Part shown: one piece after another, positions 1 through 64,000 of the stretch | Position numbering within the stretch: position 1 is the stretch's first letter | How the letters are laid out: each line of letters opens with the position of its first letter | Assembly: GCA_037442105.1 (NCBI GenBank) | Contig: JBBIQV010000013.1 | Location: 1-64,000, forward strand | DNA length: 64,000 nucleotides | Origin: Nitrospiraceae bacterium | GTDB taxonomy: Bacteria > Nitrospirota > Nitrospiria > Nitrospirales > Nitrospiraceae | Direction: 5' to 3' | Position numbers and translations under genes: made by a program | Notes under the pieces: generated by a model | Seen by the model: only the letters and a program-made list of their open reading frames with translations | The model's database searches: none | What the model was told of the DNA's origin: nothing

Positions 1-71
1 ACTCGATGAACGCCATGCTGGATAAAGGAGACGGTATAAATGAGACATACGATCGCGGGGGACAGCAGTAG
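1..71 (+). CDS. 3' end of a CDS entering from the left edge (SMNAMLDKGDGINETYDRGGQQ*)
   Basis: Open frame from base 3 to TAG at 69-71; too short to identify. Confidence 0.35.
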   Translation, partial: SMNAMLDKGDGINETYDRGGQQ

Positions 72-94
72 ACGGGGGGAAAATGGGAAAGATG

Positions 95-196
95 GAAGAT
101 GGGGTGGGGTCAGAAGATGGGGTGGGGTCAGTTCTTGACCTTACACTCAGAGGGCGTCAATGCTTCATAGAAAAGTCAGAAGTCAAGACTGACCCC
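95..196. repeat. 18-bp tandem duplication joined to a short inverted-repeat element (REP/MITE-like)
   Basis: GAAGATGGGGTGGGGTCA at 95-112 and 113-130; GGGGTCAGTTCTTGAC (124-139) is an imperfect inverted repeat of GTCAAGACTGACCCC (182-196). Confidence 0.7.
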
Positions 197-255
197 CAGT
201 ATCTAACCATTTTCGTTCCCCGACCTGAGGCATTGCCGTTGAGGAGGACACAAAA

Positions 256-1125
256 ATGCTACCCGCGAGAGCAGTGAAGTTACTACAGCTTGCCATTTCG
301 ATACTATTGTGCGCGCTCATCACCTCCTGCGCCGGCAATCCTCCCTTAATCGATGCCGCTACAGCAGGGGATACAAGCACCATGCAAGCCCAGCTGGCTA
401 AGGGCACAGATGTCAATGCGAGGGGTAAAGATGGTGGAACGGCTTTGATGCATGCGGCAGGTAGGGGCCATGAGGCTGCGGTGCAGGTTCTGCTGGATAA
501 GGGAGCCGATGTGAACGCAAAAGATATGGCTGGTGTCACAGCCCTGATGGCGGTGAGTATGGGCGGCAACACCAACATCGCGCGTACTTTGATAGGCAAA
601 GGCGCCGACGTGAATGCAAAAGATAGAGATGGTATGACACCTCTGATGTTAGCGGCAGGGAAGGGCCATGTTGGTATCGTGCAAGCTCTGCTGGCCGAAG
701 GTGCTGACGCGAATGCGACCGTGAAGACCAGGGAGGGTGCGGAGGGGTGGACTGCCCTGATGGATGCAAGCATGGGAGGGTACACTGACATCGTGCAAGC
801 ATTGTTGGCCAATGGCGCAGATGTGAATGCCAAAATGAATAACGGCGTGACCGCCTTAATGGAGGCGGCAGTAAATGGCCATACTGCTACAGCACAGGCC
901 TTGCTTGAAAAAGGCGCTGATGTGAATGCGAAAGATGATAAAGGCACCTCACCTTTGATTTCCGCAGCATTTTATGGCTACGTCGGAACAGCACAGGCCT
1001 TGCTGGCTGCGGGAGCTGATGTGAACGCAAGAAACAACGCGGGCAAGACGGCATTGGCACATGCGCAATATAGGGGTTACGGCAAAATTGTGCAATTGCT
1101 TAAGAATGCCGGAGCTAAGGAATAG
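256..1125 (+). CDS. Ankyrin-repeat lipoprotein
   Basis: About 7 GxTALMxAAxxGH...LLxxGADVNA repeats; lipobox-like LITSC after a hydrophobic N-terminus. Confidence 0.93.
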   Translation: MLPARAVKLLQLAISILLCALITSCAGNPPLIDAATAGDTSTMQAQLAKGTDVNARGKDGGTALMHAAGRGHEAAVQVLLDKGADVNAKDMAGVTALMAVSMGGNTNIARTLIGKGADVNAKDRDGMTPLMLAAGKGHVGIVQALLAEGADANATVKTREGAEGWTALMDASMGGYTDIVQALLANGADVNAKMNNGVTALMEAAVNGHTATAQALLEKGADVNAKDDKGTSPLISAAFYGYVGTAQALLAAGADVNARNNAGKTALAHAQYRGYGKIVQLLKNAGAKE

Positions 1126-1129
1126 CCTG

Positions 1130-1714
1130 ATGAAGTTGTTGGCATCCTCTGTTTTCTTATTGTTGCTTTCGGGCTGTCTTTTTATACCTGGTACATACTC
1201 TGACCCGTTCGACGAATATGCCCGCGGTTTACGTTGGTTTGATCGTGGTTCGTTCGAACAAGCAAGGAATCACTGGGTGCCTTTGGCCAACGCAGGCGAC
1301 TGCGACGCCCAGTTCAGGCTGGGCACATTGTATTTTCTGGGTGCAGGAGTTCCGCAAAGCGATGAAAATGCCCGCCATTGGTTACTTGCTGCGGCAAATC
1401 AGGGCCAGGCTTTTGCGCAAGTCCTACTCGCGGTAATGCACGCACACGATACTATCTCAATCAGCACTGCCGCTCGGGAAGTAGTTTTTGATTGTAGGCA
1501 AGGCTGTGGCATCGACAAAGATATGGTGGAAGCTTACACATGGGCCAGTCTTTCGGAAAGATTCGCGGTATACGACGGACACCGAGAAGGGGTTAAGAAA
1601 ACGCTCGTCAAATACAGCCAGTCTCTGAACCCGGAACAAATCGCAGAAGCTAAGCAGCGAGCCCAAGACTGGAAACCTTCTCCAAGCCAGTGCAAACAGA
1701 GGAAACTGTTGTGA
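1130..1714 (+). CDS. Sel1-like repeat lipoprotein
   Basis: AQFRLGTLYFLGAGVPQSDENARHWLLAAANQG Sel1 motif; LLSGC lipobox; ATG 4 nt after the ankyrin stop. Confidence 0.85.
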   Translation: MKLLASSVFLLLLSGCLFIPGTYSDPFDEYARGLRWFDRGSFEQARNHWVPLANAGDCDAQFRLGTLYFLGAGVPQSDENARHWLLAAANQGQAFAQVLLAVMHAHDTISISTAAREVVFDCRQGCGIDKDMVEAYTWASLSERFAVYDGHREGVKKTLVKYSQSLNPEQIAEAKQRAQDWKPSPSQCKQRKLL

Positions 1715-1771
1715 GGCCAGACAGCTATGCATCATAACCCCATTCGCTCCACGCGACCGGCTACAAGAGAG

Positions 1772-1921
1772 TAATGTACCGGGAGTCTTTTTAGCTCCTC
1801 AGTCGTGTGTCTCCCCCACTGTGAAAGGCCATGAGGTGAGCCAAGAGGGAAAGGAAAAGGGGAACAGGCTCTCACTCTGCCAGCCAAAGACCGCCGAGAC
1901 GCGAGGCAAGGTCGAGCAACG
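1772..1921. repeat. 150-bp direct repeat, copy 1
   Basis: Near-identical to 3364-3513 (TAATGTACCGGG...GAGCAACG), a handful of substitutions. Confidence 0.9.
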
Positions 1922-1942
1922 ACCACCACAGGGGCGGGAAAA

Positions 1943-2094
1943 GGGGACAGGCAGAATAAGTGAGAGGAAAGCTCGCTGAGATGCCTCTGCTGTGCCGAGG
2001 GAAAATCTCCATCGCCACGATCGACGCCGTGTGCCAGCAGACGGAGACAGAACAAGTGGCCAGGCAGAATAAGTCGATAGTCATGTCTGTCCCC
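1943..2094. repeat. Small element bounded by GGGGACAG(G/A)CA inverted repeats
   Basis: GGGGACAGGCA (1943-1953) and TGTCTGTCCCC (2084-2094); internal direct repeat CAGGCAGAATAAGT at 1948 and 2061. Confidence 0.6.
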
Positions 2095-2099
2095 AAATC

Positions 2100-2571
2100 C
2101 ATGACCGTTGCGATCCTGCATCCCGGCCAATCGGGCAATGTTCAGCACTGGGAACTGCGGTGGGATAAACATCCAAACCGCGCCGTCTTTCCACCGCAAC
2201 GTCGGCACCCCGCTCGGTTCCGTGATGACAGCCCCTTGCATCGCGGCATCCGTCAGATTGAGGAACCGTCCGTCGGGCTGTTTGGTAAAGGTGAATCGCT
2301 TTCCATCGGCTAAGCCCACCACTCGCTGGTCCCCCTGTACGCCCAGGGCAATCGAATAGGGGAAGGTGGTGCCGCGCCCAAAGGGACCGCTCTGCGGGCC
2401 ATTGGTGCGGAACGAGCGCGTAATCGAAATCGGCGTCCGGCCTGGCAAGATTAAATCGGTCTTCTGCAGTGTCAAGAGCCCGGTGGCCAGATCGACGGGG
2501 TCACCTCCTGTGGTTCCATCGGGCCCCGTTATGGAATTGCCGAAATAGAATTGGCGAGCTGTTTCGAGCAT
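2100..2571 (-). pseudogene. Rhs/YD-repeat protein fragment (DUF6531-like domain plus start of the YD repeats)
   Basis: GGDPVDLATG...DLILPG..PISITRSF...GPFGRG and DRNGH motifs; Rhs-like sequence stops at the repeat element near 2100. Confidence 0.8.
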
Positions 2572-2637
2572 CGCTGCCAGGTTGATGCCGCAGCAAAACC
2601 GGGGCTGACCGTGTTGCTTGCCGGATGGTGGTTCAAA

Positions 2638-2666
2638 TTGACTTCTCCTCCTTCCTCTAGTAGGCT
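2638..2666 (+). promoter_or_regulatory. Putative sigma70 promoter of the DUF433-PIN operon
   Basis: TTGACT-17 nt-TAGGCT ending 30 nt upstream of the ATG. Confidence 0.5.
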
Positions 2667-2696
2667 GCCCTCATTGAGGGCTCGTGGATCACACGC

Positions 2697-2972
2697 ATGA
2701 CGACCGCCACCCGCCATCCCTATATTGTCTGTAGCGACAACATTCTGCATGGTGCGCCCATTGTCGCCGGCACGCGCACACCGGTGCGCGCGATCGCCGA
2801 GTTGTGGAAGTTCGGGGTCGCGCCTGAAGAGATTATCGTCCGGTTGCCCCACCTTACGCTCGCCCAAGTGTTCGATGCCTTGAGCTACTATCAGGAACAG
2901 CGCCGCGCGATGGATGAGGACATCGAGCGCCAACGCATCCCTGACGATCAGGTCCACCCTCGCCTCCGGTGA
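2697..2972 (+). CDS. DUF433-family antitoxin
   Basis: ILHGAPIVAGTRTPV...LTLAQVFDALSYY signature; GTGA overlap with the PIN gene. Confidence 0.9.
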   Translation: MTTATRHPYIVCSDNILHGAPIVAGTRTPVRAIAELWKFGVAPEEIIVRLPHLTLAQVFDALSYYQEQRRAMDEDIERQRIPDDQVHPRLR

Positions 2973-3325
2973 GCGAACCCTCGCTCTTTATCCGGCTCTA
3001 TCTTGACGAAGATGTCTCCGTGTTCGTCGCGCAATTGTTGCGTCCGCATGGTTTCGAGGTGCTGACCACGCGAGAGGCCCAGCAGTTGGGCTTCTCTGAC
3101 GCCGCACAATTGGAGTATGCGGCGGCGCACCAGCGGACCCTCCTCACCCACAATCGCATCGACTACGAGTGGCTCCATGCCGAGGCGCTTCAGAAACAGC
3201 AGCCACATGCCGGCATCCTCATCGCGAATCGCCGCGCCTCGGACTTCGACTTGGCCCGCCGCATCATGATTGTGCTGAACCGATTCACGGCTGACGAGAT
3301 GGCCAACCAACTCATCTATCTGTAG
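2969..3325 (+). CDS. DUF5615-family PIN-domain toxin (VapC-like)
   Basis: LYLDEDV, SDAAQL, LLTHNRIDY and HAGIL motifs. Confidence 0.88.
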   Translation: MSEPSLFIRLYLDEDVSVFVAQLLRPHGFEVLTTREAQQLGFSDAAQLEYAAAHQRTLLTHNRIDYEWLHAEALQKQQPHAGILIANRRASDFDLARRIMIVLNRFTADEMANQLIYL

Positions 3326-3334
3326 ATCGCTCCT

Positions 3335-3370
3335 CCGGTCTGAGATAATGTACCGGTCTGAGATAATGTA
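3335..3370. repeat. 18-bp tandem duplication at the end of the 150-bp repeat
   Basis: CCGGTCTGAGATAATGTA at 3335-3352 and 3353-3370. Confidence 0.85.
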
Positions 3371-3513
3371 CCGGGATTCTTTTTAGCCCCTCAGTCGTGT
3401 GTCTCCCCCACTGTGAAAGGCCATGAGGTGAGCCAAGAGGGAAAGCAAAAGGAGAACAGGCTCTCACTCTGCCAGCCAAAGACCGCCGAGACGCGAGGCA
3501 AGGCCGAGCAACG
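3364..3513. repeat. 150-bp direct repeat, copy 2
   Basis: Near-identical to 1772-1921. Confidence 0.9.
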
Positions 3514-3517
3514 CCCC

Positions 3518-3598
3518 CTACACAAGTTCGCCGACGATTGTCCTGAACTTGCGCAGAAAGCGGGTGAGGGAAGAGAAGTAGTCGTCGATGGTCTTCAC
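3518..3598 (-). pseudogene. Truncated putative toxin N-terminus (MKTIDDYFSSLTRFLRKFRTIVGELV*)
   Basis: GTG start overlaps the TGA of the upstream gene (GTGA coupling); ends after 26 codons, next to the 150-bp repeat. Confidence 0.45.
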
Positions 3599-3825
3599 AC
3601 ACCGACGGCTTTCTTGGGCTTGACGGTCTTCAGGAGAATTTTATAGGAGTGGTAATCATGAACCCATCTGACGATGTCCTGACTGTCACCGAGCTCTCCG
3701 CTAAAATACCGCTGCTCGCACTCAGCCGAGGCCATGCCGTACTGTCTCTCCCAGTCGGCAAGGCGCTGTTGAAGCTCGTCCAGAGTCAGTTGGTGCACTT
3801 TTGTGTTCACAGGGTTGTCCCTCAA
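3595..3825 (-). CDS. Small antitoxin-like protein (TumA-like)
   Basis: L..WERQYGMAS.E..QRY..GELGD..D...W pattern; own promoter upstream. Confidence 0.6.
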   Translation of the reverse strand: MRDNPVNTKVHQLTLDELQQRLADWERQYGMASAECEQRYFSGELGDSQDIVRWVHDYHSYKILLKTVKPKKAVGV

Positions 3826-3863
3826 ACGAGTCGGCTCACCCTTTCACGACATGGCTGGATGGT

Positions 3864-3892
3864 ACTTTACGGTCGCCACGACGGGCTGTCAA
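3864..3892 (-). promoter_or_regulatory. Putative sigma70 promoter
   Basis: TTGACA-17 nt-TAAAGT on the minus strand upstream of 3825. Confidence 0.6.
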
Positions 3893-4015
3893 GGCAACGG
3901 TGCCCTGATCCGCAAGACTCACCATAAGGGTGCCCCGGTTCAATAAAGATGGCGGGGAGTATACCGAGAGTCCTTTGTCGCCAGCGGGAGTCTTTAATTC
4001 CCCCTCTGGAATGTC

Positions 4016-4731
4016 ATGACAACTGCTTCCGTTGTCTTGGCGCTATTCGTGTTGTCGGCTTGCGCGTCCCCGCCGACGACGATGCGGGATTCCCAGAGTC
4101 CGGCCATTGGTATTTCTCTGATCGTCAAGCTGCCGATCGGGCTGTTCCGCTACCGACCTGACACGGTGTATTTTGTGACGGCGGAGAGAGAGAAGAAGAT
4201 CTCTCTACCCAAGGCCTGTTGGTCGAATCCAACTATATCAAGGGCGACCGCGCCTACCTCCTCAATGCGACACCGGGCCGCTACATCGCTGTGGCCGCCT
4301 ACTACAGTACAAACCCGTGCCAACTTACCCCTCACTACACGACCTTCTTTTCTCAGGAAGTCGTCACGCGCACAGAGGTCAGTGCAGACCCCGGGACCAT
4401 TGCCTTCATGGGCGACTATGTGGTGAACCAATCCATGGACTTGACCAATCCCGATGACGCTCAGATACGTTTCATCCCACGGATCGATCCGAATGCTTTC
4501 AGGGGATTGGGTGGCACAAAGGAGGAGATAGTGAAGGCGGTGGTCACAGCGGCAATAACGGCGGCATTGACTCGTGAAGGACGAATGTATTATTCGGGTT
4601 TGCTTGGAGAGGGGCATCGGGATCGGCGTGCTGAAGAAACGTTTCTGAAGAAAGCCCTGGACGACCTCCGCGAAGGGGGTTGGGCGGGAATCATTCAACA
4701 ACGGATCGACGCTTTGCGGTCCGCTCAGTGA
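4016..4731 (+). pseudogene. Frameshifted lipoprotein, paralog of 4743-5636
   Basis: N-half (LSAC lipobox, AIGISL, VYF) is in the 4016 frame; C-half (SNY..G...YLLNATPGRY) is in the 4219 frame; the shift falls at (GA)5, 4184-4193. Confidence 0.8.
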
Positions 4732-4742
4732 CAGAGCACCAA

Positions 4743-5636
4743 ATGGCTCCCGGCACTTCTTCTGGCTATAAGATACAAGTACTGGTCCTTTTGGTTGCAT
4801 CGACCATCTTCGGGTTGCCCGCCTGCGCCACTCTGCCGCCACCCCCAGACCCGCAAAATTCCCAGAGCGCTGCGATCGGCATTTCCCTGGTAATCCGCCC
4901 TCCGGTCCGCCTATTCGGTCTCGCCGATCAAAAGACGGATATGACGGTGTACTTCATCCGGCTCGATGAAGAAAAGGGAACGCCAGACTCCTTCTTACAG
5001 ACCACGCTGTACCGGTCAAACTATACACACGGCAATCAGGTCTATCTGCTCAATGCCACACCCGGACGGTACGCGGCCGTCGTCGCTTTTTTTGAGCGAA
5101 CCCCTCCGCCTCCACCACTGGCTCCAGGGGCGCCTCCCGCTGTGTCGGGTCCGCCGAAAAAGTTCTGGACCTATTTATCGGAGGATGTGATTCGGCAGAC
5201 GGAAGTCACGGTGCCGCCTGGGGCGATCCGCTATATGGGAGACTACGTTATCGATCAGGCGGTCGGTATGAAGAACGCCGACGACGTCCAAGACTATTAT
5301 CACCGGTTCGTGATCTATTCCCATGACAAGATGATCGGTGATTTTCTGAAAGGAATGGAGAAGGGCGAGAGACAGCAGGAAGCAATACTGAGAACGACTC
5401 TGATCGTTGGAACGATTCTGTATTATTCCATTGCGGACCGGGCGAGCCTTAGTACCCCCAACCTCATGGCGCGGGCACTCTTGTTCGACGAAGCCTCTTA
5501 TGGAGTATCTGTCTACTCCGCCGATCGCAGCCCACAGGCGGAGGCAGCTTTTCTCAAAAAGGCAAGCGAACACTTTCAGACCACCGGGTGGATGCCGAGC
5601 ATTCAGAAGCGGCTGGACGAGTTGACCGCACCATAG
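4743..5636 (+). CDS. Lipoprotein of unknown function
   Basis: LPAC lipobox; shares AIGISL, YLLNATPGRY, TEV...PG.I.(F/Y)MGDYV and FLKKA blocks with the upstream paralog. Confidence 0.8.
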   Translation: MAPGTSSGYKIQVLVLLVASTIFGLPACATLPPPPDPQNSQSAAIGISLVIRPPVRLFGLADQKTDMTVYFIRLDEEKGTPDSFLQTTLYRSNYTHGNQVYLLNATPGRYAAVVAFFERTPPPPPLAPGAPPAVSGPPKKFWTYLSEDVIRQTEVTVPPGAIRYMGDYVIDQAVGMKNADDVQDYYHRFVIYSHDKMIGDFLKGMEKGERQQEAILRTTLIVGTILYYSIADRASLSTPNLMARALLFDEASYGVSVYSADRSPQAEAAFLKKASEHFQTTGWMPSIQKRLDELTAP

Positions 5637-5683
5637 CAGGCACGTCACATAAAGAAGCATGGTCAAGAGAAAGGGCTTTCCCA

Positions 5684-5740
5684 ATGATCACCTCCATCGC
5701 GTTTACCGTCTATCCCGTCTCGGAACAGACGAAACTGTAG
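5684..5740 (+). pseudogene. N-terminal stub of a VOC/glyoxalase gene
   Basis: MITSIAFTVYPVSE matches MISSMAFTVYPVTD of the gene at 7034; stops after 18 codons. Confidence 0.65.
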
Positions 5741-5768
5741 CGGGGGTCTTTTCTTGTCTTTGGATTCT

Positions 5769-6098
5769 TCAGAGGCCCAACCAACTTCTGAGGGCGTGCT
5801 CGAGTCTGGCGAGATCCTGTGCGGATAAACGGCCGACCCGTCGTGCCACGCATCCACCTTCAAGGGTGAAGATGCCACGTTTCACGACACTGCGAGACAC
5901 TAATCCGGCAGCATGCCAGTCCTCGAGCAAGAACTCTCCCGGTTGGAGATGTTCGGTTTGCGAGGTGAGGGGGAGAAGAAAAAGGTCAGTGGAAGGATGA
6001 GCCGCGCTGACGACCACCGCCGGGCGCCGCTTCATTCCAGACAGGTCGGAGAAGGGTAGATCGGCGAGGACGACATCACCCCTGTCATAGGTTGTCAT
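5769..6098 (-). CDS. PemK/MazF-family toxin
   Basis: RGDVVLADLPFSDLSGMKRRPAVVVS...PLTS signature. Confidence 0.92.
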   Translation of the reverse strand: MTTYDRGDVVLADLPFSDLSGMKRRPAVVVSAAHPSTDLFLLPLTSQTEHLQPGEFLLEDWHAAGLVSRSVVKRGIFTLEGGCVARRVGRLSAQDLARLEHALRSWLGL

Positions 6099-6291
6099 AC
6101 ACGGCGTCGCCCGGATTATCCCAGATCTTCTTCAGGCTCGGCAAGCTGGCGAGAAAGAGCCCCTTCTGCAGCTGATTGATCTCGTCGAGCGAGTCCGGCA
6201 GAACGACCTCCACCGGCGTATTCGCGGGAAGAGAGATGGGCTCATCCAACACCACTTTTTCTCCGTCATAATGGGCTGCCACGTGCTTCAT
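6085..6291 (-). CDS. Antitoxin partner of the MazF-like toxin (DUF104/AF2212-like N-terminus)
   Basis: 68 aa, AHYDGEKVVLDEPISLP...V.V and C-terminal IWDNPGDAVYDNL; overlaps the toxin start. Confidence 0.8.
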   Translation of the reverse strand: MKHVAAHYDGEKVVLDEPISLPANTPVEVVLPDSLDEINQLQKGLFLASLPSLKKIWDNPGDAVYDNL

Positions 6292-6463
6292 GCGGCACCT
6301 TTCATCAACCGCTCCTTCATGGGCTAGGCTACTGGCGATGGGATGCTCTTCGAAAGACCAACCCATTCTAACGTGTCCTTTTTCGATCGGCAAGGCATGA
6401 GGACAACAGAGAAAAACCTTCTCGAAGAGGAAAAGAGCGAGAGAAGAATGGGTCGACGTGATC

Positions 6464-6600
6464 GCGCCTTGCTCATCGGCGCGGATCTGCTTCATCTTCG
6501 CGATATCGAAAAACTCGCCACCGGTATCGCCAGCATCGGCGGCGCCGGCCCATTCGACGGGATCGTCCTCTCGGGCATCGTGGCGCCGTATCTGGCATGA
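6464..6600 (+). pseudogene. C-terminal fragment of a DUF1614-like membrane protein
   Basis: LIGADLLHL......[19 protein letters not shown] with no N-terminal part. Confidence 0.6.
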
Positions 6601-6705
6601 ACACGCTCGGAGACATCTGTATTCGTCGAGCGAATCACATACGGCTGGTTTCGAATCGGTTATAATCATCCTGCCATGCGCTTTCGCCTCACATCCTGAT
6701 GACCT

Positions 6706-7020
6706 ATGACCAGAGATGCATTCATTGAAGCGGCGTTCGATGAATTGCACGCCATCGAGCGCGGAGACGCGACGATTCAGCTCATCGAGGGCGACATCCT
6801 GCTCGGCAAGGTAGGTTACCTGACCAGCCACGGCTGGAAGATCGTTGTGTTCAGCGACGGAGACGCGTGGGATTACATCGACTCGATCACCCCTCCATCG
6901 GGCGAACGGTTTCTGCTGTGGCCCGATACACTGGCGCACGACTCAGAAGGCATGGTGAAGCTTCGCTCTTATCATCCGCCTGGCGACCAGGCGCAAGCGA
7001 TCTGGGGATTCTTGGCATGA
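6706..7020 (+). CDS. Hypothetical protein
   Basis: 104-aa ORF with protein-like composition, directly upstream of the VOC gene. Confidence 0.6.
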   Translation: MTRDAFIEAAFDELHAIERGDATIQLIEGDILLGKVGYLTSHGWKIVVFSDGDAWDYIDSITPPSGERFLLWPDTLAHDSEGMVKLRSYHPPGDQAQAIWGFLA

Positions 7021-7033
7021 AAGGACTTGTTTG

Positions 7034-7387
7034 ATGATTTCCTCCATGGCCTTTACCGTCTACCCCGTGACCGACATGGCACGGGCGCGAGCCTTCTACG
7101 AGCATGTGCTTGGTCTGCATGTGACCCATAACTACCAAAACGTCTGGGTGGAATATGACCTCGGCGATTCCACCTTCGCCATCACCACCATGGACATGGG
7201 ACACGTTCCAGGCGCAAAGGGAGCGATCGCGGCGTTTGAAGTGTCGGACTTCGACGCCTTCGTGCAGAAGATGAAGGAGCGGGCGGTGTCGTTCGTCACG
7301 GAGGCGTTCGATACGCCGGTCTGTCGGATGGCGGTCATTGAGGACCAGGATGGCAATCACATCACGATCCACAAGCGGAAGACCTGA
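7034..7387 (+). CDS. VOC/glyoxalase/bleomycin-resistance family protein
   Basis: VTDMARARAFYEHVLGL, AFEVSDFD and IEDQDGNHITIH motifs. Confidence 0.92.
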   Translation: MISSMAFTVYPVTDMARARAFYEHVLGLHVTHNYQNVWVEYDLGDSTFAITTMDMGHVPGAKGAIAAFEVSDFDAFVQKMKERAVSFVTEAFDTPVCRMAVIEDQDGNHITIHKRKT

Positions 7388-7402
7388 TAGAATCGTCGCT
7401 GC

Positions 7403-7670
7403 ATGGCTTCCCACATTCTGATTACCGGTCTGCCGGGAGTCGGCAAAACCACACTGATACGTGCACTCGCGAAGCGCTTGGCCGAATATCACCCGGCGGG
7501 GTTCTATACGGAGGAAATCCGGGACGCGCAGGGAACCAGAGAAGGCTTCCGGCTTGTGACCCTCTGCGGCCGCCGACTGGTCTTGTCCCACATCCACCAC
7601 CCTGGACCTTCCCGTGTCAGCCGCTACGGAGTGGATGTCGCCGGGTTCGAGCAGCTCATCGTCGCAATGA
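7403..7670 (+). pseudogene. Truncated THEP1/NTPase_1-family NTPase
   Basis: ITGLPGVGKTTL, GFYTEEIR and RVSRYGVDV present; Walker B half missing. Confidence 0.75.
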
Positions 7671-7852
7671 GCAGCTTCGGCGAATCGAAAGGGCGAGGGG
7701 TTTATCAGTCAGGTCAAACGGCTGCCCGACTGTCGCCTCGTGACGGTCACAAGAGAGAATCGCGACCTCCTTCTGGGTGCTCTCGCGAGCGAGTTGCAGG
7801 AAAGACTGCGAGATCACGCTTGTTGAGAGGGCTACGAGAAAGGAGAGACTTT

Positions 7853-8023
7853 ATGGTGCAGCTATCGTTGGAACCGGACGAGCAGGACATCTTAATCTGG
7901 GCGCTTCAGGGCGCTGTATCCGATCTGGGCGCGGAAATTGCGGACACGGAGAACCAGGAATTCCGGGAAGACCTCAAGGAACGGAAAGCCGTGTTGCAGA
8001 ATATTCTGCAACGATTGAGCTAG
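7853..8023 (+). CDS. Small hypothetical helical protein (56 aa)
   Basis: AGGAG RBS 7 nt before the ATG; LGAEIADTENQEFREDLKERK amphipathic helix. Confidence 0.7.
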   Translation: MVQLSLEPDEQDILIWALQGAVSDLGAEIADTENQEFREDLKERKAVLQNILQRLS

Positions 8024-9012
8024 CCCACCGCAATAGTCCCCACCGGCCCCTCAAACGTCATCGCCGTGCCGAAGACGGCGCATTTGGCCTGCATGGTTTT
8101 CTGAAGAAAAGCTTCTTCCGAGCCGGTTGCGAGACGGACCCGGAACTTCTCGATCCGCACAGGATGCAATCGAATACGCGCGACGCGGTTGTGCTCAACG
8201 TCCAAGACGAAGAGAAAAGAGAGATCGTTCCGTTCAGCTTGATCCACCATGTAGTCGTCGACAAAATCTCCGGTCGAATACAGGATGGCCTTCCCTTTGT
8301 AGAGCTCGATGCCTTGCGGGGTATGGTTGGAATGGCCCCAGTAGAGGTCCGCGCCCAACTCGATAAGCTGGCGGGCTAGGACTTTCATGGCCGTTGATGG
8401 GACGCCCCAATTGGGCCCGACGTGCGCACTGACGACCACGAGATCGGCGCGACGTCGGGCATAGCTGAACACCTGGGTGAGCCGCGACCAATACGGCTCA
8501 CCCAACCCGCGGTCGCTATACGTCACGTGATTGACCCCGAAGCTCCGTTCCGTCGCTTCCCACTCCGGCTCGTTGTCTGTGAGCGCAACGACGGCAAGCC
8601 GTCCTCCTGGAATGTCGATGAACGCCGGCTCCAGCGCTGCGGCTAAGTTTCGGCCTGCTCCCGTGCGCTTGATGCCGGCCTGATCCAGTAAGTTCAGACA
8701 ATCCAGCAAGGCTTCCACTCCATAATCCAGCACATGGTTGTTGGCGAGCGTGACGCAGTCGATCTTGGCGGCGCCTAGAAAATCGACGGCGCGAGGATGG
8801 GCGCGGAAATGAAACGCCTTGGTGTGCGGGCGCCACTCCTCGCCTCGAGCGCTAATGACGCATTCCAGGTTGATGAGCCGCCGATCCGCCGCCGACATGA
8901 GGGGCAATACATCGCCCCAGATCGTATCAGGGCCCATCCCGGCGTTGCGGATCACATACTGATCGACAAGCCGGCCCAGCATGACATCGCCGGTTAACAC
9001 GATCTGCGTCAT
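8020..9012 (-). CDS. CapA/PGA_cap-family metallophosphoesterase
   Basis: GDVMLGR, NLECVI, LANNHVLDYG, GHSNH and YSTGDFVDDY motifs. Confidence 0.92.
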   Translation of the reverse strand: MTQIVLTGDVMLGRLVDQYVIRNAGMGPDTIWGDVLPLMSAADRRLINLECVISARGEEWRPHTKAFHFRAHPRAVDFLGAAKIDCVTLANNHVLDYGVEALLDCLNLLDQAGIKRTGAGRNLAAALEPAFIDIPGGRLAVVALTDNEPEWEATERSFGVNHVTYSDRGLGEPYWSRLTQVFSYARRRADLVVVSAHVGPNWGVPSTAMKVLARQLIELGADLYWGHSNHTPQGIELYKGKAILYSTGDFVDDYMVDQAERNDLSFLFVLDVEHNRVARIRLHPVRIEKFRVRLATGSEEAFLQKTMQAKCAVFGTAMTFEGPVGTIAVG

Positions 9013-9024
9013 GAGAAAACACAC

Positions 9025-9096
9025 GCGAATAGCCCATAGCGAGCAGCCAGTAGTAGGCAAGCATCCCAGGCCCTCCAAGCTATTGGCTGTTAGCTA
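9025..9096. repeat. Heptamer-periodic inverted repeat (TAGCNNN)n...(NNNGCTA)n
   Basis: GCGAATAGCCCATAGCGAGCAGC...GCTATTGGCTGTTAGCTA; similar arrays at other gene junctions. Confidence 0.6.
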
Positions 9097-9105
9097 TCCG
9101 CCCCG

Positions 9106-10326
9106 CTAACACACCGCGTAGACTCCCCGCGCCAGCGCTTGACAGAACGGTTTGAGCGCGCCCAGGGCCCGCTGTACTTCCCGCCGAATCGCCGGTTCAA
9201 CGGACGCAAAGTGAACGCCTTGACTGACAATCACTTCCACCATCGCGGATTGCGGCTTGGAAACCGGCTGCCCGATCTGGCTGGTCAGCCATACGGTGAC
9301 CTCTTGCAGACCTCTCACTTTGTGGTGGATCTGCTCGGCCAAGACCTGGGCCAAAACATTGTAGATCTTCCCGACATGTGCGACCGGATTCTTGCCGGCG
9401 GCCGCCTCGGCGCTAGCCGGTCGGCGGAGCGAGATGACTCCGCACACCCGATTCCCTCGTCCAACCTCACCGGAATCCCCCGCTTCAGCCGATGTACCGA
9501 GCACCGTGAGGTACATACCCGCCACCCCCGCATCACGACGATCCAGCAGGTTCAACTGGACCGTGGGATGCAACTCCGGCCCCGCCTTCCGTTCCGCGAA
9601 GTCCTTGAGCGCGCGCACGATCTCGATTTTCCGGCTGAAATACTGGGATTCGGTCTTGATGCCCGTCGCCAGCAGCGGCATCGCAACGGTCAGCACCACT
9701 TCCGACCCGGTTCGCACCCCCAGCACCTTCACGTCCTGGCCTGTGTCGGGATACTCTTTCTTGAACGCAGCGCCGTTCAGAAACTGCTCGACCTGAAACA
9801 CCAGACGCTCGGTCACTGTGAGCGGCGCGTAGCCGACCGCTGCCGACGTATCGTTGGCCGCCGGTTCCCTTGGCCGCTCAGTAACGGAACGTAATTCCGC
9901 CGACGCCGGCTTGAGCTCAACCTGACATTCCAGGTGCTTGATAGGAGACACGCGCGGCAAGTGCTGCTTGAACCACCGGTACGCTGTCCGCTCCGCAATC
10001 TCTTTCACCGGGATTTGCTTACGTCGCCACTCAAACGTCGCGCGATCGCCTATGACCAGTCGCATCGGCGCGATAACGTATCCGCCACCCAGGCGGCATT
10101 CCACCTGCCCGGCAACCAGCAGGCCTTTGTCGGCGTTGAAATGCAGCACTCGTCCGCAGGTCTTGAGATAGGCCTGTGCCAGTTCGACCGCCACCCGTTC
10201 CATTACGAGATCGCAGATAGTGTCAGGGTGACCAAGGCCCTTCCGCTCCACGATCTCCATCGATTCATCGGCGAGCGGCATGCGCGTCGATTGAAAAATA
10301 ATCGGATCGATCATCGCTATCGTCAC
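9106..10326 (-). CDS. mat: Archaeal-type S-adenosylmethionine synthetase
   Basis: EIVERKGLGHPDTICD, HFNADK, ANDTS, GQDVKV, GDSGEVGRGNR and GKNPVAHVGKIYN motifs. Confidence 0.93.
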   Translation of the reverse strand: MTIAMIDPIIFQSTRMPLADESMEIVERKGLGHPDTICDLVMERVAVELAQAYLKTCGRVLHFNADKGLLVAGQVECRLGGGYVIAPMRLVIGDRATFEWRRKQIPVKEIAERTAYRWFKQHLPRVSPIKHLECQVELKPASAELRSVTERPREPAANDTSAAVGYAPLTVTERLVFQVEQFLNGAAFKKEYPDTGQDVKVLGVRTGSEVVLTVAMPLLATGIKTESQYFSRKIEIVRALKDFAERKAGPELHPTVQLNLLDRRDAGVAGMYLTVLGTSAEAGDSGEVGRGNRVCGVISLRRPASAEAAAGKNPVAHVGKIYNVLAQVLAEQIHHKVRGLQEVTVWLTSQIGQPVSKPQSAMVEVIVSQGVHFASVEPAIRREVQRALGALKPFCQALARGVYAVC

Positions 10327-10853
10327 CTCGCTCCGAGATCGCGTGACACCGGTGTGTTCGTTTTGGCCTGGCTCGATCCCATGTGACGCTTCGGCGCGAG
10401 AGCTTCGATGCGAAGCTTGACCCCCTCGGGATCATCGACACCGCGCAGCGACAGGAGCCGGTCGCTACTCGTGGATCGGATGATGACTGTACCGATCCCG
10501 AAGAAGCTCGCGAGCGGCCCCTGTCGGACCGTGATGTCGCGGACATCACTCAACATGATGGCATGAATCTCTCGACCAGTGTAGCCGTTTCGAACCACAA
10601 CCCGATCCATGCTGACGCTGTAATGGGCCCACCGACGGACGAACACGGCACAGGCCACGAGGATCCCCGCCCCGACCAGCCACATTTCCCAGCCGCTCAC
10701 TCCGAACCGCAGAAAGAGCAGCGCACGAAAACCTGCCATCAGGCTGAAGAAGTACAACCAGATAAAGTGAGCCCACGATGGGTAAGCCCGCCACACCACC
10801 GTCTCACCGGCTTGGAACGATTTGCCAGGCTCGGCCGACTTCACCATGAGCAC
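10323..10853 (-). CDS. Membrane protein with bacterial PH (bPH_2) domain
   Basis: Two TM segments, then Y.V...RV..R.G...I..V.DI.VRQG...FGIGTV; GAGGAG RBS before GTG at 10853. Confidence 0.85.
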   Translation of the reverse strand: MLMVKSAEPGKSFQAGETVVWRAYPSWAHFIWLYFFSLMAGFRALLFLRFGVSGWEMWLVGAGILVACAVFVRRWAHYSVSMDRVVVRNGYTGREIHAIMLSDVRDITVRQGPLASFFGIGTVIIRSTSSDRLLSLRGVDDPEGVKLRIEALAPKRHMGSSQAKTNTPVSRDLGAR

Positions 10854-10878
10854 AGACCAACTCCTCATAGCCGGGGTG

Positions 10879-10894
10879 AGCAAGGCCGATACCA
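10879..10894 (-). promoter_or_regulatory. Sigma54 -24/-12 promoter (bPH-mat-capA)
   Basis: TGGTATCGGCCTTGCT = GG-N10-GC. Confidence 0.7.
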
Positions 10895-10977
10895 TGTAAA
10901 CGGAGAGCGCAACGGGAGTAGCCCCTCGGAAAACCACGAGCTTGGAACAATAGGCCGGCCCGCATGCAAATCGTGCA

Positions 10978-11027
10978 TGGGATATCTTGCTACAATGCCC
11001 CTGCCCGCCATGTAGTGAAACGCCACA
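10978..11027. promoter_or_regulatory. Paired 17-bp enhancer-like palindromes
   Basis: TGGGATATCTTGCTACA (10978-10994) and TGTAGTGAAACGCCACA (11011-11027), 33 bp apart, between divergent sigma54 sites. Confidence 0.65.
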
Positions 11028-11134
11028 AGAACGGCGGACCTTCGGGCGCCAAGACCAGGCAGGGAGGGGGAGAAGATTGCGTTACCATCAGGCGTTCGAT
11101 CAGCCCGAGCAGTGACATTCACCACCTTACGGTG

Positions 11135-11150
11135 AGGCACCGGGTTTGCT
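11135..11150 (+). promoter_or_regulatory. Sigma54 -24/-12 promoter (pcm-mlaC)
   Basis: AGGCACCGGGTTTGCT = GG-N10-GC. Confidence 0.7.
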
Positions 11151-11163
11151 GATCAGTCGCTTC

Positions 11164-11931
11164 ATGAAGCTCGTTACTTTAGCGCTGTGGCTTGCGACCT
11201 TGCTCGCATTCCATTCGATCACTCTCATCCCGGGGTGCAGCACGGGCTCGCAGGGCAGCCCGCCGCCTGCCGATCCAGCCCGCCAAGCAGAGCGGGACCG
11301 GATGGTCGAGCAGCAGGTGCTGCCTCGTGGGATCAACAATCCGGCCGTTATCGCCGCCATGCGCCGTGTGCCACGCCATCGATTCGTTCCCGACACGTAT
11401 GCTTCAATCGCCTACGCCGACGGAACCCTCCCGATCGGCCACGACCAAACCATCACGCAACCCTCCCTCGTCGCCTTCATGACCGAAGCGCTCGCCTTAC
11501 GAGGCCACGAAAAAGTCCTGGAAATTGGAACCGGTTCGGGCTACCAAGCTGCAGTGCTCGCCGAAATCGCCTCCAAGGTGTATAGCATTGAAATCATCGA
11601 ACCACTGGCCAACCGGGCAACGCGCACACTGGCGGAACTCGGTTACAATAACGTCACGGTGCGGGTGGGCGACGGCTATCTGGGCTGGCCGAGCGAAGCA
11701 CCGTTCGACGCCATCATCGTCACGGCGGCACCCGATCACGTTCCCCAGCCGCTTCTCGACCAACTCGCGGTGGGAGGGCGGCTGATCATTCCAGTCGGTG
11801 AGTTCTTTTTCCAGCGCCTCATCCTGATTCAGCGCACGGCCAAAGGATATGAGCACACCGAACTGGTCCCAGTGCTTTTTGTTCCCATGACACGAGAAAA
11901 GCAGGCTGCCGATGTCGTCCAGCATCCGTGA
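11164..11931 (+). CDS. pcm: Protein-L-isoaspartate O-methyltransferase with signal-like N-terminus
   Basis: VPRHRFVP, QTITQP, VLEIGTGSGYQAA, GDGYLGWP, APFDAIIVTAA and FVPM motifs. Confidence 0.95.
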   Translation: MKLVTLALWLATLLAFHSITLIPGCSTGSQGSPPPADPARQAERDRMVEQQVLPRGINNPAVIAAMRRVPRHRFVPDTYASIAYADGTLPIGHDQTITQPSLVAFMTEALALRGHEKVLEIGTGSGYQAAVLAEIASKVYSIEIIEPLANRATRTLAELGYNNVTVRVGDGYLGWPSEAPFDAIIVTAAPDHVPQPLLDQLAVGGRLIIPVGEFFFQRLILIQRTAKGYEHTELVPVLFVPMTREKQAADVVQHP

Positions 11932-12593
11932 TTGCGGCAGCAGTGTTCATGAATAAGATGGGCAGTGTGAATCAGCCACAGTTCACGATCTTTCGCGCGA
12001 CTCTCGCCTGGGTAGGACTCGCCTGGTTATGGGTCTGCCCTGCCTTCTCGGATGTTGACCCCCCGACAGCGGTTGTCCGCGCTACGATCAACGAAGTGAT
12101 TCGCGTTCTTGAAGACGAGAAGTTGAAAGAGGCCAGCCAGTTGAAATATCGACGCCGCTTGCTCGAAGACGTCATCGCCCAACGCTTCGATTACACGGAG
12201 ATGTCCAAACGGACCCTAGCCGCGAACTGGACGCCGCTGACCGACGAGCAACGCAAGGAATTCGTGGAGCTGTTCAAAGCTTTTCTCTCGGACCGCTATG
12301 CCGCGAAGATCGAGGGGTATGCCGGGGAGCAGGTGGAGTATCTGACCGAACGGCTGGAAGGTCAGTATGCGGAAGTACGCACGAAGCTGGTCTCCAACAA
12401 GGTCGAGATCCAGATGGATTACCGGCTCATCAACAGAGCCGGGAAGTGGTACGCTTACGACATCATTGTCGATGGGGTGAGTCTCGTAAAGAATTACCGC
12501 AGCCAGTTCACCAACATCATTCGGTCCTCCTCCTATCGGGAACTCGTTCGCAGGTTGCGGGAGCGGACGGTGACCGAAGACAAAAAGGAATGA
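11928..12593 (+). CDS. mlaC: MlaC/Ttg2D-family periplasmic lipid-binding protein (start uncertain)
   Basis: FDYTEMSKRTL, W.AYDIIVDGVSLVKNYRSQF motifs. Confidence 0.9.
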   Translation: MIAAAVFMNKMGSVNQPQFTIFRATLAWVGLAWLWVCPAFSDVDPPTAVVRATINEVIRVLEDEKLKEASQLKYRRRLLEDVIAQRFDYTEMSKRTLAANWTPLTDEQRKEFVELFKAFLSDRYAAKIEGYAGEQVEYLTERLEGQYAEVRTKLVSNKVEIQMDYRLINRAGKWYAYDIIVDGVSLVKNYRSQFTNIIRSSSYRELVRRLRERTVTEDKKE

Positions 12594-12596
12594 CGG

Positions 12597-12836
12597 CTAG
12601 CCGGATGCGGGAAACTTCTTCAGACCTATCCGGCCGGCCAACTCATGCAGCTTTTCATGGACGGATTCGTTGTTATAGGTCTGTATGTCGGCTAAAGCCT
12701 GGCAATAGTCCGTCATCGCCTCGAGCCACACCCTCTGGTTCTCGCACGTCGCCGGCCCCTCGCGCGCCTGCGCGATCCGCAGGGATGCCTCGTTCAGCCT
12801 CGCTGCCGCCTCCTCCAGATGTCTTGGCACCGCCAT
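12597..12836 (-). CDS. Hypothetical protein (79 aa)
   Basis: GGAGG RBS before ATG 12836; helical composition. Confidence 0.7.
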   Translation of the reverse strand: MAVPRHLEEAAARLNEASLRIAQAREGPATCENQRVWLEAMTDYCQALADIQTYNNESVHEKLHELAGRIGLKKFPASG

Positions 12837-12876
12837 AGTTTCCTCCCCACCAGTGTGATGAATTATCGCACTAGGA

Positions 12877-13401
12877 TCACCGATAGGCAGCCAGCGTGCC
12901 GGACGCGGCTTCCTCCATGAGATCCTCGATGGTCCGGCTGGAAACCACGGAAGTCCGACATTCGTCGGTGATATCGGAGCCAGGCCGGGCAGCATCATCG
13001 GTCCGCTTGATCAGCAACCACTGCCTTGGGCGCCCTTTCATGCGCACCAAGGCAAACCGGCCCTGCAGCCGTTTTCCATGGAGGTTGAAATCGAGGGTCC
13101 CCATCTTGAGCATCGCTTCGGGGGAAAGACCGCCTTTCTTCCCATCCATCACTTCGAACCATCCCCTGTCCCAGACTAGAACCGGCCCCGCTCCATACCG
13201 CCCTTCTTCGATGATGCCTTCGAAATCGGCATACTTCAGATCGTGGTCGGCAACCTCCACAGCAAGCCGCTTCACAGACGGATCGAGCGACGGGCCCTTG
13301 GGAATCGCCCAGGATTTCAGCACCCCACCGATCTCTAACCGGAAATCATAATGGAGATGCGAGGCATGATGCTTCTGAACGTTGAAGATCGCATGCTTCA
13401 T
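12877..13401 (-). CDS. Stand-alone LigD 3'-phosphoesterase domain protein
   Basis: VQKHHASHLHYDFRLE, LKSWAIPKGPS, KRLAVEVADH, YGAGPV.VWDRG and WLLIK motifs. Confidence 0.93.
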   Translation of the reverse strand: MKHAIFNVQKHHASHLHYDFRLEIGGVLKSWAIPKGPSLDPSVKRLAVEVADHDLKYADFEGIIEEGRYGAGPVLVWDRGWFEVMDGKKGGLSPEAMLKMGTLDFNLHGKRLQGRFALVRMKGRPRQWLLIKRTDDAARPGSDITDECRTSVVSSRTIEDLMEEAASGTLAAYR

Positions 13402-13462
13402 ACCGTCCGCCACACACGATGCGTGATGAGTGAGGGTGCAGGCCGCCGCCCATCACGAGGCA

Positions 13463-13951
13463 TTACAGTTTGTAGCCAAACTGCCGGAGCAACGTCTTGC
13501 GATCGAGAATGTCCGCATCCTGTTCCACGCCTTTCGGTTTGAGCCCGTCCACGACACCGAGAATGCCCCGCCCCTGCTCCGTTTCAGCGAGAATCACCTC
13601 CACCGGGTTGGCTGTGGCGCAGTAAACGCCACAGACTTCCGGCACCTGGCGGATGGCGGATAGCACGTTAATGGGAAAACAGTTCTTCAGGAGGATCAGA
13701 AAGCTGTGCCCGGCTCCGACGGCAAACGCATTCGCCTTCGCCAAGTCGACCAACGCAGGATCTGTCCCGCTCCACCGTACGAGGCAGGGACCGGACGACT
13801 CACAGAAGGCCAATCCGAATGCGATGCCTGGCACGGTCGTCACCAATGCCTCGTGCAAGTCCTCCACGGTCTTGATGAAGTGAGCCTGGCCTAGAATGAG
13901 ATTCGTGCCGTCCGGTTTGTGAATAGGAACGGCAAGGAGATTGATTGACAT
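13463..13951 (-). CDS. Adenosine-specific kinase family protein (DUF355)
   Basis: NLILGQAHFIKTVEDLHE, FGLAFCESSG, CATANP and GRGILGVVDG motifs. Confidence 0.9.
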   Translation of the reverse strand: MSINLLAVPIHKPDGTNLILGQAHFIKTVEDLHEALVTTVPGIAFGLAFCESSGPCLVRWSGTDPALVDLAKANAFAVGAGHSFLILLKNCFPINVLSAIRQVPEVCGVYCATANPVEVILAETEQGRGILGVVDGLKPKGVEQDADILDRKTLLRQFGYKL

Positions 13952-14002
13952 AACTTCGCCTCTACCGGAACAACTCTGACAATGTCTGATGCTCCCTGGC
14001 GT

Positions 14003-14018
14003 AGCATCAGATGTGCCA
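14003..14018 (-). promoter_or_regulatory. Sigma54 -24/-12 promoter (DUF355-ligD PE)
   Basis: TGGCACATCTGATGCT = GG-N10-GC. Confidence 0.75.
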
Positions 14019-14136
14019 ATAGGCTATCGCCGTGGGTCCCCTTTCGCATCGGCCCCGCCTTGCAAGCAACTCGCGCAGTTCTCGCTGCGCTTGAATTGCC
14101 GAAGTCTGCAACCAACTCCAATTCTCCGTTGCTCTT

Positions 14137-14185
14137 TGTCCAAAAACGCCACAGCTCTAGACCGAACCTGTAGCATCGCCCCCCA
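14137..14185. promoter_or_regulatory. Paired 17-bp enhancer-like palindromes
   Basis: TGTCCAAAAACGCCACA (14137-14153) and TGTAGCATCGCCCCCCA (14169-14185). Confidence 0.6.
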
Positions 14186-14196
14186 AATTGCAGGTA

Positions 14197-14224
14197 TTGA
14201 CCGATCGCCAAAGATCGTTATCTT
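14197..14224 (+). promoter_or_regulatory. Putative sigma70 promoter of the 6S-like RNA
   Basis: TTGACC-16 nt-TATCTT, predicted +1 near 14231 at the start of the closing stem. Confidence 0.55.
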
Positions 14225-14230
14225 ATAACT

Positions 14231-14387
14231 GAGCGGAGGCCTCGGTGAGAGGAACACTCCACAGTAATGAGGTCAAGCGTAGAGGTGGTGTGCAGGCCCG
14301 TCGGGATGGCGGGAAGCCTAAAGCCTCTCCAAGATCTCCACCTTAGTACGCCGAGCTCTCTGGACCCGCCTCCGCTCCGGTTTTTTT
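14231..14387 (+). ncRNA. ssrS: 6S RNA-like rod-shaped RNA
   Basis: Nested stems GAGCGGAGGC/GCCTCCGCTC, CTCGGTG/CGCCGAG, central bubble, GAGGTC/GATCTC, AGAGGT/GCCTCT, AGGC/GCCT, CCGTC/GGCGG; 6S-like words CCACAGTAATG, GGTGTGCAGGC, GAAGCCTAAA, CACCTT; T7 tail. Confidence 0.72.
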
Positions 14388-14452
14388 ATTGTCTTCTCCT
14401 ACACCAATCCCCCTGCAACCTATTCCGGCGTGAGTGTTGGCATGCCGGCCTT

Positions 14453-15325
14453 CTACCGGACGATCAGCACCGAACAGGCCGCATGTACCAGCACTTTCTC
14501 CGACACACTGCCGAGCAAAAATCGCTTGATCGCTTTCATCCCTCGCGATCCCACAACGATCATCCGTGCTCCATGCCGAACCGCCGAATCTAAGATGACA
14601 AAGGCTGGATCGCCGTGCAGCATCTCTGTCACCACCTCATAGGGCCCTTTCTTTAACTCATCGGCCATTCGATGCACGAGTTCTTCTCCTTTATTTGCAA
14701 CGAGATGCTTCAGGTCAACTTTGCCGCGTGACCCTAACGAGCGACCCATCCCTTCCGGTCCTCGCTGTGGCCAAACCGTCACGATCGTGGCATGAACAGG
14801 TCCCCTGAAAGGATAACGAATCAGAAACTGGACTGCCTTGTGCGACGACTCTGATCCATCCACTGCTACAAGGATCCGGTCCAGTTTGAGTACGGATCCT
14901 TTCACCACGAGGACGGAGCATGGCGCATAAGTAGCCACTTTCTGCGAGACCCCGCCGAGCAAGAACGACGGCGTGGCGGTCATCCCACGCTGGCCGACGA
15001 CGATCAGATCGGCATGAGACTCTTCGGCGGTTTGGATGATGCTCTCCGCCGCATCGCCCGTGTCGGCGATCAGTCGCACGTGACTGCAGGCATCAGCCAG
15101 CTCCTGCTTCATTTCATGCAGCACACGTTCCGCCGCTTCCGATACCTCCTTACGATAGGCCTCAAGATACCCGGCCGGCATCTCCGGCGAGATGTAGGCA
15201 TGCTTCAGCGCCTCCTCATCTACAACATTGAGAACATCCACAGCTAACGGTTCTGGGAAATGCCGAACCATGCGGGCGGCATTCTTCGAATCCGGTGATG
15301 CATCAACCGCGAGGAGAATTTTCAT
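14453..15325 (-). CDS. Tandem-domain universal stress protein
   Basis: Two Usp domains: KILLAVDAS...LLGGVSQKV and RILVAVDGS...FLLGSVSEKV. Confidence 0.95.
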   Translation of the reverse strand: MKILLAVDASPDSKNAARMVRHFPEPLAVDVLNVVDEEALKHAYISPEMPAGYLEAYRKEVSEAAERVLHEMKQELADACSHVRLIADTGDAAESIIQTAEESHADLIVVGQRGMTATPSFLLGGVSQKVATYAPCSVLVVKGSVLKLDRILVAVDGSESSHKAVQFLIRYPFRGPVHATIVTVWPQRGPEGMGRSLGSRGKVDLKHLVANKGEELVHRMADELKKGPYEVVTEMLHGDPAFVILDSAVRHGARMIVVGSRGMKAIKRFLLGSVSEKVLVHAACSVLIVR

Positions 15326-16959
15326 GGGCCCCTCTCTGAGCCTGTCTGCTCCAACAATTCTCTCACCAGACGGACCGGCAATGCCAGATGTACGCCGCTC
15401 ACTCGCTGCAAGGCGGCCTGGTTGACCGCGATGACAGCCCCGGCACGGTTAAAGATCGGTGCGCCGCTGCTGCCCATGGCAGACCCTGCTTCGTACGTCA
15501 GTACATCAGGCGCGACGTCGGAGACATGCCCCTGCGTCGCCAGGGGGCGAATCAAGCCGCGATGGGCTACTTCCTCGGCCAGCCTCACCGGGTCCCGGCC
15601 TCTCGTCGCAAGGATCTCCTTGGTAACAGCCGCCTCCCCGCGCGCGAGCAGGGTGTCTATGCTGCCGGGATAACTCAGCATGATGATCGGTTCGCCGACT
15701 CGCGCAATGTGGCCCTCCGAGGCTAGCGTCACCGGGAGAACTCCCGTCGGGCGCCGGTCCGTTCTCAACAACGCTAGGTCTGTTTTCTCAGACAAGGCCA
15801 CCAAGCGCAGCCGGTACGCCTCCGGCTGGTGAGGAAGAAACAGCCGCAGCAGGAGCATTTCCGGTTCGAAACCGGCGGCAATCGCCTGTTTCGCCGGTTC
15901 GAAGGACTCCCACATCCGCACCAGGTGTCGGTTCGTCATCACGGTGCCTTGCTCGTCGATCACAAAGGCGGTTCCCGCGAAAAAAATCGTGATCGGTGGA
16001 GCATGCCCCTCCACCGTGACCAATGTATTTCCCTTTTCATCTAAAAGCGGGTCGCCGCGGTCGTCGAAGCCCCGGTACCGCAATGGTCGGCCGGTCGCTT
16101 GCTCTCTGAATCCGTAGCTGCCTTGCAGAAGCCCGACCCCCTGCTCAAATCGGCGGGCGATCTCCTCAGCAAAGGTCTGTGTCTGCTGTAAGGCTGCGAG
16201 TTGCTCGCGAATCGCGCGAATATCTTCCTCAGGTTTTTGCTTTGCCTCTTGTTCCTTGAGCCGTTCCGTCAGAGTTGCGATTTCAGCTTCCTTCTGCCGA
16301 CGAAGTTCCGCAGCCGCTTGCCGTTCCTGCTCGATACGACGCTCCAGCTCGGCCTGGGTGAGACGCCCGGTCTCCAGTTGGCCGATCAACTCCGCCATTC
16401 GCTGTTTCGCCGTTACGCCGGCCTGTTGCTGGCGATATACGGCCACGCTCAGGACCACAATGATCGCCAAGGGAACCAGGACCAGAAGGGCGGCTCCCAG
16501 CTTGCCCAGTGGCGAGGCATGCACCGCAATGTCCGTCAGAACATGGCGAAGCAAATAGACGGGCGACAGAAAGCGAGGATGTGGCGTGCGGACCACGATA
16601 TCACGGGAGTCCACGACGATCGTGCGCAACGGTTTCGTCGCAGGAACACCATCCGGGGTGAGGCGGAACCTTACTTGTGGCCCATCATCGCCGAATTGGA
16701 TCAGATCCCCATCTTCCAGCGTGGCTTCTGTTTTACGTTCACCATTGACGAGCAACGCGTTCTTGCCGCTGCGGTCCCGGATCATGGGCGTGTGATCCAC
16801 AACGGACAATTCCGCATGGATAGGACAGACCGTCGCGTCGATGGTTGGATCGAACGCGATGCCGCAGTCCCCGCCGACCCCGAACGTCACGAAATCCGTA
16901 TCGATAAATTGGGTACGGCCTCGCAGACTGCCCGTGAGATACACCAGCGTCATCCGCAT
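15322..16959 (-). CDS. FHA-TM-coiled-coil-trypsin-like serine protease
   Basis: FHA-like C-terminal motif NALLVNG...LEDGDLIQFG; TM segment; coiled coil; triad TNRH, TDLAL, GSSGAP. Confidence 0.85.
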   Translation of the reverse strand: MRMTLVYLTGSLRGRTQFIDTDFVTFGVGGDCGIAFDPTIDATVCPIHAELSVVDHTPMIRDRSGKNALLVNGERKTEATLEDGDLIQFGDDGPQVRFRLTPDGVPATKPLRTIVVDSRDIVVRTPHPRFLSPVYLLRHVLTDIAVHASPLGKLGAALLVLVPLAIIVVLSVAVYRQQQAGVTAKQRMAELIGQLETGRLTQAELERRIEQERQAAAELRRQKEAEIATLTERLKEQEAKQKPEEDIRAIREQLAALQQTQTFAEEIARRFEQGVGLLQGSYGFREQATGRPLRYRGFDDRGDPLLDEKGNTLVTVEGHAPPITIFFAGTAFVIDEQGTVMTNRHLVRMWESFEPAKQAIAAGFEPEMLLLRLFLPHQPEAYRLRLVALSEKTDLALLRTDRRPTGVLPVTLASEGHIARVGEPIIMLSYPGSIDTLLARGEAAVTKEILATRGRDPVRLAEEVAHRGLIRPLATQGHVSDVAPDVLTYEAGSAMGSSGAPIFNRAGAVIAVNQAALQRVSGVHLALPVRLVRELLEQTGSERGP

Positions 16960-16976
16960 CGCAATCCACTCCCACC

Positions 16977-17110
16977 CAGCAGCGAACAGCGAATAGCAGG
17001 TAGCGAGCAGCACGGATCTCTGAGCTATGCACTGTTCGCTCTGGGCCGGTAGCCATCGGCTGTCAGCTATTCGCTATCAGCTATTGGCTGTTCGCTGCCG
17101 GCTATTCGCT
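16977..17110. repeat. Heptamer-periodic inverted repeat
   Basis: (AGCGAAC/AGCGAAT)n ... (CTATTCG/CTGTTCG)n between rtcA and the FHA protease. Confidence 0.7.
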
Positions 17111-18151
17111 CCTCTTTCTAAACCCCACCCCGTCAATCGTGAGCACCTGTCCGTCGACCCTCGCCTTGGCGCCGAGGAAGGTGTCGGCAAGCCAGATGCC
17201 AGTGAGGAGATGATCGGTGACGTGCGGAATACGAAATCGACTCTGCCCTTCTGCAAGTACGGCAAAGGGGACGATTTGGTCGGTGGCAAACCGATCCAGC
17301 GTGGCACCGGATTCGAGATCATCGAGGAGTTGCTGCGCGACGTGTTTGCCGATCGACTCCGCCGACCGCCGCAACGCTCCGGCTTGATCGGCGCCGAGTC
17401 GGATTGCGCCGTTCAACTCCGCGAACAGCGCCAAGGCCGCGCCTGGTTGGAGCGAATCCACGTCGTAGCGCACTTCGATCTCAGCCCGGTATCCGGCGCG
17501 ATCGAGGACGTGCCGAGCCGCCTCGGCCATGCGGTCGCTAACCCGGCGTGGCTCAAGATGAGAGGACAGCGATATCCCCCAGATGCGCCGGGGAAAGCCA
17601 AGGTGCTCAAGCTGGAGACTGTAGAGTGATGCCCGAACCGGGTTTGCCGATAAGTGCAGGATGCCTTCTCCTCTCGGCACATAGCCGGCGCGTCCCATCG
17701 TGATATCAGCATGAAGCCCCATTCGATTAAGCAACGGGACCATGACATGCTGGAGATGAAAGAAAGAAGGGGCAAAATCCTGAAACAGCCCGCCGCGGAG
17801 TTCCACATTCAACGCCGATGACGCGAAGGCCAGCACAGGCAAGATGGCCAGTCCCAGCATCGTCGTCGAGCCGGCGGTCCCAATATCCCACATGTAGTGG
17901 CGGCCTGTCTTGATCGAACCAGGATGGAAGATGAGTTCCTGCGAGCCAGGAGCCAGTCCTTCCGCTTTCCCGTTCACGAGATCGCGAATGGCTTCGACCA
18001 CGCGGATATGCTGATGGCGGAGACCCGGCTTAGGCCGGCGAATCCGAGCATTGACGATGTGGACCGGCTGTCCGGTCAGGGCCGAAAACGCCACGGCCTG
18101 GCGGATGATCGTCCCGCTACCGGAGTATTGGGAGCCATCAATCTCAATCAT
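17102..18151 (-). CDS. rtcA: RNA 3'-terminal phosphate cyclase
   Basis: IEIDGS..SGSGTIIR, RPKPGLRHQH, DIGTAGS, GYVPRGEG, DQIVPF and TDHLLT motifs. Confidence 0.93.
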   Translation of the reverse strand: MIEIDGSQYSGSGTIIRQAVAFSALTGQPVHIVNARIRRPKPGLRHQHIRVVEAIRDLVNGKAEGLAPGSQELIFHPGSIKTGRHYMWDIGTAGSTTMLGLAILPVLAFASSALNVELRGGLFQDFAPSFFHLQHVMVPLLNRMGLHADITMGRAGYVPRGEGILHLSANPVRASLYSLQLEHLGFPRRIWGISLSSHLEPRRVSDRMAEAARHVLDRAGYRAEIEVRYDVDSLQPGAALALFAELNGAIRLGADQAGALRRSAESIGKHVAQQLLDDLESGATLDRFATDQIVPFAVLAEGQSRFRIPHVTDHLLTGIWLADTFLGAKARVDGQVLTIDGVGFRKRSE

Positions 18152-18280
18152 AGATGCGCTCTCGGACCTTGCAGCAGCCCGGCGATCCGACTGTGGACGG
18201 GCTTCTAGCCCCCCGCACCGTCAAGATGCGGTTCAACCAGAGCCCAAAATTAACGGTTATACGCGGGGATGAGACAGAGG

Positions 18281-18505
18281 TTAGTTGAGGCGAGCGTTGC
18301 CGGTTCCAGCAAACAGCTTCTCGGCTTCGACTCGCGCAACCTGTTTCTGGCGATGTTCGATGATGACGGGATCGATCCGCTCGCCGCAGCTCACGCACCG
18401 CCATTCCACCATGCCGGTCTCGTGGACCTCTTCCGGCACCATCAGACCACCACAGCGATGGCAATGATCGATACGGACTTTCTTCTTTATGGACACAGTC
18501 GTCAT
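18281..18505 (-). CDS. Small zinc-ribbon protein
   Basis: CHRCGGLM...WRCVSCGERIDPVI (two CxxC); GAGG RBS. Confidence 0.8.
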   Translation of the reverse strand: MTTVSIKKKVRIDHCHRCGGLMVPEEVHETGMVEWRCVSCGERIDPVIIEHRQKQVARVEAEKLFAGTGNARLN

Positions 18506-18663
18506 ACGCAGAACCCTCCTCGCAGTTGAATTCGACAGCCAACCCTTTGAGCCACAATGTCGAAAAAGGATTCATCGGCCTTTCGCTCTCTCAACAATGT
18601 CATATCCGAGGGACGCACCCTCGCCTTGTGCGAATTCACCGACGAGTGTTCTGATTGGACCGT

Positions 18664-18712
18664 TGGCGCGATTTTCCACTGACAACCCCCATGCCTGGTG
18701 AATTCTGCTACA
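18664..18712. promoter_or_regulatory. Paired 17-bp enhancer-like palindromes
   Basis: TGGCGCGATTTTCCACT (18664-18680) and TGGTGAATTCTGCTACA (18696-18712). Confidence 0.55.
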
Positions 18713-18795
18713 GAACACGCACCTTCCACCCCACGCTGCTATCCTCGGACATGCAGATTCTCAAAGACTTTTCTGAACTTGTGGCCACCACCTGA

Positions 18796-18811
18796 TGGTC
18801 TATGCCTTGCA
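18796..18811 (+). promoter_or_regulatory. Sigma54 -24/-12 promoter (acsA operon)
   Basis: TGGTCTATGCCTTGCA = GG-N10-GC. Confidence 0.65.
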
Positions 18812-18848
18812 GAACCCATGCTCACGCAGGTGTACTTCAGGTGTACTT

Positions 18849-20615
<1,767 letters not shown>

Positions 20616-20664
20616 TTCGTCAACGGCTGACGCATGGCGAGTGACGATTGACGATAAAGATACC

Positions 20665-21636
20665 ATGCCACTCGAACTGGATCGTGCCCACGCGCTCGAG
20701 CTGTTGCAGCAGATGCTCCGCATCCGTCGGTTCGAGGAAAAATGCGCAGAGCTTTACAGCCTGGGGAAGATTCGCGGCTTCCTGCACTTGTATATCGGAG
20801 AGGAAGCCGTGGCGGTCGGGGCCATGCCGGCCTTTACGGAAGACGACGCCGTCGTCGCCACGTACCGTGAGCACGGGCATGCCATGGTACGTGGAACGCC
20901 GATGGGCTCGCTCATGGCAGAACTATATGGCAAGTCCACCGGCTGCGCACGCGGTCGCGGGGGATCCATGCATTTTTTCGATGCCTCCCGCCGGTTCTAC
21001 GGTGGCCTGGCCATCGTAGGCGGAGGCCTGCCCGTCGCGGTCGGACTGGCGCTGGCTGATCACCTCCAGCATCGTAAGCGAGTCACCGCCTGCTTCTTCG
21101 GCGACGGTGCCGTGGCTGAAGGCGAGTTTCACGAATCGCTGAACCTCGCCGCTCTCTGGAAACTACCCGTTCTCTTCTTGTGTGAGAACAACCTCTATGC
21201 GATGGGCACCGCGTTGGCTCGACACCAGTCCCAAACCGACATCGCTTTCAAGGCCCAGGCCTACGCTATCCCCGCCGACACAGTCGACGGCATGGACGTG
21301 CTCGCCGTCAAAGACGCCACACAGCGAGCCGCGGAGACGGTGCGACAAGGGCAGGGTCCCTACCTCATCGAGTACCGGACCTATCGGTTCCGCGCCCACT
21401 CGATGTACGACCCTGAACTCTACCGGACAAAAGAAGAAGTCGCGCAATGGAAGGAACGTGACCCGATCATGCTCTTCGAGGGACGCCTCCGAGAATGGAA
21501 ATGCCTGACCTCCGATGATCTCACCCGAATGGAACAGGCTATCGCGACAGAAATCGAGGAAGCCGTAGCCTTCGCCGAGCGCAGCCCTTGGGAGCGAGTC
21601 GAGGATTTGACGAAGGATGTGTACACGCGCGCGTGA
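20665..21636 (+). CDS. pdhA: Pyruvate dehydrogenase-type E1 alpha subunit
   Basis: [33 protein letters not shown] and YRFRAHS motifs. Confidence 0.95.
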
Positions 21637-21715
21637 GCGCGCAGGCTATAGGCTATCGGTCAGGGCTCTTTACCTATCGTCTAGAGCCCATCGCCCATAG
21701 CCTAAAGGTTTCAAT

Positions 21716-22699
21716 ATGAAGATCACCTATCGTGAAGCGGTCCGCGCCGGTCTGCGCGAGGCTTTACAGAGCGATCCGCGCGTCTTCCTTATGGGAGAGG
21801 ATGTCGGCAAGTACGGCGGGACCTACGCATGCAGCAAGGGCTTCCTCGATGAGTTCGGTCCGGAGCGCATTCGCGACACGCCCCTCTCGGAGAGCACCTT
21901 TGTTGGGGCCGGGATCGGGGCGGCGCTGGGCGGCATGCGTCCGATCGTGGAAGTGATGACCGTGAATTTCAGCTTGCTCGCACTCGATCAGATCGTGAAC
22001 AATGCAGCGACGATTCGCCATATGTCCGGAGGGCAATTCTCCGTACCCTTGGTCGTCCGCATGGCGACAGGCGCAGGCCGTCAGGTTGCAGCACAACATT
22101 CGCACAGCTTGGAAGGTTGGTATGCCCACATTCCCGGCATCAAGGTACTGACGCCGGCAACGGTGACGGATGCCAAGGGCATGTTGCTGGCGGCTCTGAA
22201 GGAACCGGACCCGGTCTTCATTTTTGAGCACGCCTATCTGTACCCCATAGAGGGTGAGATCGATGAGTCGGCCCAGGCGGTGGATATCGCCAAGGCGGCG
22301 GTTCGCCGGCCGGGACGCGAGACCAGTCTCATCGCATTCGGCGGCTCCCTTTGGAAGGCGCTTGAGGCCGCGGATCAACTCGCCCAGGAAGGTATCGACG
22401 CCGAAGTGGTTGATCTCCGCGTCCTGCGGCCACTCGACAGTTCGACTGTGTTAGCCTCGGTACGCAAGACCCACCGCGCCGTCGTGATCGATGAAGGCTG
22501 GCGCACCGGCAGCTTCGCCGCCGAAGTGTCGGCGCAGATCATGGAAGGCGCCTTTTACGACTTGGAGCGACCCGTCGCACGCGTCTGCAGCGCCGAGGCT
22601 CCTATTCCTTACCCCAAGCATCTGGAAGATGCAGCGTTACCGAGTGTCGAGCGTATCGTCACCGCCGCGCGAGCACTTCTTGGTCGAAGTGAAAAGTAA
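21716..22699 (+). CDS. pdhB: Pyruvate dehydrogenase-type E1 beta subunit
   Basis: MGEDVG, DTPLSE, AAQHSHS and [12 protein letters not shown] motifs. Confidence 0.95.
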
Positions 22700-22718
22700 A
22701 GGCATTCACTGGTGCCCC

Positions 22719-23819
22719 ATGGCTGAGTTTGTGATGCCGACCCTCGGCGCCGACATGGCGGAAGGGACCTTGATTGCCTGGAAAAAGAAGGTCGGGGACC
22801 GGGTGGCCAAAGGCGAGATCATCGCGGAAGTGGACACCGAGAAGGCGGCGATTGAGATCGAGTCCTTTCTTACCGGGGTCATCGATCAATTACTCGTGCA
22901 TCCAGGCGACACCGTTTCTGTCGGAACGGTAATGGCCGTCATTCGAGAGGAAGGCAAGATGGCACCGCCGGTAGAGGAACCGGGCCGTCTCCGTATTTCG
23001 CCCGCGGCGAAGAAGCTCGCAGCCGAACTCGGCGTCGATCCCTCCACCATCCAGGGAACCGGGCCGGGTGGAGCAATGACTCGCGACGATATCCTGCGCG
23101 CAGCGCAGGCGCGAGGCGAGAAGCCCCTTGTCCCCGGCAATGAAGCTGCCGATCGCCAAGCGCAGATGCGTCGGGTGATCGCTGCCGCCATGGCCCGGTC
23201 TAAACGCGAAATTCCCCATTACTATCTCAGCGCCACCATCGACATGGGCAGCGCAACGACCTGGCTCAGGGAAGAAAACCTGAAGCGCCCCGTCACAGAG
23301 CGATTGCTCTACAGCGCGTTGCTCATCAAGGCGGTCGCCTTGGCCTTGCGCCAAATCCCGGAACTCAATGCGGTCTGGAAAGGCACCGATGTCACGCCAA
23401 GCAAAGACATCCATGTGGGCGTGGCTATTTCATTGAGAGGAGGCGGGCTGGTTGCGCCGGCGCTGCACCACACAGATCAACTCAGTCTCAGCGATTTGAT
23501 GCAGCGCTTTCAGGACTTGGTGAAACGAGCCCGCGCCGGGAGCCTGCGCAGTTCAGAGTTGTCTGACCCCACCATCACTGTGACGAGTCTTGGCGAACAG
23601 GGAGTCGAGACGGTCTTCGGCGTGATTTATCCTCCCCAGGTCGCACTGGTGGGATTCGGAAAAGTTGTGGACCGTCCGTGGGTCATCGATGGCCGGGTGG
23701 TCGCGCGCCCGGTGATCGCCGCCTCCCTGTCTGCAGACCATCGCGTCACAGACGGGCACCGGGGCGCACTCTTTCTTGCCGCCGTCGATCGATTGCTGCA
23801 GGATCCGAGCCGATTATGA
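22719..23819 (+). CDS. pdhC: Dihydrolipoamide acyltransferase (E2)
   Basis: Lipoyl domain EVDTEKA; E3-binding SPAAKKLA...GTGPGG; catalytic DHRVTDG. Confidence 0.93.
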
Positions 23820-23853
23820 ATACGATGCTCGGCCTGACCAAGCGAGGTGCTTT

Positions 23854-24402
23854 ATGCGTCTATATACGGTATCCCTCTTCCTCTCATGTGGAATGGTCGT
23901 ATGCTTCGGATTGCTTGGACCGTCGCCTTCGGCACGGGCAATGACGCAAATTTTGCCCGACGCGGCGGTCGAAGCCGACCAAAACACCATCCTCGAGCTC
24001 ATCAGCACATTCGACCAGGCACAGGAGGCAATCCGTGCCGGCAACCTCGATACGCTCATGTCCCTGTACTCTCAGAACTATCGCTATCACGGCTTGCATA
24101 AAGCGGACATTCGCGCGATCTGGGCAGAATTGTTCGCCAATTACGAGCTCATCGCGAATATCCACACCTTTTCGGCGATCAGGATCGTGGGCAAGGGGTC
24201 ACAAGCCATGGCTGAAATCACGTGCACCGGCGCGTTGTGGGCGAATTCCAAGAACACCAAGCAGCGCATACCGATCGATAGCTGGCATCAAGAGGTTCAC
24301 CATCTCATCAAGGAGAAAGGCGCGTGGCGCATCATCGGGAGCGCCGGCGGCGAGTCGCCTCGCCCCAGAAAATTCGGCACCGCACCTCACCCGCTTTTCT
24401 AG
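23854..24402 (+). CDS. Exported NTF2/SnoaL-like protein
   Basis: GAGG RBS; signal peptide; paralog of 32721-33266 with identical C-terminus FGTAPHPLF. Confidence 0.75.
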   Translation: MRLYTVSLFLSCGMVVCFGLLGPSPSARAMTQILPDAAVEADQNTILELISTFDQAQEAIRAGNLDTLMSLYSQNYRYHGLHKADIRAIWAELFANYELIANIHTFSAIRIVGKGSQAMAEITCTGALWANSKNTKQRIPIDSWHQEVHHLIKEKGAWRIIGSAGGESPRPRKFGTAPHPLF

Positions 24403-24587
24403 GAGCCTGCCCGACATTCCCGTTCGTGGCGAGGCGAAGGAGGCGCGAGCAGATGCGCGGCCGCAGGACCCGAAAAACCGGAGGCGTATTCGCTGGAATA
24501 CGGTGAGGATTTTTCGGGGCCGAGAACAAAGCAGATGCTCGTGCATCGTTCGACGCAGCAGAATGCGTAATGTCGGACAGGCTCCTA
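24400..24587. mobile_element. MITE (~186 bp) with 19-bp terminal inverted repeats
   Basis: TAGGAGCCTGCCCGACATT (24400-24418) and AATGTCGGACAGGCTCCTA (24569-24587), one mismatch; TA at both ends, coinciding with a TAG stop. Confidence 0.8.
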
Positions 24588-24589
24588 AC

Positions 24590-24844
24590 ATGATTCCGAC
24601 GTCGTCACCCGAGCAGGTGAAGCAAACCATTCTCCGCATTCTCGGTGAGATTGCGCCGGAAGCCGACTTGACGCGGATCAAACCGGATGTCAGTTTCCGC
24701 GATCAATTAGACATTGATTCGATGGACTTTCTTCATTTCGTGATCGGGCTGAATACATCGTTCCACATCGACATTCCGGAAGCCGATTATCCCAAGTACG
24801 CCACCCTCAACGGCTGCATCGAGCAACTTTTACCCAGGCGGTAA
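24590..24844 (+). CDS. Acyl carrier protein
   Basis: 84 aa; QLDIDSMDF phosphopantetheine-attachment Ser motif. Confidence 0.9.
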   Translation: MIPTSSPEQVKQTILRILGEIAPEADLTRIKPDVSFRDQLDIDSMDFLHFVIGLNTSFHIDIPEADYPKYATLNGCIEQLLPRR

Positions 24845-24845
24845 C

Positions 24846-25523
24846 ATGCGGACCAACCAGGACTATGCCGACCGGACGATCCTTCGCGTTCTCGTTGGCT
24901 CACAAGCCCACGGCTTGGCAAGCCCGGAAAGCGACAAGGATTTTCGCAGCGTGTTCGTGGTCCCGACGGAGGAGATGTTCCGCCTCGGCTTCAAGTATCA
25001 GGGGACGCGCATGGTGAAGGAAGAAGCCGATGAGACCTCATGGGAAGTCGGCCATTTTCTCCGGTTGGCGACCCAATGCCATCCGCTCGCGCTCGAGACC
25101 CTTGTGGCTCCGGTCGTCGCCATGGATGAGTGGGGCACCGAGCTACGGCGGCTTTTCCCTCATGTGTGGTCGGCCAAGGGTGCGTATGAGGCCTTTCTCA
25201 ACTATTGCGACAACCAGCGAAAGAAAATGCTTGATAAGAAGGACGACCGTCCGGCCAAGTATGCCGCAGCCTACCTTCGGGTGTTATTCAACTTGTGTGA
25301 ACTGCTTGAGCGGGAAACGTTCAGCATCCGGATTGCAGAAACGCCGGTGGGGGAAACCATTCGAAAAATTAAAGAGGGAAACTACCGTGTCGGTGAGGTG
25401 ATCGACCTCGGCGAGCACTGGGCTCAGGAAGCAACCCATCGCCTCGCACGTTGCACGCACAAGGCTACGTTGGGAATGGTCGATGATTTTTTGATCAGGA
25501 TTCGGAAGGCGTTTCTCGGATAA
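24846..25523 (+). CDS. Pol-beta superfamily nucleotidyltransferase (RlaP/YcgL-like)
   Basis: VGSQAHGLASPESDKDFRSVF and WEVGHFLRLA...P..LE motifs. Confidence 0.85.
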   Translation: MRTNQDYADRTILRVLVGSQAHGLASPESDKDFRSVFVVPTEEMFRLGFKYQGTRMVKEEADETSWEVGHFLRLATQCHPLALETLVAPVVAMDEWGTELRRLFPHVWSAKGAYEAFLNYCDNQRKKMLDKKDDRPAKYAAAYLRVLFNLCELLERETFSIRIAETPVGETIRKIKEGNYRVGEVIDLGEHWAQEATHRLARCTHKATLGMVDDFLIRIRKAFLG

Positions 25524-25752
25524 AAAACAACCCGCCTCTGTGTGAAGACCGGGCCTGCCGACTGGCCGAGATCGATCCAAACAACCCGATGGACCTTACA
25601 CACCTGGCTGTCCCGCGCTTCCCACTCATCGGGCTTGCATCAACAGCCGTGCCTCCTACTGGCACCGAGATGGAAGCGCGTCCCTTCAGACCCAATCCCG
25701 CAACTGGCACAAGCGCGATCCCCGACTCTCACTCACGGCACAGAGGCGGGGG
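25522..25752 (-). ncRNA. Candidate ~230-nt structured non-coding RNA
   Basis: Minus-strand nested stems CCCGCCTCTGTG/CACAGAGGCGGG, GTCGGGGATCG/CGATCTCGGC, GGGTCT/AGGTCC, CGCGCTTCC/GGAAGCGCG, GTGCC/GGCAC, then TTGTTTTTT; no credible CDS. Confidence 0.5.
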
Positions 25753-25857
25753 CTGATTCTTACCCTGGCCACACCTCCCTTCGCTAGATACATAAGCATG
25801 ATGCCGTCAGGGTCAAGGGTTGTGCCAGGCGGCCTCCGGGGTAAATCACGTCGCGGT

Positions 25858-25908
25858 TGAGGTAATTGGCAACAGAAAACCCGGGTAACGCTGACCCGAT
25901 ATTCCCCA
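25858..25908. promoter_or_regulatory. Paired 17-bp enhancer-like palindromes
   Basis: TGAGGTAATTGGCAACA (25858-25874) and TGACCCGATATTCCCCA (25892-25908). Confidence 0.5.
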
Positions 25909-26003
25909 CCTCTCCACGGTTCTCGCCATCCTCCACCACGCCCGACCATCCTAACACTGCGTTGTATAGACTTTTTGTGGCGCCATCCACTCACAGAACC
26001 AGG

Positions 26004-26019
26004 TGGCATTTAGGATGCA
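26004..26019 (+). promoter_or_regulatory. Sigma54 -24/-12 promoter (hsp20 operon)
   Basis: TGGCATTTAGGATGCA = GG-N10-GC. Confidence 0.7.
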
Positions 26020-26092
26020 AGAAAGGTGTTATCGAAGCCGATCCTTTTCGGAGAACACGAATAACCACCAACATGGGAAGGGGGGAGTTGTC

Positions 26093-26566
26093 ATGAGCGC
26101 ATTGACACGCTGGGAACCGTCCAAGACTCGTTGGGATCCGTTCAAAGAAATGGAGGAGATGGAGAAGCGCCTCTCAACTTGGTTGAGGCACCCGCTGCTC
26201 CGTCGTGACAGCGAGAAGGAAGCCATGACGGTCGCTGAATGGTCGCCGCTCGTGGATATTACGGAAGATGACAAGGAATACCTCATCAAGGCTGAGCTGC
26301 CCGAGGTCAAGAAGGAAGACGTAACGCTGTCGGTGCAGGACAATGTGCTCTCGATTTCCGGCGAACGCAAATATGAGAAGGAAGAGAAGGGCAAGAAGTA
26401 TCACCGCGTCGAGCGCGCCTACGGCAGCTTTATGCGGAGCTTCACACTCCCTGAAGATGCGGACGGAAGCAAGATTGCCGCCGAGTACAAGAACGGAGTG
26501 TTACACGTTCACCTGCCGAAGTCGGAGAAGGCCAAGCCGAAGGCGATCGAGATTAAGGTGACTTGA
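26093..26566 (+). CDS. Hsp20/alpha-crystallin small heat shock protein
   Basis: WSPLVDITE, AELPEV, ERAYGSFMRSFTLP and YKNGVLHVHLPK motifs. Confidence 0.96.
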   Translation: MSALTRWEPSKTRWDPFKEMEEMEKRLSTWLRHPLLRRDSEKEAMTVAEWSPLVDITEDDKEYLIKAELPEVKKEDVTLSVQDNVLSISGERKYEKEEKGKKYHRVERAYGSFMRSFTLPEDADGSKIAAEYKNGVLHVHLPKSEKAKPKAIEIKVT

Positions 26567-26588
26567 CACGCTGGCCAAGGAGGGTCTT

Positions 26589-26744
26589 ATGATACGCCAC
26601 CCTCACTATCTTGAAATTCCTTGGAGTCTCCACTGGCACGATGAGCCGCACACGGTGCACCATCATCTGTGGTGGCTGATCGCGGCTTTGACGATCCTGG
26701 CGATCTTCCTGATCGGAGTCGGCGTCACCAGTGGGATTGTATGA
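26589..26744 (+). CDS. Small His-rich single-pass membrane protein (51 aa, not in the ORF track)
   Basis: AAGGAGG RBS; MIRHPHYLEIPWSLHWHDEPHTVHHHLWWLIAALTILAIFLIGVGVTSGIV*. Confidence 0.7.
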   Translation: MIRHPHYLEIPWSLHWHDEPHTVHHHLWWLIAALTILAIFLIGVGVTSGIV

Positions 26745-26775
26745 GTTCGGCCCACACAGCCGGGAAGGAGCACAA

Positions 26776-27456
26776 GTGATTTTTCAGAATCGCGAAGAAG
26801 CCGGTCGCCGGCTCGCAAGCGAGTTACTGCAGTATCGCGAAGATCCTGCCGGCTTGATCTTGGCGCTCCCCCGCGGGGGTGTGGCTGTCGGGTATCAGCT
26901 CAGCCTGGCACTCCACCTCCCGCTGGACGTATTCATTACGCGCAAGATCGGCGCACCGGGTAACCCGGAATTCGCGCTAGGAGCCGTCAGCGAGACAGGC
27001 ACGGTGTATCTCAACCCGGATACGGTGACCGACTTCCGCCTGTCGATCAACGATGTCGAGGAACTCGTACGCGCTCAACAGAATGAGATCGCGCGGCGCC
27101 ACGCCCTGTACCGGCAAGGACGGCGCTTGCCGTCGTTGACCGACCGGGTAGTCATCCTGGTGGATGACGGCATCGCCACCGGCGCGACCTTCTTCGCCTC
27201 TGCGGACGCCATCCGGCACATGAAGCCGCGGCGCCTGGTGGGTGCGATCCCGGTTGGGCCGGCAGAGACGATTGTGGAAGCGCAGCAACGAGTGGATGAA
27301 CTCATCGTACTGGCGACCCCGGATCCGTTTTGGGCCGTCGGTAACCATTATGTGGATTTCACGCAAGTCGAAGACCACGATGTGTTGGAATATCTCAATT
27401 TGGCCGAGGAAGCGTTCCGCGAGCGAACCGAGCGAACGCATTCCTCATCAGCCTAA
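26776..27456 (+). CDS. Phosphoribosyltransferase-family protein
   Basis: FQNREEAG, LALPRGGV, RKIGAPGNPE and VILVDDGIATGAT motifs; AAGGAG RBS. Confidence 0.93.
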   Translation: MIFQNREEAGRRLASELLQYREDPAGLILALPRGGVAVGYQLSLALHLPLDVFITRKIGAPGNPEFALGAVSETGTVYLNPDTVTDFRLSINDVEELVRAQQNEIARRHALYRQGRRLPSLTDRVVILVDDGIATGATFFASADAIRHMKPRRLVGAIPVGPAETIVEAQQRVDELIVLATPDPFWAVGNHYVDFTQVEDHDVLEYLNLAEEAFRERTERTHSSSA

Positions 27457-27474
27457 ACAGGCAGAGGAGCACGC

Positions 27475-27975
27475 ATGGCAGCAAAAGTCAAAACACCAGC
27501 GGGGTTGGGTGCCAGACGGGACCGGACTGTACAAGAGTATCAGCACGATACATATAAGCTTCGGGGGAAGTTGAAGGGACCCACCGTTTGTCCGCAATGC
27601 GACGCCGTGTTCCACAAGGGGCGCTGGACCTGGGGGCCTGCGCCGAGTGAGGCCGACCAGGCGATCTGTCCGGCTTGCCATCGCATTCACGATAAGTATC
27701 CGAAGGGCCTCGTGACGGTCAGCGGTTCGTTCAAAGACGAGAACCGCGAGCAGGTGATGGGAGTGATTCACAATGCGGAAGCGACGGAAAAGGAGGAACA
27801 TCCGCTCTCGCGGATCATGAACATCGAACAGCGGCCTGAAGGACTTGTCATTTCCACGACCGACACGCACCTGCCCCGGCGGATCGGCGAAGCGCTCCAT
27901 CACGCGTATCATGGGAGTTTGGCATTCCACTACGACCAGGATGAAGATTTCATCCGAGTGACGTGGAGTCGGTAG
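27475..27975 (+). CDS. BCAM0308-family (NMD3-like zinc) protein
   Basis: HDTY, CPQC.AVFHKGRW.W, CPAC.RI.D.YP.G, EHPLSRI and TTDTHLPRRIG motifs. Confidence 0.88.
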   Translation: MAAKVKTPAGLGARRDRTVQEYQHDTYKLRGKLKGPTVCPQCDAVFHKGRWTWGPAPSEADQAICPACHRIHDKYPKGLVTVSGSFKDENREQVMGVIHNAEATEKEEHPLSRIMNIEQRPEGLVISTTDTHLPRRIGEALHHAYHGSLAFHYDQDEDFIRVTWSR

Positions 27976-28062
27976 GCCCATTCAATGGCGCACCTTGCTC
28001 AACGATTCGTACGTGGGCGCGAGAAGACGCGTTCGGACACAGAAAGGGAGGTTAAAGCCGTG

Positions 28063-28401
28063 ATGAGAGCGAAGGTGTGGCACTGGGGACTGGCCCTGGC
28101 TATGGTCATCATAAATCCGGCAGTCTCCTCTCTTGGCATGGCGTCGGAGGCGCTGGTTCGGACCGTGCGGGGGGCAGTGATCGCGACCAATCTCCAGGAC
28201 GACCCGCAGACCATCGTTGTGAAAGTCATCGTGCAGAACAAGGAAGAGTTGATCGTGGGAGCCCGAGTACCGGCAGATACGCGAATCACACGTGGCAAGC
28301 ACCCAACCACCTTGGCGGAGATCAAGGCGGGCGAATCGGTGGAATTCACGTACCACAAGGTTTCAGACGGCCTTGTGGCACGATCCATTCACGTTCGATG
28401 A
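28063..28401 (+). CDS. Small exported beta-barrel (OB-fold-like) protein
   Basis: Signal peptide; T.ITRG....L.EIK.GE.V.F.Y pattern; GGAGG RBS. Confidence 0.7.
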   Translation: MRAKVWHWGLALAMVIINPAVSSLGMASEALVRTVRGAVIATNLQDDPQTIVVKVIVQNKEELIVGARVPADTRITRGKHPTTLAEIKAGESVEFTYHKVSDGLVARSIHVR

Positions 28402-28415
28402 CGCGAGGAGCGGTT

Positions 28416-29243
28416 ATGCCGGGACGGGCACAGGTTCAACTTATCAGTCTGACGCTCTGCTTTGCCATGTTCACGATGGTGGGAGGATGCGCCGGCCGAA
28501 AAATCACGACTGCGGTAGGAGACCAGGCCTTTGTGGCTGGTCCTCCGCCTCGAGCGCCTGTCGTCGAAGAAGCGACAGCGACCTCCCCCTCTCCTTTACT
28601 ACCGGAGCCGCCTCCCTCGCCAACGGAGCCGCCTCGGGAGCAGCTACAGCCGCTCGTCCCCCCGGAAATCGCAAAAGTGGAGCCTCCGGTGAGTGCGAAA
28701 CCCCCGGTAAGAATAGAGCCGGCTGCGCCCGCTCCGGTCGAAGCGCCTCCCATTAAAGCTCCACCCGTTGAAGAGGTCCGAGTCGAGGAGCAGCCGATCA
28801 CACCCGCACCACCTCCTCCGCTTGAACCGGTTGAATCGGCTGTTCAACCGATGCCACCACCGCCACCGCCTCTGCAACCGGCAGTTCCACCCAGGCTGCC
28901 GGCCTCCGCTCTATCCGATGTCTATTTCGATTTTGACCGGTTTTCTATTCGAGCTGACGCACAGGCCCAGTTGGAAACCAATGCCGGACTGCTCAAATCC
29001 CAGGGGGACTGGAAGGTCCTGATCGAAGGCCACTGCGACGAACGAGGTACGACCGCTTATAACTTGGTGCTGGGAGAACGGCGCGCACAGGCGGTCAAGC
29101 AATATTTGCTGGACCTGGGAGTGTCGGCCTCACAGATTCAGATCACCAGCTACGGCAAAGAGCGTCCCTTCTGCGGAGAGCATAGTGAAGCCTGTTGGCA
29201 GTCGAATCGACGCGCACATTTTATGGATGCCGATCACAAATGA
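28416..29243 (+). CDS. pal: Peptidoglycan-associated (Pal/OmpA-like) lipoprotein with long Pro-rich linker
   Basis: VGGC lipobox; VYFDFD, IEGHCDERGT..YNL.LGERRA, SYGKERP and NRRAHF motifs. Confidence 0.9.
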   Translation: MPGRAQVQLISLTLCFAMFTMVGGCAGRKITTAVGDQAFVAGPPPRAPVVEEATATSPSPLLPEPPPSPTEPPREQLQPLVPPEIAKVEPPVSAKPPVRIEPAAPAPVEAPPIKAPPVEEVRVEEQPITPAPPPPLEPVESAVQPMPPPPPPLQPAVPPRLPASALSDVYFDFDRFSIRADAQAQLETNAGLLKSQGDWKVLIEGHCDERGTTAYNLVLGERRAQAVKQYLLDLGVSASQIQITSYGKERPFCGEHSEACWQSNRRAHFMDADHK

Positions 29244-29288
29244 AATGCATGTGACGCGTTCGTCACATACAGACAAAAGGAGGATCGA

Positions 29289-29906
29289 GTGAGACACCGG
29301 CTTGCAGGACTTGCTTGGGGAATCGGCTTTTTACTCTTACTAGGCTGTGCTGGGAAAGGCGAGATTATTCCTATTCAGGTTCAACCTACTCTGCCCGGTA
29401 CGGAGAAAGCCGTCAAATCTGTCGACCATCTTCGTGTAGCAGTCCAATCATTCGAAGATGCGCGAGTCACCAAAGGACGACTCGGTGTGCGAACCCACTT
29501 GTGGGGCGGTGAGAGTTACTTCGACGTGCCGGGAGGTAAACCGGGTGAGGCGGCAGCTCAAGCGCTGGCCGATTATCTCGGCGCAAGGGGATGGCATGTG
29601 CTGAAGCAGGGAGCGACCGACGGAGCCGATGTCGTCCTCTCAGGCCAAGTTCTGGAGCTGGCCGTCCATGCCAAGAGCGGGGTCGGCTTCACAAAAATCA
29701 CCACCGACACGAAATTGGCCTTCCAAGCGCAGAACACAGCGGACGGCAGTCTTGTGCGCCTGACCCTCAGCGGAGCCGGATCGGACAGCGTCTTCTGGTT
29801 CGACCCCGAAGACGCGCAAGCGCTCCTGAATGATGTGCTGGCGGACAGTTTTGCCAAACTCGTGCGCGACACGAAAGTTGAGCAGAACCGATTGCTGCTC
29901 CGTTGA
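29289..29906 (+). CDS. Lipoprotein (YajG-like)
   Basis: LLGC lipobox; V..FEDAR....LG pattern; AGGAGG RBS. Confidence 0.75.
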   Translation: MRHRLAGLAWGIGFLLLLGCAGKGEIIPIQVQPTLPGTEKAVKSVDHLRVAVQSFEDARVTKGRLGVRTHLWGGESYFDVPGGKPGEAAAQALADYLGARGWHVLKQGATDGADVVLSGQVLELAVHAKSGVGFTKITTDTKLAFQAQNTADGSLVRLTLSGAGSDSVFWFDPEDAQALLNDVLADSFAKLVRDTKVEQNRLLLR

Positions 29907-29958
29907 GGACAGGGGAGAGAGTGCGCCGACGACTTGCCGGATATCGGGAGGTATGGCC

Positions 29959-30426
29959 ATGAAAGTCCAAGACATTATGACCCGTGAAGTTCAGTGTTGC
30001 GGGCCGGATACCAACTTGGCGGCCGCGGCCAAAATGATGTGGGACAGCGACTGCGGAGTGCTGCCGGTGCTCAACGTGGAGGGGCGGGTGTTGGGCATAA
30101 TCACGGACCGTGACATCTGCATGTCCGTAGCGACAAAGAACAAGCCCGCCTCGGCCATCACCGTGTGGGAGACAATTACACCCAAAGCCTATACCTGCCG
30201 TCCCTCCGACGACGTGCGCGCGGCATTGGACATCATGAAGCGCGAGCGGGTACGCCGGCTCCCGGTCATCGATGAGGATGGGGTTCTCCAAGGGATGATC
30301 GCCCTGAACGACATCGTGTTGCACGCCGGAGAGACGAAAGGACGGGAAACTCCGGAACTCTCCTGCGAAGACGTGCTGCGCACGCTGAAAGCCATCAGCG
30401 CGCACCGCGTGCTCGTGGGAATCTAA
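29959..30426 (+). CDS. CBS-domain pair protein
   Basis: KVQDIMT, LPV...GIITDRDI and VRRLPV...GMI motifs. Confidence 0.93.
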   Translation: MKVQDIMTREVQCCGPDTNLAAAAKMMWDSDCGVLPVLNVEGRVLGIITDRDICMSVATKNKPASAITVWETITPKAYTCRPSDDVRAALDIMKRERVRRLPVIDEDGVLQGMIALNDIVLHAGETKGRETPELSCEDVLRTLKAISAHRVLVGI

Positions 30427-30501
30427 AACAGAATTGAGTCATCCGTTCATTGCCTCATTGAATCAATGATTCAATGGATCAATCGTCAATAAGAGGGCCA
30501 G

Positions 30502-32229
30502 ATGTATCGCCGCGTCATGGCGTTCGACTTTGACGGAACCCTCGCGATTAATGGTGACGTACCCCTTGACGTTGAAACGGCATTGGAGCGATGCCGCGAC
30601 AGTGGCCATATCTTGTTTCTCGTGACCGGCCGGCGGTTCGAGACCGTCACACTCGGCCACCTCGGCGAACTCTTCGCGGGGATCGTGTGGGAAAACGGCG
30701 CCGTGCTGACGCACACGGCGAGCGGAGAGACGTACCTTCCATTCGGCCAACTCGATCCGCGTTTACTCAAGGCGATAGAAGAAGCGAACATTCCGTGTGA
30801 GCGTGGCCTCGCGATCGCCGCTACCTGGACGCCGCATGACCGGCCGCTCTGGTCGGCACTCAGCTCCCACGGCGGCAGTACGTCGGTCGAATACAACAAA
30901 GGCGCCGTCATGGTGTTGCCTCCGGGCGCAACCAAAGGAGCAGGCCTCGAGCGGCTGCTCGCGCTGTGCGGGTTATCTCCTCGGAACCTCGCGGCGTTCG
31001 GCGATGCCGAGAACGATCTGTCCATGCTGACGCTGGCTGAAGTTGCTGTGGCGGTGGCCGATGCAGTCCCGGCCGTCATAGAGGCGGCCGACGTCGTCGC
31101 AAAAGCGCCGGGACCCAGCGGGGTCCTGGAAGTGCTTGAGCAGTACCCGCTTAGTGGGCGCTTCCTTGACATCCCGCTGAAACACGAGCGGCCGATCGTG
31201 CTGGGACAGACCGACGCGGGAGCAGTTGCCATGATGCCGGCCGCTCGTCTGGTCGGACGGAATCTGGGAGTGTTCGGCAACTCCGGAACCGGTAAATCCT
31301 GGATCGTCGGCTTGATTGCGGAAGGACTCCACCATACCGATTATCAGGTCCTGCTGATCGACCCCGAGGGAGACTTCCGCGGAATGCGCGTCTTGCCGCG
31401 TTTCATCTCGGTCAGCGGTGATCGAGCGTCACTGCCGCCGCCGTCCGCGGTCGTATCGCTCCTCGACGACGGGGGCGTGTCCCTGGTACTCGACCTCAGC
31501 CAATATCCCGTCACCCTGCGCAACAATTATGTCGCCGAGCTGATTCGGGCCCTGCGTCCGGTTCGCGAACGGAAGTTCCGCCCCCATTGGATCGTCCTCG
31601 ACGAAGCGCAGGAGTTCCTGTTCGAGGGGAGCAACGTCGCCGCGATGGTCCATCCACTGCTGGATGCCGGCGGATGGGCGTTCGTCTCCTACCGGCCGGA
31701 CCGGTTGAGCGTTCCGGTGTTGCAATCGCTCCACCATTGCCTGGTAACCCGCTTGACCGACAACCAGATCGTCGGCAGCCTGCGCGAACATTGCAGCGCT
31801 TGCGGGTTGCAGAGCGCGGATCTCGAACAAATTCCCATGGGAAGCGCCATGCTTTGCGACGGAGAACTTGTGCGCATGCGGCCCGCGATCCGCCGTGTGC
31901 CCCATATCCGCCATCTGTACAAGTACCTGGACGTGCCCTTGCCATCGCACAAGCGCTTCCGTTTTCGCGACGCGATGAGCGGGATCGGCAAGGAAGCCGC
32001 CAGCCTCTACGAGTTTCTCACCTTCATCCCGACACTGCCTATCGACAGTTTGGAGTACCACGACCGCCGAGAGGATTTTATTCAGTGGGCCGAGTCCACG
32101 TTGGGAGATCTGGCCCTCGCAACCAAGTTGCGCAAAATCGCGAACCGTCACTATCAGGGCGAGGAACTGCGCCAGGCGCTCCAGCGTGTGGTCGCAAGTC
32201 ACTATGAAGAACTCAGTGCGCTACGGTAA
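30502..32229 (+). CDS. HAD-IIB hydrolase fused to a HerA/DUF87-like ATPase and a DUF5752-like C-terminal domain
   Basis: DFDGTL, VTGR, FGDAEND; Walker A GNSGTGKS, IDPEGD, Walker B VLDEAQ; C-terminal A.SL.EF...SLEYH....DF..W. Confidence 0.85.
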   Translation: MYRRVMAFDFDGTLAINGDVPLDVETALERCRDSGHILFLVTGRRFETVTLGHLGELFAGIVWENGAVLTHTASGETYLPFGQLDPRLLKAIEEANIPCERGLAIAATWTPHDRPLWSALSSHGGSTSVEYNKGAVMVLPPGATKGAGLERLLALCGLSPRNLAAFGDAENDLSMLTLAEVAVAVADAVPAVIEAADVVAKAPGPSGVLEVLEQYPLSGRFLDIPLKHERPIVLGQTDAGAVAMMPAARLVGRNLGVFGNSGTGKSWIVGLIAEGLHHTDYQVLLIDPEGDFRGMRVLPRFISVSGDRASLPPPSAVVSLLDDGGVSLVLDLSQYPVTLRNNYVAELIRALRPVRERKFRPHWIVLDEAQEFLFEGSNVAAMVHPLLDAGGWAFVSYRPDRLSVPVLQSLHHCLVTRLTDNQIVGSLREHCSACGLQSADLEQIPMGSAMLCDGELVRMRPAIRRVPHIRHLYKYLDVPLPSHKRFRFRDAMSGIGKEAASLYEFLTFIPTLPIDSLEYHDRREDFIQWAESTLGDLALATKLRKIANRHYQGEELRQALQRVVASHYEELSALR

Positions 32230-32249
32230 GGCCGCCATGGGAGGTTGAC

Positions 32250-32693
32250 ATGATCCACAAACGCCGCGCGGTGCGTTACGCCACTGTCTCTGTCCTGCTG
32301 CTGTCCCTTGCCGTCGTATCCATCTCAGCCGGCGAGCCTCCGGAGGGACAGACTGCGCAAGAGCGGCGGATCGAGATCATGATTCGCAATTATGATTTCA
32401 TGCTGGCACAGCCCGGACCGATACGACTGGGAGGCCCGACGGTCATCATCCTGCGCAATCAGGACATTGTGCGTCACGGATTTACCTCCCCGGTCTTGCC
32501 GTCGCTCCAACTCCTCGTCGAGGGGGAAGGGCTGTCCGCATACGGGAAAGGCGTCGAGGGTTTCTACGTCGATCCCGGCAAGACGCTTGTGATCCACTTG
32601 ACTCCCGAGCGTGCGGGTAATTATTCCTTTCGCTGCGACTTGCACCCGCAGATGAAAGGAGAACTCTTCCTGCTCGAAGTTCCCGCGGCGTAG
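32250..32693 (+). CDS. Exported cupredoxin (type-1 copper) protein
   Basis: Signal peptide; RHGF ... FRCDLHPQMKG provides H/C/H/M ligands. Confidence 0.88.
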   Translation: MIHKRRAVRYATVSVLLLSLAVVSISAGEPPEGQTAQERRIEIMIRNYDFMLAQPGPIRLGGPTVIILRNQDIVRHGFTSPVLPSLQLLVEGEGLSAYGKGVEGFYVDPGKTLVIHLTPERAGNYSFRCDLHPQMKGELFLLEVPAA

Positions 32694-32720
32694 AAACCGC
32701 AAGAGCGGAAAAGGAGCGCC

Positions 32721-33266
32721 ATGTTTCGACGGAAGGGGAAAGGAGAAATTGGGCTTGGCTTAGGCATTCTGCTGGCTCTTTGTCCGGTCGTTGTTCCTGT
32801 TTCGGCACAGACCGAGATCCTTCCCGGCTCGGTAGGCACCCTCGACAGTCAAACGGTCGACGCTGTGGTCGCCGTGTTCCACAAGGCTGACGAAGCGGTC
32901 CACAATCGGGATCTTGACGCGGTCATGGCCTTGTATTCCGAGCAGTACAACTACCACGGACTCAGAAAGGCCGACATTCGCAAAGTGTGGGCTGATCTCT
33001 TTGACGAGTACCGCGAGATCTCCGACAGGCACCTCTTTTCCAAAATTGCCAAGACCCGATCCGGGTCTATGGGGATCATTGAAATCACCTGTACTGGGAG
33101 CCTATCGGGCATCTCAACAACCAGCGGGCTGCATATCCCGATCGACAGTTGGTATGAAGAGACCCATTACCTGGCGCTCGAAGACGGCGTGTGGCGCATT
33201 CGCGGGAATGCGGGTGAGGCGCCGCGGGTGTTACCCTTCGGCACCGCGCCCCATCCGTTGTTCTGA
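32721..33266 (+). CDS. Exported NTF2/SnoaL-like protein
   Basis: Paralog of 23854-24402 (YHGL.KADIR, EITCTG, IPIDSW, FGTAPHPLF). Confidence 0.78.
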   Translation: MFRRKGKGEIGLGLGILLALCPVVVPVSAQTEILPGSVGTLDSQTVDAVVAVFHKADEAVHNRDLDAVMALYSEQYNYHGLRKADIRKVWADLFDEYREISDRHLFSKIAKTRSGSMGIIEITCTGSLSGISTTSGLHIPIDSWYEETHYLALEDGVWRIRGNAGEAPRVLPFGTAPHPLF

Positions 33267-33280
33267 ACCACGGGGACACT

Positions 33281-34138
33281 ATGAAGATCACCATCGGAGT
33301 CGATTGGTCGGACCAAGCCTTTGCCGCCGTGCAACAGGCTCTTCACCTCTACCGCAGCACCGAGGTGACATTGGTCCATGGCGTTGACCTCGGCATCTTC
33401 GAATATCCGATCGTCGCCGAAGCAGCCAACATGCAAGGGTACGACGACTTTCGCCGGGCCATGCTCGACGCCGGACGCCAGCTTATGGAGCGGACGTCGA
33501 ATCTGATCCCTCCGGACAGCCCATCGGTGAGAACAGTGTGCGAGTTCGGCAGTCCTGCTCGAGTCATTCTCGATACGGCACAAGCCACTGCCGCGGATCT
33601 GATCGCGGTCGGCGCTCGCGGGCGGGGCCGCATCATGGAACTCATGCTCGGCAGCGTTTCCCATCGCGTGCTCATGCATGCGTCCCAGTCCACCCTGGTA
33701 GCCAAAGGACCTCCGAGACCCATCCAGCGAGTGCTGGTGGCCATTGAAGGCAGTGAGGACGCTCAGTATATTCACAAGTGGCTCCTTGCGCATCCGTTCA
33801 AGAACCCGGTAGAACTCACCGTCCTAACGGTCGTACAATCGCTTCGGCTGACAGATCCGTTCCATACCGTCGGTCTGGAAGCCTGGTCGGACGCCGCCAT
33901 GCGTTTTGGTGAGGACCTGGTGAAGACCACGGCCGCCTCTCTTGCAAGTCCCTTCCACACGGTAGGCACACTCGTCTGTACCGGTGAGCCTGCGGACACC
34001 GTGGCACAGCAGTCCAACAAGTTCGATCTCGTCATTGTCGGATCGCATGGACGCAAAGGAGTAGAACGTTTCCTTCTGGGCAGCGTCTCACATTCGATCA
34101 TCCATCGGGCAAGTTGCCCGATCCTAGTCGTGCGCTGA
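33281..34138 (+). CDS. Tandem-domain universal stress protein
   Basis: Two Usp domains, each ending LGSVSH. Confidence 0.93.
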   Translation: MKITIGVDWSDQAFAAVQQALHLYRSTEVTLVHGVDLGIFEYPIVAEAANMQGYDDFRRAMLDAGRQLMERTSNLIPPDSPSVRTVCEFGSPARVILDTAQATAADLIAVGARGRGRIMELMLGSVSHRVLMHASQSTLVAKGPPRPIQRVLVAIEGSEDAQYIHKWLLAHPFKNPVELTVLTVVQSLRLTDPFHTVGLEAWSDAAMRFGEDLVKTTAASLASPFHTVGTLVCTGEPADTVAQQSNKFDLVIVGSHGRKGVERFLLGSVSHSIIHRASCPILVVR

Positions 34139-34196
34139 TTGTTGAAGGCCCATGGGCTTCCACTGCTTGAGCCATCAACGACAAGGAGTCACAAGT

Positions 34197-34559
34197 ATGA
34201 AAGATTTTATCGTTGCGGGCACCGTCACCCTCATCATCCTCAGCAGCGCGTGGGTCGCGGCACAGACCGCACGGGGCAATCCGCAGACAGGCCAGGTCGT
34301 GTATGAGCAGCACTGTCTCCGCTGTCACGGCGATAAGTTGGACGGGAACGGGCCGGACGGTCACTATCTCATCGTCCCGCCGGCAAACTTGCAATCACCA
34401 CAGTCGCGCGCGAAAACCGACTGGGAGCTTCTGATCACCATCTCGAACGGGGTGTTGTTCAGCCCCATGCACGGATTCCGCGGACGGCTGACGGACCAGC
34501 AAATGCTCGATGTGCTCTCCTATATCCGGATGATGGCCCCGTTCGACGCCGTCAGTTAG
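34197..34559 (+). CDS. Monoheme c-type cytochrome
   Basis: Signal peptide; CLRCH; distal Met in SPMHGF; AAGGAG RBS. Confidence 0.92.
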   Translation: MKDFIVAGTVTLIILSSAWVAAQTARGNPQTGQVVYEQHCLRCHGDKLDGNGPDGHYLIVPPANLQSPQSRAKTDWELLITISNGVLFSPMHGFRGRLTDQQMLDVLSYIRMMAPFDAVS

Positions 34560-34772
34560 CCCGCATTATTCCTGACGGTTCGCCGCGAAATCAGCGAATA
34601 GCAAGTAGGGCATAGCTCAAGAGGGCCGCTTTGTCTCCGGCTGCTCGCTGTTCGCAACCAGCTACTCATTTTGGGCGATTGCAGTAGAAGCAATCATTAA
34701 TCATGCCGGTTAGGCGGCTTATCACATGAGCAGGTGGCACCGGCAACGATGGATGTCAGTCGAGGCAAAGCA

Positions 34773-35930
34773 ATGATGCCCCTGGAGGACCACCTGCAGG
34801 AACCGGTGACTCAAAGACGATCGATCCCCCTGCGCATAGATAAAGGGACGTGCTACGCGATGTTTGCCTACGATGTCGGCCGAGGGGTCGATCTCGACAA
34901 GGCTGAAGGGCTGATCACGGCCATCAAGCAGCGCGGCCGCATCAAGCACAAGCGTCGCGCGCCGTCTTACTTTGACTATCGTCCACCTCCCCTTCGCGTC
35001 ACGGTAGAAATCGACCCTCTGGTACTGGGGCTGTACCGAACCGGCCCGAACGTCGACCTCCTGCTGTATGACTTTGCGGCGGTCTCCGTAACCTATGCCA
35101 TCCCGCTGGACGGAGAGTTTGCTCGTCTGTTGTCCCTCAGCCTGGATCTCTACGAAAACGAGTTGCTCCTGGCGGACTCCAAACGGCGGGTCGACGATTT
35201 ATTGATGGCGATCGAGCGCACAGTGGAACGACCCCATATCGCGGATTCCGTCGAAAGCTACGCTCTCTTTCTCATCGAAGCGTCCGCTCCGGCATTTTAC
35301 GGAACGGATCTTGTCACAACGCACGTCCAAGACATCGCTCAATTGCTCCGATCCGAAGCGCCGCGCTTGGGAGAACAGGAAGTTCGTGATGCGACCGGGC
35401 AGCGCATCGCCTTTGGACCGGACGACATCACCATCATTGACTGGAACGCCGCGTTGATCTTCGGCCATGAGATGGACGACGTTCGAGCCGTGCTGGAGTT
35501 CGCCAATGTGGAACTGCTGGAGATGCGGCTCCTCGATGAGCAACTGGATCGCGCGCTCGACCATGCCTATGAGGCCTTGTCGAAACGGCAATGGGAACGT
35601 TTTGCCTTCCCGGCGCGCTTTCGCGCCGATCTTCGCCGTATCGCTCGGCTGCAGGTGGACAGTGCGATCCTCTTCGAGCGCGTGACGAACACGCTCAAAC
35701 TGTTCGGCGATCAATACTTAGCTCGCGTGTATCGACTCGCCTCCCAGCGGTTTCACTTGGAGTCTTGGGACGCCAGCATCATGAGAAAACTTCAGACCCT
35801 GGAAAGCATTTACGGCAAAATGGCGGATACCGTTGCGACCCGTCGTATGGAAGTACTGGAATGGATCATTATCCTGCTCATTGCCGTTTCGATCGGGGTG
35901 TCGTTGCTGCCCGATCTCGGCAGCCCGTGA
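34773..35930 (+). CDS. RMD1/DUF155-like protein with C-terminal TM helix
   Basis: VLEFANVELLEMR..D..LD, GDQYLARVY, LEWIIILLIAV. Confidence 0.75.
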   Translation: MMPLEDHLQEPVTQRRSIPLRIDKGTCYAMFAYDVGRGVDLDKAEGLITAIKQRGRIKHKRRAPSYFDYRPPPLRVTVEIDPLVLGLYRTGPNVDLLLYDFAAVSVTYAIPLDGEFARLLSLSLDLYENELLLADSKRRVDDLLMAIERTVERPHIADSVESYALFLIEASAPAFYGTDLVTTHVQDIAQLLRSEAPRLGEQEVRDATGQRIAFGPDDITIIDWNAALIFGHEMDDVRAVLEFANVELLEMRLLDEQLDRALDHAYEALSKRQWERFAFPARFRADLRRIARLQVDSAILFERVTNTLKLFGDQYLARVYRLASQRFHLESWDASIMRKLQTLESIYGKMADTVATRRMEVLEWIIILLIAVSIGVSLLPDLGSP

Positions 35931-35953
35931 GTCGACGCTGTAAAGGATTCTAT

Positions 35954-38689
35954 GTGAAGCCCGTTCGTCCTCTCTACATTCCACCACTCATATTCGACCA
36001 CGTTCAATCGGGTCAACTGATCCTCCGGGACGGAACCACTGCCGCCATTCGCCTCTCGCAACCGGCGGATCAGGAGGCCATGCAACGCTTCGTCGACCGG
36101 CTGTCACCGGAGTCAAAACGCCACCGCTTCTTTTCTGAGGGCGTTCCGCCCGAAGACGTGATCGCCGCGCTGTGCGATTCGTCTCACCCACGCGCTCAAC
36201 TGACACTCGTCGTCACGCGCGTCCAGGCAAGGGAGTTGCAAATCATCGCGGCCGGTTCCTACCTCGCTAGGGACGAACGCACGGCTGAAGTCGCGATGGC
36301 CGTCGACGACGATTTTCATGGCAAGGGACTGGGAACCCTCTTACTCGAACGACTGGCGATGCTGGCCATCCGCCACGGCTTCACGCAACTCTGGGCAGTC
36401 ACTCATGCGGACAATCTTGCGATGCGCGAAGTGTTCCGGGAATCAGGCTATTCGATGCGAGCGAGCTGCGAAGGGACCACGATGGAGGTCGAGTTGTCCC
36501 TCATCCCGACCGAAACGAGCGTCGCGCGCGCCGACCTCCGCGAGCGGATTGCGACGACCGCGTCGCTCAGGCCATTTTTTCATCCGCACACGGTCGCGGT
36601 GATCGGTGCGTCGCGGGACCCCAAGAGTATTGGCTTTCACCTGTTGGAAGCATTGACGGCCAATCGCTTTCAGGGCCGCGTGTATCCGGTCAATCCGAAC
36701 GCGACAGAAATCGCGGGGGTTCCGGTTTACCCATCATTGAAGGCCATCCCCGGCCAAGTGGATTTGGCCATTATTGCCGTCCCGCGCGGCGCGGTCCTGA
36801 CGGTGGTTGATGATTGCGCCGCAAAAGGGGTCCGCGCGCTCATTGTCATCACCGCCGGGTTTGCGGAGGTCGGCGCAGAAGGCCGGACTCTTCAAGATCG
36901 CCTGCTGAAGAAAGTGCGGGAATATGGGATGCGGATGGTCGGCCCGAATTGCTTCGGGTTGTTGAACGCGGACCCGGCGATCCGGCTCAACGCCACTTTT
37001 TCCGCCGCCTTTCCGCCATCGGGGCGGGTGGCCATATCGTCGCAAAGCGGGGCCTTGGGTGCGGCTATTTTGGCCGCCGCTCGCCGGCTACAACTCGGCA
37101 TCTCGACTTTTGTCAGCGTCGGCAACAAGGCGGATGTGTCCGGCAACGATCTCTTACAGTATTGGGAAGAAGATCCGGCCACCGACGTCATCCTCCTCTA
37201 TCTGGAGTCGTTCGGTAACCCGCGCCGCTTCTCTCGCATTGCCCGCCGTGTGAGCCTTCGCAAACCGATCGTTGCCGTGAAGGCCGGGCGCACGCAGTCC
37301 GGGAGGCGAGCCGCCGGGTCCCACACGGCCGCGCTGGCGGCCAGCGATGTCGCCGTCGAAGCTCTGTTTCGCCAAACCGGAGTGATCCGCGCTGAGACAT
37401 TGGAAGAGATATTCGCACTGGCGGCCGGCCTCGCAGATCAGCCGTTGCCGGCTGGCCGTCGAGTAGGCATCATCACCAATGCCGGCGGCCCCGCAATCTT
37501 GTGCACGGACGCCTGCGAAACCGGAGGCTTGACCGTCCCCGAGCTTTCCGACCGGACAAAAGCCAAGCTTGCATCGTTTCTGCCGCCTGCGGCCGCGCTG
37601 AAAAACCCGGTCGATCTCATTGCCTCGGCCACGCCGGAGCAATACGCCAACGCCGTCACCACCATCCTCACGTCCGGCGACATTGACGCTCTGATCGTCT
37701 TGTATGTGTCCGTAACGGCTGCCGACACAGCCCCCATTGCGGAAGGCATTCGCGCGGGCATCGTGGCGGCTCGTGACGCCGGCGGGAAAGGGAAGCCCGT
37801 GTTCATCTGCTGGATGGCGGAAGGTGATCGGGAGCGAATATTCTTGCTCCCCGGAGAAACGATCCCGACCTACGCGTTGCCGGAGATTCCGGCGCGTGTC
37901 CTCAGCAAAGCCGCAACGTACAGGGAGTGGCGGAGTCAGCCGCCGGGCATGATCCCGGACTTCGACGACCTGGACATCGACGTCGCCAGAACAGTCTGCG
38001 CGAAGGCGATGGCGCTACGAGGCGCCGGCTGGCTGACGACAGAAGAGACTCGAACAGTGCTGACTGCTCTGCGCCTGCCGGTTCCGCCCGGCGGCGTCGC
38101 CCGGACTGCCGATGAAGCCGCAATACTGGCAACACAGATCGGTTTTCCGGTCGCAGTCAAGCTGGCTTCGCATCTGGTCGTTCACAAGACTGAAATCGGC
38201 GGAGTCTGCTTGAACCTCAACAGAGAGTCCGAAGTCCGTGAGGCCTTTGAAGCCATTCGGGATCGCCTCGCGAAGGATGACAACCTGGTCGCGATGCAAG
38301 GGGTGCTGGTGCAGCCGATGGTCTCAGGCGGCGTGGAAGTCATGGTCGGCATGACCCAAGATCCGCTGTTCGGCCCGCTGATGGCGTTCGGCCTCGGCGG
38401 GATTCATGTCGAAATTCTCGGCGATGTGCGCTTTCGTATCACTCCACTGACCGACCGAGACGCGGCTGAGATGGTACGCGAGATCAAGGGCTACCGGTTG
38501 CTCAACGGCTACCGTGGCCACCCACCGGCCGACATCGAAGCAATCGAAGAGCTATTGCTGCGCATCTCGCGGCTCGTCGAAGAGATTCCGGAGATCGGTA
38601 CGCTGGATCTCAACCCGATCTTCGCCCTCCCACCCGGGCAGGGCTGCCGAATCGTGGATGCGAGAATCCGCATCGGACCAGCCGGCTGA
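35954..38689 (+). CDS. GNAT plus NDP-forming acyl-CoA synthetase-like protein (Pat-type lysine acetyltransferase)
   Basis: N-terminal GNAT (HGKGLGTLLL); VAVIGASR, GPNCFG, SQSGALG, GSHTAAL, NPVDL; ATP-grasp HKTEIGGV, LDLNP. Confidence 0.92.
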   Translation: MKPVRPLYIPPLIFDHVQSGQLILRDGTTAAIRLSQPADQEAMQRFVDRLSPESKRHRFFSEGVPPEDVIAALCDSSHPRAQLTLVVTRVQARELQIIAAGSYLARDERTAEVAMAVDDDFHGKGLGTLLLERLAMLAIRHGFTQLWAVTHADNLAMREVFRESGYSMRASCEGTTMEVELSLIPTETSVARADLRERIATTASLRPFFHPHTVAVIGASRDPKSIGFHLLEALTANRFQGRVYPVNPNATEIAGVPVYPSLKAIPGQVDLAIIAVPRGAVLTVVDDCAAKGVRALIVITAGFAEVGAEGRTLQDRLLKKVREYGMRMVGPNCFGLLNADPAIRLNATFSAAFPPSGRVAISSQSGALGAAILAAARRLQLGISTFVSVGNKADVSGNDLLQYWEEDPATDVILLYLESFGNPRRFSRIARRVSLRKPIVAVKAGRTQSGRRAAGSHTAALAASDVAVEALFRQTGVIRAETLEEIFALAAGLADQPLPAGRRVGIITNAGGPAILCTDACETGGLTVPELSDRTKAKLASFLPPAAALKNPVDLIASATPEQYANAVTTILTSGDIDALIVLYVSVTAADTAPIAEGIRAGIVAARDAGGKGKPVFICWMAEGDRERIFLLPGETIPTYALPEIPARVLSKAATYREWRSQPPGMIPDFDDLDIDVARTVCAKAMALRGAGWLTTEETRTVLTALRLPVPPGGVARTADEAAILATQIGFPVAVKLASHLVVHKTEIGGVCLNLNRESEVREAFEAIRDRLAKDDNLVAMQGVLVQPMVSGGVEVMVGMTQDPLFGPLMAFGLGGIHVEILGDVRFRITPLTDRDAAEMVREIKGYRLLNGYRGHPPADIEAIEELLLRISRLVEEIPEIGTLDLNPIFALPPGQGCRIVDARIRIGPAG

Positions 38690-38783
38690 CGGCTGCATTG
38701 ACGGGGCTGCAGAGCAGGGATTATGGTATTTCAGTTATGTATTCATCCATTGTGCTCCCACGTATCACCCAGGAGGTCTCGCC

Positions 38784-38969
38784 ATGGAACCTGCCAGGAA
38801 ACAAGAGTACTGGGGTACAGTCAGAGAGCTGGACTATCAATCAGACTCTGAAGAAGAGCGGGAGATACAGGAATGGGAGACGAAGCTGGGGAAGATCATT
38901 TTTTATCTCACATGCGCTCTCAGCATCTGGTTCTTCTACTGGTTGAACGGCATTCAATGTCCATGTTGA
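38784..38969 (+). CDS. Small membrane protein ending in CPC (61 aa)
   Basis: AGGAGG RBS; acidic N-terminus, TM IIFYLTCALSIWFFYWL, then NGIQCPC*. Confidence 0.75.
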   Translation: MEPARKQEYWGTVRELDYQSDSEEEREIQEWETKLGKIIFYLTCALSIWFFYWLNGIQCPC

Positions 38970-39062
38970 ACACCGCCCTCGCGCGATTCATGGCGATTCG
39001 CCGCCCAATCAACATGGTGAACAGCCGTTCGCGAGCCCAAAGTAGCTGAGAGCCCTTCGCCG

Positions 39063-39551
39063 TCAGCTATTCGCCTCTTGGCGGCCGCAGCAGGACTGAT
39101 AGCGCTCTTCCGGGATATCTTTCATATCCGCGAACACCTTGTTCCGTTCCGTTTGATCGAGCACTTGATCGATCCCCGGATAGAGCACGCGCTCTTCTTT
39201 GAGATTATGGGCTTCGAGCAGCCGGAGCAGGTCTCGCTCTTCTCCGTCGCTGTTGGGATTCAGGTCTTGCACTTTCTTGTGAACGGCTTCGAGACACTCG
39301 TGGATCTGCTGGTGCTCCATCCGCATGACAGCCGTGGGTCCGCCCTCCACCATCCCGGTCTTCTGCTCCCATAGGGGAAACAGGATTTCTTCTTCCCACA
39401 CAATGTGCCGCTGCAGACCGACCTTGAACTCCTTGAACGCTGCTTTGGCTTTTGTAAAGTCCCTGCGTTTCTCTGCTTGAAACGTGCCAAACAAGGCATC
39501 CAGTCGGTCATGATCCTCTTCGAAAACGGCGCTGATTGATGGCTGTTGCAT
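39063..39551 (-). CDS. Hemerythrin/HHE-domain protein
   Basis: DHDRLD, RHIVWEE..LFP, EHQQI and HNLKEERVLYP motifs. Confidence 0.92.
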   Translation of the reverse strand: MQQPSISAVFEEDHDRLDALFGTFQAEKRRDFTKAKAAFKEFKVGLQRHIVWEEEILFPLWEQKTGMVEGGPTAVMRMEHQQIHECLEAVHKKVQDLNPNSDGEERDLLRLLEAHNLKEERVLYPGIDQVLDQTERNKVFADMKDIPEERYQSCCGRQEANS

Positions 39552-39622
39552 AATGCGCTCCTCTGTTGTGAATGTTGCAGCTTAACCCGGAGTCGAGCCG
39601 ACCCTCCCTCTTGCTTATCCGC

Positions 39623-40561
39623 TCATTGGCCCACCCGCATCCAATAGGCTGTCACCCGGTCTTGAATGTGTTTGATGGCTTCATCCTGACGGATCGGTTC
39701 GAACAGATGCCTGAACCGCCCCTGCAACTTGAGATACTCTTCCACGGGACGAAGCTTCGGAACATAGGTGTGAGCGACATCTCCGTTGATCGCTTCCTTC
39801 AGTGGCCATAGCCCGGACTCCACTGCTAGCTTGGCGACCTCCGATGTCTGCGCCGGATCATAGACCCATCCCGTGGGACAAGCAGAAAACGCGAGAAAGA
39901 GTTTCGGCCCTTTGAACTTGCCCGCCCGTGCGAATTTTTCCTCCAGATCCAGTGGGTATCGCGGCGACACTGTCGCGACGTACGGCGGCCGATGCGCACG
40001 CCAGATCTCGAAGATGTCCTTTTTCTCCTGCACCGCTCCTGCGGGATGCCGCACGCTGCAAGGCGAGGTGCTCGTTCTGGCTCCGTACGGCGTAGCGGGG
40101 GAGAGTTGGGCCCCCGTGTTACCATAGGCCTCGTTGTCATAACAGAAGTAGTAGAAGTCGAGCCCGCGGGATATGGCGCCGGAGGTCGAGGATAACGCCA
40201 TGTTATACGTTGAGCCGTCGCCCCCCAGTACCACAATTATCACATCCTCTTCCCGCGGAAGCCGTCCTTTGGCCATCAACACATCGAGCGCGTCGCGCAC
40301 GCCCTGCGCACCAGCGGGAGCCGAGCCCATCGTCGTGTAGAGCCAAGACGCGTTAAGCGGCGTGAAGGGATACGCTGCGAGTAACGTAAAGCAACCGGCA
40401 GCGTTGACGTAGACGACCTTGTCGCCCAGCACCTTGGCAGCCAACCTCAAGGATTCGAGCCCGCCGCAGCCGGCGCACAGGCTGGTCCCCGGCAACACAT
40501 GTTCTTCGCGGGGAATCTGCTTGATCTTCTTGAACGTCTCGCGCTGCCACATGGCCATCAT
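39623..40561 (-). CDS. porB: 2-oxoacid:ferredoxin oxidoreductase beta subunit
   Basis: LCAGCG, GGDG, YDNEAYGNTGAQ.S and CPTGW motifs. Confidence 0.93.
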   Translation of the reverse strand: MMAMWQRETFKKIKQIPREEHVLPGTSLCAGCGGLESLRLAAKVLGDKVVYVNAAGCFTLLAAYPFTPLNASWLYTTMGSAPAGAQGVRDALDVLMAKGRLPREEDVIIVVLGGDGSTYNMALSSTSGAISRGLDFYYFCYDNEAYGNTGAQLSPATPYGARTSTSPCSVRHPAGAVQEKKDIFEIWRAHRPPYVATVSPRYPLDLEEKFARAGKFKGPKLFLAFSACPTGWVYDPAQTSEVAKLAVESGLWPLKEAINGDVAHTYVPKLRPVEEYLKLQGRFRHLFEPIRQDEAIKHIQDRVTAYWMRVGQ

Positions 40562-40571
40562 TGCCCGTGAG

Positions 40572-41801
40572 TCACGTTCTGAATTCTGTCGCGAGGTACT
40601 GCAACTGTTCCATTTCCCCTCGCTCAGCTTGGGTATAAAGCAGCACCGGTCCGATCCCGCGTCCTCGGTCCCCGGCTTCAGCCGTCATGGCAAACACTTG
40701 CGCAAACTCTCCTTCCGAGATGTCTTTTCCTCCGAGCCCGCCGATGAACGAACACATCGCCCGTGGGCGGTCCGGCTCGTGATAGAGGCTGGCGGTCAGT
40801 TCTTGGAAGAGAATGCCGCCGAGGCCCGGCGCCAGATTCTGATCGAGGACGGCCACAGCCCGCCGCCCGCGCAACGTCCGAGCAATGATCTCTCCCGGCC
40901 AGGGACGGATCATGCGCAATCGCAGCAGTCCCACGCGCTTGCCTCGCGTACGCGCTGCATCCACAGCGGCTTTCCCCTTGGTCGCAAAAGTGTTGCTCAT
41001 CACGAGCACCTCTTCAGCATCATCCAACTGGTACTCCTCGATCAAGCCATAGCGGCGTCCGAATATGCGCTCGAAATCCGCCGCCGCTTCTTGATGGACT
41101 TGGAGCGCATTACGGGCGGCAAGATGCATCTGGTGGCGGAAATAGCTGTAGACTTGGCCGCCGAGCACCGCCACCCCTTGGGCGTGGGGAGCGGAGGCTT
41201 TGAATCCAAGATGGGCCGGACGGAACGGCGGGAGGAAGGCCCGCACCTGTTCCGGATCGGGACGAGTCACCGGCTCGCGAGTGAAAGAGAGATAGAATCC
41301 ATCAAGATTCACCATGACGGGCAGGGAGACACGCGGGTCCTCGGCGATGCGATAGGCCATCAGGATCGAATCCAGCACTTCTTGACAGGTCTCGGTATGA
41401 ATCTGCAGAAATCCCGAATCGCGGGCCGACAACACGTCGTTGTGATCCGGCTCCAGCGTGATCGGCGAGGCCAAGGCCCGCGACACGTTCACCAGCACCA
41501 GCGGCACACGCCAACCGGCGACCGTGTAGAGCACTTCGAAGGCGTACAGCAGACCCTGGCTCGATGTGGCTGTGAACACACGCGCACCGGTTGCGGCAGC
41601 GGCGCCGGCCGCCGTCATCATGGAATGTTCAGAATCCAGCGTGACGAACCTGGCGGCCAGCTCACCGCTATCGCACCACTTGGACAGCGCCTCGACGATC
41701 TCCGTCTGCGGCGTGATAGGAAAGGCGGGGATATAATCGACCTCCGCAAGTCGCGCGCTCCAGGCAGCCGCCAGGTTTCCGGTCATCATCTCGCCCGTCA
41801 T
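40572..41801 (-). CDS. porA: 2-oxoacid:ferredoxin oxidoreductase alpha subunit
   Basis: AFPITPQTE, SEHS, TATSSQGL, DGFYLS and GGLGGKD motifs. Confidence 0.93.
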   Translation of the reverse strand: MTGEMMTGNLAAAWSARLAEVDYIPAFPITPQTEIVEALSKWCDSGELAARFVTLDSEHSMMTAAGAAAATGARVFTATSSQGLLYAFEVLYTVAGWRVPLVLVNVSRALASPITLEPDHNDVLSARDSGFLQIHTETCQEVLDSILMAYRIAEDPRVSLPVMVNLDGFYLSFTREPVTRPDPEQVRAFLPPFRPAHLGFKASAPHAQGVAVLGGQVYSYFRHQMHLAARNALQVHQEAAADFERIFGRRYGLIEEYQLDDAEEVLVMSNTFATKGKAAVDAARTRGKRVGLLRLRMIRPWPGEIIARTLRGRRAVAVLDQNLAPGLGGILFQELTASLYHEPDRPRAMCSFIGGLGGKDISEGEFAQVFAMTAEAGDRGRGIGPVLLYTQAERGEMEQLQYLATEFRT

Positions 41802-42703
41802 GCCTTCGCTCCTTGCGATTCCCGCTCCGCGAGCAGTGCATGGGTCGGGCACATCCCGACACAGTCCAGGCAGCCTTTGCAGTAATCGTAGTCGATGTCC
41901 GGCTTGCCGTCATCGCGGATCTTGATGACTCCTTCCGGACAATAGACAAAGCAGAGCCAGCAACCGTTGCACTTCTCCGGAATGAGCACCGGGCGGAAAG
42001 TCCGCCACGTGCCGGTCTTGCGGAGCGGTGCATTCGCACCGGCAGTGATCCGCGCGGTTCCTCGCGTCGGGGGCTCGTAAACCGGTGCCCACATGGCCGC
42101 TGTCTCTACCGTTTCGCGGGCGGCCTCGCGCACAGGCACAAGCAGGACCATGTCATAACAGCGCTCGGCCAACGTCTGACTCTGCTCGATCACGGTGCGG
42201 TCCAAGCCAAGATCGGCCAGTTCCCTTGCGACAGCCTCGCGGACCTGCACGATGCCCAACCCAAGCAGCCGCGCTGCCACGGCCCCGAGTGGCGCGCTCA
42301 ACGCATGAAGTTTATCGAATTGCCGGATGACCAGATCCGTCAGATCCAATGTCGTCACATGGCCGAGGATGGACGTCTCCGTAAAGAGCTGCTCCGGAGA
42401 CTTCACGCTATTCACAAACACCGCCGTATGATCCGTTACGCCCTCCAACACGCGAGCCGCTGGATCCGCCAGCAATGACTCGTCCGCTGCTACCACAAGA
42501 GCCGGTCGAGCGATCATGCCTCGCTCGCGAATCGGGTCTCGGCTGATCCGCGTAAAGGCCGCTACCGGAGCCCCTCGCCGTTCGGCTCCGTAGATCGGTG
42601 AGTCTTGAGCTTGATAGCCTGCCAAGAAGGCTGCCGTACCTACGATGCGGCTGGCCGTTTTTGCGCCTTGTCCGCCTCGTCCATGGAATCGGACGGCTAG
42701 CAT
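41798..42703 (-). CDS. porC: Fused gamma/delta subunit of 2-oxoacid:ferredoxin oxidoreductase
   Basis: RFHGRGGQG, YGAERRGAPV; C-terminal TGTWR..RP with two CxxCxxCxxxCP motifs. Confidence 0.92.
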   Translation of the reverse strand: MLAVRFHGRGGQGAKTASRIVGTAAFLAGYQAQDSPIYGAERRGAPVAAFTRISRDPIRERGMIARPALVVAADESLLADPAARVLEGVTDHTAVFVNSVKSPEQLFTETSILGHVTTLDLTDLVIRQFDKLHALSAPLGAVAARLLGLGIVQVREAVARELADLGLDRTVIEQSQTLAERCYDMVLLVPVREAARETVETAAMWAPVYEPPTRGTARITAGANAPLRKTGTWRTFRPVLIPEKCNGCWLCFVYCPEGVIKIRDDGKPDIDYDYCKGCLDCVGMCPTHALLAERESQGAKA

Positions 42704-42707
42704 GCTC

Positions 42708-43064
42708 TTACTTCCTCAACGCCGCTTGAAACTCCCTCGCCTGAGCGCAGGACATACATACCGCCGCCGCCGGAAGCGCTTCCAGCCTGGAAAGCGGGAT
42801 CTCCTTCCCGCAATCTTCACACCGTCCATATTGGCCGGTCTCGATCTTCACCAATGCGCGGTCGATAGCCTCGATTTCCGCCTTTAACCTGGTATCCATG
42901 CGGTCGAAGAACTGAATCATTTTCTCATCCTGCCCGCGCTCTTCCATTTCGCGTTCGGCATCGGTTTCCAGCCACAGGAGGTCTTCTTCCGTGGACGCCG
43001 CTTCCCGAAAAAGCTCGCGACGCTGCCCTAACAGCTTCTTGCGCAAATCATCGAGTGGAAGCAT
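42708..43064 (-). CDS. TraR/DksA C4 zinc-finger protein
   Basis: IDRAL.KI..G.YGRCEDCG..I...RLEALP....CMSC. Confidence 0.92.
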   Translation of the reverse strand: MLPLDDLRKKLLGQRRELFREAASTEEDLLWLETDAEREMEERGQDEKMIQFFDRMDTRLKAEIEAIDRALVKIETGQYGRCEDCGKEIPLSRLEALPAAAVCMSCAQAREFQAALRK

Positions 43065-43100
43065 AGCCCTTCACCTCCAGCCTAATGAGAGACTGCCGGT

Positions 43101-43403
43101 CTACTTCACCAGCTCTTTCTTGAAGGCCTCCTTCCCGGCTTCAAAAACAGCCGCAACCATCGCCTTCTTTTCACCGAGAAACTCTTTGCTTCGCGCGATG
43201 GCCCCATCCAGTTCGGCCTGAATCTCTCCGGCCTTCTCCGCTAGCTCCTCCTCCGCTCTATGCGCATACCCCTTGATCGCCCGGCGGGTCTCTTCTCCCG
43301 ACCGTGGCGCCAACAGAATCCCGCCGATCACGCCCAAGAGCGCCCCGCCCAGAAATGCGTACGCAACCGTCATTGCCGAAATCCGCCCCTCCTGATGCGC
43401 CAT
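43101..43403 (-). CDS. YtxH-domain protein
   Basis: FLGGALLG...GILLAPRSGEETR motif. Confidence 0.9.
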   Translation of the reverse strand: MAHQEGRISAMTVAYAFLGGALLGVIGGILLAPRSGEETRRAIKGYAHRAEEELAEKAGEIQAELDGAIARSKEFLGEKKAMVAAVFEAGKEAFKKELVK

Positions 43404-43441
43404 GTTCCTCCCTCCCTTGCAAGTAAGTCTTACCGGATTAG

Positions 43442-43457
43442 AGCGAAGGATATGCCA
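43442..43457 (-). promoter_or_regulatory. Sigma54 -24/-12 promoter (ytxH-dksA-por-hemerythrin)
   Basis: TGGCATATCCTTCGCT = GG-N10-GC. Confidence 0.7.
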
Positions 43458-43549
43458 GAGAGTTCAGGTCAACCTAGTGCCCAGGGTCTGTGATTTGACG
43501 AGGACTTTGACGACGGCTGGTAAGAAGACTCATCTCGGAAGCGGGATGA

Positions 43550-43599
43550 TGGGGCATTCCAGAACTGATAGGCTAGCGATGCTGTCCCAAAAGGCGACA
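43550..43599. promoter_or_regulatory. Paired 17-bp enhancer-like palindromes
   Basis: TGGGGCATTCCAGAACT (43550-43566) and TGTCCCAAAAGGCGACA (43583-43599). Confidence 0.55.
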
Positions 43600-43701
43600 G
43601 GCCTAATTTCTTCCTGTTGGACCACTGCCGCAATGGCGACCCCCTCGAACGGAGACCAATTCTTCTACCAGCGGACCGAAAGGCTGTGGGCGAAGAAGCG
43701 G

Positions 43702-44091
43702 CTATCCGGTGAGTTGAATGGTCACCGCCGGCGGCACGGCGAGGGATTGATGGACCGTACAGCCATGCGCAACTTTCACCAATCGCTCGCGATGTTCCGG
43801 TCGAATGTGAGGAAGATGAATAGCGAGGTTGATCCGGCCGATTCGATGCGGATGTTCAGCCATCGCCCACTCCGCGTCCACGATCAGTTCCTCGCAGGGA
43901 ATCTGATGCCGCGCGCAATAGCGCCCGACAAAATATCCTACGCAACTTGCCAGCGAGCCGACAAACAGCTCGACGGGACTCATGCCGGCATCGTGACCAC
44001 CATCGGCGACCGGCTGATCGGTCACGATTCCGTGGGCTCCGCTGGCGACATCAAACCTGGTCCCGCCACGGAAGACGACGCTCAGCTTCAT
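43702..44091 (-). CDS. OsmC/YhfA-family protein
   Basis: DQP...GG.D.G.SPVEL...SLASC ... CTVHQSL (two Cys). Confidence 0.92.
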   Translation of the reverse strand: MKLSVVFRGGTRFDVASGAHGIVTDQPVADGGHDAGMSPVELFVGSLASCVGYFVGRYCARHQIPCEELIVDAEWAMAEHPHRIGRINLAIHLPHIRPEHRERLVKVAHGCTVHQSLAVPPAVTIQLTG

Positions 44092-44141
44092 GACATCCTC
44101 CTCCGGCTCAGTGCGCGAACGGCGCCCCCATCGTCATCACA

Positions 44142-44984
44142 TCAATACGGAGAATCCTGTGGCTTGCCGCCTTTCGGCCAGTCGTGGACTTTTCCCGGAA
44201 AATCCGGACGCGGCTGACTGTTGATATAGGCGGCCACATCGTACGCATCGTCGTCTGAAATCGACCACCCCCAGCCTCTTGGCATGTTCGCTTTGATGAA
44301 GGAGGCTGCCACGCTGACCCTCGCCATGCCGGCGCCGATGTTGTAGGACTGCGGCCCCCAGACGGGAGGAGCCGCCACGGTTCCCTGCCCATCAGAGCCG
44401 TGGCAGAAGACACACTTCGCCGCGAACACTTTTTTGCCGTTGGCGGGATCCGGTTGGCGGCTCGGGTTGATCCGTGGGATTCCTCTCCAGGGAATCTTGC
44501 TTCCCGGTGGAATACCCTGAGAGAGCCACTCGATGTATGCGACCACCGCCTGAAGCTTGGAACTATCCGGCGTGAGGAGTTTGCCGTTCATGCTGCGTTC
44601 AAAACATTCATTCACCCGATCGGCGAGGCTCATCTCTCGGCCGGCGCGTGCCCGATATTCCGGGTATACGACACCAAGTCCTACATATGACGCAGCATTC
44701 GGGTTGAGCCCTGCATCCAGATGGCAGTTCGCGCAGTTGAGCGCGTTCCCCACGTAGGGCTTGGCATATTCCTGGGTATTGACCACGATCTTGTACCCCA
44801 AGCGAACCTGTTCACCGCGTTGATCACCCGGAATCGTTTCCGGAGATGGCGGGGAAAAGACGGCATCAAGGGATGAAGATCGCCTTGAGTCGGCATGAGA
44901 TTCCTGTCGATCTTGTGCGCCCTGCCATCCGAAACAGCCACCGAGAAAGGCGATGGTGAGAAGGACGGGACCGAAACGACTCAT
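44142..44984 (-). CDS. tsdA: Diheme cytochrome c, thiosulfate dehydrogenase TsdA-like lipoprotein
   Basis: GNALNCANCH, RVNECFERSMNG (ligand/catalytic Cys), CVFCH, PPVWG..SYNIGAGM, ANMP; LGGC lipobox. Confidence 0.85.
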   Translation of the reverse strand: MSRFGPVLLTIAFLGGCFGWQGAQDRQESHADSRRSSSLDAVFSPPSPETIPGDQRGEQVRLGYKIVVNTQEYAKPYVGNALNCANCHLDAGLNPNAASYVGLGVVYPEYRARAGREMSLADRVNECFERSMNGKLLTPDSSKLQAVVAYIEWLSQGIPPGSKIPWRGIPRINPSRQPDPANGKKVFAAKCVFCHGSDGQGTVAAPPVWGPQSYNIGAGMARVSVAASFIKANMPRGWGWSISDDDAYDVAAYINSQPRPDFPGKVHDWPKGGKPQDSPY

Positions 44985-44996
44985 GCCGTTACCTTT

Positions 44997-45012
44997 TGCG
45001 ATCCATGTGCCA
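44997..45012 (-). promoter_or_regulatory. Sigma54-like -24/-12 site just upstream of tsdA
   Basis: TGGCACATGGATCGCA = GG-N10-GC; would give a near-leaderless transcript. Confidence 0.5.
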
Positions 45013-45038
45013 AGAACGGAAAGGATTCGGGACCCTTG

Positions 45039-46433
45039 TTATGAGCTTCGTTTCAGACTAAGCATGTAACTCGTCAAGTCGTTCAGTTGCTGATCGTTCA
45101 AGGGAAACTTCGGCATGAAGGAACCAGGCGACACCGACTGCGGATCGCGGAAATGACGCAGGTGCCATTCACGCTCGGACCTGGTGTCCCCAACGTACGA
45201 CAGATCGGGCCCCACCGCTCCGCCTTCCCCATGAATCCGATGACAGCCCGTGCAGCCGAACTGCGCAAGGAGCGCTTTACCTCTGGCCACGGCGGGGTCC
45301 GCACGAGGCACCGCATAGAGCTCGCGCAGTGAGACTCCCAGCAGGATAAACACCACCACGAGGAAGGCCGCCCCGGAAGCCAGGGCGACCGGGCGCTTCG
45401 TCGGATGGCGCGCGGGATTCCGGTCAATGAACGGCCAGAAGAACAACCCCAGGAAGAATAGCGCCGGCAGAATCCAGGTGGCCAGCGGCTCCAGCGGCCC
45501 GTGCACGTACTTTAGCAACTGGTAATAGAAGAGGAAATACCACTCGGGCACGGGCACGAAGCTGGTGTCGGAGGGATTAGCCTTGTCGGCCAGAGGGAAG
45601 GAAACGGCCAGGGCCAGCAGCGACACGGCGGCGAAGATGCCCAGCATGACCACCGCGTCCATGAACACCTGCCGGGGATAGAAGGGCTCGCTGACTCTCA
45701 CCCGCCGCTCGATCCATCCCGGGCTACCGGGTCCACGCTGTCCTTCTCGTGGCACGCTGCTCTCGCTCTTGCGGCGTTCGACTCCCCCGCGCCAGGGACC
45801 GGCCGGCCCTACCCGCCGGAGAACGAACAGGTGGAGCAGGATCAACACAGCCAGTGTGGCCGGCAGGAACAGCACGTGCACTGCGAAGAAGCGGGACAGG
45901 GTCATCGCGCCGAGCATCTCCCCACCCCGTAACACGGGGGCCAGCAGATCACCGACGACCGGCACCGTTCCGACCATGTTGATGCCGACCTGCGTGGCCC
46001 AGTAGGCGTTCTGATCCCAGGGCAGGAGGTAACCGGTGAACGCGAAGCTCAGGGTGATCAGGAACAGGACGACCCCGACCATCCACATTACTTCCCGGGG
46101 CGGTTTATAGGCCCCGTACAGAAACACCTGCAACATGTGGAGACCGATCGCCACCACCATGGCCGAAGCACCCCAATGATGGAGCCCGCGGACGAAGGCG
46201 CCGAAGGTCACTTGCGTTTCGATGAACTTGATGCTGTCGTAGGCATGATCCGGCGTAGGGGCGTAATAGATCGCCAGGAACATGCCGGTCACGGCCTGCA
46301 TCACGAACAGGAACAGGGTGGCCGAACCGAACACGTAGATCCAACTCGCGCCGCCGGGAATCGGCTCGTCGAGCAGAGTCTTTTCAATCGGCTTGAGTTT
46401 GAGTCGGCTGTCGAGCCAGTCGTAGAGTCGCAT
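45039..46433 (-). CDS. petB: Cytochrome b (bc complex) fused to a C-terminal cytochrome c
   Basis: RGLHHWGAS, FTGYLLPWDQ, RFFAVH, PEWY; C-terminal CTGCH and GSFMP. Confidence 0.93.
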   Translation of the reverse strand: MRLYDWLDSRLKLKPIEKTLLDEPIPGGASWIYVFGSATLFLFVMQAVTGMFLAIYYAPTPDHAYDSIKFIETQVTFGAFVRGLHHWGASAMVVAIGLHMLQVFLYGAYKPPREVMWMVGVVLFLITLSFAFTGYLLPWDQNAYWATQVGINMVGTVPVVGDLLAPVLRGGEMLGAMTLSRFFAVHVLFLPATLAVLILLHLFVLRRVGPAGPWRGGVERRKSESSVPREGQRGPGSPGWIERRVRVSEPFYPRQVFMDAVVMLGIFAAVSLLALAVSFPLADKANPSDTSFVPVPEWYFLFYYQLLKYVHGPLEPLATWILPALFFLGLFFWPFIDRNPARHPTKRPVALASGAAFLVVVFILLGVSLRELYAVPRADPAVARGKALLAQFGCTGCHRIHGEGGAVGPDLSYVGDTRSEREWHLRHFRDPQSVSPGSFMPKFPLNDQQLNDLTSYMLSLKRSS

Positions 46434-46446
46434 GAGTATTGCTGGC

Positions 46447-46528
46447 TAGAGGTAAAGGGTGAGGGGCGAGCGTAGAATCTTTCCCAAGACTTTTAACCTC
46501 TTGCCCCGCGCCTCTTGCCTCTTGCCTG
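46447..46528. repeat. Heptamer-periodic inverted repeat (GAGGNNN)n...(NNNCCTC)n
   Basis: AGAGGTAAAGGGTGAGGGGCGAG ... CCTCTTGCCCCGCGCCTCTTGCCTCTTGCCT. Confidence 0.6.
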
Positions 46529-46530
46529 TC

Positions 46531-47082
46531 TCACAGTTCCACCGCCGCCGCCAGTCCCGACTTGTATTCCTTGTACATCACCAGTAGGCGACCGTTTTCG
46601 ATCTTCACGGGCAGCCTGTCCAATCGTCGCGGGGCCGGGCCGGCCAGGACCGTTCCTGCCGCATCGTACACGCTCCCATGGCAGGGGCACTTGAATTTCC
46701 GGTCCCCTTCATCCCACCGGTAGCCGCAGCCGAGGTGCGTGCAGATGGGAGAAAAGACCGTCACCTGCCCGTCGGCCTGCTTAACCGCCCAGATGGCTTT
46801 ATGGGACTTGGTTTCCATCCAACCATCACGGATTGTCGTGACGTAGTCGAGTTGTTTCGGTTGACCGACCGGCAGATCATCCACGCCGCCGACATCAATC
46901 CAGGGCCGCTCCCGCCGCTTGAGTGCAGGCGAGACGACGTATCCCACCAAGGGAATCGCGAGCCCGAGCCCGATTAATCCCGATGCCAGGCCGATCATCC
47001 ACTGAAAAAATTTCCGGCGCGAGCCGACAGGAGTAGGCAATGCCGGCGCACCGCAGTCGGCGGGTTTTCCCTCTGTATTCAT
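46531..47082 (-). CDS. petA: Rieske iron-sulfur subunit
   Basis: Tat motif SRRKFF, TM helix, CTHLGC, CPCHGS.Y and GPAPRRL. Confidence 0.95.
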   Translation of the reverse strand: MNTEGKPADCGAPALPTPVGSRRKFFQWMIGLASGLIGLGLAIPLVGYVVSPALKRRERPWIDVGGVDDLPVGQPKQLDYVTTIRDGWMETKSHKAIWAVKQADGQVTVFSPICTHLGCGYRWDEGDRKFKCPCHGSVYDAAGTVLAGPAPRRLDRLPVKIENGRLLVMYKEYKSGLAAAVEL

Positions 47083-47882
47083 GGTATCCCCACAACGAGT
47101 TTGACGACATTGTGCACGATCAGCAGCAGACCAATTGTGATGGCCAGCCCGGCAAACGTCTTCGTTGTGCTCGCTGCCGACACGAACCGCCCCATTCTCG
47201 CCCCCAGGACCATTCCCATCGCTCCGCCGACCATCAGGAGCGCCAAAAGACGGCCATCCATTCCGCCGAACTGTACATGGCCCGCAAGCCCGGTGAGCGA
47301 GATAAACGCAATGATCAGAAGCGAGGTGCCTACCGCGACCCGAATCGGGAAGCCCAAGACCAGGGTGAGCGAGGGAACAATCACAAATCCTCCGCCGACG
47401 CCGAAGAATCCCGTCAGTACACCAACCGATGCACCGATACCACTCAGTTTCAGCACGCAGGCGCGCGGGAATCGGTCTGCACATTCCACCTGTGATTCGC
47501 TGCTGCTCGGTGACATATGCCCCCGCAACCACATTGCCACAGCCACGATCGCCATGAGCAGACCGAACAGCACAAGCGTAATCTCTGGCCGAACCAACAG
47601 ATGGAGATACGCACCGATCCAGGTCCCGATCGCTCCTGTAACGCTAAAAATCACTGCCGCTCGAACCTTCACCTCTCCAGTCCGTCGAAAGTCCAGCACC
47701 CCGATCAGCGCTGAAGTCCCGACAAGAGCCAATGACATGACGACGGCCTCGCGTACGCCTCTGCCGAGGACGTAGACCAGGAGTGGGATAGCCATCAGCG
47801 AGCCTCCGCCCCCCGTCATGCCCAACGATAGACCGACGAGTCCACCGGATAGGAGAGCCAGACTCCATTCCTCGATAAGCAT
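47079..47882 (-). CDS. TauE/SafE-family sulfite/sulfur-compound exporter
   Basis: GMTGGGGSLMAIP and GFFGVGGGFVIVP repeats, AVGTSL; about 8 TM helices. Confidence 0.92.
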   Translation of the reverse strand: MLIEEWSLALLSGGLVGLSLGMTGGGGSLMAIPLLVYVLGRGVREAVVMSLALVGTSALIGVLDFRRTGEVKVRAAVIFSVTGAIGTWIGAYLHLLVRPEITLVLFGLLMAIVAVAMWLRGHMSPSSSESQVECADRFPRACVLKLSGIGASVGVLTGFFGVGGGFVIVPSLTLVLGFPIRVAVGTSLLIIAFISLTGLAGHVQFGGMDGRLLALLMVGGAMGMVLGARMGRFVSAASTTKTFAGLAITIGLLLIVHNVVKLVVGIP

Positions 47883-47996
47883 CACGATCCCGCGCCCCTG
47901 CGCGATTTGTCTGGTGCGCCTCTCGCCGGCTGGTCTCGCAGATCCTCGCCATCAACGATACTCTTCGACCAATCGACTATTTGGTCCGATATCGGC

Positions 47997-49244
47997 TTAC
48001 GCGGGTTGCTCGAGTTTCGTGATCCCCATCGCCTTGAGAATGGCTTTCTCAAAGTACGGCTCGCTCACGCCCCGCTTCATTTTCTGTAGGAAATATCGTT
48101 CCAGCGCGATCTTGGCAAGGTGGACCCACTTGCCCTTCTTGGCCCAGGTCACGTTACGCGGCGCCATTTGCGGCAGAGCCACAAACGCCACGCCCGTGTC
48201 CCCCATGTCGGCAAGGCAAATTGCGTTCCAGGTGGCGGTCTCACGTTTGGGATCGTTCTCGATGTCGGCTATGATGTTGTGGACGGCGGCCGACACCATG
48301 GACTCGATCATGTACCCGGTTTTCGGCGCACCGGTGGGGATCGGCGTCTGCTCAACCGGCGGAATTGCCACGCATACGCCGACCGAATAGATGTTCCCGT
48401 ACCTTGGGTTAGCCTGATAGGCATCGATATGTACAAAGCCCTTCGGATTGCACAATCCAGGTGTACCGGCCACCGCGTCCACACCGGCGAACGGCGGGAT
48501 AAACATGGAGTAACGGAAAGGAATCTCCTGTCCGTCTTCCAGAAGAACCTTCCCTGGCTGTACTTCTTTGATGGCAACGTTCGAGATCGGTTTGATGGAG
48601 TGTTCGGCAAATTCATCCTCCATCAAGCGGCGAGATTTGCCGACTCCGGCAAGCCCCATGAGGCCGATGTACGGCTCTGGAGTGACGAAGTATATCGGAA
48701 CCTTCTTCCGCAGTTTCTTCTTGCGGAGGTCGGCATCAAGGATGAACGCCATCTCATAAGCCGGTCCAAAGCAGGAGGCCCCTTGAGCCGCGCCGACAAC
48801 GATGGGCCCCGGGTCCTTCAGGAACGCCTGATAGGCACCCCAGGCTTGTTCCGCATGGTCCACGGTGCAGATAGATTGGGTATAGCCGCTCGGTCCCAGT
48901 CCTGGCACTGCCGAGAAATTCAGTTTCGGCCCGGTGGCGATGATGAGGTAATCGTAGGGTACCTCGCCCTTGGATGTGACGACGCGATTCTGTTCCGCTT
49001 CGATCCGTTCAGCGGCGGCATGAATGAACTCGACCCTTTTTTTCTCCAACACGGGGCCAAGCGGGAAGCTGATATCTTTTCGCGTTCGCCAACCCACGGC
49101 CACCCAGGGGTTCGACGGCACGAAGTGGAAGTAGTCGACATTCGAAATCACGGTGACCTTGTGTTTTTTGTCCAGCAACAGGCGGGATTCATAGGCTGCC
49201 GGCAACCCTCCGATCGACGCACCAATGATGACTACTCGTGCCAC
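47997..49244 (-). CDS. sqr: Sulfide:quinone oxidoreductase (type I-like)
   Basis: FVPSNPWVAVG, SICTVDHA, GASCFGPAYE, PKTGYMIESM and NAICLADMG motifs. Confidence 0.93.
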   Translation of the reverse strand: MARVVIIGASIGGLPAAYESRLLLDKKHKVTVISNVDYFHFVPSNPWVAVGWRTRKDISFPLGPVLEKKRVEFIHAAAERIEAEQNRVVTSKGEVPYDYLIIATGPKLNFSAVPGLGPSGYTQSICTVDHAEQAWGAYQAFLKDPGPIVVGAAQGASCFGPAYEMAFILDADLRKKKLRKKVPIYFVTPEPYIGLMGLAGVGKSRRLMEDEFAEHSIKPISNVAIKEVQPGKVLLEDGQEIPFRYSMFIPPFAGVDAVAGTPGLCNPKGFVHIDAYQANPRYGNIYSVGVCVAIPPVEQTPIPTGAPKTGYMIESMVSAAVHNIIADIENDPKRETATWNAICLADMGDTGVAFVALPQMAPRNVTWAKKGKWVHLAKIALERYFLQKMKRGVSEPYFEKAILKAMGITKLEQPA

Positions 49245-49350
49245 GAGTTGCTCCTTCGTTAATCCTCGTCAACCGTCAATCGTCATCCGGGATTTGGGAG
49301 TAATGCGTCTGTCCCCCGATTGGCGGATGATCAATAACGAATGACGATAT

Positions 49351-49560
49351 TCACTGCGGTTTTGTCGGACAGGTGTTGATCCCGATCAACTGCCACGCCG
49401 GACAGTAGCCGATTGTTCCCGTCACAAGCGCGACAGCCCCAACCACGAACGCAATCCCCATCCCCCATGCAGGCAAGCTCCCAAACGCCCCGATCGCCAA
49501 CAGCGCGAGGCCGATGATGATCCGGATTGGCCGTTCTACTCCTCCCACGTTACAGGTCAT
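49351..49560 (-). CDS. DUF2892/YgaP-like small membrane protein
   Basis: CNVGGVER.IR ... TG..GYCP...L.GINTC. Confidence 0.9.
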   Translation of the reverse strand: MTCNVGGVERPIRIIIGLALLAIGAFGSLPAWGMGIAFVVGAVALVTGTIGYCPAWQLIGINTCPTKPQ

Positions 49561-49798
49561 GGCACCCCTCCTTGTTATCTGTTATCCATCTCCCGCACTT
49601 CTTGACGGTAAGCGAGAAGCGGTCGCTTCCCTTAATTCTGTTCCGTATGAGTCACCGACTCCAAAATGGATTCGCCCTCCGAAAGGAAAAATCGTCGCCT
49701 CCCGTTCGGTCGGAAAACAGTACAGGACATGGCAAGTCGTGCATCGGGTCGTAATGAATGATAGAGAGCCGATGCGACCGCATATCAAACAAAGAACT

Positions 49799-49814
49799 TG
49801 CGACTGGCATGCCA
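49799..49814 (-). promoter_or_regulatory. Sigma54 -24/-12 promoter (DUF2892-sqr operon)
   Basis: TGGCATGCCAGTCGCA = GG-N10-GC. Confidence 0.65.
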
Positions 49815-49895
49815 CTGCCGGTCGCGTCTGAATCACAAAACCACATGCACTGACGAGGGGTTAGAGAAGTAGGGAGAGCGCCTGCGCGAGTTCGG

Positions 49896-49946
49896 TGGAG
49901 ACAAATGCGCCAGCAACATCACAACCCCCTGGCGCAAGATGCTACA
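49896..49946. promoter_or_regulatory. Paired 17-bp enhancer-like palindromes
   Basis: TGGAGACAAATGCGCCA (49896-49912) and TGGCGCAAGATGCTACA (49930-49946). Confidence 0.65.
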
Positions 49947-50003
49947 GATGGCGCAGCGCTGTTCACGCTGGAGGGTCGGCCAAGTGTCCGTCCTCGCTGG
50001 GAC

Positions 50004-51239
50004 TTATTCGTAGCGTAGCGCCTCGATGGGATTCAAGCTAGCCGCCTTATTCGCAGGGTACAGGCCGAAGAACAGTCCGACAACGAGGGAGAAGAAAAAC
50101 GCGGTTGCAACTGCGTCGAATGATATGATCGTCGGCCACCCCGCAACCACGGTGGTGAGCCTCGCTCCCAGAATCCCGAATAGGATTCCCACCATCCCGC
50201 CGGCGAGGCTCAGGGTCATCGCCTCGATGAGGAACTGCATGAGAATGTGCCGGCGCTTGGCGCCGACCGCCATCCGGACCCCGATTTCGCGCGTCCGCTC
50301 CGTGACCGAGACCAGCAGGATATTCATGATCCCGATCCCGCCGACCAACAGCGAGACCGATGCGATCGCAAAGAGCATGACCGTCAGGGTTTGGCTCGTC
50401 CCCTCCTGGACCTTGCCGATGTCGACTTGGGTCCGGATGGTGAAATCGTCCGGCTGGTCCGGTTGCAGGCGATGCCGCAGTCGCAACACCTCACGTGTCT
50501 GTTCCACTGCGTCGGCCAGATCCTCAGACCGCTCGGTCATCGCGAAGAGGGCGCCGACCGAGCCGAGGAATTGTGTCCCCAGCACTTTCCGTTCTGCCGT
50601 CGTAAAGGGGATAAAGATAATGTCGTCCTGGTCCGAACCTTGGGCCGACTGCCCCTTCGGGGCGAGGACCCCGATGACGCGGAAGGGGACGTTCTTGATG
50701 CGGATTATTGCGCCGACCGGCTCTTCTCCTGGATCGAATAAATTCTCCATCACCGTCTGTCCGACCAGCGCGACTCTGGCTGCCACCTCCATATCCGCTT
50801 GCGTAATCGGCCCGCCACTGACAAAGGACCAATCCCGGATCGTGAGGTAGCTCGGCGAAATGCCGTTCACCGGACCGTTCCAATTGCGATTCCCGTTGAC
50901 GATCTGCATCACGTCCCGCTTGGCCCAGCCGGTTTCCTTGAGCAGCGGCACGCGCTTCTTGAGATCGAGCGCATCGGCGGACGTCAGCGTCACCACGCCA
51001 CCCTGTCCGCCGCGCACGCCGCCCACCGTCGTCGCACCGGGCAAAATGATGATGACGTTCGTCCCCATGCTCGCGACCTGCGCACGAACCGCCGCCCTGG
51101 CGCCTTGCCCGATGCTGACCATGGCGATCACCGCGCCAACCCCAATGACAATCCCCAACATAGTGAGGCCCGCGCGCAAGCGGTTCCGGCCCAGGATACG
51201 AAGCGCCGTCATGACGGTCAGATAGACAAAGCCCGACAT
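50004..51239 (-). CDS. MacB-type ABC transporter permease
   Basis: LTMLGIVIGV, SLLVGGIGIMNI, ERTREIGVRMAVGA and PIEALRYE motifs. Confidence 0.95.
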   Translation of the reverse strand: MSGFVYLTVMTALRILGRNRLRAGLTMLGIVIGVGAVIAMVSIGQGARAAVRAQVASMGTNVIIILPGATTVGGVRGGQGGVVTLTSADALDLKKRVPLLKETGWAKRDVMQIVNGNRNWNGPVNGISPSYLTIRDWSFVSGGPITQADMEVAARVALVGQTVMENLFDPGEEPVGAIIRIKNVPFRVIGVLAPKGQSAQGSDQDDIIFIPFTTAERKVLGTQFLGSVGALFAMTERSEDLADAVEQTREVLRLRHRLQPDQPDDFTIRTQVDIGKVQEGTSQTLTVMLFAIASVSLLVGGIGIMNILLVSVTERTREIGVRMAVGAKRRHILMQFLIEAMTLSLAGGMVGILFGILGARLTTVVAGWPTIISFDAVATAFFFSLVVGLFFGLYPANKAASLNPIEALRYE

Positions 51240-51958
51240 CAGTGAGGACTCCTTGCAGCGGACACCACCGGCGTGGTGCGTCGATCGCTCACGATTACTC
51301 CATCCCTGATGACAATCTCGCGCGAGGCACAGGCGGCAACCTCCGCCTCGTGCGTCACCAAGATGATCGTGATGCCGTCTTCACGGTTCAGCCGATCCAA
51401 GATGCTCATGATCTCGCGGCTGGATTCCGTGTCGAGATTCCCCGTCGGTTCGTCGGCAAGAAGAAGAGACGGCGAGGTAACCAGCGCCCGTGCGATCGCA
51501 ACACGCTGCTGCTGCCCCCCCGACAATTGGGTTGGATAATGATGCTCGCGCCCGCCGAGGCCCACTCGCTGTAACGCCGCCTGCGCCTGCGCACGCTGAT
51601 CGCGAAGGGACATGCCGCGATAAAAGAGCGGGAGCTGCGCATTCTCTAATGCGCTGGTCCGAGGGATCAAGTTGAAACTTTGGAACACGAACCCGATCTG
51701 CTGATTCCTGATCTCGGCCAAGAGATCGGAGCTCGCAGTTCCCACTTCGACTCCGTCCAACACATATCGGCCTTGGCTCGGCTGATCCAAACAGCCCAGG
51801 ATATTCATTAACGTCGACTTGCCGGACCCCGACGCCCCCATCACCGCCACAAACTCGCCGTGATCGATGGTGAGATTCACCCCGCGAAGCGCCTGGACCT
51901 GCACGTCCCCAACCCGGTAAACTTTCCAGACATTCTCGCAGACGATCAGCGCACCCAT
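51239..51958 (-). CDS. ABC transporter ATP-binding protein (MacB/LolD type)
   Basis: GASGSGKST, LSGGQQQRV, LADEPTGNLD. Confidence 0.96.
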   Translation of the reverse strand: MGALIVCENVWKVYRVGDVQVQALRGVNLTIDHGEFVAVMGASGSGKSTLMNILGCLDQPSQGRYVLDGVEVGTASSDLLAEIRNQQIGFVFQSFNLIPRTSALENAQLPLFYRGMSLRDQRAQAQAALQRVGLGGREHHYPTQLSGGQQQRVAIARALVTSPSLLLADEPTGNLDTESSREIMSILDRLNREDGITIILVTHEAEVAACASREIVIRDGVIVSDRRTTPVVSAARSPH

Positions 51959-51980
51959 ATTATCTTCATCCTAAAACAGC

Positions 51981-52071
51981 GGGGAGGTGGGCCTTGCTTC
52001 ATCTGCGCGCGTCCACCGAGCACTTTCCGAAGTGCGGGGTGCGCGAGCACAGAAGCAAGGCCCACCTCCCC
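51981..52071. repeat. 91-bp palindromic element with perfect 20-bp arms
   Basis: GGGGAGGTGGGCCTTGCTTC (51981-52000) and GAAGCAAGGCCCACCTCCCC (52052-52071); inner GCACTT/AAGTGC stem. Confidence 0.85.
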
Positions 52072-52077
52072 AACCTC

Positions 52078-53361
52078 TCACATTCCTCGGTCGCGCGACG
52101 AACTACGTCGCTGCCCGCTCCCGAATCCCGGAGGCAGGTCGTGCGCTTTGCGATCGCCGCGCGGCGTTTCGAACCCCACGACGACCTGATCCCCTTCCTT
52201 AAGATCGCCGCCGACCACCTCGGTGGCCGTCCCATCTGAAATCCCCGTCTGGACGACGACGGGTTCGATCTCTCCAGAGCTTCCTTTCTTCCAAACCGTT
52301 CTGGCAATGCCTCCCTGCTCTCCGGCAGCAGGCGCTAGTACACCGGACGCGCCCCCCTCCGATTTAACCGGTCGAGCCGACACGGTGGAACCTTCGCTCT
52401 GTTCGGACTTCGGCGGAGTGAAGCGGATGGCGGCATTGGGCACTCTGAGCACGTCATCTTTTTTAGCCACCACGATCGACACGTTGGCCGTCATCCCCGG
52501 CCGGAGCCGGAGGTCCTTGTTATCGACGCCGACCACCACGTTGTAGGTCACGACATTCTGGATGTTGATCGGAGCCAGCCGCACTTGGCGAATGACGCCC
52601 TGAAAGCGATGGCCCGGATAGGCGTCCACCATGAAGGTGGCCTGCTTGCCTTCAGCAACCCCGCCGATATCGGACTCGCTCACATTCGTATCCACCTGCA
52701 TCTGAGTCAGATCCAGCGCGATGAGAAAGAGGTTCGGCGTGGCAAAGCTGGCCGCCACGGTTTGGCCCACTTCGATGTTCCGAGCCACCACGATTCCATC
52801 TACCGGCGACCGAATCACCGTGTACTTCAGATCGAGTTCAGCCGCGTTCAACGCCGCCTCGGCCTGTTTTACCTGGGCTTCGACAACTTTCAGTTGGGCT
52901 TCCGCTCCCTGATAGTTGGTGAGCGCCAAGTCGACATCGTTCTGGGAAACGAATTGCTGGGCCACAAGCGACTTGACACGATCGAGCTCGCGTTTCCGCT
53001 GGGCGATGTCGGCCTTGGCGCGGCCCACGTTGGCTCTGGCCATCTCGAGGTTGCTGGCCGCCTGATCCCGCCGAGCCTTGAACGGCTCCGGATCAATCAC
53101 CGCTACCACATCACCGGCTTTCACCGTCGAGTTGAAATCCGCATGCAGGCTCTTGATCATGCCGGACACCTGCGTCCCGACTTGGACCGACACGACAGGA
53201 TTGATGGTGCCGGTCGCGGTCACGAGCGAAACCACCGACCCGCGTTCGACCGGCGCAGTCCGGTAGCGAACCGGCGCCTTCCGCTCGCCATTGAAGAAGA
53301 CATAGCCGCCGATAGCAAGCCCGACTCCCACGATGCTGACAATCAACCCTAGACGACGCAT
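52078..53361 (-). CDS. MacA-type periplasmic adaptor (membrane fusion protein)
   Basis: ATGTINP...VGTQVSG, IRSPVDG, GQTVAASF and LRPGMTANV motifs. Confidence 0.95.
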   Translation of the reverse strand: MRRLGLIVSIVGVGLAIGGYVFFNGERKAPVRYRTAPVERGSVVSLVTATGTINPVVSVQVGTQVSGMIKSLHADFNSTVKAGDVVAVIDPEPFKARRDQAASNLEMARANVGRAKADIAQRKRELDRVKSLVAQQFVSQNDVDLALTNYQGAEAQLKVVEAQVKQAEAALNAAELDLKYTVIRSPVDGIVVARNIEVGQTVAASFATPNLFLIALDLTQMQVDTNVSESDIGGVAEGKQATFMVDAYPGHRFQGVIRQVRLAPINIQNVVTYNVVVGVDNKDLRLRPGMTANVSIVVAKKDDVLRVPNAAIRFTPPKSEQSEGSTVSARPVKSEGGASGVLAPAAGEQGGIARTVWKKGSSGEIEPVVVQTGISDGTATEVVGGDLKEGDQVVVGFETPRGDRKAHDLPPGFGSGQRRSSSRDRGM

Positions 53362-53465
53362 TGCACGCGATGCTCACTCCTTCGTAGCATTCTATCAGGA
53401 AGCTTTTGGGGGAATCACCTTGTCTCCCGAGGCGAATGATACGCCCGTTCGTCGAGCACAGAAAT

Positions 53466-53500
53466 AAAAAGGCCGTTCACCGATCCGGTGAACGGCCTTT
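53466..53500. terminator. Rho-independent terminator (bidirectional-type)
   Basis: AAAAA-GGCCGTTCACCG-ATC-CGGTGAACGGCC-TTT. Confidence 0.85.
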
Positions 53501-53553
53501 CTTGCTTTTAGCCTGGCAACGCGTCACCGGCCAGCGGACCGGCACAGGCCCTG

Positions 53554-54285
53554 CTATGGCGTGACGGAAATCCGGTCCTTGATCATGTCAAACGTTTCTT
53601 TCGGCATTACATTCTTGGCCACCAACTCGCCCTTGATCCGATAGGGGCGGTTGGACACAATCCGCTCCGCCACATCCTTGGTCAGGCCAAGGAACAACAC
53701 CATGTCGCTGGCCGACGCCTTGTTCACATTCATGGGCGCCAGCGCCGGCTGCGGAGGAGTCGGCATCGTGACAGGCGCCGGTTGCGAAGGCGTGCTTGGC
53801 ACCGGTTCGAGCGAACCGGGCGCCGGCGACGTCGAAGACAAGGAGGGCGGAGACAACGTGGCCGACCGTGGCCTTTCTTTTAACTCTTTTTGATAGCGGG
53901 CCACGAGCGATTTCAATGTCTCATTGTGCCGCTTCACATCCTCGTATTCCTGCCGCACGCTCCGGCTCTGCGAGGTTAATTGCTTGACCTTGTCCTCGAG
54001 CTCCTTCGTGCGGGCCTCGATGGTTGCCCGTTCCTTGTCGCGGCCATGCTCGATCCGCTGTAGTTCATCTCGGGCCGCTTGTGCCTCGCCGCCGAACTTC
54101 ACATTGAGTTCCTTCAATGTCTTGACCTGCTGTTCCAGCGCATTCTTCTGGGCTCTGGTCCGTTCCAACTCCTCTTTGGCGGCCTGCGATTCGGCAACCA
54201 CCGCCTTGTAAGTGCTTTCTTTGATGCACCCGCCTAGCGTCAACACGCCGGCCACAGCAACCCCCACGACCAGATATTGCTTCAT
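53554..54285 (-). CDS. Lipoprotein with coiled coil, Pro/Ser linker and C-terminal helix-hairpin-helix-like domain
   Basis: LGGC lipobox; MNVNKAS...GL....AERIV.NRPY resembles ComEA-type HhH. Confidence 0.78.
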   Translation of the reverse strand: MKQYLVVGVAVAGVLTLGGCIKESTYKAVVAESQAAKEELERTRAQKNALEQQVKTLKELNVKFGGEAQAARDELQRIEHGRDKERATIEARTKELEDKVKQLTSQSRSVRQEYEDVKRHNETLKSLVARYQKELKERPRSATLSPPSLSSTSPAPGSLEPVPSTPSQPAPVTMPTPPQPALAPMNVNKASASDMVLFLGLTKDVAERIVSNRPYRIKGELVAKNVMPKETFDMIKDRISVTP

Positions 54286-54592
54286 GACGAGCCTCCCCTT
54301 TCCTCCTGAAGTAACCAAGTCACTCGGAATCCGGGATTGAGCCTCACAGCTCTCGCCTCATCCTCTGAACACGACTCGCAGCCCCGGAACTTCGCAAGCC
54401 CTTGCTATCGTTGTGTGTATGCCAAGCGCCAAACTTTGTCAACAGATTTGCGCCGCCGTTTCTCACGCGGATTATCTCGCCCGACCGCACTGCGACAACC
54501 GTTCGTTTGCTTGACGGAAGAAGGAGAGTTTGTGATGATGCGCACCGGCGTACTTGGCAACTTCCTCCGACGCCGAGGCGGTAACCGACGAC

Positions 54593-55480
54593 ATGAGCAA
54601 CTGGGGGCCTGAGCTGGCTGTCATTCTGGGGATCGTGGAGGGAATCACGGAATACCTTCCGATCTCTTCGACCGGTCACCTTATCCTCGTCGGACACCTG
54701 CTCGGATTCACCGGCGCCGTCGCGGCAAGCGTGGAGATTTCCATCCAGTTGGGAGCGATCCTGGCCGTGATTGCCTATGAACGGCAGAAACTCAGAGCGC
54801 TGCTCTCCGACGCCTTAGTCGAACAGGCGAATCTCCGTGCCATGCTGGTCAACGGCCGAAACCAGGGGCAGAACCAGGGATGGCTCGCATTGTTCCACCG
54901 TTCAGCGCAGCAGCATCGCAATCTGTGGTTTCTCCTGGGACTTGGTCTGGCGTTCCTTCCCGCCGCGCTTGTCGGCTTCCTGGCACATGGCTGGATCAAA
55001 GCCCATCTCTTTACCCCCCGCACGGTGGCCGTCTCACTGGTTGCGGGAGGCATCATCATTCTGGTTGTTGAAGCGTTGAAGGATCGGGCACAGATCCGGC
55101 AACTGGAGCATGTGGGCCTCTCGTCGGCCTTCTGGGTCGGCCTCGCCCAGTGCGCATCACTGATTCCTGGCATGTCACGATCGGGGTCGACGATCGTCGG
55201 AGGGCTGTTGGCCGGCCTCGATCGCAAGGTCGCAACCGAGTATTCCTTCTTCCTGGCGTTACCGACGATGATCGTCGCCACCGTGTATCAGATGCTCAAA
55301 GATCAGTCCACCCTTACCTCCCAGGACTACATCGCGCTGGGCGTGGGACTCGTCGTCTCGTTCGTCGTTGCTTGGGCAGTTATCGCAGTCTTTCTGACCT
55401 TCGTCCAGCGGCACACCTTGCGCGTGTTCGCCTACTATCGTATGGTGCTGGGGGTCGTCGTCTTCATGCTTGTTCACTGA
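54593..55480 (+). CDS. uppP: Undecaprenyl-diphosphate phosphatase
   Basis: GIVEGITEYLPISSTGHL, PGMSRSGST and FAYYR motifs. Confidence 0.96.
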   Translation: MSNWGPELAVILGIVEGITEYLPISSTGHLILVGHLLGFTGAVAASVEISIQLGAILAVIAYERQKLRALLSDALVEQANLRAMLVNGRNQGQNQGWLALFHRSAQQHRNLWFLLGLGLAFLPAALVGFLAHGWIKAHLFTPRTVAVSLVAGGIIILVVEALKDRAQIRQLEHVGLSSAFWVGLAQCASLIPGMSRSGSTIVGGLLAGLDRKVATEYSFFLALPTMIVATVYQMLKDQSTLTSQDYIALGVGLVVSFVVAWAVIAVFLTFVQRHTLRVFAYYRMVLGVVVFMLVH

Positions 55481-55619
55481 GGTTAGGTGGTAATACCGCG
55501 GGAGCTTCTCAAGCCGATACGGTCCACGTCTTTGATACGCGAGTGCAGGCAAGAACGGCCCGCCGCGCTTCGACATGATGACAACTCGATAATGACGAGC
55601 GACGAAATACCGGCCGGCG

Positions 55620-56135
55620 TTACGGCTGGCCGGCAACCGGCTCCACTTCTTCTTTTTTCTTTTCTAACGCGAAATGCAGGATGAGAAAAGCGACGCCCAC
55701 GCTGATGGCAGCGTCGGCAACGTTGAAGGCAGGCCAGTGGTAGACATCAATATAGACATCCAGAAAGTCGATTACCTCCCCGTACCGTAGCCGGTCGAGC
55801 AGATTCCCGATCGCCCCGCCCAGAATTCCCGCGATGCTCAGTTGGCCCATCCAGTCGTGCTGCGGAAGCCGGAAGAGAATCGTCCCCAGCAATCCCAGCG
55901 CGAAGAGGGAAGTTAGGCCGAAGAACAGGAACCGAAACCCGCTGCTGCTCGATGCCAGCAGCCCGAACGCTGCGCCAGGGTTTCGGATGTAGGTGATGCT
56001 GAACAGATTAGGAATGACCGGGATCGATTCATGCAGCCGCATCGACTGCATGATCCAAAGTTTGGTCACTTGATCGATGGTCACAACGGCTGAGCTGATC
56101 AGGCCCAACATCACGTATCGCGAAAGAGGACTCAT
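55620..56135 (-). CDS. lspA: Lipoprotein signal peptidase II
   Basis: [25 protein letters not shown] and FNVAD motifs; ATGA overlap with ileS. Confidence 0.96.
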
Positions 56136-58942
56136 CCGCGAACCGCCTCGACACAGCGGTCGCATAAGGTCGGATGTTCCGCAAACGTTCCCACCGCCGC
56201 GCGATAGTTCCAGCAGCGCTCGCATTTATTGCCATCCGCCCGGCCCACCACAATTGGAACGCTCACTTCCTGCGATGAACGTTCAAGTGCGACCTGGGAT
56301 ACTATGAACAGCGCGGGGAGGTCAGGTTCATAGCATTTGAGAAACGCGTGGGACGCGTCGTCACTAATGCGAAAGATCACCTTGGCTTCCAGAGATGATC
56401 CGATTACTTTGTCCCGCCGTTTTTCCTCCAGCAAGTTCTGAACGGCAGCTCTCCACTCCAGCAATTGGCTCCATCTCGCAGCTAATCGCTTGTCGGCCCA
56501 TTCCGGTTTTGACTCGGGAAATGACGCCAGATGTACGCTTGTTGCCTCCTCCGCCTTGTACACTACCTCCGTCCGCCAGATTTCCTCCGCCGTAAAGCTG
56601 AGGACCGGCGCCATCAGTTTGGTCAGAGCCGTGAGCACGTCGAAAAAGACGGTCTGCGATCCACGCCTCAAAGGTGAATCCGCACGGAATGTATAGAGCC
56701 GATCCTTAAGTATGTCACAATAGACTGAACTCATATCGACCGAGCAGAAGTTGTTCAGGGCATGGAAAATCGCGTGGAATTCAAACTCCTCGTAGGCCTG
56801 CCGTACCTTCGGAATCAGTTCCCCCAGCCTCAATAATGCCCAGCGGTCCAATTCCTGAAGCTTCTCGTAAGGCACACGGTGGAGGCTGGGATCGAAATCA
56901 TACAGATTGCTCAGCAGGAACCGGCAGGTGTTGCGGATTTTTCGATAGGCTTCGATCAGGTGATTGAGAATCTCCTGAGAGATCCGCAAGTCTTCCCGAT
57001 AATCCTGTGCAGCCACCCAGAGACGGAGAATCTCGGCCCCCGACTGTTTGATGACATCCTGCGGCGCCACGACATTGCCGGCGGACTTGGACATCTTCTT
57101 GCCGGCCCCATCCACCACAAAGCCATGCGTCAGCACGGCCTTGTACGGTGCACGACGGTCGGTGATGACTCCCGCCAGCAGGGCGCTGTGGAACCAGCCC
57201 CGATGCTGATCCGAACCTTCAAGATAGAGGTCGGCGGGCCACCATTTACGCGGCTTCAGCACCGCCGCATAGCTCACGCCTGATTCGAACCACACATCCA
57301 GGATATCCCGCTCCTTCTCGAACTCGCTCCCGCCGCATTGGGTGCAACTCGTGCCCTTCGGCAGCAATTCGGCTGCAGGCTTGGCGAACCAGAGATCAGC
57401 CCCATGCTGTTCAACCAGCGACGCCACATGCTCAATGACTCTCGGATGCATCAGGACGGTTCGGCAGGTCGTGCAGATGAATCCGGGAATGGGAGTCCCC
57501 CAGACTCGCTGGCGGGAGAGACACCAGTCGGGCCGGTTGGCGATCATGCCGGTGATCCGGTCGCGGCCATAGGCCGGAATCCAGCGGACCCGTTCGATTT
57601 CCGCCAACGCCTCCTGCCGCAGCTCGTTGGTCTCCATCGAGACGAACCACTGTTCCGTCGCGCGGAAGATCACGGGGCTCTTGCAGCGCCAACAATGGGG
57701 ATAGGAGTGGCTCAGCGAACTATGCCCGAGCAAACGGCCGTTCGCTTGCAACCGTTCGACGATTTTGGGATTGGCCTTGAAGACGTGCAGCCCTGAAAAG
57801 TCCGTGACCACCTCGGTGAATCGGCCTGCATTGTCGACCGGCGCCAGAATTTCCAGCCGCTCGCCAACCGACGCTTTCGCGTTATGGTCTAACACGAGGA
57901 TGTAGTCTTCCATGCCGTGGCCCGGCGCAATATGCACACAGCCGGTCCCCTGCTCCAAGGTCACGAAGTCGCCCAGGAGCACCGGCGACAACCCTGGAGA
58001 CAAGGGCCGCTGCGTTTCCAACCCCTCGAACCCCTCTCCGCCTTTCTTGACCCCCAGCAGGCGCACGCTTTCCAGCTTGCAGGCCTTCACCACGCTGTCC
58101 AGAAGCTTCTCGGCGATGATCAAGACTTCGTTGCCGAAATGGACGAAGGCATAGTCGATGTCCGGGTGGAGACAGACCGCCTGGTTTGCGGGGAGCGTCC
58201 AGGGTGTGGTCGTCCAGATCACCACGGAGACCGACGACAGGCCGGCTGGGAAAGAGACCCCCGGGAACCTTGAGGCAAGAACTTTTGGCGGGCTGACCAG
58301 CGGAAACTTCACATAGATCGACGGCGACGTGTGATCCTCGTACTCGACTTCCGCCTCAGCCAAAGCCGTTTGATCCTGCGTACACCAGAGTACCGGCTTG
58401 AGACCTTTATAGACTCCGCCTCGTTCAACGAACTTGCCGAACTCGCGCAGAATTGTCGACTCGTAGGCAAGATTCATGGTGAGGTAGGGCTGTTCCCAAT
58501 CGCCCAGCACGCCCAGACGCTTGAACTCGTCCCGCTGAATCTTGACATACTTCTCCGCGTAGTCGTGACAGAGCTTACGGATCGCGGAGGTATCCAGGTC
58601 CTTCTTCTTATCACCCAACTCCTTCATGACTTGATGCTCGATCGGCAACCCGTGGCAGTCCCACCCCGGGACGTACGGGACATGAAATCCGGCCATGGTC
58701 TTCGACTTGACGATGATGTCTTTGAGAATCTTGTTCAACGCATGGCCGATATGAATACGCCCGTTGGCATAGGGTGGTCCGTCGTGGAGGATGTAACGAG
58801 GGCGGCCCTGGCCTGCCTCCTGGATTTTCCGGTAGAGGCCTTCTTGCTCCCACCACGCGAGCAACTCCGGCTCCCGCTGCGGCAGATTGGCCTTCATTGG
58901 GAAATCGGTCTTGGGAAGATTGAGTGTGGCTTTGTAATCCAT
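56132..58942 (-). CDS. ileS: Isoleucine--tRNA ligase (type 1)
   Basis: [35 protein letters not shown]-terminal CERCW...CDRC. Confidence 0.98.
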
Positions 58943-58955
58943 AACATCAAGCGAG

Positions 58956-59009
58956 TAGCGAACAGCGAGCAGCCACTAGCTCGATGCTATTCGCTATTTG
59001 CTATTAGCT
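58956..59009. repeat. Heptamer-periodic inverted repeat
   Basis: TAGCGAACAGCGAGCAGC...GCTATTCGCTATTTGCTATTAGCT. Confidence 0.65.
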
Positions 59010-59017
59010 GGTCTCAG

Positions 59018-60121
59018 TTAGCTGAGCTTCATCATCCGATCAAGGGCGATCTTGGCCCAGTACTTCTCGTCGTCCGGCACCACGATCTGGTTCACCACCT
59101 GCCCTTCGGCCAGATTTTCCATAGCCCAGCAAAGGTGCGGCGCATCGATCCGAAACATGGTCGCACATTGGCAGACGGTCGAGGAGAGAAAAAATACCCG
59201 CTTGTCCGGCTGCTCGCGCTTGAGCCGATTGACCAGATTCATCTCGGTTCCCACTGCCCAGGTTGTTCCCGCAGGCGCAGCCTTGACCGTTCGAATGATG
59301 AACTCGGTGGACCCAACCAGATCGGCCTTGTTGACCACATCCTCATGGCACTCGGGATGCACGATGACGGTGCCGCCCGGATATTGCTTGCGGAAATAGT
59401 CCACGTGCGCCGGCTGGAACATCTGATGGACGCTGCAGTGCCCCTTCCAGAGAATCAGTCGAGCCCGGCTGATGGCCTCGACCGTATTCCCGCCGCGCGG
59501 CATGTATGGGTCCCACACGATCATTTCCTCACGCGGCACCCCCATTTTGTTCGCCGTGTTCCGGCCGAGATGCTCGTCGGGGAAAAAGAGAATTTTTTCG
59601 CGCCGCGCCCAAGCCCATTCGATGACGGCCCTGGCATTGGAGGAGGTGCAGGTAATCCCGCCATGCTCGCCACAGAAGGCTTTCAACACTGCGGCAGAAT
59701 TCACGTAGACCGCGGGCAGGACCGTCTCTTCGACAGGAAGAATTCGCCCCAACGTGTCCCAGCACTGCTCGACTTGTTCAATGGCCGCCATATCAGCCAT
59801 TGAGCACCCGGCCGCCAGGTCCGGCAGGATGACGACTTGTTTGGAGCGGCTCAGGATATCGGCGGTCTCCGCCATAAAGTGCACGCCGCAGAAGATGACA
59901 TAAGGACGGTCCGCCCGCTCCGCCGCAATCTTGGCCAGCAAGAGGGAGTCCCCTCGAAAATCTGCATGTTCGATCACTTCGTCCCGCTGGTAGTTGTGGC
60001 CCAACACCATAACCCGATCCCCCAAGGCTCGCTTCGCCTCAGCGGTACGCGCCAAGAGTTCCTCTTGCGAGAGCTGCTGGTACTCCGTGATCGGCCTTGG
60101 CAACGTGCTGACAGCTTTCAC
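59018..60121 (-). CDS. nadA: Quinolinate synthase
   Basis: GHNYQ, FCGVHFMAE, GCSMA, YVNS, CTSSNA, HPEC and CATM motifs. Confidence 0.97.
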   Translation of the reverse strand: MKAVSTLPRPITEYQQLSQEELLARTAEAKRALGDRVMVLGHNYQRDEVIEHADFRGDSLLLAKIAAERADRPYVIFCGVHFMAETADILSRSKQVVILPDLAAGCSMADMAAIEQVEQCWDTLGRILPVEETVLPAVYVNSAAVLKAFCGEHGGITCTSSNARAVIEWAWARREKILFFPDEHLGRNTANKMGVPREEMIVWDPYMPRGGNTVEAISRARLILWKGHCSVHQMFQPAHVDYFRKQYPGGTVIVHPECHEDVVNKADLVGSTEFIIRTVKAAPAGTTWAVGTEMNLVNRLKREQPDKRVFFLSSTVCQCATMFRIDAPHLCWAMENLAEGQVVNQIVVPDDEKYWAKIALDRMMKLS

Positions 60122-60169
60122 CGATTGACACCTTCGTCAGGGATGAGGATCTCGAACATAGGCTGCGTC

Positions 60170-60198
60170 ATTGTACGACACACCTCCATGACAATCAA
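60170..60198 (-). promoter_or_regulatory. Putative sigma70 promoter of nadA
   Basis: TTGATT-17 nt-TACAAT. Confidence 0.55.
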
Positions 60199-60270
60199 CG
60201 AAACCGCTCAGAGAGAAAGCCCTATCACATGCCCGTCCAATAGGCCGACTATTGTGGGTCCAAAAGCCGA

Positions 60271-60299
60271 TTGACATGGCCGGTGCCCAACGCTACCAT
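60271..60299 (+). promoter_or_regulatory. Sigma70 promoter of the thi operon
   Basis: TTGACA-17 nt-TACCAT immediately before the riboswitch. Confidence 0.75.
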
Positions 60300-60310
60300 C
60301 ACGTACCAAA

Positions 60311-60393
60311 GCTAGGGGGGCCATACGGCTGAGAGTCCGCTCGAATCGGACGACCCTCAGAACCTGACCTGGGTAATACCAGCGTAGGGAAGC
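60311..60393 (+). ncRNA. TPP riboswitch
   Basis: CTAGGGG...GGCTGAGA...ACCC..AACCTGA.CTGGGTAATACCAGCGTAGGGA upstream of thiC. Confidence 0.95.
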
Positions 60394-60422
60394 GCAGCGG
60401 AGCTGAGTGTCGCGGTCGGTTC

Positions 60423-60462
60423 AGCCGTACCCCGGAAGGTGGTACGGCTTTTGTGTTTTTTA
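60423..60462 (+). terminator. Riboswitch expression-platform terminator
   Basis: AGCCGTACC...GGTACGGCT followed by a T-rich tail. Confidence 0.8.
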
Positions 60463-60514
60463 TGAGCGAATAGCTGGTAGCTCGAAGCTGGTAGCTGCTC
60501 GCTATTCACTGTAA

Positions 60515-62467
<1,953 letters not shown>

Positions 62468-62476
62468 AAGGCGCTT

Positions 62477-62548
62477 TCAGCGATCAGCTGTCAGCAGTCA
62501 GCTTAAAATCCAAAGCTGAAGGCTGATGGCTGATAGCTGATAGCTGAA
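62477..62548. repeat. Heptamer-periodic inverted repeat (TCAGCNN)n...(NNGCTGA)n
   Basis: TCAGCGATCAGCTGTCAGCAGTCAGC ... GCTGAAGGCTGATGGCTGATAGCTGATAGCTGA; again at 63368-63443. Confidence 0.75.
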
Positions 62549-62559
62549 CGGAGTCGTAT

Positions 62560-63360
62560 ATGAGCAAGCCACGTCCAGCACCGCTCAGAGAACGTGACAT
62601 CACCAGGCAAATTGCCCGAGAGTACTATAAAGAGTTCGATCAATTGATCGAGAGCGATGTGATCATTGTCGGCGCAGGCCCGTCCGGGCTGATTTGCGCG
62701 CACGATCTGGCAACAACGGGGTTTCGCACTCTGATCGTTGAGCAAAGCCTCGCGCTCGGTGGGGGGTTCTGGTCCGGCGGTTACTTGATGAGCAAAGCCG
62801 CGATCTGCGCCCCGGCCAATGAGATTCTCGAAGAGATCGGCGTGCCCTGCAAACAGATCAGAGACTGTGCGGGCATGTTCATGGTCGATCCCCCCCATGC
62901 AACCGGCGCATTGATAGCCGCCGTGTGTCGGGCCGGTGCCAAGATCATGAACCTGACGCGCGTCGTGGACTTGATTCTTCGCAAAGACGGCTTACTAGAA
63001 GGAGTCGTGGTCAACAACACCACCGCCGAAATGGCGGGCCATGACGTGATCCACGTAGACCCGATCGCGCTGGAGAGCACAATCGTGGTGGACGCAACGG
63101 GCCACGATGCAGTCGTCGTGGGGCTCTTGCACAAGCGGAATCTCTACAAGCAAGTTCCCGGCAACGGTGCCATGTGGGTGTCCCGTTCGGAAGAAGAAGT
63201 GATGGACCGGACCGGCGAAGTCTATCCCAACTGCTTCGTGGTCGGGCTGGCAGTGGCCGCCGTGTACGGCACCCCGCGCATGGGACCGTCCTTCGGCTCG
63301 ATGTTGCTCTCAGGCCGGTATGGAGCGGAGTTAATTAAGAAGAAGCTGAAGAACGAATAA
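62560..63360 (+). CDS. thi4: Thi4-type thiazole synthase, non-Cys (His, sulfide-dependent) form
   Basis: GAGPSGL, GGGFWSGG, HVDP, DATGHDA and RMGPSFGSMLLSG motifs. Confidence 0.93.
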   Translation: MSKPRPAPLRERDITRQIAREYYKEFDQLIESDVIIVGAGPSGLICAHDLATTGFRTLIVEQSLALGGGFWSGGYLMSKAAICAPANEILEEIGVPCKQIRDCAGMFMVDPPHATGALIAAVCRAGAKIMNLTRVVDLILRKDGLLEGVVVNNTTAEMAGHDVIHVDPIALESTIVVDATGHDAVVVGLLHKRNLYKQVPGNGAMWVSRSEEEVMDRTGEVYPNCFVVGLAVAAVYGTPRMGPSFGSMLLSGRYGAELIKKKLKNE

Positions 63361-63457
63361 GTAGCTTTCAGCAGTCAGCAATCAGCCGTCAGAATCAAAA
63401 GAAGAAGAATCGCGTTGAGCTGATCGCTGAGAGCTGATGGCTTCTCTGCTAATCACC

Positions 63458-63973
63458 ATGGACGTTCAAGACTTCCTGATCCAAGGCGAGGGCAGCGAGG
63501 AAGACAAGCGCGAGGCCTGGCTTTTGTTCCAGCAAGCTTACGAAAGCCAAATGAAGGGCGAGCTGGAAGAAGCCATCAACCTGTACAAGAAGTCCCTGGC
63601 CATGCATCCGACGGCAGAAGCCCACACGTTCCTGGGCTGGACCTACAGCTTCATGGGCAAGTTGGACGAGGCAATCGACGAATGCCACCGCGCCATCGAA
63701 CGCGATCCGGACTTCGGTAATCCCTATAACGACATTGGCGCCTATCTGATCGAGAAAGGGGAGTTCGATGAGGCCATTCCCTGGTTCAAAAAAGCCATGC
63801 AGGCGCCGCGGTATGAAAGTCCCGCATTCCCCCATTTGAACATAGGCCGCGTTTACGAACGCAAGGGTCAGTGGACGGAAGCGATCGAGTCTTATAAGCA
63901 GGCACTCACGCTCAATCCCGACTATGTCCTGGCCAAACGCGCGCTGAGCCGGCTCATCAGCTCACTCAACTAA
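63458..63973 (+). CDS. Tetratricopeptide repeat protein
   Basis: About 4 TPRs: AEAHTFLGW, GNPYNDIGAY, PHLNIGRVY. Confidence 0.9.
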   Translation: MDVQDFLIQGEGSEEDKREAWLLFQQAYESQMKGELEEAINLYKKSLAMHPTAEAHTFLGWTYSFMGKLDEAIDECHRAIERDPDFGNPYNDIGAYLIEKGEFDEAIPWFKKAMQAPRYESPAFPHLNIGRVYERKGQWTEAIESYKQALTLNPDYVLAKRALSRLISSLN

Positions 63974-64000
63974 CCGGCGAATTCCTGATGTACGATGTCA

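Follow-up and report, generated by a model that had tools for sequence, protein, structure and literature searches.

Mycobacterial DosR is a LuxR-type regulator that is not known to use sigma54 enhancers and has clustered USP, Hsp20 and metabolic genes. In the FixL-FixJ system, FixK and NifA constitute a second regulatory tier. The Burkholderia lxa locus likewise clusters USP, Hsp20 and metabolic genes, and the accessible part of its description mentions an FNR/Anr-like TGA-N6-TCA motif and no sigma54 enhancers (PMC3721108). In Caulobacter and rhizobia, FixL-FixJ-FixT combines a heme-PAS kinase carrying a proximal histidine with a lone receiver in the regulon (available excerpt of PMC7078487). 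A sigma54 oxygen regulon of the general kind described here is known in Myxococcus xanthus, i.e. NmpRSTU, with a heme-binding kinase, an NtrC-like sigma54 activator, induction in hypoxia, tandem palindromes with GCGCA-like half-sites and USP, CBS and hemerythrin targets (PMC11841059). Two further systems are similar in part, OrpR of Desulfovibrio vulgaris (available part of PMC8359166) and TspS-TspR of Acidithiobacillus caldus, a sigma54 two-component system ahead of sulfur-oxidation genes (available part of PMC6335251).

We analysed a stretch of 64,000 nucleotides from a Nitrospiraceae bacterium (assembly GCA_037442105.1, contig JBBIQV010000013.1, positions 1 to 64,000), hereafter the window. 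The six pairs of 17-bp palindromes and eight GG-N10-GC sites listed in a first-pass annotation were all found again at their positions. The pairs have start-to-start spacings of 33, 32, 32, 34, 33 and 34 bp, and a pair 32-34 bp apart followed by a -24/-12 site is termed a cassette. The annotation had placed pairs ahead of all eight promoters, and this stands for seven of them; the exception is 44997, which has no pair within 200 bp and a best single site of -0.4 bits. Because pair 10978/11011 is common to the divergent promoters 10879 (minus strand) and 11135 (plus strand), six pairs account for seven promoters. The proximal site lies 81-118 bp from the -24 element. The window has GG-N10-GC elements oriented ahead of genes and tandem palindromic enhancers 80-150 bp upstream in helical phasing, as in sigma54 regulons of the NtrC/Fis type. 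IHF sites in the enhancer-promoter spacers were matched with two mismatches at best, in 4 of 7 spacers.

The enhancer matrix was built from the 12 window sites in every scan, so that divergent cassettes may be missed, and the sigma54 matrix uses general consensus frequencies. With leave-one-out scoring each window pair reaches 19.9-29.2 bits, scores reached by 0-3 of the roughly 954,000 remaining intergenic positions with 32-34 bp spacing and by none of 5.08 million off-spacing positions, which is above chance expectation. The genome contains 14 cassettes (7 in the window) versus none when block-shuffled. At off-phase spacings 2-6 cassettes are still found in each genome, so several of the seven matches outside the window are probably due to chance.

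The first promoter (10879..10894, minus strand) serves the bPH_2, archaeal-type methionine adenosyltransferase and PGA_cap operon (8020-10853) and shares pair 1 (10978..11027, sites 10978 and 11011) with the promoter at 11135..11150 (plus), which serves the PCMT and MlaC genes (11146-12593). A bPH_2 homologue is preceded by the cassette also in G120 and G146. Pair 2 (14137..14185, sites 14137 and 14169) and the promoter at 14003..14018 (minus) belong to an adenosine-kinase-like gene and a LigD 3'-phosphoesterase gene (12597-13951); the rtcA-FHA protease-USP operon (14453-18505) lacks its own sigma54 site. Pair 3 (18664..18712, sites 18664 and 18696) and the promoter at 18796..18811 (plus) precede the genes for acetate-CoA ligase, 2-oxoacid dehydrogenase E1a, E1b and E2, SnoaL, an ACP-like protein and RlaP (18849-25523). 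Pair 4 (25858..25908, sites 25858 and 25892) and the promoter at 26004..26019 (plus) are followed by hsp20, PRTase, lxa BCAM0308-family, CBS, HAD, cupredoxin, USP, cytochrome c and acyl-CoA ligase/GNAT genes (26093-38969), a run which may be a single transcript.

On the minus strand, the promoter at 43442..43457 with pair 5 (43550..43599, sites 43550 and 43583) serves YtxH, DksA-like, four-subunit-type 2-oxoacid:ferredoxin oxidoreductase and hemerythrin genes (39063-43403); the same cassette precedes YtxH in G011. The promoter at 49799..49814 (minus) with pair 6 (49896..49946, sites 49896 and 49930), the best-scoring pair of the genome, serves YgaP-TM, SQR-like flavoprotein, TauE, Rieske, cytochrome b-c, TsdA-like and OsmC genes (43702-49560). 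The SQR match of the flavoprotein is below cut-off, and its G011 orthologue also has the cassette. The orphan sigma54-like site at 44997..45012 (minus) lies ahead of a TsdA/SoxA-like cytochrome c gene whose G011 orthologue has a full cassette; the orphan site is likely a relic. The likeness to the lxa and DosR regulons pointed out in the annotation is supported by the USP, CBS, Hsp20 and hemerythrin genes located in these operons and by the product of 27475-27975, which scores 217 bits against a cut-off of 100 with the lxa family model BCAM0308; the USP/Hsp20/BCAM0308 gene content is of lxa type.

The genome encodes rpoN and 17 full enhancer-binding proteins, in agreement with the reading of the sites as sigma54 promoters with tandem enhancers. 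The annotation had further supposed one activator encoded outside the window, and this is supported: the candidate, termed A, is an NtrC-type response regulator on contig C44 (C44:7515-8894) with the receiver aspartate, a GAFTGA-type loop and a helix-turn-helix. The loop reads GAFTDA or GSFTDA in 80/80 cases, a variant that we take to be active, and the helix-turn-helix pattern is kept in 79/80 loci. Beside A lies a kinase with a FixL-like PAS domain (C44:4415-7489), and the gene order is A, kinase, cassette, lone receiver, B (a second activator), multicopper oxidase. None of the 25 best NCBIfam models shown, among them the named equivalogs AtoC, ZraR, NtrC, NtrX and GlrR, is matched by A above its cut-off. 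The named organisms among its best 120 homologues all belong to the Nitrospira group; its Atlas clusters are generic, with some Myxococcota. General autoregulation of A was rejected as the cassette is upstream of A in just 3/74 loci.

Of the 251 genomes of the order, 209 encode A. The strict pair pattern is seen in 149 of the 251 genomes, the reversed pattern in 9; by hand count it is found in 144 of 209 genomes with A versus 5 of 42 without, two of these five holding the C-terminal part of A. The regulon is order-wide instead of spanning about 39 kb as annotated. Ahead of the receiver-B operon the cassette was found in all 68 loci with kinase and receiver (shuffles 0/1360), and the pair spacing in these loci is exclusively 32-34 bp. 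Their enhancer-promoter gaps cluster at 60, 70-73, 81-83, 91-94 and 103-108 bp; over 211 cassettes the periodicity is best near 11 bp. These 211 cassettes, which lie outside the window and are not independent, give the consensus (C)TG[T/G]NGC[A/G]-N3-[T/C]GCN[A/C]CA(G), close to the annotated TGNNGCA-N3-TGCNACA. We note that the relatives are not independent and that some loci are duplicated among the counts.

Of the conservation expected for individual promoters, that of acs holds (pair 3 and its cassette in 9/12 relatives, leave-one-out matrix), as does that of hsp20 (13/19 orthologues versus 1/9 paralogues), while that of the 14003 promoter does not (0/6 relatives examined). In G011, 17 cassettes were found in 120 kb, and in G019 there are 12 rows in 120 kb; they precede USP, Hsp20, CBS, acs, SQR-like and cytochrome genes. 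With the POR alpha protein of the window as query, no match was found at 1e-60 in five family-f2 genomes. The degenerate motif was trained on the same sites and off-phase cassettes do occur, so one could ascribe the pairs to chance; given the leave-one-out scores, the 68/68 versus 0/1360 loci, the helical phasing and the 149 versus 9 genomes, the probability of this is close to negligible, and the conservation counts already refute it for the conserved promoters.

We regard the 17-bp pairs as conserved sigma54-promoter elements, probably bound by A, which the heme-PAS kinase is predicted to switch on at low oxygen. In three families the pair motif adjoins the A-kinase genes, lying either between A and a UspA gene that diverges from it or immediately behind the kinase. 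In genus g25 the cassette is just downstream of the kinase in 7/8 A-bearing genomes, and the strict pattern is found in 0/35 genomes. Near A, the genomes G056, G075 and G434 showed no cassette and G058 just a weak one, and in G052 and G087 it is present only with a longer gap. The genome holds sixteen other candidates, one of which (C3:52283) has a similar recognition helix, but an unlinked third enhancer-binding protein as the activator is highly improbable, because the motif adjoins the A-kinase genes in three families and the cassette ahead of the oxidase is lacking in 5/5 genomes without a detected A, although the oxidase may be a different paralogue there.

Could A be a known regulator? 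Identity with NmpR was rejected on site geometry and wiring, though A could be orthologous to it. The centre of the NmpR site is five bases long and the sites lie 14-15 nt apart, whereas the sites described here have a three-base centre in TG...CA flanks and starts 32-34 bp apart; among 422 sites, 197 have N3 cores and 29 N5 cores, and no GCGCA-N5-TGCGC sites 14-15 nt apart (up to two mismatches) lie within 260 bp of the eight window promoters. Nmp has a protoglobin kinase, the hybrid kinase NmpS and the double receiver NmpT; here one kinase, usually with a FixL-like PAS, directly follows the activator and the receiver is single, with a second activator downstream. TspR was also rejected. Its site resembles window site 43583, but according to the available part of PMC6335251 it is 16 bp long, and sox genes are the targets of this thiosulfate-responsive system.

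The kinase PAS domain matched FixL or DosP heme-PAS entries in 13 of 14 PDB hits, two of which we take to be DosP. Its proximal heme-ligand histidine is kept in all 81 aligned copies, and at 2 of 87 loci (G029 and G032) a protoglobin stands in place of the PAS, a swap suggestive of a heme-bound gas. With the whole-protein FixL model the kinase scores 307 bits against a cut-off of 850, and its partner is a sigma54 AAA+ activator and not FixJ. Four other proteins of the genome have a similar histidine-bearing PAS. The position equivalent to Arg220, which holds O2 in FixL, is Arg in 24/80 copies and Gly in this genome. Its absence from 56/80, a further difference from FixL, makes NO, CO or redox possible alternatives to O2. 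The presence of O2 activates globin kinases such as NmpU (PMC11841059), and the sequence therefore leaves the polarity of the kinase unfixed. A kinase that senses NO, CO or redox or is active in air, with the same regulon and A, would also agree with extra PAS domains that differ among genomes and with the NO production of nitrite oxidisers (accessible part of PMC6478695). We consider this unlikely in view of the PAS-to-globin swap, the fit of the gene set to known low-oxygen regulons and the induction of syntenic Nitrospira marina operons at low oxygen (see below).

B consists of a cysteine-PAS, an AAA+ domain and a helix-turn-helix, as does OrpR, and is encoded ahead of a multicopper oxidase of 1,630 aa. 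It has three invariant cysteines and is predicted to carry an Fe-S cluster. PAS_4 was detected in 11/17 members, and the N-terminal profile gave no meaningful PDB match. As in OrpR there is usually an acidic residue two positions after the first cysteine, while the cysteine spacing is x10-x2 in B and C-x8-C-x3-C in OrpR (available part of PMC8359166). B further differs from OrpR in its apparent induction by another activator and in its position ahead of a multicopper oxidase. Behind B lies a promoter with a sigma54 site and its own conserved 18-bp palindrome, distinct from the 17-bp pairs, and this promoter has a cassette in just 1/34 loci. The OrpR site is, in the accessible part of the same paper, likewise a 17-bp palindrome with GCG half-sites. 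This, the invariant cysteines and the cassette directly ahead of the receiver-B operon in 68/68 loci would suit a B that binds the 17-bp pairs, regulates itself and senses redox via its cluster. Such a role of B is disfavoured, and we hold it to be very unlikely, since the motif beside B is a different one and cassettes remain in 7/8 A-bearing g25 genomes where B was not found (N-terminal match in 0/35 g25 genomes; in G040 the best match to the C-terminal part of B is A itself).

The preferred reading, with A as activator, could work as follows. The heme-PAS kinase is predicted to switch on A when oxygen falls; two dimers of phosphorylated A would bind three helical turns apart on the same DNA face, oligomerise and loop to the sigma54-polymerase 60-120 bp away, and may open stress, carbon-redox, respiratory and sulfur gene promoters. 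A would also turn on the lone receiver, likely a phosphate sink like FixT, though it lacks the C-terminal four-cysteine motif of FixT (available excerpt of PMC7078487), and B, which in turn would bind the 18-bp palindrome and activate the multicopper oxidase. We tentatively propose that the Nitrospirales have a two-tier, all-sigma54 oxygen cascade in which a heme kinase (FixL-like PAS or globin) acts on A, and A on an Fe-S-gated B that would activate the oxidase at lower oxygen; a second tier is also present in FixL-FixJ.

The motifs likely mark, in Nitrospira-family genomes, genes activated by a heme-based oxygen-sensing system that had not been described before. A full-text search, with most subscription journals outside its reach, found no paper describing the regulon in Nitrospira. 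Papers on hypoxia in N. inopinata (PMC6478695), on the CRP/FNR meta-regulon (PMC8510549) and on the Desulfovibrio sigma54 regulome (PMC4641369) do not mention the pair motif in their accessible text, motif logos in figures aside. In soils, aquifers, oceans and treatment plants, Nitrospira are the dominant nitrite oxidisers and complete nitrifiers and persist there at very low oxygen. For the question of how they sense oxygen, open so far, the analysis names a regulator, a sensor, two motifs and a predicted gene list. If true, the two-tier cascade would act as the master oxygen switch in both nitrite-oxidising and comammox Nitrospira, and the uncharacterised multicopper oxidase would emerge as a low-oxygen enzyme, a lead to its role.

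The low-oxygen proteomics of N. marina (PMC8115632, supplement 4) was mapped onto the island of G120 by gene order and length, not by sequence, which, with the T6SS cluster set aside, placed about 20 of the 93 proteins that were induced. Mapped in this way, the A-like regulator is induced 4x and the kinase 7x, the adjoining UspA 263x, the POR operon 6-34x and two members of the hsp20-led operon 24x and 34x. A CBS gene without cassette changed 1.3x and one UspA in a cassette operon just 2x, neither significantly, and a gene induced 114x has a sigma54 site with no pair at the standard geometry. The original study ascribed the low-oxygen gene clusters to UspA proteins, and its main text is silent on both the two-component system and the oxidase (PMC8115632). 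The oxidase after B is induced 16x and is at the top of the table.

The six pairs of 17-bp palindromes and the eight sigma54 sites (GG-N10-GC) reported in the first-pass annotation are all present where it had placed them. At seven promoters a pair lies 81-118 bp upstream of the -24 element; the minus-strand site at 44997 is without a pair. The symmetric scan matrix was built from 12 window sites and used throughout, the tested pair being excluded only where stated; the sigma54 matrix came from consensus frequencies, and genes were called by a dicodon model and then annotated. The pairs do stand above intergenic background: with leave-one-out matrices at most 3 of ~954,000 other intergenic positions (32-34 bp spacing) equal each pair, and in the off-spacing control 0 of 5.08 million intergenic positions match any left-out pair's score. 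Genome-wide there are 14 cassettes (a pair followed by a sigma54 site) at 31-35 bp spacing and none in the block-shuffled genome; as any other spacing still yields 2-6, some of the extra genomic cassettes are probably chance matches. The cassette at position 4265 of contig C44 is firm, and those at C4:97023 (before a CBS gene) and C9:78861 (before a CRP/FNR gene, with a cassette in 3/7 homologues) are partially supported. The protein behind the latter (C9:79122-79892) is cysteine-rich and possibly a FixK-like third tier. Another candidate, C4:98859, precedes a run (C4:99031-108638) of cytochrome c, a membrane protein, a second Rieske/cytochrome b pair and a V/A-type ATPase operon; the equivalent of this island in the related family f2 has an alternative F-type ATPase.

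The expectation that orthologous regions keep the cassette was borne out for acs (9 of 12 relatives, two truncated loci excluded) and hsp20 (13/19; 1/9 in hsp20 paralogues) and not for the adenosine-kinase-like gene (0/6), which is operon-internal in all 6 relatives checked. For the operon of a lone receiver and the cysteine-PAS sigma54 activator B, the cassette is found at 19/19 loci, this genome included, under relaxed thresholds, and at all 68 loci with kinase and receiver (from 80 loci; shuffles 0/1360). Gaps between enhancer and promoter vary in steps of ~11 bp, the expected signature of a looping enhancer. Islands in two relatives hold 17 (G011) and 12 (G019) cassette matches in 120 kb each, two of the latter representing one common promoter. 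The strict pair pattern occurs in 149/251 genomes, against 9/251 for the reversed-pattern control, and such conservation counts overstate independence because the genomes are related and some loci duplicated. We regard it as practically certain that the regulon is real, conserved and sigma54-dependent; a full-text literature search found no description of it for Nitrospira.

The genome encodes 17 full enhancer-binding proteins, two of which flank the C44 cassette: A (receiver-AAA-HTH, C44:7515-8894) with its histidine kinase upstream, and B (Cys-PAS-AAA-HTH) downstream. A is present in 209/251 genomes of the order; its C-terminal part is found in 83/301 genomes of the phylum, just one of them outside the order, and its closest relatives are, with two exceptions, from records labelled Nitrospira, Nitrospiraceae or Nitrospirota. 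In the related genus g25 the N-terminus of B was found in 0/35 genomes; in G040 its C-terminus was not found either, and three others have a C-terminal match of 43-46% vs 52% for true B. Nevertheless, 7/8 A-bearing genomes of this genus have a cassette directly 3' of the kinase, six of these preceding the oxidase, and this retention although B was not found favours A. A is also favoured by the oxidase promoter of B-bearing loci, which has a cassette in 1/34 and instead a conserved 18-bp palindrome of the TGTCYA-N6-TRGAC type, and by family f2, where strong pairs adjoin the A-kinase pair inside a UspA island. Five genomes without detected A have no cassette before the oxidase, which is possibly another paralogue; near A itself G056, G075 and G434 showed no cassette, and the one match in G058 is weak. 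From these sequence comparisons A is very probably the activator acting on the 17-bp pairs. Immediately upstream of A and divergent from it lies a mutagenesis cassette (LexA-like, ImuB-like, DnaE2-like; by eye) at L035:9288-14088, a locus extracted from C44.

The 18-bp palindrome is seen at C44:1992-2076 and at oxidase promoters in about 30 relatives, usually as two copies ~66 bp apart ahead of a sigma54 site and a large multicopper oxidase, and is the likely candidate site of B, whose PAS-like domain has three invariant cysteines and one near-invariant. The oxidase has a distant likeness to MnxG (125 vs 3100 bits). Five relatives (G133, G146, G052, G120, G095) each carry 2-4 paralogues of 1,630-1,720 aa; some of these stand in tandem, and several have the B-type motif.

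The first PAS domain of the kinase matches structures of FixL and DosP, and the alignment places a His at their proximal heme ligand; this residue is kept in 81/81 aligned copies (87 loci). The six unaligned comprise two kinases with a protoglobin and four whose PAS is more distant and has His there (by eye). In the former two (L088:8200-9504, L091:8354-9649), which adjoin A, the protoglobin replaces heme-PAS; judged by sequence, this is a natural exchange between two heme sensors. The distal Arg of FixL is kept in 24/80 copies and is absent in this genome, in which four other proteins have His-bearing PAS domains of similar kind.

According to the proteomic report on N. marina (Bayer et al., PMC8115632), 93 proteins, in clusters around UspA genes, increase at low O2. 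The island of G120 has the gene order of these clusters, with lengths mostly equal, so fold changes were assigned by synteny (~20 proteins mapped, T6SS cluster left out). On this assignment the increase is 4x for the A-like regulator, 7x for its kinase and 263x for the UspA adjoining A. The POR operon, which has a cassette ahead of it, reaches 6-34x; in the hsp20-led operon, members increase 24x and 34x, while a UspA changes 2x, not significant; for the oxidase downstream of B the figure is 16x. A CBS gene without cassette changes 1.3x, not significant, and a 114x-induced gene has a sigma54 site without the standard pair. B and the island hsp20 were not found among the entries consulted in the protein table (supplement 4). 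By synteny, we infer that cassette operons are induced at low O2, and on the whole low O2 is probably the on-signal of the regulon.

In the mechanism we propose, the heme kinase would likely be released at low O2. A, once phosphorylated, would bind at a pair of sites separated by three helical turns, oligomerise and open sigma54 promoters, namely those ahead of the protein-repair, chaperone, acetyl-CoA/2-oxoacid, hemerythrin and sulfur-oxidation genes. The receiver standing alone, most like the receiver of A, may be a feedback sink, and B may act as an additional gate on the oxidase. With this regulon, a so far unanswered question about nitrifiers becomes directly testable. The closest working analogue is NmpRSTU of Myxococcus (PMC11841059), with a heme kinase, an NtrC-like activator, tandem sites, and USP, CBS and hemerythrin genes induced by hypoxia. 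However, its sites have a five-base centre and lie 14-15 nt apart (PMC11841059, text and primers), no such sites occur at the promoters of the window, and the phosphorelay differs; judged by site centre, site spacing and phosphorelay, it is not the same system. lxa shares gene content but has an FNR-like motif, FixLJ-FixT shares the sensor and a lone receiver, and OrpR is the model for B.

Several neighbouring genes may be mentioned. Divergent from pair 3, window 14453-18505 encodes a small Cys-rich protein, RNA 3'-phosphate cyclase, an FHA-trypsin protease and a USP, with no sigma54 site of their own. At 18849-25523 an acetate-CoA ligase and a pyruvate-dehydrogenase-like E1/E2 set without E3 stand ahead of genes for an ACP-like protein and RlaP nucleotidyltransferase, and an archaeal-type methionine adenosyltransferase (9106-10314) lies within the regulon. 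The variable region at 256-7387 holds ankyrin and Sel1 proteins, a DUF6531 (RHS-type) fragment, repeated small ORFs and a PemK-like gene (5769-6098). On C4 a one-component PAS-LuxR regulator with several PAS cysteines (92661-93359) adjoins hydrogenase-4-like membrane subunits and small cupredoxin-like genes.
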